Below, one piece after another: positions 1 to 64,000 of a DNA stretch of 64,000 bases. Origin of the DNA: Setoptus koraiensis (Eukaryota > Animalia > Arthropoda); NCBI GenBank assembly GCA_048013815.1, contig CM106585.1:11470001-11534000 (forward strand), given 5' to 3'. A model generated the notes under the pieces. It was given only the letters and a program-made list of their open reading frames with translations, made no database searches and had not been told where the DNA came from. Made by a program: the position numbers and the translations under genes. Numbering within the stretch: the stretch's first letter is position 1; each line of letters opens with the position of its first letter.

Positions 1-2828
1 TCTCACTCTATATGCGTTTTTTCTTTGCCCTTTCAATGCCAACCACACAACAAAGAGCCGTTGAGCAAAGGAGACACGACGAGAGAGAGATAATCAATCA
101 TTGAGATGAGTGACCATGTGGGATAATGAACGTCAGTAGCTCCATTTGTTTGTGTTGTTTCACTTTGAGATTGCCGCCCCTTCTCGCGCTCTATATATAC
201 AACGATATATCTTATAAATATATTCTCATGTTGGGAGATATAGAAGACAAGGGAGCCCATTATTGAGTGTTGTAATTCTCAATTTCGGCTAACTGTCAAA
301 CATACCCGCCCGACGCCAAAAATATCTGCTTGTTCGTAACACCGAGCACTTGCTAATTCTAGCGCGATGCAACGCGTCCAATCTCAATAACTCTGTGGCA
401 TATTCATATTTATGATACGGATCATAATAATGTCAAGACATGGCAATCATCAGCATGTAAAATTTACTGGAAACTTCAAGTATGTATCATTTAGAGACAT
501 ACTTGCAGTCTACATGCCGTGCCAACGAGACGACATTATTTATGTGTGTATTATACGCACCCAGTCAGCCAGTCAATGTTGTTATTGTTGTCGTCGTTTA
601 TCTCATTAATACATATAGGCCAAACAAGGCCTTGCAACAGGCCCGATACACTGGCGCAAACAACATGAATAATACATGTATGTATCGCCAGCGAAGGCCC
701 TATAAGAACAATATCATGTTGAACAATAATTTTAATGATAATGGCCATAATGATGCTGATAATAACGATTGTGAAAAGAAGGAAAAAATTGTCTCTGGCA
801 AAGCTCGCTTTTTTCTCTTTTATTCTTGTAGCCATGATTTATTGGCTTGTGTCACTGTGATCAATCTTAATCTAAGGCCCTGATCCAATCCCCTTTGACT
901 GTAAGAAGCCCCCATTACAGCGCCTCTGCCGCTTCTGCAGCCGCTATAGGCCGTTTCAGCTGATCTATATATTCTGTTTTCTTTGTTTTTTGGTGTATCG
1001 TGTTGGCAAGCAAATGTGAATTGTATTAGAAAATGGACACCTACAAACAACGACTTGCACTTGCAAACAACTTGAATTTGTCCATCAGATCATCAGGCCG
1101 GCAACAATGCCAGCTACGGTGGTCTGCTTGTACATTTCGGCCATATGTCCCCGCATTGGCGCTAAATGATTGTTTCTCGGGGCACTCTCGAATCATACAG
1201 ATCGTCGTGATCACGCTCATCATTACCAAACAAACAAACGAACGAACAACAAAAAACGAGCTCTGTCTTTCTTTGAATAATATTATTAATTATATCACAT
1301 CATATCGCACGATGAGAATCGACTTGTTCAACTGACGGTATCTATGCACCAGCACCAGCTTCGGCACCAGCTTCGGCACCAGCAAAAACAGCGCCAGAGA
1401 ATAGACGATGCGATGGGAGCAAGTTTGCAATCGCTCGTCATGCTTCATATAGTTGGAAGGCGCAAAACAACACAACAGAGCGAGAGAGAGAGCCATCCAA
1501 CTCGATGATCCGTTTCGAAATAGCGCTAAAATGATTATATAAAGCGCACATATGAAGCGGGCGAAATTCTTCTCACTTCTCTTTATGGCCAACGCTGGCG
1601 ATGCTGTCTAAGCGCCTGGTCATTTCGCTAGACAGCAAATCGGTGGACACGAAGCAATAATTGTTGTTGCTAACTCAACGCGATCAAAATTTCTCTCGCA
1701 TCCTTGCAATCTTTGCGAGCCCGTGCACCTCAGCTGGCCCACAATGGTTGCGGGCATCAGCACAATGGGCCAGGGCAATTTGTTTGCCCTGGCGCATCGT
1801 ATGCACTGTGTGGTGCTATATGGTATTGCATGGTGCTGCATGGTGGCTCTAAGATCAACTGGTGCCCATGAGAAGGGCACCAGTTGTTTTCAAATGAGCG
1901 ATTCTCTGACAGGGCGCAGTCGCGCAACAAGTGAACCGATAATCAGATCAACAAGTGCAGCGCTTGATTGTTGTTGTTGTTGTTTTGTTTGGTTGCGTGC
2001 TGGCGTCATGGCTACATGAATTTTGATAATTGTTGTGGTTGTCGTTGTTGTGATTAGTGCTGTTGTTGTGGTTGTCGTTGTTGTGAGTGATGTCGTTGTG
2101 AGCGATGTTATGGGCCATGTTGTTGCGAGCAAAGCCACTGGCTAGCCGCGGAATGACAGAGCGATCTTGCGCAATGGCGCTAAGGTCACAACAATGGCAG
2201 CAGCGGAGGATTTAAATTAACAACAAATTAAATAAATAAACTATATGAGAACGCAGCAACGCGACGCTCGATTTAACTGAATATAAATAAAACAAGCGAG
2301 ACAGGGTTAAGCATCACGCTCGTTGCGAGCCACAGCTCGCCGGATCGGTTGCGAGCGGCGCCGGCTCGCAGCCACCATGCAACCAATCCAATTGACTTAA
2401 AGGGAATCGTTCAAAAAGGCTGCAATTCTGCTAATCATTTGCGACAAACATAACCTTGGATTGATTGCTCCATTTATGGCCACGTCTGGCTCGCACAGGT
2501 CGCTTGTCGGGGCTTGTTGCGGCCCCACAGTGGCAATAAGCGTCAGAGAGTGTACGGCACTGGCACACTTTTGTGCTGTTGTTGTTGTTGTTCAATTATT
2601 TATTTGGTTAGTTGGTTCAATTGACAATCATTCAATTCATCGTTTTCTTGCCGCAATGCGCAATTCACTGCGCATTTTACAATTGTATAGCATATTGTAT
2701 GTATATGTAGTGCACGACAGGTGTGTGCGCGGGTCGCGAAATTACGTCGCCAAATTACGTCACGTAATTGATTAGTTTATATAGATGTAGATGTTTATAT
2801 AGTATGTATAGAAACGATGCTGATGCAA

Positions 2829-4793
<1,965 letters not shown>

Positions 4794-7490
4794 GCGCCCG
4801 CGCGTATATCTACCAATATCTGGCTGTGTCTGGCTGTGTCTGTGCGATCTGTCGTCGCCCCGGCGAGCCTCTGATTCGGCGAACTTCTATTTGGCGAGCT
4901 TCTATTCGGCGAGCTTCTGATTCGGCGGGCCTCTGGTCTGGCGAGCCTCTAATTGTTTGGATGGTCTGTTGCTTGCGTCGCTATGTTGCACGAGTCAACT
5001 ACTGCACACTCGATGATGATGAAACTTGTGGCAACGTCTCTATTTATTACATGTATGCTGTTGATGGCGTCGCGGTTGCGTTCGAAATGAATTCGTTCAT
5101 GACACTGGCACAATTATTTATTTTATCTCTCGCTCGCTCGCTTGCGCTCCAAGTGTTAGCGTGCGCCGCTTCCAACTGGCACAGTTCATGACGCACCAAC
5201 TATGACGACTAACAACTGCCCAACTGGCTGGCATGCTTGGCCTATATAGGTACATGTGCCATGCATTCGCAGCAGTGTGTGCGCCGCCGGCGTGCGCCCG
5301 TGCACCGCGCAACAAACTTTGAACACTTTGCCCTGGCAATCGAATGGCGGGGTGCGCATTCAGTTGGGCACAACACACAAGCCTATATGCAGCAGTGTGG
5401 TGCAGCGATGGCTGGCGAGCGGTGCAGCGATGGCTGGCTCATCTGGGCGCAGATGAGCGCCTAGATGAGCGCAGAGAAGCGCCCAGATGAGTGAAAAGTG
5501 AGTGAGTGATGCGAGCGATGCGCAGTAACCAACCAAACGAACGATTATTCCGCGGGCACAGCTCGCGCGCTTCGAAGCTTCGAAGCTGCACGCGCTGGCC
5601 AGCATCGTCCGCGTGCAGCTTCGAAACGAGCAACCACCAACCACCAGCCAGCCAGCAGCAGCGCCGGCCAGCAACACGTGACACGTTGCGAGCAGAGCGA
5701 GTGGTCAGCTAGCATAAAACATGGTGACATGTTGTTGTGATTTCGGCCAGCACCAGTACATGTTGTGGTCAGTGTGTCAGTGCGGCTGCTGGCCACTGCA
5801 GCAGCGACGCTTGCTTGTGCCGCGCTGGCAAAGCAATAGTGGCCCGCGGGGTCATCATGTGCGCCGACTGGTGCAGTGTGGTCAGTTGTGGTCAGTGGCG
5901 AGTTGCAACTGGTGCAAGCCGGTGCAAGCCGATGCAAGCGACAGCCGATGCAGCAAATGTGACAAAAGAAAGGATGTCGCTGGTGGCTAAAGTGCAAAAG
6001 TGAATAGATTGCTCGCGCTCACTAATGAAAAGAACACAAGAGGCTAATGAACACTTAATTAAAACATGCTCGCTCTCGCTCTGGCTGGCTCGCTCCTCCT
6101 TTTGTGCTGCTCGCTGCTGGCTGCTGGCTTCTGCTTGCTTGTCGGCAGCTGACGCTGATGGCCCGAGAGCCAACAGCCCGACGACGACGAGAGCCGCTCG
6201 CGGGGCCGCACTGGTTGTCGTCTGGTGACTCTTGCCTCACCAGACGACGGTCGGGCAGTCGCTTGCGAGCATCGCTTGTGAGTCGCTCTACTGGCCCGAC
6301 CGGCCCGACGGGCCGACTGGTCGCTGGCAGTTGGCAACTCCGTGGGAGGCGCTCAATGGCGCGATATGCGGCTTATATCGCCATTGAGCCAACAACAATA
6401 GTGATATATGGCGATAATCTGTGCGGCCAGCCGGGGCGGCTGACTGCGCCGACGCAGCCTGTTGCCCGGCCGCGGACACTCTCGACACTGTCGCTGGACA
6501 CTGGTCACTGTGAGAGACCGCGAGAGACCGCGAGAGACTGTCAGAGAGACTGTCAGAGAGGCTGCCGGGAGCTGGCCCCATTGTGGTGCACGAGATGCAG
6601 GCGCGAGGGTATTATCCGCGCCAGCACAAGGCAGTGTTGCCGTTTATTAACTCGCCAGCTTCATTAGTGGTCAACGGTTGGCGTGATTATAATCACCAGC
6701 GGCGAGCAACTGACAAATCAGTTGTCAGTTGCTCGCCGGCCATTAGCGGCCCTGGTGACTTGTCAGCGTGCTGCGAGTTACCAGAGTGTGTTTTTAATTT
6801 AATTTATTGTCGCCATTACCATCACCAGTGTATACATTTGCGGCTACTAACACATATAATATATCGGCCAGATATATAGTGGCACCGTGTTGGTGCTGGC
6901 TTGCTGGCGATAGCGCACCAGTGATACTAGTGATAGTGCGCTAGTAGCCGGTGCGGCACTAATATGGTGCACCCCAACTACTGCTGCCGCTCGATGCGAT
7001 ATGTTCATTTAAATTTACAGACTCCACTTGTTGATGCGTCCATCGGGTCACACTGTCGGGCTCGCCGGGCTCCTTCTTTTGTCGCTGTTGTTGCCTTTGT
7101 TGTCGGGCGACGTGACGGGCCTCCCGTGCACGGTGCCCCACCAACAGTGTCGCCCATTAACGCAATCGCGCACCAGCACGGTGGTCAATGACACGCGGTA
7201 TACACGCAATCCGAACGGGCCCATTGACAAACCGGTTGCTCACTGCAATAATAATTGTCATAATGGCGGCCGGCTGACACCTCTGACACTTGCCACTGCG
7301 CGCTGTCAGATTTGGTCCGATTCGGCGAGATTTAGTGAGATTCGGCGAGATTTAGTGAGATTCGGTCGGATGTTTGTCCGGCAGTTTGTGCCACATTCTC
7401 ATATATGTTCTCATATGTGTTCCGTTCATGTGGCGCCGCCGATCCTTTGATGCCGCACCATCGGCGTCGTCACAATCGCCACAGTCACCA

Positions 7491-7545
7491 CAAGCCGTCG
7501 CAAGCCGTCGCAAGCCGTCGCAAGCCGTCGCAAGCCGTCGCAAGC
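7491..7545. repeat. Tandem repeat (CAAGCCGTCG) x5
   Basis: Five perfect 10-mers plus a partial unit, read directly. Confidence 0.9.
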
Positions 7546-10500
7546 GAATGGATGACCACTCTCGCCGCACCGCCAAATCGCACCACTGACGAGATTTGCC
7601 ATAAAGCACACACTTTTGTGCTCTTTTTGTGCTCTTTTTGCTGCCAGCAGCAACCGGGAGCCACTAAATGGCGAGAGAGAGCCACCAAATGGACAGAGAG
7701 AGAGAGAGCCACTCAATGGCGAGAGAGAGAGAGAGATCGGATTATGAGCGGCAATCCTTTTTGCTGGTGCCGGCGACAGTGCCCCTCGGCCCTGCCGGCG
7801 TGCAATCCAAAATGCAAGCCCGAAATGCGAGCGCGAAATACGAGCGCCGAGAAGCGTCCTATATGGACCATAATCGTTTCCTCTTTGCCATAAATCATTA
7901 TCGCTGACCATTATGACAGCGACGATGAGACCAAGGTTCAACGTGAGACCCGAACGCCGCCGCGGCGCAAATTGATGCTCGCCCGCAAAAAACTTTGACG
8001 TGAGCCGACAGTCGGCTGTCTCGACGAGTGCACAGGCCGACGCAGCGCCAAAATCATTGATTGATTAACGTTAAATTGTAAATTTTCATAAATTTTTCAC
8101 TTTGCGAATTTGCCAATTTGTGAATTTGTAGCGAGTTCGAGGCGGCAATTTGAGTTGCCCATTGCGACACAACGCGACATCTGCCTGACAAGCCGCGAAA
8201 GTTGACTTTTGTCGCCGACACGTCACGTTGATGTTAATTATGCAATCGTGTGCGCCCCGTCAATCAGCTATGTCCACTAGTTAATGTGTGCAGCAAATTG
8301 CGCTAGACAGACAGTTTGTTGTCGTAGACATTAGTTGTCGCCGGCAGAGCGCCGGCAACTGCTAATGGCTGCCAGTGGCGTCTGTTGATTCGTTTCGGCG
8401 CATGGATTCACTCATCAAGATGTTAATCTTTGATACTTTCACGCTCAGATGATATAATTTTGCGTGCCAGAGGTGTGCCCATGTCAGTATCATCGTTATG
8501 ACAGCGATGGTGACAGCAGATAGAGACGCGCCTCAGCGTCTTGCGATACACGGTGAATTCGCCTACTCATCTGCTGCGCCAGCAGCAACAACGGCGACGG
8601 CAACAGCAACAACCGAACAACCGAAACGACATTGATCTCGATATCAAAAAAGTCAACTGGAACCACAAAGACATGCTATGCTTCCATGAATTTCATCGAC
8701 CATTATTATTTATCCGCGCATATTGCACACGCTATTACATGTGCGCTGTTTACGCGCGCCAAATTGGCCACTAAAATCGCTTGCCGCCCTTTGCGCCTCT
8801 TTAGGCAGCCAAGCAAGCGATTCATCGCCACTGCGAACACTTGATTCACCGCTGATCCGGTCGAGTCGACTAAGACAACAAATTTGAACAAATTTGATTG
8901 ATTTTGCGCCATCTCGTACGTCGTGTTCGAGCACATATCATACTCACAACAGCCTCGAAATTCATGAGCGACGGCCCGAAATCGTGGGGCCGCCACTCGG
9001 TCCATCAAGGTGAACAGTCGTCTCGTTGAGTCGATTCAGCGTTACACAATCAAAAACTTGCCGTGTTACTGTGGGGGACAATTTTTAATTATTGAGCCGC
9101 TTCGCACCGACTATATCTGACTCTATTGCGACTCTATTGCGACTATACTCACCACTCTCAACGTCCGACCCGATCTTGAAATGAAACTATTCGCTTTTGG
9201 GCCAAGTGGGGAAGCCAGTATGCGGACTTGTTTGTCTTAACCAGCAGTATTGCACATGGCGTAGTAGCAGTAAGTGATGGCAATTAGTTTGGAGCCTCCA
9301 GTGACGCAGAGTTATTATACATTTTCTACAAAATGAAACTCAATTTTGTTTTCCTGAACGACACAAACATTGCGCCTAATAGCGCGCCATAGAGAACAAT
9401 AATGAATCTCTTCAAGAGCAAATTGCATATGCCAGTTTCTCATATTCTCATAGGATCATTCCGTGAGCGACAACACACTGCCACTGATATATCAAATTTG
9501 AGACATTCATTGTGACAAACGCTATTATTGTGATAACAACAATTTCACTTTTGTTACTTGTTAGATGTATCTTGACTGTCGTGTGATGTAACATAAGAGC
9601 TTGTATATCTATGCATATGTACAGCAACCATATATCACCAAACTGCTAGTAAAGAGTTTGAGTGCGAATATTTTCGTTCAATACATACGCAAATATGCTG
9701 TTCACATGTTGTCCATGTTGTTGTTTTTGTAAAGCAAACAAAAAATATTATCATGTTCTAGAATTGATTACTTGAAAATTATCAAACTAATTCCATATTT
9801 GTGTGAGCATGAATGTCATTGGATATGTCTCGCAGCCTCGACACAAGCGGGCCCACCAGCGCCACCAGCACCACTGGCATCACTACTAGCCAGCCACAGT
9901 TTGTGTGCCGGCATGTTGCTGGGGACCCAAATGGGAATTGAGTTGATTATCTCAGCTAGTCAAACAGCAGCAGCAGCAGCAGTAGCAGCAGTTGAGTATA
10001 GATGCAGCTTCATCACAATTATTATGACGGTTGCGCGAGGATAGTCAATACTCATGATTATTATCATTATGTTGGCGATCATTGCCGCTGACAATAATGT
10101 TGAATTAGATAATCATTTTTGTGGCTGCAATTTTCATGGCATCAAAGCATGAGCTTTTTGATTTGCTTGGTTTACAACAACATCATCACACACTTGATGT
10201 GATATAACTGAAATGATTATTTTTGTCCAAGTCCTAGTATGAGTCTCAAGTTGAAAAACTTGCAGTCCTCCATCGCGCAGCAAGTCATTCGGAAAGAAGT
10301 AACAATTACACACGCAAAGAGCAAACATATCAAGTGGATTAGGAGAAAAAGAAGGATATTCCACGTTGTTGCACAATTGCCCGACTCCATATTCTCGCTT
10401 GCAATGAATGAATGCATGAGCGCGATCGTATTGTCTTCAACCGTGTCCTCGATATTATGTAACATGTTAGAAAGTCTCTAAAATCTTACATGTATGCCCT

Positions 10501-12264
10501 CGCTAGCCGCGTTTCAAGTGTGTTCATCACATTAAATAAGGCGAGCTTGTGCGCGATTGCCAAACAGAGCCATCAAATAGCCCGAAAGAAACAACCATTT
10601 TGAGACGACTATTACCATGATGATGATGATGATGAGCATCTCAATCGCATGACAAAAAGAGAGCAAATTAGTTTGGATTGAGAGGCTGGGTAAGAGGCGA
10701 AAAATTGCCAGTCAGACAGTTTAAATTGGACCAAGTAAACAAATGGCCACAACAAGCAAGCACTTGTGATTGTGTTGGACCCCACAATGGCAAACTATTC
10801 GCCCCGTCGCCTAGTGGCGAACCGTGTGGAAATCTGCCAATGTCTTGCGCCAACAGTACAGCCCTTTCGCCTAAAATTGGGGCCAATCTCGTGCTGGCGA
10901 CCGTCGTCACTGTCTATTGGCAGAGCTGTTTTTGTTTTTAGCCAGCCAGCCAAAACAACAACAACAACAACGACGACGACAAAAACAACAACAAAACACA
11001 AAATGTGGCTAGATTATGTAATGCAAATCTCTGGGTGTAATCGAGATGTGGGTGTACCTGTTTGTGACACGCGAACAGCCTGTTTGAAACAGGTTGTCGG
11101 ACACATGCAAATGGGATAAAATGAAATAAAATAAAAAAATTTACAACAAAGGACACGAGCTGTTTCTGTTGGGGAGCAACAAATGGGAGATGGGAGGCGC
11201 GCCAAATTAGGTGAGTGCATGCGTCAAGGTAAGTGAGCCAGCGTTTGGCATGTGGCCGTGTCCGACGACGACAACAACAACTTATTGACATGTGCTGCTG
11301 CCGTGTGCACCAGCGCACTTTGCCGCCATCTAGTTGCGCAAAAGGGCGCCAGGGGCGCCCAAATTTCTCAGGTTGTCCATGGCTGCGACCAATGCACCTG
11401 CTGCTGTGGGTGTCTCACGGGCGCTCGTTACGGCAATCACGCGGCCGCGTGTTAGCTGAAGCACGCGCTGGCGTTACTTGACCCGTGCTTCAGCACCATG
11501 TGTGCACGCCATTCGAATGCACAGCTTGCGCCGTGCCGTGTGGCCGCCGATTGTGCGAATGCGGCACTGGCAGAGCCGCCTTGCGGCGCTGCGCGCAAAC
11601 ACAAGCGGAGGCCATGAGGAGGGCGCACACAACGATGTGCACATTATGTGCCTTTCAAAATGTTTTGACGGTGTGTGTGTAGATGCGCACAAGTGACTGT
11701 TGGCGCAAGCACACACACGCATTTGCGCATCACCACGTTGAATCATTGCGAAAGCGATTGTATGTAACATCGCTCGTTGTGTTTGATTACATGGGAGCGG
11801 AGAGACGGGAGGCTCTGCCACCACACTGCACTGCACACTGGGAGTCACGGCGTCGCCTTGGCACGGCGTCGTGACGGCGAATCAACGTTGAATTTCGCGC
11901 AATTTTCATTACAGCGGAGGGGTATGAAATGCTCCTGTATATAGTGGAGTGGTTCGTTGAAATACCAATGTGATGTTGATAGGCTATACTAATTCATACA
12001 TATAAATATCTATATATTACTATTACACCATTATTACATCTACAACATCACTACTAGAACCTCCTATCACCACCATTATCATTTAAAAAAACTACTATTA
12101 TCATGCTTGTGAGATGTTATCAAAGATATTATTATTATTGATTATTGACAATTAAACGCCATTTATTATTCCCATTTATTATTATTATAAATAGGCCCCC
12201 TTCCCCCGAGAGTGACACACACACACACACACACCACACACACACACAACTGTTCATCATCAAC

Positions 12265-14931
12265 ATGGATCTATTAAAGGTACTTAGTCAGACTGTTTCC
12301 TCTAACCAACAGGAACTGGTCTCGGCTAGCACATTTATTGAAACATATATACACCAAGATTTTCCAGGATTTCTCAGATCATTGACAGATATTTTACACA
12401 ATGACCAAAACTCTCCTGTTGTACGTATGGCAGCTGGTCTACAACTCAAAAATCAGCTAACCAGCAGGGACGAACAATTAAGACAACAACAACACCAAAG
12501 ATGGTTGGCCTTGCCAGAGGACACCAGGGCTTATGTCAAAGAAAGAGTATTTGCCTCTCTTGGTACGGAAACTTTTAGACCCTCCTCGGCACCACAATGT
12601 GTCTCTTATATAGCCATCGTTGAGCTGCCCTTAAAATTGTGGCCAGGCCTAGTGTCGGCCCTATGTCACAATGTCACCAATCCAGCTAGTTCATTGTTAT
12701 TACGTCAAACAACGTTGGAAACAATAGGTTATATTTGTACAGATTTAGATCCTGCCGCTTTAGAAGTAACGGATTCTAATCTCATATTAACTGCTATAGT
12801 GCATGGAATGAGAGAAGAGGAACCCAATAACTCTGTCAGATTGGCTGCTACAACGGCCTTGTTAAATTCATTAGAATTTACTGAAACAAATTTCCAGAAC
12901 GAACAAGAGCGCCATTGTATTATGGCGGTTGTTTGCAAGGCCACCCAATGCGACGACATACAAGTGAGTGTTGCCGCGTTACAATGTCTTGTTAAAATTA
13001 TGTCGCTATATTATCAATTTATGGAACATTATATGGCCTCAGCATTGTTTGCAATCACAATGAAAGCGATGAAAAGTGATAATGATGATGTCGCGTTACA
13101 AGGAATAGAGTTCTGGTCAAACGTTTGCGATGAAGAGATTAATCTATCATTAGAGGCAGCCGAATCACAAGAGCTTGGTAAACCACCAGAGAAAACATCT
13201 AAACATTATGCACGTGGAGCACTACAGTACTTAGTTCCAATACTTGTTGACATGCTAGCCAGACAAGATGAAAATGATGATACAGAAGAATGGAAGCCAT
13301 GTAAATCTGCTGGCGTATGTTTAATGTTATTAGCGAATTGTTGTGAGAATGCAATTGTTGGTAACGTTCTTCCATTCATACAATCAAACATCGTTAGTCC
13401 AAATTGGCGTCTTCGTGACGCTGCCGTTATGACATTTGGTTCGATACTCGATGGTCCCGATCAAACTACTCTTAAACCTATAGCTGAACAAATAGTACCT
13501 TTTCTGATTAACTTCATGAAAGACACTAGTGTCGTAGTGAGAGATTCCTCTGCTTGGGCGATCGGAAAATTGTGTGACACTGTGCCGGAAGCCGTATTAT
13601 CTCAAAGATTTCTACCTGAACTCATTCATGCTCTAATTGAGAACCTCAAAGTCGAACCAAGAGTAGCCTCAAATGTCTGTTGGGCTATAAATTCGTTAGC
13701 TTCCGCCGCTGGCGCAACAGCCCGCGAAAGTTGTGTTGACGATATGGCACCACCAACTTTTATTTTATCACCCTTCTTCCCACGCCTGATTGAGGAGTTA
13801 TTGAAAACAACCGAAAGACAAGATAGTAATACCAACAGCAATAATCAAGAGCACAATCTGAAAACTGCAGCTTATGAAGCTTTAATGGAAGTGATAAAAT
13901 CCGCGCCAGCCGACTGCTACCATCTAATCTATAATTCGCAACAGCCGGCAGTTTTGACTATAATACTACAGAGAATTCAATATATAATAAGCCAAGAACC
14001 TCAAATCAACAATCCAACAGATAGGGCACAATACAACGATTTACAATCTTTGCTTTGGGCCGCCATGACATCGATTATTAGGAGAATGAACAACGATGAT
14101 GTCCGTGCTATTAGTGATTCTCTAATGGAACTATTACTACGGACGTTGCAAACTGGTTCAGAATCGGGAACCGTTCAAGAAGATGCATTTATGGCAATCA
14201 CCACACTATTGGATTCGATATCAACATACTTCTTACGTTATATGGATACTTTTAAACCATATTTGATACAAGGCTTGAGAAATAACATTGTCCCACAAGT
14301 GTGTTCTACGGCCATTGGCTTACTGGGTGATTTATCAAGGGCTTTAGGACAGGGGTTATTTCCTTATTGTGCCGAATTCATGACCGTTTTAATGGCAAAC
14401 TTAAGTGAGGAAGCCTTCGATCGTAATTCTAAGGCACAAATATTAAGTACATTCGGAGATTTCGCCCTGGCCTTTGGACCAAATTTTAAGGAGTATGCAG
14501 CGATATCACTTCAAATGTTAAAGCATGCAAGTCAAGTGCTGCCACATGATAGGAATGACTATGAATTTCTTGAATACTGTATAAAACTACGTGAATGTGC
14601 CATCGAAGGTTACACAGGTATTATACAAGGATTGAAAGGACCTGATCACAATTATAGTGATGAGGTGAGATCACTTTTGGAACAACATATACCGCATATA
14701 GTACAATTTATAATAATAGTTGCTAGTGATCCCGAAAATACAGACTCCCTCATATGCTCATGTTGTGGACTGATAGGTGATATTGCAGAAACATTTGGTC
14801 CATCGATGAATCAATATTTAACACAACAACCGATAACTGAACTATTGATTCGTGGTCGCAGATCTAAAAACGAAAAGACGCATTCTATTGCAAATTGGGC
14901 CAGTCTAGAAGTAAAAAAACTAAGAAATTGA
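12265..14931 (+). CDS. KPNB1: Importin subunit beta-1 (karyopherin beta-1, Ketel), intronless, 888 aa
   Basis: Single ORF with importin-beta motifs: VRMAAGLQLKNQL, ALQCLVKIMSLYYQFMEHYM, ALQGIEFWSNVCDEE, WRLRDAAVMTFGSILDGP, EPRVASNVCWA. The start is set at MDLLKVL (12265); the ORF-track extension from 12145 is low-complexity (THTHTH). Confidence 0.96.
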   Translation: MDLLKVLSQTVSSNQQELVSASTFIETYIHQDFPGFLRSLTDILHNDQNSPVVRMAAGLQLKNQLTSRDEQLRQQQHQRWLALPEDTRAYVKERVFASLGTETFRPSSAPQCVSYIAIVELPLKLWPGLVSALCHNVTNPASSLLLRQTTLETIGYICTDLDPAALEVTDSNLILTAIVHGMREEEPNNSVRLAATTALLNSLEFTETNFQNEQERHCIMAVVCKATQCDDIQVSVAALQCLVKIMSLYYQFMEHYMASALFAITMKAMKSDNDDVALQGIEFWSNVCDEEINLSLEAAESQELGKPPEKTSKHYARGALQYLVPILVDMLARQDENDDTEEWKPCKSAGVCLMLLANCCENAIVGNVLPFIQSNIVSPNWRLRDAAVMTFGSILDGPDQTTLKPIAEQIVPFLINFMKDTSVVVRDSSAWAIGKLCDTVPEAVLSQRFLPELIHALIENLKVEPRVASNVCWAINSLASAAGATARESCVDDMAPPTFILSPFFPRLIEELLKTTERQDSNTNSNNQEHNLKTAAYEALMEVIKSAPADCYHLIYNSQQPAVLTIILQRIQYIISQEPQINNPTDRAQYNDLQSLLWAAMTSIIRRMNNDDVRAISDSLMELLLRTLQTGSESGTVQEDAFMAITTLLDSISTYFLRYMDTFKPYLIQGLRNNIVPQVCSTAIGLLGDLSRALGQGLFPYCAEFMTVLMANLSEEAFDRNSKAQILSTFGDFALAFGPNFKEYAAISLQMLKHASQVLPHDRNDYEFLEYCIKLRECAIEGYTGIIQGLKGPDHNYSDEVRSLLEQHIPHIVQFIIIVASDPENTDSLICSCCGLIGDIAETFGPSMNQYLTQQPITELLIRGRRSKNEKTHSIANWASLEVKKLRN

Positions 14932-15296
14932 GTAGAAAGAGTTCAAGCGGAGCATGTTGGAAATGTGTAGTAATCTCCAAAAAGACTATTTGTTTACCCT
15001 GTAATACCTATGTTGGATTAAAGACGAAAATTTGATTATAAACGCACCGGTTTGTATGTTGTTCAGGTCATAAAGCAGAATGTCATAGAGTATGTAAAGT
15101 TCTTCTTGAATCAAAAATAATCAGTTGAAGTATTGCCATGTTTTTATTTCTCCCTCATATTGAGTGGTTTTTAATTGATGAGAGATCTTAAACATATACA
15201 AGTAGCGCGATACAGCTTCTAATTTTTAATGATATACCGAAAAAACTAAGTATAGTTGTATGGAAAAGAAATCTCAACCAGACCAATTGAACTATA

Positions 15297-16954
15297 TCAC
15301 AGATATAATCCCTCTGGTGTGCCTTCTTTCTTTCTGTACAAGACAGTTTCTTTTGAACTGCGGAAATCCTCCATAGTGACTTTCATTCTGCGCTCACGTA
15401 ATGCCAACAAACCAGCTTCGGTACAAACTGCCTTTATATCAGCGCCACTTAGGTCATCTTTAGCCATGACGAGCTCATCAAAGGCAACATCTTCAGCTAG
15501 GGTCATCTTTGAGGTGTGAATGTTAAAGATGCGACGTTTTGTTTTTTCGTCTGGAAGCGGAAATTCAATCTTACGGTCGATTCGACCTGGACGGATCAAG
15601 GCTGGGTCAAGAGTTTCTATGCGATTTGTAGCCATGATAACTTTGACGTCGCCTCGTGAATCAAATCCATCCAATTGATTGAGCAACTCCAACATGGTAC
15701 GTTGTATCTCACGCTCTCCACCCGAGTTTGAATCATACCTGAAGATATTGAGAATTTAAAGACATCCATATACATTGATTAGTTTAGTGCGATATAAACT
15801 TGACGTCAGAATTTATCTGATATTTTCATTATCGATTACTTACCGTTTTGTTCCTACCGCATCAATTTCATCAATGAATACAATTGAGGGCGCATGTTCC
15901 TCTGCTACACGAAACAGTTCGCGTACTAGTTTAGGTCCATCACCAAGATACTTTTGAATGAGCTCAGATCCCACAACCCGAAGAAATGTTGCCGATGTTT
16001 GATTGGCAACAGCTTTAGCCAAGAGAGTTTTTCCTGTACCAGGCTGTCCATATAATATGACACCTTTGGGCGGTCGTATACCCATCTCTTCGTAGTATTC
16101 TGGATGAGTTAAGGGCAATTCTACGGATTCCTTAATTTCTTGAATTTGTTGATCTAGACCACCTATATCTGCGTAAGTTTCCTGTGGAGCTTTCTCTAAT
16201 TTCATGACTGTAACCATCGGATCAACGTCATCATTTAAGACACCCACGACAGCGTGCACTTTATGGTTCAGTAGTACACAACAGTTTGGTTCTAGTTGTT
16301 CTTTGTCAACAAAGCTCAGAATCGAAACATAATGCTCGGAACCAACCGACGTGGACACAATGGCATGGTTGTCATCAATGATTTCTTCTAGATTGCCAAC
16401 ACTCATTGGTGTTCCCCTTAGATCATCTACTTTTGATTGTTCATCATCGTCTTTTTCCTCTTGTTTGATATTTAAGGTGGCGTTACAATTCTTGAGAAAT
16501 TCTTCCTCCATCAGGAGCCAATCATTGATCCTCTCTAATTTCAGCAATTTCAGTCTACAACGAGCATGTGGTGTCACTGCTGGCAACTTGGAGGCTACAT
16601 GAAGGAAATAGAGTAATAAGAGTTAATTAGATGTTTGATTTGTTGATTTTTCGATTCTCTGTAGTCACAAATTTAGGAATCTGTTACTTCACATCTTAAT
16701 TCCAGTGCTACTGACCTGCCTCTGGACCTTTCCTGGGCTTCCTACGACCTTTGCCGCGAGCTCTAGGTGGAGGGGGCGCTTGCCTTTCTCTCTTTTTACC
16801 GTCCTTATTTTTGTCACCATGGTTGCCACCCATGTTACCCGATGGTTGATTGCCCTGTTCGTGGATCGAAAGCAGACGATTAGCGTTAGAGGTCTGTAGT
16901 GAAGATTGAAAAGATAACAGAAAATAATAATGTCATTGATTAGGTTCTTACCAT
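15297..16954 (-). CDS. PSMC1: 26S proteasome AAA-ATPase subunit Rpt2 (regulatory subunit 4); exons 16954-16952 (ATG), 16854-16716, 16594-15844, 15738-15297; 444 aa
   Basis: Walker A GQPGTGKT, Walker [33 protein letters not shown] and C-terminal [12 protein letters not shown] introns join in frame to give M|GNQPSG...KGPEA|[13 protein letters not shown]...GTKR|[10 protein letters not shown]. Confidence 0.96.
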
Positions 16955-17524
16955 TCTTTACAAAAATTCCAATTGTAGCTAGACAATAGTATGTATGTTT
17001 TTATATTTGATGAATCGTAATTAGTATGTTGGCAATAGAAATTTATTGATGTTACAGCAAATTGTGGGTAAAGTGTGATGTTAGAAAAAAAGAATACTAA
17101 TAATATTAGTGAATCATGATCTCTTTGAAAATGGCTGACTAATAATTGCCTTTATTAACAGATCAGATGTTTTGAGAATTGAAGCATTTTGTCGCATGCA
17201 GCTTGTTTGTGTGTAAATGAAACATTACCAAATCACTTTGAGTTTTTCAACACCAGGCGGACATACCGGTTAATAGATATGGCATTCATAGAATTGTATG
17301 TTGCGATTGACTGCAATCAAGTCTTTTGTTCGCCATCTATAGTAAAGAATAAAAAATACTCTGACAAATGAATCATGTGATCTGCAGCACAATTTCGATG
17401 CGACGTACAGTAAAGTTCAGCCAAATGCGAAAAATTGGGACCAAAAAGCGAGCGCACGTTTTAAATTCACACTCATCATTTCGACATGGAGGCGGACAGT
17501 CACTTTCAATTTTTCATTTATTAT

Positions 17525-18012
17525 TATCATCTCTTTAGCATCCTTATGCATATTTAGACAAATGCAATGTGGCTAGGAATTGTGATGCAATCGATACTAC
17601 CGGATCCGATACAACTGTGACAACACTTCATGCCTCAGCTGAAGGCCAGAAATCATTTTAGATCATTGTTATTATTATTATTACACAAATTAGCTCAAAC
17701 AAACATACACTTAACGCTACTTAAATCATATGTTGATTATATGACAATAACATTATGTCATTATGATCATCACCTTCGTGATATCCTATCAATAGGAAAT
17801 AATGATCTTAGTTACTACCCATTAGATGGGTGAGGCCGCAAAATAATTCAGATTGACATGAATCATAGCATTACACAACCACCAAGAGAGACTTTGTATC
17901 ATCTCTTTAGCATCCTAATGCATATTTAGACAAATGCAATGTGACTAGGAATTGTGATGCAATTGATACCACCGGATCCGATACAACTGTGACGACACTT
18001 CATGCCTCAGCT
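17525..18012. repeat. 116-bp direct repeat pair inside the transposon (17525-17640 and 17897-18012)
   Basis: The two copies differ at 5 positions by eye. Confidence 0.9.
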
Positions 18013-18210
18013 TATTAAATGACATATTGTAAATATGACAATATATATAAACACAAATATATACACAGATATACATTTATGGACATCTTATTTAGGATAA
18101 CACGATCAAAAACTAGACCTGCCAAACTATCCAACCAAAAAGACAGAAATACTTCGGCCTAGGAACTTCTTGATAAGCTGACTGTAGATAAGCCTTTATT
18201 AATATCACTA

Positions 18211-19560
18211 TCAATCAACATGCATTTCATCACGATCAACATCAAACCAATCATCATCAGTATCATTCTCTTTCTTGTCATCAATCATGGATTTAGTCAA
18301 CAGACCGGAAATGTATTGCTCATAGTCAATTGAATCAACAAACAGATGTGAAGCTCTCTTGTACCTTTCACTCACTTCGTCTTCTACATCATCACTGTCA
18401 ATAAATATCACCGGCATATCACTCAAATCACGTTTAAAGCCGCATTTCTTCCAACAGTTAATGATTGTTGTCTCACTCACTTCATTCCAAGCACTTGAAC
18501 ACCAATTTATAACTTGCATCAGATCGATGTCTTTGAAGATCCGTTTACTTGTCTTGTACTTTTCATAGTTCTCGAACATGTGGTCGAGCAGCTTTGACAT
18601 GTAACGAGTCTTGAAAGAGTGAATGATGCCTTGATCGAGAGGCTGTGTCAACGATGTCGTGTTTTTTGGCAAAAATTTTAGTTCGATGGTTGGGTACTTT
18701 GTCATGTCAATTTTCTCATGTTGCTTTGCATTGTCAACGAGCAAAATGATTCGTTGGTGACTGTCTAGAAGCTCTTGATGCAAATTGGACAATATAGTTT
18801 CGAAGATCTCTCTTGTTATGAACGAGCTCTCAGTGCTGTAGTAATCAACCGGAAGTCTCTTCAAGTCATGTTTAACCGATTTGAAGCATCTTGGTCTTCT
18901 GACATTACCTACTATCACTGGCTTCCGCTTCTGACCTGAACAATTTACAAAAAATGCAACAGTCACAGCCTCTTTGTGTGTTTTCAGACCCTGTCTTTTT
19001 GAGCCTGACCGACAGTTTGTGCGAGCTGGATGTTGCTTCCAAAACAGTCTACTCTCATCGAAATTCCAAAGATCGAAGTTTGTCCATTCATGCAAAATTT
19101 TAGGTATTTCAGCACTCTTGAACTGATCAGCAGCTTCGTGGTCGGCAGACAAAACTTCTCCGCATAGTGTGCCCGTTGTTATTTTATATCTGGCTTTGAA
19201 GCAGCGCCACCAGCCCTTTGATTTCATTGTATGGCCTTTACCTTCCTTTCCAGCCACTACCTTTCTCACCATTAATGTATTAACAGGCAACCCGTTTTTG
19301 CGGTACTCTTCGACTTTGAGCAATCCTTGTGCATCTAATTCCAAAGGTGCATTGTGGGCAATTTTGGTTTGATGGTTGTTGAAAACACGACAAACATCCA
19401 ATATACGTTCTTTATCATGAAGAATTCTATAAACTTGAGACAAACTGAGATTATATATTTGCGCCAGTTCTCTTGGAACATATTTTTGTGAATCAGTAAT
19501 TAACTCCTTTCTCTCTTTAAATGTCGTGTTTCTTCTTCTTCTCACACGTCTTCTAGGCAT
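18211..19560 (-). CDS. pogo/Tigger transposase (CENP-B-type HTH + DDE_1), ~449 aa
   Basis: N-terminal HTH region (ELAQIYNLSLSQVYRIL; SKGWWRCFKARY). Catalytic WNFDES, LLVDNAKQH and QPLDQGII, with 32 residues between the 2nd and 3rd Asp (DD32D). Acidic C-terminal tail. Start taken at MPRRRVRRRR. Confidence 0.88.
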   Translation of the reverse strand: MPRRRVRRRRNTTFKERKELITDSQKYVPRELAQIYNLSLSQVYRILHDKERILDVCRVFNNHQTKIAHNAPLELDAQGLLKVEEYRKNGLPVNTLMVRKVVAGKEGKGHTMKSKGWWRCFKARYKITTGTLCGEVLSADHEAADQFKSAEIPKILHEWTNFDLWNFDESRLFWKQHPARTNCRSGSKRQGLKTHKEAVTVAFFVNCSGQKRKPVIVGNVRRPRCFKSVKHDLKRLPVDYYSTESSFITREIFETILSNLHQELLDSHQRIILLVDNAKQHEKIDMTKYPTIELKFLPKNTTSLTQPLDQGIIHSFKTRYMSKLLDHMFENYEKYKTSKRIFKDIDLMQVINWCSSAWNEVSETTIINCWKKCGFKRDLSDMPVIFIDSDDVEDEVSERYKRASHLFVDSIDYEQYISGLLTKSMIDDKKENDTDDDWFDVDRDEMHVD

Positions 19561-20023
19561 TTTGGAACAAAATAAATAGCGAATAGAGGACCTTGGATAT
19601 ACACAGGACTGATAAAGATGAGCCATAGATGACCGGCAGCAACCAAAAAGTTCGCTAGAAACACATGGATGCACAAAGATTCGATTTTACCGCGAGAGAA
19701 TAAAGTGAAAATAGCAAAAACGTGATCAATTTTCGCATTTGGACAGCATTCGCATTTGGCTGAACTTCACTGTATTCACAAATAAGGTAATGCAAAGTCA
19801 TGGAGTGAATGTACATGTAAATAAATCAATTATGTTATCTTTGTCTACACTCCTCTGTTATCCAATATACATTACTTCACTTTCTCTATGAACGTATCAT
19901 CATTATCCTTTTTTATTTGATTTATATTTCTTGTATTGATCTTATGGAATTTTAGTCACACACACATCATTCATTTGATAGAATAGCAACCAAATAAATC
20001 AACAACAGAAGATACAAGACAAA

Positions 20024-20617
20024 ATGGAAAAACATTTGTTTAATCTCAAATTTGCAGCCAAAGAATTAGAGAGAAACTCAAAGAGGTGCAACAAACAGGA
20101 GAAGATCGAAAAGGACAAGGCGAAGAAATGTATTGCAAATGGTCAAATCGAAAACGCCAAGATACATGCTGAAAATGCGATCAGGCAGAAAAATCAGGCC
20201 ACAAATTACTTAAGAATGGCAGCCCGTATCGATGCTGTGGCCAGTCGTGTTCAGACTGCAGTCACAACTAAAAAAGTCACCACTTCGATGACAGGAGTCG
20301 TCAAGGCAATGGATTCCGCCATGAGCAGTTTAAATTTGGAGAAAATTTCTGGTGTTATGGATAAATTTGAGAAACAATTTGAAGATCTCGATGTACAATC
20401 ATCATACATGGAGAACACAATGAGTTCTACAACGACAGTATCGACACCCCAAGGTGAAGTTGACAATCTGATGCAACAGATAGCGGACGAGGCCGGACTA
20501 GAGCTTAATCTAGAACTGTCTCACGGGGTAAAGTCATCTGTGTTGCCCTCCGCAACTATTGTCTCTCAGGAACAGGATGAGCTCACCAAGAGATTGGAAC
20601 AACTGAGGAATGCCTAA
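20024..20617 (+). CDS. CHMP1B: ESCRT-III charged multivesicular body protein 1b (Did2/Vps46), intronless CDS, 197 aa
   Basis: MEKHLFNLKFAAKEL, IHAENAIRQKNQA, ARIDAVASRVQTAVT, MDKFEKQFEDLDVQ, ADEAGLELNLEL and the C-terminal MIM DELTKRLEQLR. Confidence 0.95.
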   Translation: MEKHLFNLKFAAKELERNSKRCNKQEKIEKDKAKKCIANGQIENAKIHAENAIRQKNQATNYLRMAARIDAVASRVQTAVTTKKVTTSMTGVVKAMDSAMSSLNLEKISGVMDKFEKQFEDLDVQSSYMENTMSSTTTVSTPQGEVDNLMQQIADEAGLELNLELSHGVKSSVLPSATIVSQEQDELTKRLEQLRNA

Positions 20618-21036
20618 TCACCTTACACATATGAATGAGTGAACACCGTGATGTAGTAATCCAATATGATTGCTAAATTCTGTTGTTTTATAGCTTATTA
20701 AAACGAAGAAAAAACAATAAATGTATAGCTTATCGTTGTTAGTTTACAACAGTGCAAACTTCTAGATCGGATGGTCAGCGCGGATGAAGTTGATATTTAT
20801 CGTTCATTGTAGCTATATGATGGTAAATTTGACCTTCAGCACCTCTGTTGTTTGTATCTGTCATATATTGTTGCGGATTATCTGAATATCTACTCGTCTT
20901 CGATCTAGGTGTAAACAGTTTGCTTTTCGTATGTAAGCCAAACAATTGACAAGTTTTCTTGATCAATCGTGCAATGGTGCTCATCGTTATCAGATACTCG
21001 TGGTCTCTATTCAGAGGCGCCCTCCAGAATTCAAGT

Positions 21037-23037
21037 TTATAATGCGAAGTGTAGGATCAATATAATGCCAGATATAATCCACCCTACCAGCTGCACAAGA
21101 GATTTGTGATGAAAGACAAAATACAAAGTCAGTCTGTTGTAGTGATGTGATCACTCGAAAATATTTCTTACATTTTTACCAACCATTGGCAAGTTTTCGA
21201 GTGTCACTGGATATCTAGCTGCGATTAAAAATGTGATATTCCGGACATCGTGTAGATCATCCCTTACATAAATCAGTCGCTCTACGTTCCAGGTAGTCAT
21301 GAACGGCTGATGAATTAGCAGATTCTGTATGGCATGATATATTTTTGTGAACTGACATTGAGAATAATACGAATGGGGGTTGATATTGGTTGAAAGATGA
21401 AGATGTTCAAGTTGCACCCAGGATCGAAGGATAAAGTTCAATAGGCTTAAAGCTTGTACCAACATACTGACCCTGCTATGGATAACACCAACAGTGAAGC
21501 TTATATACACAACAGGAAACGAAAAACCAAGAAAAAGAGAACTTAATGCTGGGAGTTCTGGATCTTTAAAGTCTGGCATTCTCATGATGGTGGCAACAGT
21601 CAACATGACACACGGCATCATGAAAATAAGTTCTAAATTTAGATAGTCGTTGAAATTTCGCTTTAATTGACCAAAATCGCCGCGCAACCCAGATATCATT
21701 CTTATAAGTTTCTCAACATGGTTGGATATCTCAATCGAATTCTCAGTTTTATTCCTTCTGATTAAAACACTGACTGAATTGAATTCTCGGTGAAACAAAT
21801 TTCTAGGATGATGGTTGAAAGTCTTGTCGTCCATGGCTGCCAGTATTTTCAGTCTATTTTTGTGAATTCTAGTTTGCTTACGATAGAGTTCATTCAATTC
21901 TCTGGCATATCTCAGTGTGCGCTTTGCTTTGCTAAAACAAACGAAACAATCCCAAATAAATGGTGTAATATCTAAAAATTGATGGAGTATTATATGATTC
22001 AAGATAACGCCAAGCAAAATAGAAATGAGGCGCTCTGTCGTGAATAATTTCTCGGAATCTTGATAGTTATACACCTTACTGGATATTAACATCGGGAAAA
22101 CAGCCACACCCAAGAGAAAAAATAGTGATAACCACCCTAAAACTATCCAATGAGCTAAAAATCTCATTGACGCTTTATCGACCATGTGAGGACTGCCATT
22201 TTTCAGAAAATGTTTGGGAAATTTAAGCTGATAATTGATCTCCCGAAAATCATCGTTGAAATCAAACAATATTTCATGCCTCGCGTTGCTCGAATTTCCG
22301 GATTTCGCCGATTTCGCACTGGCGTCACATACATCTATGTAGCTACTTCTAGATTTATGATAACCGAAATTAGCTTCGATGCGATTAAATGTGTCACTTT
22401 TCTTCTCTTGTGACATTTTAAACCCTCCAGATTTCGGCGTGACAACGTTGCAATTACAACTTTCTCTTTGTCTAGCTGTTCGTTCGCTCAACTTGTCCTT
22501 AGATTGGACTAAATTAGTGTAGCCCATGATATAGAGCCAGGCTCGTGGGGTTAATTTGAAACAATTGAAATAAGTCATAACTATATCATACTGTCTGGGG
22601 CGATAATTTGCACTCATACTTCTACGCAGATGTTTAACACGGAAAATGTAAGTTTCAATCAGAAGTATAGCTACAATTCTGTTCACCACCTGAGAGTATC
22701 TATAATTAACATATGGGTCGGTTATCAAATTCCATTTACGCAGTTCCTGAATAACACTCTCATCACAGAAGCCAATTACTAATGAATTGATCGCTATGTA
22801 GATTCCAAAAAGAAAATCAGATAGCATATAGAGCAAATAGTGTGGCTTTCGCTGTCTATTATTTAAGAAAATTTTTACTCTGCCGATTAATATACTCATC
22901 CTTCTGTGATTCCTCTTGTCGTCGAACTGTTCCGATGATATTTCTTGCACTTCATCGGGCAGCAAATTCACTGAACCATTGACAATTGAACAGGAGAAAA
23001 TCAGTGGAAAGAATATGTTAATTCTGATGGAATCCAT
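21037..23037 (-). CDS. Gustatory-receptor-like 7TM protein, copy 1; exons 23037-21472, 21351-21184, 21090-21037; 595 aa
   Basis: Two phase-0 GT-AG introns at positions shared by all paralogs. About 7 hydrophobic segments. The spliced C-terminus ITFLIAARYPVTLENLPM|LVGWIISGIILILHFAL fits the GR TM7 spacing (hFt..g.f.i....l..i...i.TYhhhhhQF). The family call rests on motif and topology only. Confidence 0.75.
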
Positions 23038-23370
23038 TTCGTGATTTGTTGTGGCAAAAAAATAGTTCTCTCTAAAATGCTGATGGGAGACGGGTTTAAA
23101 TATTTTAAACTTTAAGGTAGCATCATCTGAGACAAAATCGTATGCAACGTGTCTGTTCATTATTCACATTGCAGATCTTTTTCGATCATAAATCTCGATT
23201 GAATTTTTTTTTCTTGTCTTTTCAGGAAATTTGTTGCGAATATTCATTGTCCACCACGCATAGCCTAATAGCCAAGTAACATGTTATCTTTGTTTGATTA
23301 AGCGATCTAATGATCCAGACACCGGTCTAGAGCACGTCAACTCAACCGATTGACAATGTACCTTCTGACC

Positions 23371-24150
23371 TTAAGAGTGTACATAACGCACGAATTGAGT
23401 GCACAATGATAAAAATGGCAAAACTCCAAGGTCGATCAAAACTACGAGCTGATCGAGGTGGAAACTCAATGGTTTGAACCACATCCAGCCATTTGTGCTA
23501 TTCCTTCCATTTGGCAGAAGCGTTAGAAATGGTTTTGTACTCTGGCGAAAGACCGTGTGGTTCAAACCACGAGCATACGACCATGTAACAATTTCTATCG
23601 CCACACTGTAGAGGCGCCCTCCTAACTTCAAATTTATAATGATCAATATAGTGCCAGATATAATCCATCCAACCAGCTACACAAGAAATTCGTGATGATG
23701 ATGAAGACAAAATACAAAGTCAGTCTATTGAAGGGGCTGTGATCACTCGGAATTTTTTTTTTATATTTTTACCAACCATTGGCAAGTTTTCGAGTGTCAC
23801 TGGATATCTAGCTGCGATCAGAAATGCGGTATTCTGGACATCTCCTAGATCATCCGTTCCATCATCATCGCTGTACGTTCCAGGTAGTCATGAACGGCTG
23901 ATGAATTAGCAGACTCTGCAAGGCATGATATATTTTTGTGAACTAACATTTAGAATAATACGAATGGGGGTTGAAATCGGTTGAAAGATGCAGATGGTCA
24001 AGTTGCTCTGATTACAGATTCAACGGATGGCTTTGATAGGTTAAAAGCTTGTGCCAACATTCTGACCCTACGATGGATAACGCCAACAATGTAACTTATA
24101 TACACTATAGGGAGCCATTAACCGAGATAGAGCAAGCGAAGGGGTTGTCT
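23371..24150 (-). pseudogene. GR-like copy 2, 5'-truncated pseudogene
   Basis: Only the end of exon 1 (~24150-24067, TAC>TAA in LG*WLPIVYISY), exon 2 (23942-23777; 166 nt vs 168) and exon 3 (from 23676) remain. An 11-nt deletion in exon 3 removes the normal stop, and the frame reads on to 23371. Confidence 0.75.
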
Positions 24151-24492
24151 CATTTTAGGGTGTTTTTATTTTTGGTCTATCTTTCTTTTCCGGTGACAAA
24201 ACAATTCAATCTTTGGTATAGTAGAAACAAGTGTCTGTAAGAACTTGCATGAAATAGGCAAAAGCCGGATCGAATTTTAACTCACAAAAAGAGGATGTGC
24301 TTTAGTTCCATCACAGAGAAACAATTGCAAGTCCGGTCGATACCAAGAGAAAAAACAATGATCAATGGGATTGCTAAAAGTTTGCTTTCCGAATATAAAC
24401 CAAACAATCGCTTCTTGATCAATCGTGCAATGGTGCTCATCGTTATCAGATACTCGTGGTCTCTCTCCGAAAGCGCCCTCCTAAATTCAAAT

Positions 24493-25920
24493 TTATGATG
24501 CGAAATGTAGGATCAATATAATGCCAGATATAATCCATCCAACCAGCTACACAAGAGATTTGTGATGAAAGACAAAATACAAAGTCAGTCTGTTGTAGTG
24601 ATGTGATCACTCGGAAATATTTCTTACATTTTTACCAACCATTGGCAAGTTTTCGAGTGTCACTGGATATCTAGCTGCGATCAGAAATGCGGTGTTCTGG
24701 ACATCTCCTAGATCATCCGTTACAATCATCAATTGCTGTACGTTCCAGGGAGTCATGAACGACTGATGAATTAGCAGATTCTGTATAGCGTGATATATTT
24801 TTGTGAACTATGATTGAGAATCAAAAGAGCGAGGTTTGAAGTTTTCCGTAAGATGAACATTGTCAAGTTGCTTCGATTTCCGATTCAAAGGGTGATGTTC
24901 AATAGGTTTAAAGCTTGTGCAAGCATACTGACCTTGCTATGGATAACACCAACAGTGAAGCTTATATACACAACAGGAAACGAAAAACCAAGAAAAAGAG
25001 AACTTAATGCCGGAAATTCGGGTTCTTTAAAGCCTGGCATTCTCATGATGGTGGCAACAGTCAACATGACACAAGGCACCTTAAAGATAATTTCCAAATT
25101 AAGATAGTCGCTGAAGTTTCGCTTTAATTGACCAAAATCGTTGCGCAACTCGGTTACCATTTCTATAAGGGTATCAACATGGCCGGATATGTCAATCGAA
25201 TTCTCAGTTTTGTTCCTTAAGACTAAAGCATCGACTGGATAGTATCCGGAATGGAACAATATTCCAGCATGATAGTCGAAAGTCTTGTCGTCAACGGCGA
25301 CCAATATTTTCATTCCATTGTTGTAAATTCTAGTTTGCTTACGATAGAGTTCATTCAATTCTCTGGCGAATCCCAGTGTACACTTTGCTTTGCTAAAACA
25401 GACAAAACAATTTAGGATGAATGGTGCAACGTCTAGAAATAGAAAGATTGTTATAAGTATCGAGATAATGCCAAGAAAAAAAGAAACGAGGCGCTCTCTC
25501 ACGAATAGTATCATGGAATCTTGATATTTATAATAATCCGTCAATATCAATATAGGAAAAATTGCCACATCCGAGATATAAAATAGCGTTAACCACCCGA
25601 CAAACACCCAATGAGCTAAAAATCTCAGTGACGCTTTATCGACCATGTGAGGACTGCCTTTTATCAGAAAGTGTTTGGGAAATTTAAGCTGATAATTGAT
25701 CTCCCGAAAATCATCGTTGAAATCAAACAATATTTTTCCACGCTCCGCCCGTCCTGCGTTGTTCGAATTTCCGATCGTTTCCGCCTTGTTATCACACACA
25801 CCTCTATAGCTAGTCCCACCAATATACGGTCTTTCAGATTTATGGTAACCGAAATTACTTTCGGTGCGATTAAATATGTCGCTTTTCTTCTCTTGTGACA
25901 TCTCAAATCCTCCAGGTTTT
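24493..25920 (-). CDS. GR-like copy 3, 3' half (end of exon 1 to 24933; exon 2 24807-24640; exon 3 24546-24493)
   Basis: Intact frame homologous to copy 1, ending ...LPM|LVGWIISGIILILHFAS*. Homology stops abruptly at 25920, where poly-G/C noise begins. Confidence 0.8.
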
Positions 25921-28900
25921 GATCCTCGGGGGATCCCAAAATGTGTCACTAAATGGTCCCCCCGAATTCACCTGGTATATACTGAACACACACACCCAGA
26001 GGGTGCGGGGGGGAGGGGGGGGCGGGTGGGGGGGAGGGCGGTGGGGGAGGGGGGTAGGGGCGGGGGAGGCGGATGGGGGTCGGGGGGGGGGGTGGGGAGA
26101 CCATCGCACGTGAGGGGGGGGGGGGGGGGGGGGGCGTGATAATCGAGTCTGACCAATCTGCTACTACTTCACATACATGTCTTACGCAAGCTCTGTCTCG
26201 AATCAGTGGACGCACATGGTATATAAGCCAGGCATCGTGGAGAAGCTTAGATGCTTTATCAAATGTCAATCGAAATAATGTCATATTACATAATCAATAA
26301 CTGTCTGGGCCGATATTTGCTCACTACTTCTCTACAAACAGAATTATTTCTGACACGGAAAATGTAAGTTTCAAATCAGAAGTATATGCTGCGATTCTGT
26401 CCACCAGGGACGTTGAGAGCAGTATTTATTAATATAAACTGCAAGAAATGTCGTTCAGCATTATCATATTCTCATCTATCCAACATTACCTTCCTGCATC
26501 GTACACTCGCTCTCATTACAAAATCAATACTAAATGAAATTACATCCATCAGAATAAATTCAATGACAATCAACATAACTACTACTCCATGGCAACGAGC
26601 GACAAATAATTATGGTTTGTCGGTCTATATCCACGTGTAACTCGACAAAACAAACCTCTACTTACTACAGGCATTATAATATCATATCTTGTGGTTCCTC
26701 TTGTTAACTGTACTGTATCTCAGCACGACCTGAATCTATTCTTACTTGCAGTTCCACTTGCATACCAGGGGGCGAGGCAATCTTCACAAGTAGAACAACT
26801 GACCCAACTTGCACAGCCAGAAATGAAGCAGCGCAAAGAACTTTTCAACTCGGTATAACACATCCTGATTGTATCATACTCTTTCAGTAAAGGTGTGGTT
26901 GGTGCGATCATCGCCCACGTGTGCGCTTACTACCTATAGGATAGGAAATTGAAGACTAACAAGAGCCTAAACCACTATCGACTGTAACATACGGTCTAAA
27001 AGCACTTTAACGACTAACACTCACAAAAGAAGGCCCAATAATATTATATATGTGGTAGTCTGAACATAGCCCCACCCCCCCATCGCTCCCCCCAAGATAA
27101 TTTCCCACCCACCACACACACACCCACAACATTGACGCGTCGCACTAGGATTTCGTTGGCAGTCTTTCTCTCCCTATCTAGAGAAATCACGTGCCAACAT
27201 TTTGTAAGTGTTTTATCATATTAGATTTGCCGAAGAATTGTGCGCCTTATTTCCGTACCAACAGCCGACGACACAGTCTAATGAAGGCAACAGGTGAGCT
27301 AGCACGTCAATTTTTATTGATATTGTCAGTGATTTTTCAGGACCCAGAGCCTCGTCCGCGGCAGCAGCACCCAACGGTTTCCAACATTCTCAGCATGTTT
27401 CCTTTGGTTGAAGAAGTGATTCAGTCTCGGAACTACCACGATCAATTCTTATGATTATATATAAAGGCATATAGAAAGAGTAGCTCATCAACACAGTGGG
27501 CTACTTAGCAGGCTAGGCGGGGGCCGGTAGCCCGGGAAACGCCCTCTCGAGGAATTGCTCCAGCATCATGGCAGTAAGGCGACCTCATACGTCACGCAGC
27601 TTTCTTGGCGTCTAAATATAATCGCCTCATCCAAATATATCTCAAATAGTATATAGCGCTCTCCGTAATCTTAACGCTATATACGTAGGAATGATCATAC
27701 GACTCTATATACTAGCATACATGCTACAAAAACTATCTGCAAAGTCCATCACGCAGGCTTGGCTTCACACATGTATTGGATACACCAAGATAATATACAC
27801 TACTAAGAGAGGTGTGGCTATAACTCTCCCAACTCCTATCTCTAAGCTCAATACTCCTCTAGACCGATTCGGCAGGATACCCAAATTTCGTACTCGGCAC
27901 CGATACAAGAACCACATAATAAATTGCACTCTGACGCCTGAGCAGTTGTAAAGCCTCGGACAAAGTGAGGCAGAGTCACCTCTCGAGATTGAGCGGTCAG
28001 ATTAGGACATACACTCCGTAGAGCGCAAATATACTCAGTATCGCGAATAAATGCAACTAGCTTATATGGAAGGGAGGACATATTGTAGTATTTACAATGA
28101 TATAAGTTATATACAATTGAATGTTAGTGCTAGACGGTTCGTGGATATGCCTACCGTATTGTACTCCATCTGCCTACTTCCGCTACGTGTAACGTGTGAC
28201 CTATCAGAGAGTTTCTCCTCTTCTGCTATTTGGACCCAACGATAGCCAAATCGTTGGCTAAATGCTTTGCAGCTATGCACCACCCGTGACAAAGGCTACC
28301 AAGATCAGCGCGACAGTGATTATATATTGACGAGGTCGCATCCCCGCTTAAAGAGGCTTTCCAAGACATGGTTCTGATAGTTTGGCGTCGATTCCTCATA
28401 CATATTTATCAAGCCGAATTGTAGGCATCTAATCCATTCTATGTCAATATAATCACATACCAACTACTCTTGCGCAGCGAATTTAGTGAATGATAGACAC
28501 AAAGAGAGATGAGTAGTTCTATGATCCCGCAACGTGCTCAGTGAGAATTTCGGCTTTAATAAAGGGGATGCGGGGGTCTAAAACCATCACAGCTCATAAG
28601 ACACTGCTTTGTCTGAGCACTCGAGTAGCTCGTCAACTATAAGCGCAAACTCGGCAGATAGTCTCATGTGCATCCTTCCTAGATCATACGATTATACAAT
28701 TTCAGCCATTGCCATCGCTTCAGGTTCTCAATGAACGTCGTCGATGTTCCAGCAGATCTGTTAAGGCTTAGATAACATCAACAAGTACAAATCATTTTTA
28801 TTTATTGAGCTAGCAATAGATTCATTACAGGATGCAAGCGATTTAGACAAGTCCCAGGTATAGTCAGATGCAAGATGTTACAAGTGTGCTTCAGATTCTA

Positions 28901-31728
28901 CTACGCTTTAGAAACAGCGTAGAATAGGCTAATTCCTATAGGTTTAGTCCACAAGCTTGTAGCCAAGACATAAATACTGGAGAACCTTGCTATAGGTAAT
29001 CACCAACCAGTTGCTAACTATATTCTACATTACACTTACCCCACGGCGATGCCCAGTATTCGAAGAAAAGTAGACGACAACCACTAAATGCTCCAGCAAT
29101 GAATTCTTTACACAATCATCCCGCATCTCCTATATAACGATCAAACTAGCCAATGGCCTCATCATTGACCAACAGGTTCACATCTTGAACACACATAACA
29201 GGTCCCGAAATAAACTCAGTACGTTTACTTGACCATCATTTACGCTTCAAATCGTTCGAAATAACAGTTGCCGCAAACACCATGTTCACGCATCTATAGG
29301 ACTTCATGACATAGGTAAATAATGTACATCGAATCTGCACTAACAACATTTTATCCCTCAATCGTAACTTACAGCAGTAATTAACGAATCTCAGCGTCCA
29401 CACACTACTGAATTGTTTTCTGCATTTACCAACAGATGCCCAACTCAGTCATGTACAGACCTAAGATCCACTCTCTGGCAAGTCACTCGCTCTTACCACG
29501 CCTGCTTAGAAAACTTGATTAACCTACATCTACAACAATATCGTTAAACACTCTCCGAAAGCAAGACTACGTCAAAATCATGCATTATGATTCTTGTACT
29601 CGCAAATGATGTAGCACTCCACAGCCACGGCCATACTCGTTCAAGAGAATTTCTTCGTCAATCCACAATCACCCCACATCATATCTTCACTCATATCATG
29701 CTGGCCTGAATCTCCAGTTACTAGTACTAACGTCGACCGTGACATGGCCAAAAACGAAGTCTAGAAGTTCTATTAAGTAACGCCCGATTAGCGCACTCGG
29801 ATAGATCAACTAACGATTCGTTTCACATGTTTTTTCTGTATCGTATCGCCTTCGGGATGGGGAGGCAGGGGGGGGGGGGGCCATCGACACGGGTTGTAAT
29901 CTTTGGGGGGGGGGGGGGTCTGGTGGTCCATCTGTTGTTGAAGAGTGAATGACGTAGAGGAAATTTAGCTCTTGTCGGTTATCTCTGGAAACCGATATCG
30001 TCGCCAGTTTAGTAAGAGATAAGTCTATTTGAATCATAAGTCAAGTTGTAATAGACTAACTCGCGGAATACGTACCAAGTACTCGCAACTCGTCCCAACA
30101 ACGCAATGCACAACTATTTAACAGTCTTACCTAATGAAATCCTAACATCCATGAGCGCGTTACTCCTATTCCACGTCACGGAGGTGAAGCTTCTGACCCA
30201 TCTACACTGTCCGAGGCGCCTACCAAAATCATCACACTATTAAACGTAAATTGTCGGATAAACTGCAGCGCGCCACATAACTCACGGCACTGTTGCTCTC
30301 GATCAAATCATCGTTAAAGTGTATAGTCTGCTTATTTTAAGAGGGTGGGTACGTACGATACACAGAAGAGTTAAGGTAGTTCTGCGACATTCTCACTTGA
30401 TAATGCTCTGATGATCTTTTATTTGCCTGGCGATCGAATCCCTTATTCCGTTGGCTTCGTCGGCTGCGCGGTGGTACGCCGATTGGAAAAGCTAATCTCC
30501 TCTATTCGCCTTCGCGTGACCGTTCATTCTACTCGCCATAAACCCTCCGTCGTCGCATGTCGACAGTGTCTATGGATTGTGATATTATTGAAAAGGGGGG
30601 GGGGGGTGGTCGCGGTTGTGAGTTAGTTGTGGTGGGTGATTGGAGGTGGTTTAGGGTCAGATATGGATGGTGAGGGGTAAAACAGTTAATTATTCTTAAT
30701 ATTTATAATATTATTTGAAAAAATAAAATTTTTAATATAGTTGTGATATGTATGGAGGTTAAAGTTCGTTGTTAATATTAGTATCTTTACAGTTTGTATG
30801 ATTTGATAAGATGATCGTTGAGAATATTATTCTGATTTATTGAGTTTGTTGATGGTGTATATGTTAGAGGTTAGATGTTGGGTAAGTTGTAGTTGAGTGA
30901 AGAGTGGGTATTAGATATCACTATAACTAGAAATATAAGGATCAAGTCTGTGAGGGGGGGGAATTTTTGTTGAGAAGATTGACGGGTAATATTTAGGCTT
31001 GTGTGATTATGTCTTTGAGGATATTACGCTGATGTCCTAGTAGACTGAAGGGTCGTAAATAAGAGTTATGTTTAATCGTGTTCATATCTATATGTAAATA
31101 TGGTTGAGCATTTTTTCTGCACATATTCTAGCATTATGGACTGATGTGTATATTGGTTCAACAGAGGGGGAAGGTGTCATGGAGTTGGGGTTTGTAGAAG
31201 AGGATGATGTTGTGTGTTGATGCTGAGAGTGTGTTGAGGGGAGGTGTGGAGTTGGAGGGTGGGTTTGAAGAGAAGACAGATTTTTAGAACTTTCGAATAA
31301 TTCTTTATGCACATCACATCGACAGCAAATTCCTGAACCATTGACAATGTACAAATAATAATATTAAAGTGGAAAAAGAACCAACCTGTATCTGATCTAT
31401 TTACTCTCATTGTCATAAAGTAATGAATAACCTCTACAAAATTAATTTGGAGGACTGAAAAAGCTGATGACGATCCGGGTCCAAAATTCAAACACTTACA
31501 ACTTCGAAATGGAACATCTGAAGACGAAAATTCTAAAAACAACATCTTTTTGCATCTTTTTTCATCCCGCGCCGCTCCAATCATATTCCGACTGAGTGCG
31601 TCCTTTGACGGTGAAAGTTGTTTGGTCCTCTTTTTTTTCCGTGTCTTATTTGCACTTACATGGCTGAGTAACACGACCTATCTTATATTCTCTTCTAGTA
31701 TCTCTATCTGTTATATGGACAAACAAAT
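25921..31728. other. Error-rich redundant sequence, collinear with ~37,465-41,320 (probable unpolished long-read contig end)
   Basis: Recognisable blocks match in order with many insertions: 26.15-26.6k to 37.5-37.9k; 27.2-27.45k to 38.23-38.43k; 28.4-28.5k to 39.0-39.1k; 31.3-31.73k to 40.95-41.32k. It has long G/C homopolymers and no intact ORF. Confidence 0.85.
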
Positions 31729-32228
31729 NNNNNNNNNNNNNNNNNNNNNNNNNNNNNNNNNNNNNNNNNNNNNNNNNNNNNNNNNNNNNNNNNNNNNNNN
31801 NNNNNNNNNNNNNNNNNNNNNNNNNNNNNNNNNNNNNNNNNNNNNNNNNNNNNNNNNNNNNNNNNNNNNNNNNNNNNNNNNNNNNNNNNNNNNNNNNNNN
31901 NNNNNNNNNNNNNNNNNNNNNNNNNNNNNNNNNNNNNNNNNNNNNNNNNNNNNNNNNNNNNNNNNNNNNNNNNNNNNNNNNNNNNNNNNNNNNNNNNNNN
32001 NNNNNNNNNNNNNNNNNNNNNNNNNNNNNNNNNNNNNNNNNNNNNNNNNNNNNNNNNNNNNNNNNNNNNNNNNNNNNNNNNNNNNNNNNNNNNNNNNNNN
32101 NNNNNNNNNNNNNNNNNNNNNNNNNNNNNNNNNNNNNNNNNNNNNNNNNNNNNNNNNNNNNNNNNNNNNNNNNNNNNNNNNNNNNNNNNNNNNNNNNNNN
32201 NNNNNNNNNNNNNNNNNNNNNNNNNNNN
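31729..32228. other. Scaffold gap, 500 N
   Basis: Run of N read directly. Confidence 1.
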
Positions 32229-35200
32229 TATCATAAGGAAGAAAAACCTAATAAGAATCAATGGCGAAAAGGCTAACATCTCATAAATAAAAAATATAAG
32301 GAAATGAACGTCTTTGTGAGTTTCAATTCCCTTGTGAGAGTATATTTTATTCTTGCCCCGAGTATACTTAATTATCGCTTATACTATCAATAAGCTGGCA
32401 AAGTGGGACTGTAATCAGAAAACACAATCTAGGTCGATATTAAGTTATAGTCTGGAGAGACGATTAAATCCTAAGGAAATTCCGATTGACAGTATTACTA
32501 AAACCATGTTTAGGATGCACCTCTTAAAAGTCATCCGGTGGACAGAGTATTGCGCATCCGATTGCGATCATTTGACGCAAACACAATTTCTAAGGAACCC
32601 TTTCTTAATATTGGATCTTATATCTATAGTTGAACTGCGTCAGGCATGACAAGGGCAAACCCGTATGGAAGGATATGCCTGATTTGAAACACTTAGGATG
32701 GCTACATTAGGAGATAGACTTTTTGTGCGGCGGTGCGCGTACGGGATACAAAGTGAATATGTTTAATTTAGGTGCGCTCAGTGTTGGCCGGGGTGAATGT
32801 GTGGGACTCGGTCACGGGGGGGTTATTGGGGATTTAAGTGTGTCTCGATAAAGCACTATTAACAGATAATAGTTGCATCGTGTTAATTGAGGTGATAGGG
32901 ACTTCAACTTGTTCTATAACACTACCAATTTCGTATGATCCCAAGATAGTCTCATAAAAAATTTATCAATGCCTTACGAAATTTTCTGCGGATTACTTCG
33001 TCGTATCCTACTGAGATACCTGGCAAAAGTTGAGAGAGACAAGTGATGGTTTGTTATTCGGGTTGTGCGCAGTAAGATGGGCCTGTTGGCTATTGTGGTG
33101 GTGAGCAATGTGTTAGGTGTGTGCCACTGGGTATCGAGAGGTTTTATCAGGGACGTGGGCGGAGGTTTCTTATGGTTTGTTTAGACTCTTGTTGGTGGAT
33201 AATATTCACTGCTAGTTCGACTTTAAACTTCTTGTGACGAGCGGGGGGCTTTCATCAATATACCCTTGGCCTGGTTAGTTGGGACAGAGATATTTTGGAT
33301 TAATATTGATTCCTTAAAGTTGTAGCATTTAGACAATCTAGAACGTCAACAACGTCGAACCACACGTCGTTACGACCGTCGAGGGAAGATCGGAAAGTCG
33401 CAAGATCTAGCATGGTCTGAAAAGAGTTCAAACTAGGAAATAACGGGGATATAGCGTTTGGGGCTACAATCACGAAATGTTTTAGCGCGGAATTGGTAAT
33501 CCCAGCTAGACCAAGTAGAAATTCGGATGAAATGCACACTTACAGAATTTAGAGTATGGACTGATTTGTCCAGCAGCAGGTGTAGAAATTTAGGTTTGGC
33601 CCATTGTGTTTTATATAGGATCATGATGGTAGTTCATTTAAGTAGCGAGGTAATTAAAAAGGCACGCCAAATGGTGTGTCTCCCGTGTAACTGGATTGTT
33701 TACTCTAGGCTCATGTCTTGTGTCAGTTTAACCAATAATGATCAGCTATGAACAATTTATTGTTCTTCTTGTCGCCAAACGAATTTGCTTGCCAGCTCCC
33801 TATTGACAGTACGAGTTTAATGGCATCCCCCTCTTGTGGTATGTTTAGCAAATTTCGATTGTCGTTTTTCAGATCTTTGCTTGCGAGTTCTTGGAAATCA
33901 CCTCTTTTACTAAAAACTAAACTTTACTAAAAAACTGATATATTTTGACGAAGAAAAGAGTAGAGGCCAACCTTGTTGGAAACATTCCCACGCAGAAATA
34001 AGCTAGCCGTGTATTCCATCCACCGTGAAGTTTTCTATCTTTAAAATTCATTAGGAATTGATTCCGTGAGGTCGAGCACACCTCTTCAACACCAAAGGGA
34101 GAAACATCCTCGTATTGTTGGAATCGGGTATGATAGTGCCAGCGACCGTGGCCTGGAGTCAGTTAAAATACACTATTTCAGATAAGAATCGACCGTGCTT
34201 ACTTTGACCATCAAGTCCGCGGCGTGGTGGACGGGAATTTGACTGACATACTTGAGGACAGGGCTTATGTTTAATGAAAAATAATTTTTACAATGGAGAT
34301 GTATATGAATTTTGCTAGATGATCGGCTTTGTTACAGCTGCTAGTTGTATCGTCGGGGTTTCCATTTTTTGTGGGGAGGGAGGGGGGGGGGGGTGATTTA
34401 TGGGGGTATTGTTTGAGTTGATTACGTTTAAGGGAGATTGAATGGGGATTGCAAAAGAATCGAACGCTGAGACTGTTTGGGGTTCAGACACAAACAAACT
34501 TACGAACTATGGATTACATTCAAGTTTTAGAAAATAGTCTTTCCTACTCATTTTCATGATGTCTCATATTCTGGTCAAAGTGGTTCACGTGAAATTTGAT
34601 TGCCCGAACTGAAGTGCAAACGAAAATTATCTCGGAACAGTTCGATAACAAGAGGAAACCACACAACACAAGAATGAAATACTATTAATGGGCAGAGTAG
34701 AGGTTTTCTTAAAGTACAGTAATAGCCACGACAAAAACCCATATTATTTTACGCATCATATAATTATTTGCATAATTTCTTTTTAGGGAATTGACCTGCC
34801 CGATCAATTCTCTTGCTCATATTGGTTTTTGGTAATGAGCCCCGAGTGTCCATCAGGAAAATGACCGGAGATGGAATTTGATAACGGAATACCATTATGG
34901 ATATGTATATTTTAAAGCTCATATACTGTTACAGCAAATAGCAGAATTTTATTCGGTTTGTATACTGTTACATGTTTCCGTGGCAATTTCTGTGTAGACT
35001 GTATGAGATCAATATTTAATTCGCCCAAGAAAACTGTATGATATTATTTTGAACAATTTTTTCCGATCGGTCACCCGAGCTAGATACTCGTGTACTGTAA
35101 TATACAACCCTTCTGCGTCTCCATCTACATCCCTGGAATATACCCCCTAATCCGACGCCATGGCGCTATGATCACTGGGCTACATGATACGGTCCAGATC

Positions 35201-37260
35201 TTAAGACATGATTGAGTAGACAGGAATTGCATACAGATACTCACCAGCCAAAAACCATGGAAGGAATTTGAAGATCAGTCAAACAGAGAAAAAAAACAAA
35301 AGCGACATATTTATTGCACCGACAAGTAATTTCGGTTACATAAAATTGAAAGACCGGATATTGGTCGCTATGGGACTAGCCTATATGAAGGATGTCGGTG
35401 TTGAGTTACATAACAAGGCGGTAATTACGAGTTGGAGAGCGTAATTCCGAATACTTTCGCAGGTACGGGCCCGGAGCGGGGGGATTTATTGGAGGGGTGT
35501 GATGTAAATCAGAGGACATTTTCGGAGATGCTGCTTGGTGATGAGGTATATTTTGAGAAACTTTTAATAGGGAGGATTAAAGGCAGTCCTAACAAATAGG
35601 GATAGATATTGAGTATCTGAGTGATTTAGAGATCAGTGGGCTGTTGGGCAGGAGTGGGGGCATTTTTTCAGCTTGTTTGTGTGCTAAGGTTGGGTTTACA
35701 GGCATTGGGAGGAAGTGTGGGTGTGGGTAGGTGGTGTGCTTTAGATCAAGAATGCCATGATAAGTGAAGAGGGTGTAGGTGTGCAGCTGAGGCGGGGTGC
35801 GAGGAGGAATGGGATCGAGTGGAGTTATAGCGGGAGTTGTGATAGACGCTTTGACACCATCTTCGTAAATCTGGGTTGAGTCTGTTCTAGCCATGACATA
35901 CAAGTGTACCACTGGGATCGCCAGAGAATTGGATGAACTATATCGGCAAAGCAAACGAGAATTTACAACAAAGGAATGAAAAATATTGGTCGCCGTTGAC
36001 GACAAGACTTTCGACCATCATGGGGGAATATTGTCTCCTTCCGGCATACAACATCCAGTCGATGCCTTTAGTCGTATGCGAACAAAATGAGAATTCGCAT
36101 TGACTAATCGCGGCCATAGTTTGATACCCTTTTAGAAATGGTTACCGAGTTGCCGAACGATTCTCTGGTCGATTAAAGAGATACTTCAAACGACTATCGG
36201 ATTTGGGGTTTGGTGAACCGAGGTTGGCGGCAGGGGGGACTGGGGGTATCTGGCTACTGTGGGTGTCATAGTGAGGATCAGTTGGCAATCCGCCTGACAG
36301 CTGTGTTAGTTTGTTGTATTGAAGACGTGAACTTGAGTTATACATTATAGTGAATAAAGGAATCATGACACTAAGATAAGGGTATCCATCTTAAGTATAT
36401 TTCCAAATTAAAGATAGTCGTTGTATTACGTTTTCGCTTTTACACCTTTTTAATTGACCCATAATACGTTATCTTTTGTAAGCGCATCTCGGTGATTCCT
36501 TGGGTATTGAAATAGGGTATCAACATGGCCAGCGATAAGTCCCCAATCGAAATCTACAAAGTTTCTCGTTTTCCCTTAACGACTAACCAAGCACAAGCAA
36601 TCGACTGGTTTGGTATCGGTATTTTGGATACCAATAATTTCCAGCATGATTGATGCTAGTCGAAACGAAATCTCGAAAAGTTTCCTTGTCAGAAGTCAAA
36701 CGGCCGATAACAAAGAGTTTTAAATGCCTTTTGTTATAAATTGTAGTTGTGATTCGTAATTGTGTTACTGGCTATTCTAATGGCGAATCCCAAGTTGTAC
36801 ACTTTGCTTATTGCTAAAACAGACAAAAAATTAGGATGAATTGGTCTTGCAACGTCTAGAAATAGAAAGATTGTTATAAGGATCGGCCGATCTAACTGCC
36901 CCAAGGGAAAAGGAGGAAGAAAAAAAAAATAGGGCGGAGAAAAATATATAAAGAGTATAACGTGGACCGAAGGAGAGCTCACGTATTCTGTTGTGATGGG
37001 ACTGTTGACGGGTGTGGGGTGGTTTATGCCTGTCATTATCAAATATAGCGAAAGGAATATTGCCACACCGAAGTTATTAAATAGACGTTATAACCACCCG
37101 TTAACAAAACACCAAATGAGCTCGTAATATACGTCGGTGGAAGAGACGGGCGGTTTCGACCATGGTGTGGTGGGGTCATGCCTTTTTTCAGTGATAATGT
37201 GGCTGCGGGGGTTTGGGGTTGTGGTGTTTGGTGGTATCCAAGTTTTCTGTACAATCGTAT
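32229..37260. other. Error-rich fold-back sequence (inverted copy of ~39,920->37,261 continuing into 25,716->25,100, then turning around near 36.2-36.4 kb)
   Basis: 32.23k matches the reverse complement (RC) of 39.82-39.92k; 33.7-34.1k matches RC of 38.38-38.72k; 34.6-35.45k is the plus-strand copy-3 N-terminus; 35.85-36.2k matches RC of 25.1-25.4k; 36.4-37.1k matches 25.1-25.6k in forward orientation. Confidence 0.85.
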
Positions 37261-38042
37261 TTGAAATCAAACAATATTTTTCCACGCTCCGCCCGTCCTG
37301 CGTTGTTCGAATTTCCGATCGTTTCCGCCTTGTTATCACACACACCTCTATAGCTAGTCCCACCAATATACGGTCTTTCAGATTTATGGTAACCGAAATT
37401 ACTTTCGGTGCGATTAAATATGTCGCTTTTCTTCTCTTGTGACATCTCAAATCCTCCAGGTTTTGGCGTGATATCGTTGCAATTCTGTCTACTCAACATG
37501 TCTTTAGATCTGACCGAATCAGTGTAGCCCATGATATAGAGCCAGGCTCGTGGGGTTAGTTTCAAACAATCGAAATAAGTCATAATTATATCATACTGTC
37601 TGGGGCGATAATTTGTGCTCATACTTCTACACAGATATTTGACACGGAAAATGTAAGTTTCAATCAGAAGTATAGCTGCGATTCTGTTCAGTAGTTGAGA
37701 GTATTTATAATATACAAATGTGTCCGTTATCAAATTCCATTTCCGCATTTCCTGGATGACACTCTCATTACAAAAACCAATAACTAATGAATTAATCGCA
37801 AGGTAAATTCCAAAAAGAAAATCAAATATTATATAGAGCAAATAATATGGTTTTTGTCGTCTATTACTTAAGAAAAACTCTACTCTGCCCATTAATATAT
37901 TCATTCTTGTGTGGTTCCTCTTGTTATCGAACTGTTCCGATGATATTTCTTGCACTTCATCGGGCAGCAAATTCACTGAACAATTGACAAATGAACAGCA
38001 GAAAATGAGAGGAAAGAATATTCTATATCTGATTGTATCCAT
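37261..38042 (-). CDS. GR-like copy 3, 5' half (ATG 38042)
   Basis: MDTIRYRIFFPLIF... is homologous to the paralog N-termini. 37261-37464 is identical to 25717-25920. Confidence 0.8.
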
Positions 38043-39012
38043 TTCGTAGTTTGTTGTGTCGAAAAATTAGTTCGCTCTTAATTAGTGATAGAAACAGGCT
38101 TCGAATTATATCTTAAACTTTAAGATCACCACACCGAACAAAAAATTATTTGTGTTAAACGACATCTTCGTGCACTGTTTCTATGGCAGATCTTCTTCAA
38201 TCAGAGATCTCAATTGTAAGTTTTTTCTTAGATTTGCCGGAAGATTGTTGCGCTTATTTCCCGTCCACCACGCACGTCTTGATGGCAAAGTAGCACGTCA
38301 TTTTTATCTGAATTAGTGATTTACTGACCCAGGCCTCGGTCCGCGGCACATCAAACCGATTCCAACATTTCAGGATGTTTCCTTTGGTTTGAAGAGTGTG
38401 CTCGACTCACGGAATCAATTCCTAATGAATAAAATAGAAAAACTTCACGGTGGATGAACACTGCGAGCTGATTTCTCGGGGGTATTCCAGCAAGGTTGGC
38501 CTCTACTCGTTTTCTTCGTCAAATATATCAAATTTTTAGTAAAGTTTAGTTTTAGTAAACAAGTGATTCCAAGAACTCGCAAGCAAAACTGAAAAACACA
38601 ATCGAATTCTAACATACACAACAGGGGGATGCCATTACTCTACGTCAATAAGGAGCGGCAGCAAATTCGGTTGGCACGAAGAAAGAACAATAATTGCATA
38701 GCTTATCATTGTAAGCTGACAAAAGTGCAAGAGTCTAGATCGGGTGATCAGCGTGAATGTTAGTCGCTAATTATGGTTCATCATAGCCATCTAATGGGCA
38801 ACATGACCCTGACCAAATCAGTCGATAACATAATGCTGTTGGATTGTCATCAATGTCTACTTGTCTACGTTGTAATGGCAGAGAGTTTTCTTTTCGGATG
38901 TAGACCAAACGTTTGCCACGTTTTCCTTATTGATCTCGCTCAAGCAGATCAGGCGACTTTCCGATCCCTCGAAGGGCGTTCGAATTGGTTCGAAGTTGGT
39001 CGAAGTTCAGAT

Positions 39013-41040
39013 TTATAAAGCGAATTGTAGGATCAATATTATGCCAGATATAATCCATCCAACTAACTGCGCAGGGGATTTGTGATGAAAGACCAAAGAG
39101 AGAATTAGTTTGTCGTAGTGATGTGATGATTTGAATATATTTCTTACATTTTTACTAACCATCGGCAAGTTTTCGAGAGTCACTGGATATCTATATGCGA
39201 TCAAAAATGTGATATTCTGGACATCTTCTAGATCATCCGTTACATTCATCAATTGCTGCACGTTCCAGGGACTCATGAACGACTGATGAACCAGCAGATT
39301 CTGTAAGGCATGATATATTTTTATGAACTAGCATTGGATCATAAGAATGAGGGTTGAAATTGGTTGACAGATGCAGATGTTCAAGTTGCTTCGATTTCTG
39401 ATTTAAGAGGTGAGGTTCTATAGGTTTAAAGCTTGTACCAACATACTGACCCTGCTATGGATAACACCAACAGTGCAACTTATATACATTATAGGGAGCC
39501 AGTAACCGAGAAAAAGAAGACAAATTGCTCGCAATTGTAATTCTTCCAAATCTGGCATTCTCATGACGGTTGCAATGGTCATCATGACGCAGGGCATCTT
39601 GAATATAAGTTCCAAATTAAGATAGTCGTTGAAATTTTGCTTCAAATGATCGAAATCGTTGCGCAACTCTGTCACCATTCTTATGAGGGCATCAACATGG
39701 TTAAATATGTCAATCGAATTCTTAGTTTTATCCCTCCAGATTAACGTATCGACTAGATTGTGTTTCTGATACAGTCCACTTCCAGCATGATAGTTGCAAA
39801 TTTTGTTTTCAGTGGCTAGAAGAATTTTCATCTCATAGTTGTAACTCTCAACGTCGTTCATCATTATATTTTTTGTATGAATGTTAGCCTTCGCAATGAT
39901 TCTAGTAGTTTTCTTATGATAAATTTCACTCAATTCTCTGGCGAATCCCAGTATGTATCTTGCCTTGCTTAAACAAGAAAAACAATTAAGGATGAATGAT
40001 GTAACGTCGAAGAATTGATAGAGAAATATGAAAATCGAGAAAAGGCCGAGGCTAAAAGAAATGAGGCGCTCTTTGAGGAATAGTTCCATGGAATCTTGGC
40101 AGTTATGATACGCAAACGAAATCGCACTCGGAATAATAACCCAATCCACATACATTACTAATGGAAATCCTGCAATAATCCAATTAGCTAAAAATCTCAT
40201 TCCTGCCCCATCAACCACCCTGTGAGGCCCACCAGAAATGACAAGTTGTTTGGGAAATTTCAGTTGATAATTGATCTCCCGAAAATCATCGTTGAAATCA
40301 AACAATACATCGCCTGAATTTACGAACTTCTCCGATTCTGCTCGATCAAACATAACTAAGTGACTTCGCGCTGCTTTGGCGCGATGAAATGTTTCTTTCT
40401 CCTTCTCGTTTGACATCCCATACCCCGTAGATGTTGGCAGGATATAATTCGAGTTAAAACTGTCCTGTCGTCTAGATTTCCGTCTGTTCCACCTTTTGCC
40501 TTTAGATTGGACTGAATCAGTGTAGCCCATGATATGAAGCCATGCTCTTGTAGTTAATTTGAAACAATCGAAATAAGTCATAATTATATCATACTGTGTG
40601 GGGCGATAATTTGTACTAATGCTTCTTCGCAGATGTTTGACACGGAAAAAGTACGTTTCAATCAAAAGTATCGCCGCAATCTTGTGTAGCAGGCGAGAAT
40701 GTCTATAGTGAGTAAATGTGTCCGTTATCAAATTCCATTTTCCTATATTCTGGATGACACCTTCGTTACAAAAACCATATACGAATGAATTAAACCATAA
40801 GTAGATTCCAAGAAGAAAATCAACTAGCATATAGAGCAAATAATATGGTTTTTGTTGTTTATTATTTAAGAGTATCTTTACTCTGCCTATTAACATGTTC
40901 ATCATTGAGTGGTTCTTCTTATTTTCGAACTGTTCTGATGATATTGCTTGCACCTCATCGGACAGCAAATTCACTGATCCATTGACGAATGTACAAGAGA
41001 AAATTAGTGGAAAGAACAACCTGTATCTGATCGTATCCAT
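39013..41040 (-). CDS. GR-like copy 4; exons 41040-39451, 39327-39160, 39066-39013; 603 aa
   Basis: Same intron positions as the other copies (AGG|gtcagt...ctag|TTC; ATG|gttagt...gcag|TTA). C-terminus LVGWIISGIILILQFAL carries the GR-type QF. Confidence 0.8.
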
Positions 41041-41890
41041 TTCATAGTTTGTTACATCTAAAAATTAATTGGGACTGAAATGCTGATACGATCCGGGTCA
41101 AAATTCTAACACTTTCAACTTCGAAATGGCAACATCTGAGACGAAATCCAAAACAACATCTTTTTGCATTTTTTCCATCGCGGCTCCTCCATTCAGATCT
41201 CGCTTGTTGGCTTTGACGGGAAGTTGTTTGGTCCTCTTTTTTCTTGTCTACTTTTAATAGCTGAGTAACACGCTATCTTTATTCTCTCTAGTATCTAGTC
41301 TGGTTATATGGACAAAAATCGTACCCCGGGAAGGGACGGTAATGCGATAATGTGATGGTGAAGCGGGTTGGTACCATGTAACAAATAGTTCTTAAAATAA
41401 TGCTTTCAGTGATACCGAGTTTATTAGAAATCCTATTCAGAACCTCAATGAGGAGAATACAAAAGTGTACCCTTTATAATAATAGAAAATTGGAACACAC
41501 AGATTTTACAATTTGTTGCTTCCGGCAGCCAGAATTTGCATGCATTCTCAGCTTGACCGGCGTGCCCGTGCCCTCGAAAAACGCCCATGGAACAAGCACC
41601 GATGATTGGCACCCGCTCACCATTTAAGGATGTTTCTGCCTCTGATTTGAAGAGTGTGCTCGGCTCACGAAATCAGTGCATAATGAATAAAGTACTACAA
41701 CTGTAAAACTTCACGGTGTATGATCACTACGAGATGGTTGAGGGTATTTCAGCAAGGTGGCCTCTCTTCTTTTACTGCGACAAATAATTCCAATGGTTAT
41801 TGCAGTATTAATAGACATTAATACTGTAATACTTGATTTCTTGCCACCAATATGGAACGGTTCCGGCTAACAAATTCAGATTTTTAATTT

Positions 41891-43920
41891 TTACAGTAAG
41901 GAAGCGAACTGTAGGATCAATATTATGCCAGATATAATCCATCCAACCAGCTGCGCAGAGGATTTTTGATGAAAGACCAAAGAGAGAATTAGTTTGTCGT
42001 AGTGATGTGATGATTTGAATATATTTCTTACATTTTTACCAACCATTGGCAAGTTTCCGAGAGTCACCGGATATCTATGTGCGATCAAAAATGTGATATT
42101 CCGGACATCTTCCAGATCATCCGTTACATTCATCAATTGCTGCACGTTCCGAGGAGTCATGAACGACTGATGAACTAGCAGATTCTGCAAAGCATGATAT
42201 ATTTTTGTGAACTAATATTCAGAATCATAAGAACGAGGTTTAAAATTCGTTGAAAGATGAAGAAGTTGCTTTGATTTCTGATTTAAAAGATGAGGTTCAA
42301 TAGGTTTGAAGCTTGTGCAAACATACTGACCCTGCTATGGATAACACCAACAGTGTAGCTTATATATACTATTGGACACCACCAACCAGCACAAAGCATA
42401 CTTATTGCTTGAAATTGAGATTTATCCAAGTCTGGAATTCTCAGGAGGGTAGCAACAGTCAACATGACACAGGGCATCTTGAAGATAAGTTCCAAATTCA
42501 GATAGTCGTTGTAATTTTGCCTTAACCGATCGAAATCGTTGCGCAACTCTGTTACCATTCTTATGAGGGTATCAACATGGTTAGATATGACAATTGAATT
42601 CGTAGTTTTGTCCCTCCAGATTAACGTATCGACTGCATTGTGTTTCTGATACAGTCCACTTCCAGCATGATAGTTGCAAATTTTGTTATCAGTGGCTAGA
42701 AGAATTTTCATCTCATAGTTGTAACTCTCAACGTCGTTCATCATTATATTTTTTGTATGAATGTTAGCCTTCGCAATGATTCTAGTAGTTTTCTTGTGAT
42801 AAATTTCACTCAATTCTCTGGCGAATCTCAGTATGTATCTTGCCTTGCTTAAACAAGAAAAACAATTAAAGATGAATGATGCAATGTCCAAGAATTGATA
42901 GAGACATATTACAATTGAGAGAATGCCAAGGATAAAAGAAATGAGTCCCTCTTTGAGGAATCGTTCCATGGAACCTTGATAGTTATGATACGTCAACGAT
43001 ATTTCAATCGGAATAACAACCCAATCCACATACATTACTAATGAAAATCCTACAACCATCCAATTAGCTAAAAATCTCATTCCTGCCCCATCAACCACCC
43101 TGTGAGGCCCACCATAAATGAAAAGTTGTTTGGGAAATTTCAGTTGATAATTGATCTCCCGAAAATCATCGTTGAAATCAAACAATACATCGCTTGAATT
43201 TACGAACTTCTCCGATTCTGCTCGATCACTCATATCTAAGTAGCTTTGCGCTGTTTTGCCACGATGAAATGTTTCTTTCTTCTCCTCATGTGACATTCCA
43301 TACCCCGTAGATGTTGGCAGGATATAATTTGAGTTACAACTCTTCTGTTGTCTAGATTTCCGTCTGTTCCACCTTTTGTCTTTAGATTGGACTGAATCAG
43401 TGTAGCCCATGATATGAAGCCATGCTCTTGTAGTTAATTTGAAACAATCGAAATAAGTCGTAATTATATCATAATGTGTGGGACGATAATTTGTACTAAT
43501 GCTTCTTCGCAGATGTTTGACACGGAAAAAGTACGTTTCAGTCAAAAGTATAGCTGCGATTCTGTGTAGCAAGCGAGAATATCTATAGTGAGTAAATGTG
43601 TCCGTTATCAAATTCCATTTTCCTATTTTCTGGATGACACCTTCGTTACAGAAACCATATACGAATGAATTAAACAATAAGTAGATTCCAAGAAGAAAAT
43701 CTAATAGCATATAGAGCAAATAGTATGGTTTTTGCTGTCTGTTGTTTAAGAAAATCTTTACTCTGCCCATTAATGTACTCATCATTGTGCGGTTCCTCTC
43801 GTTGTCGAGCTGTTCTGATGATATTGCTTGCACTTCATCGGACAGCAAATTCACTGATCCATTGACGAAAGTACAGGCGGAAATCATTGGAAAGAATATG
43901 TTGTATCTGATTGTATCCAT
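41891..43920 (-). CDS. GR-like copy 5; exons 43920-42331, 42211-42044, 41950-41891; 605 aa
   Basis: Closest paralog of copy 4, with the same exon lengths (1590/168). C-terminus LVGWIISGIILILQFASLL. Confidence 0.8.
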
Positions 43921-44639
43921 TTTATAGTTTGTTGCATCTAAATATAAATTGAGGCTGAAATGCTGATAAGATCCAGGCTGCAATTCTAACACTTTCAACT
44001 TCGAAATGGCTACATCTAAGACGAAGTCCAAAGCTGCATCTTGGCGCACTTTTCCATCGCAGCTCTTTCAATCAGATCTCGATTCTCGGCTCTAACCATG
44101 TTGTTCGGTCCTCTTATTTCTCGTGCACCGGGCACCTCTCAATAACTGAGTAACACGCTACCTTTATTTACTTAAGTGTCTTGTCGAGTGGTAGAGACAA
44201 AAATAGTACCCCGGCGAGGCACGATAACGCGGTAATGTGGTGAAGCGGGTTCGGTGTCACGTATCAAATATTTCTGACGGTCGGCATAATGCTTTCAGTG
44301 AACGTATACCGAGTTGATTGCAGACCCCATGCAAAGACACACTCGCCCCAATGAGGATAATGCACAAGTTCACGCTTTGTTGTAATCAGCTGTATGCCAA
44401 TGAATTTTGCTTATATCTATGTGATTATACTTACAACATGTTAGAGCGGGGCTCCCGTGCTGATTAGCGAGCCAAAAAGTACTTTCAACTCGAAAGTTCT
44501 CAGTGAGAAATGCATTCTTTCAAGAGGGCGCAGATCATCAATACATTGAATCGGGGGATGTGTCGCTAGATGCTAGCGACACTCGAATTATGTTGTGAAT
44601 GACCTGAGCCCCCGTGCGCAGCGCCTAGAAGTGATTTGA

Positions 44640-44800
44640 ACATTTAAGAATGTTTCTGCTTTTGATTTGAAAAGTGTGCTCAACTCACGAAATCAGTGCC
44701 TAATGAACAATGTACGAAAACTTCACGCTGGATGAACACCACGAGATGGTTGAGGGCATTTCAGCAAGGTGGCCTCTCTTCCTTTCCTGCGACAACTTAT
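44640..44800 (-). promoter_or_regulatory. Conserved upstream block of the GR-like genes, probable non-coding first exon with splice donor at 44688
   Basis: Homologous blocks lie at ~41622-41790, ~38365-38520 and ~23355-23460, each upstream of a GR ATG. Each has a minus-strand GTGAG(T/C)/GTGCGT at the same position (44688, 41668, 38410, 23391). Confidence 0.45.
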
Positions 44801-44930
44801 TTCTAGAGGTCTAGCACGAATTAGTGATCCAATTTTCATTGCTAAATTGTGGAAACAAACGATTGTAGGTCAGAGGGACAAAACGAATGCAATTTCAGCG
44901 CACGAGTGCGGAGAAAAAACAATAAATGTA

Positions 44931-45561
44931 TATCGGTCGTCGATAAAGTCTTAAACGTTCGATTGCAAGAAAGTTCGATTTTGTTGCAACACTCTCTGTG
45001 CTGTCTTACTGTGGGTGTGTATTTGATGTTGCTGACTTGCTCTAATTGTTTGAAAATGACCATTTTATCAAAATGGAGGCCTCTCGCTATAGAGAAATCA
45101 TTCTTGACCACTTTAAGAGCGGCAAGAAACCGATCGAAATCGAACAATATTTTCAAAGAATTTATCCAAATGACAAGCCAAGTTATTCGACAATCAAGTA
45201 CTGGTACAGAAAATTCAGTTGTGGACAGACTAGCACACAAGATGAGGCCAGATCAGGGCGCCCCATTTCCGCCGTTTCTGACCCTCTAGTGGAGAGAATA
45301 GAGAAGCTTATAAATGAAAATCGAAAAATTAGTTTGAGACGCTTTAACTCACTCGCTGGTGGTGTTCATTTAGGTGTTATTGCTTGCATCGAGCTCTTCC
45401 GTAGAGAGCAACATTCAACCGAAATACTGATTGAGCAGCAAGGCGCTGGTCTTGGTATCAGAATTGATAGACAAATGGTCGATCGCGAGGAGCGCATTCG
45501 AGTCATCTACGAAGATCGAGCAAATTGCGACAATATTCGAGAGCTATTGCCCATTATATAA
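44931..45561 (+). mobile_element. 3'-truncated mariner-like element: putative left TIR and transposase N-terminal HTH; ORF 45073-45561 (162 aa)
   Basis: MEASRYREIILDHFKSGKKPIEIEQYFQRIYPNDKPSYSTIKYWYRKFSCGQTSTQDEARSGRP...INENRKISLR resembles the Mos1/SETMAR-type HTH. There is no WVPHEL linker or DD34D domain. TA-TCGGTCGTCGATAAAGTC at 44931 resembles a mariner TIR start, but no partner TIR was seen. Confidence 0.7.
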
Positions 45562-46785
45562 AGTTTGCAGTGATCGTTGTTGAGATGATGATGAAAAAAA
45601 TTGAGATAATAAATATCAGCCTATATAAATAGTTAATTGATTAAACATTGTATTTCAGTCCAATCACCAAGATCTCTGCCAGTGTCAGACAATCGTACCA
45701 TAGGCGATTCTATGTTTGTCAGGCAATCATACTGTCAGGCAATCGTCCATTTTCGAAATTTTCGGTTTGTCAGGCAATCGACACCCACCCGACCAGATCG
45801 GATATTTGTTCGGATGGCGGGCGCGAATATAATCGCTAATAATGGTTCATTATAACTGTGATCTGATGGGCACTATGACTGTCGGTGTCGTTGGCAATGT
45901 GGTGGCGTGCATCAGTCGGTCGGTCATCGGTGAATAATTATCGCTGTTGTTGATATTCATTGTGAGTCGTCCAGCGCATTTCATTGAGTCCGAATTTTCG
46001 TTATATGGCAAGCGAGCCGCCAGCATGGTCACTGTGATAAACTATTGAGGCTGGCCTTTCCTTTCCGCTGGTCGCATTCGCACAGGTAAGAAGCGCCACC
46101 AACAGCAACAGCAGCAACAACAACAACAACAACAGCAACAACATCAACAACAATATCAACAACAACAACAGCGGCGACGGCAACGGTAACGCAACACGTC
46201 TCATGGTCCAGTGGTCAGCCGAGTGGAGGGCGTGATTTCGCTTGAGCCAAGCCTCGCTGAGCTCGAGTGGCCGCCATTCGGGGCTGCGGTGCGCTGTCCA
46301 TTCAATTAAGCCGACTTTGAGAGATATACAGCGATGAAACGGCTTGTTTCTATCGTTGTGTTTTTATCGTTATTCTGTCTCTATCGGTCGGTTCAATTGT
46401 CGGCGCTATTAATGTCGAATGAATGAAGAATTAATGCCACTACACACTGGCTATTATCTGGGCAACAACTTGAGCTCAACAACGGACGGCAAGCTTGCGG
46501 GATGAGACGAGATGATATAATAATCAAGCAGCGGCGCCAACAACAAGTTGTATGTTTTCATTCAGTGCAACTATCGCTTTCTCGCGAATTCATCAAGCTC
46601 GCCATTGTTTCTTCGTCTCGCATTCAATTGGCGTCCAGCAACAACAACAATCAAACAAACAAACAAGCGAGCGAGCAAACAAACAAACAAACAACAAGTT
46701 AGCTAGTTGGTTATCTCTCCTAATAGATTCTCGCCATTACTTATGCCCACAACTTGTACGACTAGTCGACAACTCGGACAAGCTT

Positions 46786-46863
46786 GCATCACCTGTATAC
46801 ATCGCCTGTGAGCATCGCCTGTGAGCATCACCTGTAAGCATCACCTGTAAGCATCAGCTGTAA
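46786..46863. repeat. Degenerate 13-mer tandem repeat (GCATC(A/G)CCTGT(A/G)A) ~6 units
   Basis: Read directly; contains CACCTG x3 and CAGCTG x1. Confidence 0.8.
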
Positions 46864-49800
46864 ACAGCACCCAAGAGTCAAGTTAATCGAACGGCATCAT
46901 TTGCGCCAGGTGAAGATAAATATAGATAACGGCCAGTGAGTGATCGTGCGCTCACTGACTTGTGAGAGTAAATGTAGGCTCGAAATCATTATCACTTGCA
47001 ACTTTTCAACAATTTTTACAACCAGCAGCGGCATAAAGGTGAGCTTTTGCCCGACTCGATAACATCCCAACTCAATAACATCGCAACTCAATAACATCGC
47101 AACTCAAAGGCATCTCAACTCAAAGGCATGAAACACTTGAACACATTTGAATGAAATGATTTGACATCCACGCCGTCAAGTATTACGATATATTCAATGC
47201 GTCAGACAGTTTGCGGTCAGCATCAACAAACGAGGCGAGCATTTTCATTAACAGTGCCAACCAATTCACTGTGATGAATTTGAGTTTGAGTTAGTTTGCA
47301 GTGATCGAGTGTGGCGCGAAAAGCGAGCCCAAGCTCGACCAGAGTTTCCGGCGAACCATCGGGTGCCACTGAGTGCAATCGAAGCGACCAATCAACTTGC
47401 GACCGACCGACCAACTTTCGACCGACCGACCAACTTTGTCTCCGAAATTTCAACCGTCGCCAAGCGTCACGGCCACCGGTCAAGCAATGTTATTAAACAA
47501 TGTTATTGAACAGCGTCATCAATAATGTCACATTAGCAGTGTCACCACTAGTTGCACACAATTGAGGTGTCAGCATCAACAAGAATCACTGATAGTGGCG
47601 ATGACATCGCCGCCGACCAGCACACACCAACGAGCCTGTTTCGAGAATTTCGAGCATTTCGAAAATTCATTCACTGTGTTAATTATCTCATCTCATCCGG
47701 CGTGAATGTCATTGTGACATGACAAGCGTGCTGACGAAGTGACGTTTCGCAGCCATCAGTTGTGCACATAATTAGTTGAAAATATCGCGTGATCTAGCTC
47801 GCATTGCTCACTGTTGCATCATCGTCATCATCGTCTTCATCGTCTTCATCGTCATCGTCTTCATCGTCTTCATCGTCATCGTCGTCATCGTCGTTGTCAT
47901 CGTCGTTGTCATCGTCGTCTTCATCGTCGTCTTACGTGTCATATATTTATGTGTTGTATGGTCAGTTTCGTCGAGTGAGCTGCTTGCAACAAACAGGAAA
48001 CAAACAGGAAACAAACAAACAAACAAACAAACAAACAGACAAACAGGCAAACAAACAAACAGCACGTCACAAGAGTTGGACCGAATTGCAACAGGTGGAG
48101 GTCGTTGTACGACGAGCGTGCACAAATCGCCAAGACACCAATCCGAGCAAATGACCTCTAGCGGAGCTTCTGGTGAGTTGCTTTAATTTGGTTTTTGCTT
48201 ACTGTCATGATACGAATGTCACCGGCAACCAGTGACCGGTTGCCCATTTAATCAACATACACACACACACACTTGCCATCGTTGATAGCCGCTCACAATA
48301 ATGGACACACTGGTAGCTACTACAAGTAGCCTACTTGCCAATCAGCTGTTGAGCTGTGTATTCACAATTGTTGTCAGACCATGAATTTCCATGAGTGCGT
48401 TACGTAACGTTTGTTGTTGGTGTTGTGGCGCGCTAGTTATGCTAATTTGCTCTTGTTACTGTTTGGCCCGAGGGCATCATTGTTGTTGTTGTTGTTGTTG
48501 TTGCTGTTGTCGTGATGCCGCTGTTAACATCAAGCCGGCGGTGTCATAGTGTCCCCATATCTCAACACGGCGCTTGATATCACGGCGCCACATACAGGGC
48601 TCTTTAGAAAAAAAACACAGTCTGTTTATCGCACTGATACAGCCTGATAAACAGCAGCAAAAATTGGCTAATTAGCGTGGTCGTTGTTGTTGCAACACAA
48701 CGACTGAAGTTTGCAACACAACGACTGAACACATGGCACACAGTGTGTAGCATATTACGTAATTATTACATAAGCAAGTGGTTTGGGCATGTCACAACAA
48801 TACACTCGACAGTCATTTACAAGTCAGCGCACAGTGGCGTTAATTTTCATTATTTTTATTTTCGTTGTCTCTCTCTCTAATAGAGACTCTCTAATAGAGA
48901 CTCTCTATTAGAGCGGCTATTAGAGAGAGAGTCTCTATGCAAAATGCTCACTTTGATGTGTATCTCTCTGCATGGGGCCATTCGCCACTCGGCTCCATGT
49001 TGCTCTGACTTGTCTGACCGTTATCCGCTGACCGTTGTCCGCTGGCTGGCAGTCGTTCGCGTGCTACCTGTGCAACGGCGCGACAACGCATGGACATTCA
49101 TGGATTTGATAGGTGGCCACCATTTGATGGTGCCTACAGTATGATGGTATCATACAGTATGATACAGGCGGCATGATGGTCGTGGGCTAATTAGCCCCAT
49201 CGCTGAAATGCCCCGAGCGAGAGCTTGTTATTGTTGCCCTCAACAGGTTGCCGGCGCTGCTGTCAAATTGTTGCTATTGCCGCAAACAGTTATTAGCATC
49301 AACTGAGGGCATCAGGGCCGACAGATAGGCTGCCGAGAGGAAGAATTGGCCCTCCTGTTGCCCAGAGAGAGAGAGAGCGAGTCATCCTCCGTTTAATGGT
49401 CGACAGTTAGCCGACAGTTTCATTCAGTGCGCGCCAGCCGTTTAAATGCCGTTTGCCAGCCGCCAATTTGTCGAGTGGCGAGTGTCTCGGCAAATTGCTG
49501 AAAAATTGCTGACGACAATGATGAACAGATAGGCTAAATAATGGCCGGACAGCGATATTATTTGTTGTTTGCTGTAGGACAATTGTGCGTACAATTGTCC
49601 GCTCGCCGGCCACTCTAATGGCGACCGTCCGATGGCAACTGTCCAATCTGAACTGTCTAACCGGCAGACGACGCCGGCCACGGTTTGTCGGACGTCGCCG
49701 GACACTTGGGCGCGACCGCTTGGGTGCCCCCACACACACACAACAATAACGATAATGACGATGATGCCTAGACGATGATGCTCATGATGAAAGATAATTG

Positions 49801-50547
49801 TTTCGCCGTCTCGCCGTCTCGCCGTCTCGTTGCCTTGTCGCCGCCGTCTCGTTGGCGTGTCGCTGGCGTGTCGTTGCCGTGTTGTTGAGACGGATCAACT
49901 TGAGACGGATCAATGTGTATACTTTCGCTCGTCATGAGCGAGTTACATAATGGTTTCGCTCACTGTTTGCTCATGAAACGGCTCTCTCGGCTGCCAAATG
50001 TGCTCCTCACGCAGCATCGCCAGCTTGCCATCTTCACATGTCGGCACCACGCTCCGCACCACGGCCGGCCGCTGTGGGGCTGTGGCCCGGCTTCGCCGGC
50101 CCGACCGGCCGACGCCGGCGAGACGACTCCGGCGAGGCGACTCTGGCGAGACTACGCTAGCGAGACTACGCTGGCGAGACTACGCTGGCGAGGCGAGAAG
50201 AAACGGCCAGTCGAGACGGGATACGAGCATACGAAAATATGCCGGTGCCCGAACGGGCGCGCTTTCTCCGGGGCCATCATCAATTCTATCAATCGTCTGT
50301 CTAGATGTTGAGCTATGATAATTGTTTTTTGTGTTGCTGTCGTTGCCGTTGTTGTTGTTGCTGCTGTTGTTGCTGTTGCATTCTTTGCACACTCGCTATT
50401 ATCGCCATCACCATCAGCGGCGGCGGCGGCACATCTCCATGGCAGCTAAACGCCTCTATTCCATGATTATGATTTAGTGGTGCCAACAGGCAACAACCGA
50501 CGCACTGCCCCTCGAAGGCCGCAACGTAAGCTCTCAATCAGCCTCCC

Positions 50548-50564
50548 TCAACAGCAACAACAGC

Positions 50565-50616
<52 letters not shown>

Positions 50617-50650
50617 GCAACAACAACGACAACAACGACAACAACAGCAA
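50548..50650. repeat. (CAA/CAG)n microsatellite, ~100 bp
   Basis: Read directly. Confidence 0.95.
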
Positions 50651-51170
50651 ATCATTTTGTTCGCCGAGCCAGCCTGTTGTAACAAGAAGAGTCTTGTTAG
50701 CTCATCTGTTGGCTTGCATCATGTAAGTTACGTAATGTGGTTGCGTAATATTTGCTGGTAGCATGTCTCACAATTGGCACATTACGCAACACATTGGCAT
50801 AGGCACATAGTGATTGTGGCCGTGTGACGATAATCACGATATAATCACTTGTCGTGATTCGATTGTCTTGGCCATTCTCGCTGCTACTGCCACAAGCTCG
50901 CTGTGTTTTTATATTTTTATTTATATTGATACAGGCATTGCAGCCAACGAGCTGTCTGTTTTAATTTTAATTGGCCCCTTTGGTCAAGTTAGCGGCGCTC
51001 TGTCCGCACATCATCGTCTGCGTTATCCGTGCATCCATATCCACATTTCCATCTATCCACCGAAATGGCCAACAGTCGGCCAGCCGACCGCTGATAGGTG
51101 CATCCGTCTCTCGACTCGAGAGTCTCGAGCGAGTATGCCAGAATGCGAGTATCCGAATACCCGAATATTT

Positions 51171-51250
51171 GGATATTTGGATATTTGGATATTTGGATAT
51201 TTGGATATTTGGATATTTGGATATTTGGATATTTGGATATTTGGATATTT
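51171..51250. repeat. (GGATATTT) x10 perfect tandem repeat
   Basis: Read directly; degenerate GAATATTT/GAATATCC units flank it. Confidence 0.95.
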
Positions 51251-52703
51251 GAATATCCAGCCAGCTACCGACTCGGCGGTGGCAGAATGCCAAGCGAGTG
51301 TGGCGCAACAATGGTCACGTTTTGCCGGTCGTTTTTCGGTCGTTATTACTATTATTGCCAGCGACAGCACGAGATGTTATTATTATTATCGGCGGTTATT
51401 ATCGGATGCTATAATTGATTTCGCCAACTCTAATTTGGCCAAATTGAATGAGCTAGCGAGCCCAGCAAGCCGGCAAGCCGGCAAACCGGACAACCCGCCA
51501 GTGGCGGCCACAAATTTAAAACTAGCCGCCAAAAGTGTGCAAATAACTATACAAATAGCTGCACAAATAGCCGTACAAATGGCCGCACAAATCAGCCGAC
51601 AGCGGACAACAACCTGTTCCGATAATGGCAGCACGATAATTGTCGCCTGTGATATGATTATCATTACGCAATGTGAGCCGCCATGTAATTGCGACGACAC
51701 GCCGCCAAACAAACAGTGGCAAATAAATGGAGCATGGTGATTGGATGGCCGGCGCCCGTCGGCCTGTCAACCGGCCATCGTTGGGTCGCTTGGCGGGCAT
51801 CGTTGCGTCATTTAACGCCCATCGTTGTGTCGACGGGTCGTTTAGTAGCGCTTGCGAACCGCAAATTGTGGCCCGAAATAGCCCGACAAGTGACACTTTG
51901 AACCCTCGCTGAATCATGTCGAAATAAGTGGCAAATATGTACACATATTTGCCACTTACATGGATATAAATATGACGGCATGCAAATTGGACTGCGCTTG
52001 CTCGTCGCCCAGTGATTGGTCAAGCAAAGCGGGCGCCCCGAACAGTTTAGGCCGAACTGCCCATTCGTGCAGTGCACCAATTTTGAGCAATTTGAGCTGA
52101 TTTTGGCTAGCTCAAATTGGCACTTTTGTCACTTTTATGATAAAAGTTTTATCTCACCTTGACTGTGCTCGCCGACAGTGAGCGTTTGAGGTCAGCGAAT
52201 GGCGCTTTTTCTGGTCTGGTGTCGTCAATACGGCACACACACACACCGACAGACACAGCAAAGTGATAACAGCTAGAAGAGAAAGAGATATTATCGTCCA
52301 CTGTCGTCCATTATTGTCCATTGTGCACTTGATATTTCGAGCACCATTTGCCACTTGAGCCACTGGCCACAGCAAACGAGCTGGCAAGGTGAGAGCTCGC
52401 AAGCGTGAGCTGGCCAAGCGAGCGACCATTTAGATTTAAAGAGCGGCCATTCTGACAAGATGAGATTGTCGATATCGGCGCGAATTCCTTTGCGATGTGT
52501 CAGCCGCAATCAGCTGTGTCGTGGTGGCCAAGAAAGGGCGAAGAGATTTTTTCTTTTTTTTTGCGGCACTGGCGCACAAACCAATAATAACAACGCTAAG
52601 TATGATAATAATTTGCATAACAATAATGGACGTCATTAGCGTCATATCATCTGACTCAGGTGAGCCGGTCAGCCTAGAAATCGCTGGTCAGCACACGGGC
52701 GAC

Positions 52704-52765
52704 GCTAGACTCTGGCGGCTAGACTCTGGCGGCTAGACTCTGGCGGCCAGACTCTGGCGGCCAGA
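52704..52765. repeat. 14-mer tandem repeat (GC(T/C)AGACTCTGGCG) x4
   Basis: Read directly. Confidence 0.9.
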
Positions 52766-52973
52766 GACGCTTTCTAGTTCACGGCGCCAACCACTCGCCT
52801 GTCCGTACCGCTCACCTGGACGCACACATTATGGCGTAATGACTATGGCCAAACTGTGGTCAAGCTGGCCAACCGCAAGTGTTGCGCAATATCACACCGA
52901 GCTCACACTCACCTGAGCAGTGTGCACACTCACCTGTGCAGCGTGATGGCAGCGGTCGGCGCGCGCGATATCA

Positions 52974-53023
52974 AGCACAATTATTATCAGTGGATATTAT
53001 TATCCACTGATAATAATTGTGCT
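52974..53023. repeat. Perfect 23-bp inverted repeat with 4-nt loop
   Basis: AGCACAATTATTATCAGTGGATA-ttat-TATCCACTGATAATAATTGTGCT. Confidence 0.95.
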
Positions 53024-56000
53024 CATTAGGTGCACATCACATTAGATATTAGGCCGCATTATGGCCATTGTAAATATGCCGTCGAGTGCGACCTGCATAA
53101 TTGAATGCCGTCATGTCGCATTCAATTATTTATTTTGCCCTCTCTCGGTCAAACAACGAATCGCCATCGCATGCCGCGGATATAACCGTTATGCTGACCG
53201 TGGGTATTGATCGGCAACAAGTGTGTGTGTGTGTGTGCTCAAGTGGAGACATCATTATTAAGCATATCGCCGACAGAGGTCGAGTCTGATTGAGTGGCCC
53301 GTCCGCGTCCGCCAAAGCGGCCCGCGACGCACGCAACGGCCAACCCGCGGGCCAAACAGCGATAAGGCGCCATTGGGCTCGAGCGAAATTTTCATTTCAC
53401 TTGATTGCACTCGAGTCCGATCGGGCTTCCACTTTCGCTGCGAAATGGAGTGACACAGTTTCAATCATCCGTTGGCCATTTGATCCCGTTGCGCCACGCC
53501 GAGCGTCCGAGCGTCTGAGCGTCTGAGCGTCCGGGTGTCCGAGCGTCCGGGTGTCCGAGCGTCCGAGCGTCCGGGTGCGATAATGGCCGCACGGCCGACA
53601 TACGGCAACAATGGGCAGCCACTGCGGCGACCGGAAAACAGCGAGCACCGTTTAATGATATTATCATTTGCATATCGCCTTATTACGTAACTTGGCTTGG
53701 TGAGGCAACGCAACGCAACGCAACGTGACAGGTAACGTACGCTTCCCGTTTCACCTGTTACGTTTTGTGGCCCGAGTGTGTGTTTGTTTAGGTTGCTTGG
53801 GCACTGGCTGACACTGGGCGCCGTACCGACACGGGCACAGACACTTGTGAGCGAGCGACAGGCGATGAAGTTGAAATTGATGAAATTAAATCAGGCCACT
53901 TTGCATATTGTTGTTTGTTTGCTTGTTTTTTCGCCGCATGCAGTTGGCTTTTGATTTTTTGCGTTTTTCTTCGTTTTTTGCGTCTTTTTCGCCGCTTTGT
54001 TTGGTTGCTGTTGCGCGTCCCTCTAATCAACCGGCGATGTAAGCCGGCCGAATTGATTGAAAAGCTACAGGTGCCCGGCGTCTGTCCCACGTAGTGCCCG
54101 TGAATGGACACGGGTGGCACCATCAATGCGTTGTCAATGACCAACAACGACAGGTGAGCTTACCTGGTCCAGATTAATCTGTGTGTAGGCCAGTGTTGGC
54201 TGGTTGTTGTGGTTTTGTTGTCCATGAGCGAGCCATAGCGAGCAACAGCCAACAGCGACAAGCAACAACAACAACAACAACAACAATGAGACTTATGCTG
54301 CCGCTGCTTTTTTATTTTCGCAACAACTGGCCAACAACAACAATCGCTGTCGCGGCTGGACACTGCCTGTCAGCCAGTGTTTGTGTTGAGCAATAAATAA
54401 AACAAATAAAATGAATAAAATAAACAAAATTGTCTGCCTTATTCGTCAGCAGCAACTAATGACTTTTGCCCTCTGTCGCCCTGTGTCGCCCCGTGCCGAC
54501 CGGCCGTCGGCGAACGCGAACGCCAAAGTAGCCATTAGCGGCAGTTGTCCGGTTGCTGTTGCTGTTGTTGTCGTTGTTATTGAAATTGGTGAAATTGCCA
54601 CCCCGCAACAACAACACCAATAGCACTTACATATGGCATTAGCATGTTGCTGGCCTCGACTGCACACAACGGCATAACGGTAAATACCATTTACGCTTAT
54701 GTAATACGCTTATGTAATCATCATCGTTGTTATCACTCTGACTGTTGGCAAACCGGCCAAGCGAATTCTGTGGCCGGCGTTTTTTTCTTGGCTCGCTCGC
54801 TCGCTATCGCTAATTGCCCAATGTTCATGTTGTTACATAATACAAACATTAACAGTACGGTGTGTGTAGCATTAGTTTGTTAGTGTATTTTAGTGTATTT
54901 TTGTGTCATGTTGGCCTGTGTGTTGGCCTGTGTGTTGGCCTGTGTGTTGGCCTGTGTGCTGGCTCGTGTGCTGGCTAGACACAAATGAGGATGCATGAAT
55001 ACAAACAAACAGACAAACATAACAGATAACGGTGATAGGTCAACAACAGGTAACAAGCGACCAACACAACAAATAAGGTGAAGATGCAGGCGCGCCCTCA
55101 TCATTTGGCAAGCTGGCAAGCTCGCATGTTGACCCGTTCGCCTATTCGCGTATTCGCGTATTGGCGCTTGGTGCAAATCAAGAGCTTGGCGCAAATCAAG
55201 AGCTCGGCGAAAATCGAGAGATGATCAGCGTGTCGTTGCTCATTCACAAATTCTCATCAACAGTACAATTTTGTCCTCTGTTCGTACGGTCTCATAGGGT
55301 CTCCTGCGGGCTCATATGGTCTAATGCAATCTCGCAGGGTCCCATAGAGTGGCCACATTGCTAGCAACAATTGTTTGTATTTTTGCGCTTCGGACAACAA
55401 CCGACACAACAACCGACAACACAAACAATGTTCGTTCGCATCATTGTTCATGAGTGTGTGTGTGTGTGATGCAATAGAGGTGCATACCCGTTAATTAGCC
55501 GTATATTATTGTGTAATAGTGTATCACCTAGTGTTTACCACCAGTCAGCTACTATATACTAACATGTATTGTAATAATTGCGAATTGTAAATGATGCTTC
55601 ATGCGAGCCGATCAGTAGATCAACTGATAGTCGGTGATGTGATATTATCGGTTTGATTTGATTTATTGCTCAGACATGCGATAATAACAGATAACAAACA
55701 AGCCGATCATAATAATAAATCTGGCTAGCTCATCTTGATGGTTACGTTCTGTTACGAGCTGGCGTTACTGTTCAAGGCCACTCTTTTATAGAGTATAAGT
55801 ATAACAGAATCTGTGGGCAGTTTCATTTCATCAGATTTGTGTTGTTTTTTGTTGAGGTATTTGAATTCTAAATAAAATTATCGCTCCCTATTAATTATAA
55901 TGCAATCAATAGAGTGCATTTGTGGCATTAACACTAGCATTGTTGACTGCGAGAAAATTTCTAGCCGGCCACCAACACTCAATTAGTCGCCATTAATCTC

Positions 56001-56974
56001 AGTAGGTATCAGAGATCAGTGCCTAAATCAGTGCCCAAACGATTGGAGTGGGCAGTTGTGAATCATCAATTAGGTAATGTGCGCTGCAAGACATGACAAG
56101 ACAACAAGACAGGCCAACAAACAACAACAAAGCGAAACAAAACAACAAAAACCCCCTGAAGCTTGATAAATCTAGGCGATGAAAGATGCCCAATACAGCG
56201 TCACTACAACGCATATTTGAACGTCAGTTGTTGTATTAACCAGTGAATGACTAGTGAATTGTGAGCAATTGCTAAACACCCATCAGCATGATAGTGGCCA
56301 GCAGGCCCTTTGTTGTCGTTGTTGTTGCTGCTGCTGTTGTTGCTGTTGCTGCTGTTGTTGCTGCTGCTTTAGCCGCTACACCTAATACCTGTGATAATGG
56401 ATAATGATAGATTGTCATTAGCAAGCAACGGTGACGATAATAAACACCACTATCTCGTTGATTAGATAGTTACCTTCTCACTGTAAAACAATGGCTGCTA
56501 CAGCCAGATAATACTAAACGATAATACTAAACGAACGAGTCACAATACCATCGCAATAAGCCAAAGCGATGTGCAGAGCCCCTTGAGATCTCTATCGCGT
56601 CATAGGATTTCTTTGGAACAAATTTCTTCGGACGTCAGTTAGCAGTAGTCCGGCAACGGTTTGCTGCCACCACTAACTCCGACCGTCACTAGCCAGCGTG
56701 TCAGCGTGTATCTGGCCGGTGTAACGGCTCTCTGTCGCCTGATAAGATCGATTACACATTACACAATAATATTGAACTGTTATTATTAGCATTATATGAT
56801 GCTCATTATGCTAATATGTTTACTGTTGACCCGCAAACTTTTTTGCGTTGCCTCAACAACAATGATAAAAACGACAACTAGGTGACTTGTCGGCATGCAA
56901 AACAACAACATCAAGTGTATTCAGATAAATTGCGTTTGTCTTGTGCTCAGTATGTGTTTGTCCGTGTTACCCAT

Positions 56975-57013
56975 GCCTGTATTTATCCATGTTGAACATG
57001 GATAAATACAGGC
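56975..57013. repeat. Perfect 19-bp inverted repeat with 1-nt spacer
   Basis: GCCTGTATTTATCCATGTT-g-AACATGGATAAATACAGGC. Confidence 0.95.
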
Positions 57014-60000
57014 TTCATAGTCTTATTAATTTGATTTACAATCTTGTTGTTATTACAAACTAACTAACTAAGCGAGCATTATCTGATGCCTTCCTATCAT
57101 CGTTATGTTATGTATGATGGTCAAGTGTTATATAATGCCCATTACGTTATGTGTGTTTAATCGTCGTTGCCGTCGTCGTCTATCCAATGTATAATGCAAA
57201 ACAGCAAAAAACAGGGAGAAGATTCTTCATTTGATGCCATTAGTCGACGACTATGCGATTACGAGAGCTTTGATTACAGCAATGCCTATGGATAGCGCAA
57301 TCATAATAATTGGACTGCTGCCTCTAGGTCTGTCCGTTTTGTTTGTTTGTTCTCTGTCTTGGTGAACGGTTGCGAATGGCTTGCTTGGCACTAAAACAAA
57401 ACAGCCAAAAAACCAAATCAAGCGAATAAAGATTAGAGGCCAAATTATTTCATTGCGTGGGCTCACTGTACAAAGGCCAGTCAGGCCACAGATTAGCTTG
57501 CTTCATCTATTATTGTTACGCAATGTTGTTCATTATTGTCTGTCTAGGTGTGGTGGTCAATGTTGATGTACTCTACTAATTGTTATGACAAAAAATCCGT
57601 CCTAACTGCCATTCGTTGTGCCATTTGTTGTGCGCTGTCCCATGGATGCCCATTTGGCCGTGTTCATTAGTTCATCTAAACGTTGTTATCATCTCAATAG
57701 ACTCGCGTACTTCATAAATCGCACGACGATAAATTATGACCAAAGTATAAAAAGCACGTACCCGTTAACGCAACTGATTAACATCTAACAGCGTCCAAGC
57801 GAGCTGATGCTGGCTTACATCAACTACTAACTCAGTTAATATAATCAACACATTCTCATCTACCTGTGCCAATCTCAACGCCGATCACAATGCATCCAAT
57901 TTATTTAGACCATCACGCTTTGGACGCTTTGGCTTGCGATTGTTTTCTATTAGCCGGTTAAGTAGATTAGTTGTTGAGCGATTACGCAGAGCAACAACAA
58001 CAACAACAGTGTGTGTGTGTGTGTTGCGGACCGTATATCCGTTTAAGGATGGTCGGCGTCGTCGTCGCCCATAATATCGGTCGGAAATATCGAAGCTTTA
58101 TCTAGATCACTGGCTTGTCTTGTTGTGTTTGTTGATTGTTGATTGAGGCAATTCACTGGCTGCGATTGCAACAAAATTAGGGAAGTGACTCATGTTATGT
58201 CATGTTATGCCATGTTTTGCCATGTTATGCGATGTTATGCAACACATCAACAACAACAACTGCAACAACAACAACAAGAGAAATCATGACCGTTGATGGC
58301 GCTGCTTATGGTCACATGCTGTGCTGCTGTTACACCAAATGTATCCTGATCAACTGAAGAGATGAAGTGCAACAGGTGCTAGCAGGCCTAATTACGCTTG
58401 TTGTTTTTCATCAATTAGTTGGCTGTATCGTCAGCTCTCCGCTAGCGCCACGGTATTGGCATAGCCGCTGAGAGGCACACATCGACGAGACACAACCAAC
58501 GTCCGTTCCACAGAAAGACTGGCCAGTGAGAGACAGAATAACAGGTTGCGATTGTTATTCTCTCTTACGTAAGTCCACATAAGTGCATAAGTTAAATGTT
58601 GTTGTTGTTGATGTTTCATGGAGATGCCAATAGTTAAACTGAAAGTTGACTGGATGGCCGGATGATTTGCCCAACACAGCGGTCGGACAATCAGAGAGGA
58701 AAAGAAAAAGAAAACTAGGTGTGAATAAAAAAGGCGTGATGCCTCTTCAAGTCCAATGTATTGATATGGCACACTTGATGTATGTCTGCCCGTGTTGGCT
58801 AGATTGCGATGGCGGATATCCAACGCGCAACCAAACAAATTCAGCCCAGCCATTGGGAACTAAACCCTTGCGCAAGCAACCAAATCAGGCCATCAATTAA
58901 GATATTCATATCCGCCAGCACTAATTGATTAATGCATTCACCTGTGCCTGCCAGGTGATCGGCTGGCCAACAGTGAGAGCCAATGCTGACCAAGCCAAGC
59001 TGAATTGTAAATTGGCCAAAGCAAGCGCGTCGGTAGCTTGCCGGCGGTCGCTTTTTCTCCTAGTTTTGAAACATTCTCATTATTATTGCTAACTCAGCAT
59101 GCTGTAACTGCAATAATAATAATAATAATAATAATAACAATAATAATCTACTTTCAATTGTTCATTTGAGAGCGAACGTTCAGTTCCGTAGTGTCCGTGG
59201 GCCTGTCCAAGTCGTCCCATCTCATCTAATTCATATCCACTTGAAATTCACCTTGTCTAAATGCAACTGGCATATTTTAATATTATTTCACATATCCAAA
59301 ATTGGTGGATCGTCATCGTGGATCGCATGCAACAGCATTCATGTGCATGTAAGGTGAAAGCGTACGATAGTTCAGGCCACAATTGATGGCATCCACGATG
59401 CCGCCACGAAACGGGCCAGTATCAAGTCGGGTCGTTCTCATTATTTTAAATTTAAAATTTTAAATTGGACGGACGGCCAGTTGATTCAATCAGGTTGATG
59501 ATCGTGTTCGATGAGCGCTGCCGAGTGAAAAACAATGACTTGACGACAATACAATTTGTTTGTTTCGTCGACAATCGAACAAGTGACAGTGACGATGTCA
59601 CACAATTGAATTAGATAATTTTTGTATTAATATTCCTCTAGCCGATTATAAATTGTTGTGGCGCAACTAACCTGAGCAAAGCTATCGAAATGTGATGTTA
59701 TTGTTGTCGCTGGCACAATAATGACGAAAACATGTCGTCTTGGCCCGATGATGATGATCATTATATCATAACACAGTCTAGCAGCGTAGAGCGGGGTAAA
59801 TATAGCGATATGAGGCTCCCATGTTGCTGTTAGGCTGCCAGAAATAACATGCTAGCATAATAGTAATAATAGTAATCCATTGTGATTGTTCATCCTGTTC
59901 CTGTTTTTGCCGACCATCGCTTGTCTCGATGTTGTTGTTGTTGTTGTTGTTGCTGCTGTTGATGGCTAACAACCACAACTTACTGTTGTGGCTCCACTCT

Positions 60001-60844
60001 ACAACGAGTCCGTAATGCAACGAGTGAGCAGAGTGAGCACACAATGATGAATTGTGATGGTAATCAGATTAAATCATATCAAATATCACAACTGTTGATG
60101 GGTTGCGAGGTGTCTGGCCAGTGAGAAAAGGAGAGAGAATTGGAGCACGGTGAGTTGGCTCGGATTTGACACATCAATTGTGACGGGACGGCTTCCAGCA
60201 GTCAACGCCAAGAAAAGAATTGCTTGCTGTTATTGTTGCTGTTGTTGTTGCTGTTGTTGCTGCTGCTGCTGTGGCTATTTTGGCAATTTTAGATCAATGA
60301 TATTCTCGACAATCCATGCCCGCTGTCCATGATATGATTCTTTGCTCGCGCGTCAAGCTCACGACGATGCATTATCGCCGAGACATCTAATCGGTCATCT
60401 CGCTTTCCAGCAATCGCTCGAATGTGCTCGCTGGGCGCAACCAATCCAATTGCCGTCATCAATAAATGTAATATTTATTTATATCCATTTCGAGTTGCGT
60501 CACAATGTAACTAACAAAAGTATAATCCGATAAAAAACAAAAGTGTTTGCAGCAACAGCATGCGCTCACGAGCGGCGGCCCGCGAGACGACGGGCCCAGC
60601 CAACCGAAGCGCGCCAAGCGTTGTTTTGGCGCTCTATTTGAATCGCAGTGCCGCCGATAATCGGTAACCGATTACCGCGGGTAACTTACAGGTGACCGCT
60701 ATTCGGAGTGGTGTTGTTTGCGAAAATGGGCGCCGGGCGCCAGCAATCAGGCGCAAACATCGGCTCGAACTGGGCCGCGGTGCAACGCAATTAAAGGATT
60801 TCGCTCTGGCAATCAGCGAGCCACCAAGAGGCTGTCGAGACTCT

Positions 60845-60970
60845 CTGGCCAGAGAGTGCCCGTCTGGCCAGAGAGTGCCCGTCTGGCCAGAGAGTGTCCG
60901 TCTGGCCAGAGAGTGCCCGTCTGGCCAGAGAGTGTCCGTCTGGCCAGAGAGTGTCCGTCTGGCCAGAGAG
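60845..60970. repeat. 19-mer minisatellite (CTGGCCAGAGAGTG(C/T)CCGT) x6 plus partial
   Basis: Read directly; units are head-to-tail with no spacers. Confidence 0.95.
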
Positions 60971-61957
60971 CGGGATAATCCATTGTAATTTAGGCCAGAG
61001 CGCGCAATAGTGCGGCAACAATAATGAATTATGCGTGCGTGTGCGATACTCGATTGTGATATAATCGAGATGTTTGAAAAATGCGATTTGTTGTTGAAAA
61101 GTGAAACTTGGCACGCCAAATGTGAGTGTCGTGTGTGGCCGCTCAGTTGGCCAACATGACGGCCCACCGATTCAACAATCGGCGGGCCGACCGATCCAAC
61201 AATCGGCGGGGAGGAAGTTCAAGTGGAGCTAATGATTTTCGATGTCGAAGCGCAAAAGTGAGCGCTCATTAAAATCCATTACCGACAAACATTAGCCTTG
61301 ATCGTAGCGCAAACATAATGCAATTGTTACGCAAGATGATGTGATATTTGAGAAGAGCCTGCCACTCTGCTGGCCAGTTATTTGGCTATTTGGCCGTTTG
61401 GCTGTGTGGCTGCTTGGCCGTTTGGCTGTCCGGCATTGTCCGTCAGGGTTATCTGATATCGCAAACTTTAATTAATTATGACGTCATGTGCGCTGCTGGC
61501 ATTGTTGTTGCTGTTGGCGTTGGCTAGGCGGTTCCCATAATCAAAAATGATCAACAACTATTTGAACTATCGATAACGGCGGTGCCATTACAATCGTTGC
61601 GCAATCGACAACAATTACGCAACACGGCACACGAGCCAGCGAGACGAGCAAGCGAGAGCGAGAGTTAACAGTTTAATTTACAGGCTAGTTTTTTGCAGAG
61701 TTTGTACAGTTTGTGCTGCAATTAAATGGCTGCCCGGCTGCTTTATGATAATGATGATGATGATGATGATGATGTCCGGCGATGGTCACTCACACTGGCA
61801 AATTGAGTGGCAAATTGAGTGGCAAATTTGCTCGCTCGAATCGATCCAGGTGAGTGCATGCCGAGCGCTTGGTCGTGGCAACAGCACCAAATCACAACAA
61901 GATGCCCGTTGAATTGTGTAGCCGGCGTTGAACTATCGTCTAACCCGGACAAATTAT

Positions 61958-62048
61958 TTATCTGCAAATTATTTATCTGTGCAATGAATTGCGCAATTCA
62001 TTGCACAGATTGCAAATAACGAATTGCGGATAAATAATTTGCAGATAA
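61958..62048. repeat. 36-bp perfect palindrome (61975-62010) within a larger inverted repeat
   Basis: ATCTGTGCAATGAATTGC|GCAATTCATTGCACAGAT; outer 20-bp arms at 61958-61977 and 62029-62048. Confidence 0.92.
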
Positions 62049-62885
62049 ACAGACAAACGGATAAACTGGCTAACGGACAAACTGGCTAACGGGTAAACTG
62101 GCTAACAGATAAACTGGCGGCCAGGCGGAGATGTCGGCAATGAATTAGAATAAAATGCGAGCCCTTCCTACCTGTTGTTGGGCCGACCACCGCCCGATCT
62201 GATCATTCTGCACTCTGAATAACAACACTCTCGCTAATAACGCTCTCGCTAATAACACCGCGACCGACGACACTGCGAACGGCCGGCCGGCCGACTAATA
62301 AATAAATAATAAATATTGTGTTACACTCGGCGCTCGATGTCAATCGTGGATTGTGTGGCCAGCCATATTGTGAAGAAAATATTGTGCGGCCGGCGAATAT
62401 CCAGCAGCAATGCAAAGTGATATTGGCGCGTACCCGATCTGACAAATTGTGAGCAAATATCCGGCCAATTCTCGTGTTGTCGTGTCCGTCTGTCGGTCTG
62501 TCATGCGCGGCCGCCGATTCCGCTGAAATTGTTAGAGACTCCGCCGAAATTGTTAGAGACTCCGCTGAGATCGCTGAGGCTGGCCGGCTGGCCAAAATTA
62601 CTATTATTAAAAATGACTAATGATGCTAATCTATTCAATTTTTGCATACGCTTTCCCCTATTTCTTCCTTGTTGTGCCGCCGTTGTTGTCGGTTGTGCTG
62701 CCGTTGTGGTCGGCGATTGTTGGCAAACAGCGCACTGACAACTCTCAAACGGTTTACATCAATTTACATACAGGGCCGTCACTCGGGTCGTGATCATTAG
62801 CGATTGACACAGCCGGCCAATAGCTGGCTTGTTGCTCGCTTGACGGGACAACAACAACAACAACAATCGATCGACAGTTGGCGTC

Positions 62886-64000
62886 ATGTTTTCGTCGTTG
62901 CAGGGCGGCGGCCCGTTGCAACAGGCCAACGGCGTGCCGGGACACGCCGGCCAGACGGGCAACGGACAGCAACAATCGTCGTCGGGCGGTCTATTTAGCA
63001 AGTGGTCAAGCATATTCACGCTGGGCATGGCGAGCAGCAGCAGCAGCAGAGAATCCGATTGCGTCGCCGATTACGCAAACGACAACAACAACAACAACAA
63101 CAATGGCCGACAACAGTTTGCCGACGCCAACCAAGTCGCCGACCAGCACCACAAACTGGTCACCGAGCAGCGCCTCAGGTTGTTGCAACAACAGCAAGAC
63201 GAGCTCATCAGATGCCACCAGTTGCAATTGGAGGCCATGGCCATGGAGCACGACCAATTGATTCACCAGAAGGAACAATTAAAGCAGAGCTTGCAGGCCC
63301 AAAGTCAAGTCATACAGCAAGTGATACAACAATCAGCGAATCAGCAAGTCGCCCCCGCCGGCAAGCCCGTGGTCAAGGTGAGCCGCAGGAACAGCGCACA
63401 TTTTACAGCCAATTTCGTGCACAATGGTCAGTCGGGTCAGCAGTCGACAATCAGTCAACACCAGCAACACTATCAACCGCATCACGTGCAGGCGGCGGCC
63501 GCCGCATTGTCGCCCTCGTACCCGTGCCCGCCCATCGTCGACATAAAGTCGGGCATGGTGTTCAGCAGCAGCAGCAGTCAGCAATGGGGCCGCCATCAGC
63601 CAGCGGGCTACTCGACCACACTGGCCCATCCGCACAAATCCCGGCACAGAGTGCCCAGGCAAGTGGACGCACAATTCACTACAACAACAAGTTCCGCCAT
63701 GTTCGCCCTGGCATCGGGCACCGCGTCTGCCTACGGGAGCGCCGGCCCGTCCATGAGCGCCAGCCAAACGATAGGCCGCCGGCAGCGCAAGGGCTTCGCC
63801 GAGGCGGCACACGCAGCCGCCGCCGCCAGCTTCAACGATTGTCTGGCGGGCCGCGGCCGGCCCGTCAAAAATCAAACCCAACCGCAAAATTGCCTCGCCG
63901 GGGCGCCCGGAAACGACGGGCCGCATGCGCCCGCGGCGCAGGTCACAGGCAGACGATCCGTCAACAAGGTGTCGTCGTCGCGAACCATTAGCGCCAACTA
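62886..64000 (+). CDS. Uncharacterised Q/H/A/S-rich protein with a predicted coiled coil; open to the window end (>=371 aa)
   Basis: The frame starting at ATG 62886 (MFSSLQGGGPLQQANG...MASSSSSRESDC...KLVTEQRLRLLQQQQDELIRCHQLQLEAMAMEHDQLIHQKEQLKQSLQAQ...) has no stop up to 64000, so the ORF track omits it. Its composition resembles the Poxm tail. A strong acceptor ttttcgtcgttgcag| at 62903 suggests it is an internal exon. Confidence 0.65.
   Translation, partial: MFSSLQGGGPLQQANGVPGHAGQTGNGQQQSSSGGLFSKWSSIFTLGMASSSSSRESDCVADYANDNNNNNNNGRQQFADANQVADQHHKLVTEQRLRLLQQQQDELIRCHQLQLEAMAMEHDQLIHQKEQLKQSLQAQSQVIQQVIQQSANQQVAPAGKPVVKVSRRNSAHFTANFVHNGQSGQQSTISQHQQHYQPHHVQAAAAALSPSYPCPPIVDIKSGMVFSSSSSQQWGRHQPAGYSTTLAHPHKSRHRVPRQVDAQFTTTTSSAMFALASGTASAYGSAGPSMSASQTIGRRQRKGFAEAAHAAAAASFNDCLAGRGRPVKNQTQPQNCLAGAPGNDGPHAPAAQVTGRRSVNKVSSSRTISAN

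Follow-up and report, generated by a model that had tools for sequence, protein, structure and literature searches.

A mite-lineage family of long, divergent three-exon genes with a probable 7TMIC fold and a likely role in chemosensation

The locus studied here raises the question whether a tandem array of long, highly divergent genes in the mite Setoptus koraiensis encodes gustatory receptor (GR)-like channels that escape recognition by sequence. The window, i.e. the whole stretch of DNA that was analysed, comprises 64,000 nucleotides (contig CM106585.1, positions 11,470,001 to 11,534,000), and an earlier note had described in it four such paralogs (595, 595, 603 and 605 aa) and one pseudogene. 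Based on gene and structure models we consider it probable that the array consists of real protein-coding genes, which belong to a large mite-lineage family with the 7TMIC fold and likely function as tetrameric ligand-gated chemosensory channels.

Three genes in the window, A, C and D, are intact (595, 603 and 605 aa, respectively), all on the minus strand, and they share the exon structure that had been proposed for the array: one long exon 1 is followed by two short 3' exons, and every intron is in phase 0 with GT..AG borders, intron 1 being 119-125 nt and intron 2 being 93 nt in length (Table 1). The limits of the array given earlier are exact, as 21037 is the final base of the stop codon of A and 43920 the first base of the ATG of D. 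In gene A the exons contribute 522+56+17 = 595 aa, and the exon 2 peptide of this gene is conserved family-wide. Genes C and D are located in single-copy sequence, and in them the reading frame is naturally open from exon 2 to the end of exon 3, intron 2 included. The dN/dS of exon 1 amounts to 0.42-0.59. Thus, three of the four paralogs stand as intact genes; the second 595-aa gene, B, is present in two pieces.

Table 1. Features of the array and its surroundings (positions in the window; TM assignments are predictions)
Feature	Position	Strand	Remarks
Gene A exon 1 (522 aa; N-terminus to TM6)	21472..23037	-	ORF; conserved MDSI start; donor GT directly after HSR
Gene A exon 2 (56 aa; TM6 extension and TM7a region)	21184..21351	-	AG acceptor, GT donor, phase 0
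Gene A exon 3 (LVGWIISGIILILHFAL + stop; TM7b)	21037..21090	-	
Gene C exon 1 (530 aa; sequence used for folding)	39451..41040	-	
Gene C exon 2 (56 aa)	39160..39327	-	
Gene C exon 3 (LVGWIISGIILILQFAL + stop)	39013..39066	-	
Gene D exon 1 (530 aa)	42331..43920	-	
Gene D exon 2 (56 aa)	42044..42211	-	
Gene D exon 3 (LVGWIISGIILILQFASLL + stop)	41891..41950	-	
Gene B 3' piece (exon 1 from ~residue 200; ends SGIILILHFAS)	24493..25964	-	exon 1 24933-25964, exon 2 24640-24807, exon 3 24493-24546
Gene B 5' piece (residues 1 to ~266)	37245..38042	-	
Pseudogene (end of exon 1, exon 2 with stops and frameshift, truncated exon 3)	23610..24135	-	
14.3-kb stretch, three assembly copies, each terminating at a 500-N gap	17406..31728	.	
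500-N scaffold gap	31729..32228	.	
Stub like gene C upstream region + first 85 nt (79%)	31317..31723	-	abuts gap
Inverted exon-1 fragment, 70% to 39538-39915	32239..32695	+	abuts gap on right
Old inverted family fragments, 74-82% identity to B parts	33704..36198	+	single-copy, right of gap

The two short 3' exons carry the C-terminal motif that the earlier note had compared with that of GRs. It reads SGIILILQF in C and D and SGIILILHF in A and B, i.e. the SG-h5-QF ending described earlier applies to the former pair, but the latter ends in SG-h5-HF. Intron 2 (phase 0, GT..AG) lies 6 codons upstream of the SG in all four window genes and is placed likewise in at least 20 other loci, its Gr intron counterpart being not directly alignable. 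The three-exon plan, together with a GW..SG.....Q(F/Y) motif, was found again at at least 20 other loci of the genome, and among the exons 3 of 25 family loci SG occurs in 24, TG in one and the Gln in 22. Compared with the TYhhhhhQF motif, the hydroxyl residue, the spacing and the Q-F pair are kept (with His for Gln in A and B), and the Tyr is never present; the phase-0 intron near the 3' end and the replacement of TY by SG are visible in the sequence, as had been stated. In BmGr9, where the motif reads 436-TYLVILIQF-444, the Thr contributes a ring of hydroxyl groups to the ion path, the Tyr touches pore lipids, and Gln and Phe constitute the gate (PMC11100771). Some Drosophila Grs are recognized as such with a variant TM7 motif (PMC9998090). 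In the mite proteins the Ser may thus retain the hydroxyl of the BmGr9 Thr, with a Gly in place of the lipid-contacting Tyr, and Gln-Phe would be retained in C and D at the BmGr9 spacing, the Gln being exchanged for His in A and B.

To which fold these sequences belong is suggested by structure prediction. The folded sequence was exon 1 of gene C only (alignment of 31 sequences, mean pLDDT 65.8), and the model exhibits six long helices, among them 344-392, 441-494 and 500-529, which would correspond to the long TM4-TM6 projections of the anchor domain; exon 1 encodes an N-terminal re-entrant helix plus TM1-TM6. TM4 and TM5 have long cytoplasmic extensions, and the cytoplasmic TM2-TM3 loop, 139 residues in length, contains a strongly conserved LFDFDDDFREINYQLKFPK..GSPH block, so that the model bears out what the earlier note had anticipated, namely expanded TM2-TM3 and TM4-TM5 loops and a long helix ahead of TM5. 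In the structure comparison the only top matches of the exon-1 model were OR/GR structures; one Foldseek run with this model was blank. The exon-1 profile aligns with that of single-ORF full-length relatives (hhalign probability 99.4, E 2.7e-21, 460 columns), and one of these, P0022, yielded a model with a pLDDT of 74.5 and a pTM of 0.77, in which TM7 is split into helices 642-661 and 669-692. Its top 23 Foldseek matches are all OR/Orco/GR structures (probability 0.97-1.00), a stronger match than that of the exon-1 model, and both results argue for the 7TMIC fold. By homology with the full-length relative, exon 2 would comprise the end of TM6 and TM7a, and exon 3 (17-19 residues) would form the pore helix TM7b; a seventh TM helix of the window genes is suggested by the hydrophobic exon 3 and helix 669-692 of the relative.

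The predicted topology agrees with this fold. Over the 31 sequences the net charge (K+R minus D+E) is +3.5 for the N-terminus, +3.8 for the TM2-3 loop and +2.9 for the TM4-5 loop, as compared to +0.2, -0.4 and -1.0 for the remaining loops, and the loops average 139 and 111 residues in length on the inside versus 24, 6 and 7 on the outside. The positive-inside count thus points to an intracellular N-terminus, as expected.

The window genes are part of a larger family, of which this genome contains at least 40 near-full-length loci, organized in tandem arrays. Family members are 30-40% identical to each other, and the window genes share 42-43% identity with a copy found in another species. An apparently intron-less member at C1:14.486 Mb (675-aa ORF) was rejected, as it ends at the exon-1 donor like the others. 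With at least 40 genes the family makes up roughly 1% of a set of ~6,000 genes. Tandem arrays, pseudogenes and divergence form a pattern that is typical of chemoreceptor repertoires, and a chemosensory function of the family may be assumed, in which the proteins would most likely form tetramers that serve chemosensory neurons as ligand-gated cation channels. They might take part in the sensing of host plants or pheromones, as the earlier note had suggested. Alternatively, the family may have the 7TMIC fold without being chemoreceptors, i.e. its members may be PHTF-like intracellular or housekeeping membrane proteins whose main function resides in the conserved cytoplasmic loop. The best-conserved region of the family is indeed the cytoplasmic TM2-TM3 loop and not the pocket or the pore, and in PHTF proteins, which are candidates for the 7TMIC fold, the first intracellular loop exceeds 300 residues (PMC9998090). 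However, PHTF is conserved and low-copy, which is at odds with the number of tandem-array loci, the pseudogenes and the low identity seen here; a dN/dS of 0.4-0.6 also speaks against such a role, and the PHTF Pfam domain is absent from all members and relatives scanned, so that we regard this alternative as unlikely, albeit the most serious one.

GR membership, as proposed by the earlier note, was not recovered at the sequence level. No 7tm_7 (PF08395) match was obtained in Pfam with exon 1 of A, C and D or with either B piece, and nothing relevant was found with exon 2 alone or, for C and D, with the frame that stays open from exon 2 across intron 2 into exon 3; at 17-19 aa, exon 3 is below the usable length for any search tool. 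A word search returned 8 unnamed Logan proteins and a profile search of 1.84 billion representative proteins gave 34 matches, and in the 19 of these that were scanned, including nearly all distant ones, no Pfam family was detected. Sequence profile searches of the PDB returned no OR/GR chains and nothing else of relevance. Two ORFs of the genome match 7tm_7 weakly, with 23-24 bits under the cut-off of 26.6, and neither the family profile (hhalign E 0.2 and 0.49) nor the full-length relatives (E 0.26) showed significant similarity to them; as a word search from one of these ORFs gave a single unnamed homologue, no GR profile could be built. The ESM Atlas listed mostly unnamed arthropod clusters and one DUF3537 "gustatory receptor" cluster (score 0.90), which is a weak lead only. 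The fold match might accordingly be convergent or a modelling artefact, the family representing an unrelated, lineage-specific multi-pass membrane protein, and the lack of sequence similarity to any OR/GR in the Pfam, hhalign and PDB searches, the blank Foldseek run and the shallow alignment with its modest pLDDT would fit this explanation; we judge it very improbable.

The surroundings of the intact genes are more complex. The two pieces of B overlap by 213 bp, 37253-37465 being a repeat of 25709-25921 (98.6% identity, 3 mismatches), and are 11.5 kb apart, with the assembly gap inside this interval. On paper they can be joined in frame (595 aa), the continuous sequence for this junction being absent from the assembly, and as no reading frame or gene model spans the 500-N gap, B is not callable as intact. 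The 14.3-kb stretch that occurs three times in the assembly carries gene A, the pseudogene fragment and the B 3' piece as well as CHMP1 and a transposon, and a stop interrupts gene A in one of the two further copies. To regard the 11.5 kb between the B pieces as mere "false sequence" was rejected, since on the left the sequence runs on from the B 3' piece without a break in three assembly copies, and the right part is single-copy and bears old family fragments (74-82% identity). The pseudogene had been recognized correctly; it copies only a 3' end, which is disrupted by stops and a frameshift and lacks part of the last exon. Evolution of the array by birth and death has probably resulted in three intact genes amid several fragments. 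That the array consists mostly of decaying pseudogenes or is an assembly artefact, as the 3'-only pseudogene, the split B, the inverted fragments, the location of both gene A and the 3' piece of B in a stretch that the assembly contains three times and the stop in another copy of A might suggest, is highly unlikely, as A, C and D have uninterrupted reading frames, undamaged splice sites and a dN/dS <1, and C and D have a single-copy context.

If the genes encode chemosensory 7TMIC channels, as we favour, this bears on the chemosensation of eriophyoid mites in general. The chemoreceptor census of Aculops lycopersici lists two GRs and was read as an extreme loss of chemosensation linked to miniaturisation and host specialisation (PMC7738191). 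This is the sole eriophyoid chemoreceptor census that we found in the literature. The number of chemical sensors in such mites is probably much higher than published counts indicate. Going further, we tentatively speculate, at somewhat less than even confidence, that eriophyoid chemoreceptors have not been lost, but that oversized, sequence-invisible channels derived from GRs have replaced canonical GRs as the main chemosensory repertoire. In this reading the channels, with their conserved cytoplasmic TM2-TM3 domain and Tyr-less pore motif, would serve the smallest arthropods. If the family members are working 7TMIC channels, the conclusion of a loss in eriophyoids would be due to searching by sequence only and would need revision. 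Moreover, the pore motif of the family would then represent a naturally occurring departure from that of GRs, with Gly for the lipid-contacting Tyr and, in some copies, His for the gating Gln, and the family would reveal in what way a first intracellular loop accommodates, or puts to use, a large cytoplasmic insert that is conserved. As eriophyoids damage crops and transmit viruses, the receptors by which they find their hosts are also of practical interest.

Among known systems, insect ORs and Orco (MhOR5, AaegOR10, AgamOR28, ApOR5-Orco) share no sequence similarity with the mite family. ORs are an insect-specific offshoot of GRs and, to our knowledge, are not expected in mites. Similarity to insect GRs (BmGr9, DmGr43a, DmGr64a; Pfam 7tm_7) is likewise undetectable in sequence; the mite proteins are ~600 aa long, as compared to ~350-450 aa for insect GRs, and, unlike these, possess a TM2-TM3 loop of ~139 residues with an invariant acidic/aromatic block, and relative to the GR motif they contain Gly for Tyr in every copy examined and His for Gln in A and B. 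With PHTF, which belongs to the Class-B eukaryotic 7TMIC candidates, they would have in common the 7TMIC fold and a greatly enlarged first intracellular loop. PHTF, however, occurs throughout the eukaryotes as a conserved gene in low copy number and is marked by Pfam domains of its own, which the mite family lacks, whereas the latter is multi-copy and fast-evolving and exhibits 3' introns and a C-terminal motif of GR type. The cryptic gustatory receptor-like proteins of Drosophila (Grls, e.g. Grl36a and Grl43a) are similar in being recognized via structure rather than sequence, and also in having a phase-0 intron before the TM7 exon, a variant TM7 motif and a taxon-restricted distribution (Benton and Himmel 2023, PMC9998090). 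Yet the Drosophila proteins are few in number and normal in length, whereas the mite family comprises at least 40 loci, is oversized and is found in an acariform mite.

The array consists of four long and several shorter minus-strand ORFs, all of them paralogues, and its ends lie exactly at 21037 and 43920, as proposed earlier from the sequence. Downstream of each long ORF an identical exon/intron plan is found. In the window genes exon 1 ends with ..IHS(R/K), directly followed by GT; intron 1 comprises 119-125 nt, a stretch of 56 residues (F(T/I)KIYHA...ENLPM) is encoded by exon 2, intron 2 comprises 93 nt and the remaining 17-19 residues (LVGWIISGIILIL(Q/H)FA...) come from the last exon, both introns being in phase 0 with GT..AG ends. 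The two 3' introns and the shared exon structure that the earlier note had claimed are present downstream of every long ORF as one and the same three-exon plan, and the gene models of the intact genes have the claimed lengths (A, 595 aa; C, 603 aa; D, 605 aa). The main evidence for these splice models is conservation, as in at least 20 further family loci the peptide encoded by exon 2, the splice sites (GT/AG) and the motif GW..SG.....Q(F/Y) of the last exon are all preserved, with intron lengths that differ among these loci from 85 to 360 nt. The pseudogene is real, too, being a copy of the 3' end that is interrupted by stops and a frameshift and whose last exon is truncated. Read in frame, intron 2 is open in C and D and contains a stop in A and B; the C and D introns are 97% identical, i.e. 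more similar than the flanking exons, and their retention would add 31 residues between TM7a and TM7b while keeping the frame.

Exon 1 of gene C, folded with an alignment of 31 exon-1 sequences (A1), yielded a model with a mean pLDDT of 65.8 and a pTM of 0.62, in which the helices reach pLDDT values of 70-90 and loops 181-243 and 380-442 are disordered. Foldseek returned no match for this model. In an exhaustive VIA-align comparison with 48,161 PDB representatives the best eight chains were all insect OR/Orco/GR structures (the two VIA-align values in brackets): 7lic_A, MhOR5 (14.8, 267); 8z9a_A, ApOR5 (14.3, 296); 8v02_D, AaegOR10 (14.2, 275); 8z9z_D, Orco (13.5, 246); 8v3d_D, AgamOR28 (13.4, 288); 8jm9_A, Gr43a (12.9, 281); 8vc1_A, BmGr9 (12.7, 282); and 8jme_A, Gr64a (11.5, 280).

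TM7 was examined in four distant, naturally unspliced relatives that the profile search had returned (P0018, P0020, P0022 and P0023), which contain the entire protein of 693-810 aa in a single ORF and end with ..FxxxGNFSLxxGSLxxxxGW(V/I)(A/S)T(S/G)xxLxxR. Their homology to the window family extends across TM1-TM6 (hhalign probability 99.4, E 2.7e-21, 460 columns), and P0022 directly matches a family locus in this genome (E 4.4e-11). Folded with a 40-sequence alignment (pLDDT 74.5, pTM 0.77), P0022 gave 23 top Foldseek hits that were all OR/Orco/GR chains (probability 0.97-1.00, best E 1.5e-3), the next chains being unrelated (probability ≤0.16). Its last helix is split (642-661 and 669-692), and a split TM7a/TM7b is a hallmark of the 7TMIC (seven-transmembrane ion-channel) fold (PMC9998090). 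The 7TMIC fold that had been proposed is supported both by the exon-1 model and by P0022. The four relatives form an intron-less sister group with the predicted 7TMIC fold, known from Logan, JGI and ENA contigs, with a C-terminus without Gln-Phe, and no orthologue of this group was found in the S. koraiensis genome.

In the family alignment basic residues (K+R) outnumber acidic ones (D+E) in the N-terminal region, the TM2-TM3 loop and the TM4-TM5 loop, the remaining three loops being short, with a neutral or acidic charge. Charge distribution and loop lengths together give a topology of N-in, C-out in which the long loops are intracellular, just as 7TMICs require and in line with the intracellular N-terminus expected earlier. 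The enlarged cytoplasmic loops (TM2-TM3, on average 139 residues; TM4-TM5 region, 111) and the long helix before TM5 (441-494, 54 residues) can likewise be located in the gene C exon-1 model. Conservation across the family is strongest in a block of the TM2-TM3 loop that reads TY..L.LTPRAW...G.TD, followed by LFDFDDDFREINYQLKFPK..L..GSPH..D. Judged by structural criteria, the family probably belongs to the 7TMIC superfamily.

The sequence searches gave a different picture from the GR family membership that the earlier note had suggested. Neither exon 1 in any of the copies nor exon 2 had a Pfam match, and the same was true of C and D when the open frame through exon 2, intron 2 and exon 3 was scanned; PDB sequence searches with family profiles returned nothing relevant. 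A word search found eight unnamed proteins from Logan assemblies (30-40% identity). As the claim rests on remote homology, A1 was also searched as a profile against 1.84 billion protein representatives, resulting in 34 matches; 19 of these, among them almost all of the distant ones, were scanned, and no Pfam family was detected on any. This genome has only two 7tm_7 candidates, both weak (23-24 bits, cut-off 26.6), a number in keeping with the report of two GRs in Aculops lycopersici (PMC7738191), and hhalign of the family profile against their ORFs was not significant. Consequently, every test for GR membership at the sequence level was negative and the family is, in this respect, an orphan; we found no publication describing it. 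The ORFs of the two 7tm_7-like loci are unusually long and have endings of the type ..IITFSVM(F/I)I... Even the candidate canonical GRs of S. koraiensis are oversized and divergent.

At least 40 near-full-length exon-1 loci, some with stops, are arranged in tandem arrays on both scaffolds. Pairwise dN/dS values of 0.42-0.59 for exon 1 and 0.20-0.69 for exon 2 indicate purifying selection that is relaxed, as it is in families of chemoreceptors. Logan protein P0001 has its best matches in the window genes D, C and A (42-43% identity) and therefore originates from another species, in which the window subfamily has a counterpart.

Of the four paralogs regarded as reconstructable, A, C and D are intact, but B is present in two pieces. 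The 5' piece covers residues 1 to ~266 and the 3' piece residue ~200 to the end; they overlap by 213 bp with 98.6% identity, the two overlap copies differing at three sites, and if joined via the overlap they would read 522+56+17 = 595 aa in frame. Upstream of the 3' piece the same non-family sequence is found in all three assembly copies, opening with a satellite-like stretch of ~130 bp that has many partial copies at other places in the genome, whereas single-copy DNA with old, partly inverted family fragments (74-82% identity) lies downstream of the 5' piece. The overlap mismatches and the two continuations argue against simply taking B as intact. It is more aptly seen as two fragments, either of a single gene that was intact until recently or of a pair of near-identical genes, and the word reconstructable expresses a hypothesis about the assembly or about a haplotype. 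The satellite-like stretch directly adjoins the 3'-piece breakpoint; its partial copies are 70-83% identical, several of them forming clusters of tandem arrays at other sites such as C1:19.82 Mb and C2:21.61 Mb, and its minus strand contains a proline-rich ORF.

Features of the window and the two 7tm_7-like loci of the genome
Feature	Position	Strand	Remark
Importin-beta	12145-14931	+	left of array
Proteasome AAA ATPase	15840-16586	-	left of array
pogo/Tigger-type DNA transposon, DDE_1	17406-19774		2.37 kb; left of array
Transposase DDE_1 ORF	18211-19674	-	487 aa, open
CHMP1/Did2 (Snf7 family) gene	20024-20617	+	intron-less; between transposon and gene A, within triplicated stretch
Pseudogene	23610-24135		3'-end copy
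Gene B, 3' piece	24493-25964	-	
Proline-rich ORF	25949-26284	-	
Satellite-like stretch	26000-26140		
Family stub	31317-31723	-	resembles gene C promoter and initial codons; left flank of gap
Family exon-1 fragment	32239-32695	+	right flank of gap
Gene B, 5' piece	37245-38042	-	
Intron 2 of gene C	39067-39159	-	
Intron 2 of gene D	41951-42043	-	
L038, 7tm_7-like	G000:C2:8509530-8513141		680 aa; below Pfam cut-off
L039, 7tm_7-like	G000:C1:17960826-17964326		651 aa; below Pfam cut-off; one of only two such loci in genome

The searched assembly comprises 48.76 Mb in two scaffolds (C1 and C2; the window is G000:C1:11470001-11534000). According to the genome paper on this eriophyoid mite it represents two chromosomes (N50 24.53 Mb) and was built with Flye on PacBio CLR reads from a pool of >100,000 wild mites with a heterozygosity of 1.13%, followed by 3D-DNA scaffolding (PMC11920263), an origin relevant to the reading of the gap. 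The stretch 17406-31728 (14.3 kb) stops exactly at the N run, and two further copies (C2:11901021-11915338 and C2:14982620-14996942) each stop at a 500-N gap as well. The three copies are 99.8-100% identical, all differences (26 substitution and 8 indel columns) lying before 24634 and 24634-31728 being identical. The sequences preceding 17406 on the left and those beyond the gaps on the right are unrelated among the three places, and 32229-37252 is single-copy in the assembly. As the family fragments flanking the gap have opposite orientations, no reading frame runs across it. The shared stretch starts exactly at the TA and the terminal inverted repeat, CAGT(A/G)AAGTTCAGCCAAATGCG, of the pogo-like transposon (17408, plus strand; 19751, minus strand). 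The three copies may reflect a genuine triplication of recent date or repeats attached to three contigs by the assembler, and the 14.3-kb stretch may result from a true duplication, from a composite transposon or from an artefact of the assembler. The transposon has TA target sites and 22-bp terminal inverted repeats with one mismatch, and the genome has no more than three full copies, each heading a copy of the triplicated stretch, which also carries CHMP1 and gene A, so that both occur three times in the assembly.

The most fitting classification is as a GR-like (Grl-type) family of 7TMICs in mites of the eriophyoid lineage that may have derived from GRs. With these it shares a phase-0 intron preceding the TM7b exon, and its C-terminal motif is a variant of theirs, with identical spacing and conservation of three of the four key positions. 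In BmGr9 this motif (436-TYLVILIQF-444) provides a ring of Thr hydroxyls in the ion path, a Tyr that touches pore-penetrating lipids, a hydrophobic gate mid-motif and a Gln/Phe gate at the extracellular mouth (PMC11100771). At their extreme C-terminus the window proteins keep this nine-residue spacing, with Ser replacing Thr, Gly replacing Tyr and Leu at the mid position. The SG-h5-QF ending claimed before is found in C and D, whereas A and B end with SG-h5-HF, i.e. the Gln-Phe end of BmGr9 is kept in the former and is His-Phe in the latter. Based on this comparison we propose that the proteins may form tetrameric cation channels, presumably gated by ligands and expressed in sensory tissue, the pore of which would, in contrast to that of BmGr9, lack the lipid-contacting Tyr.
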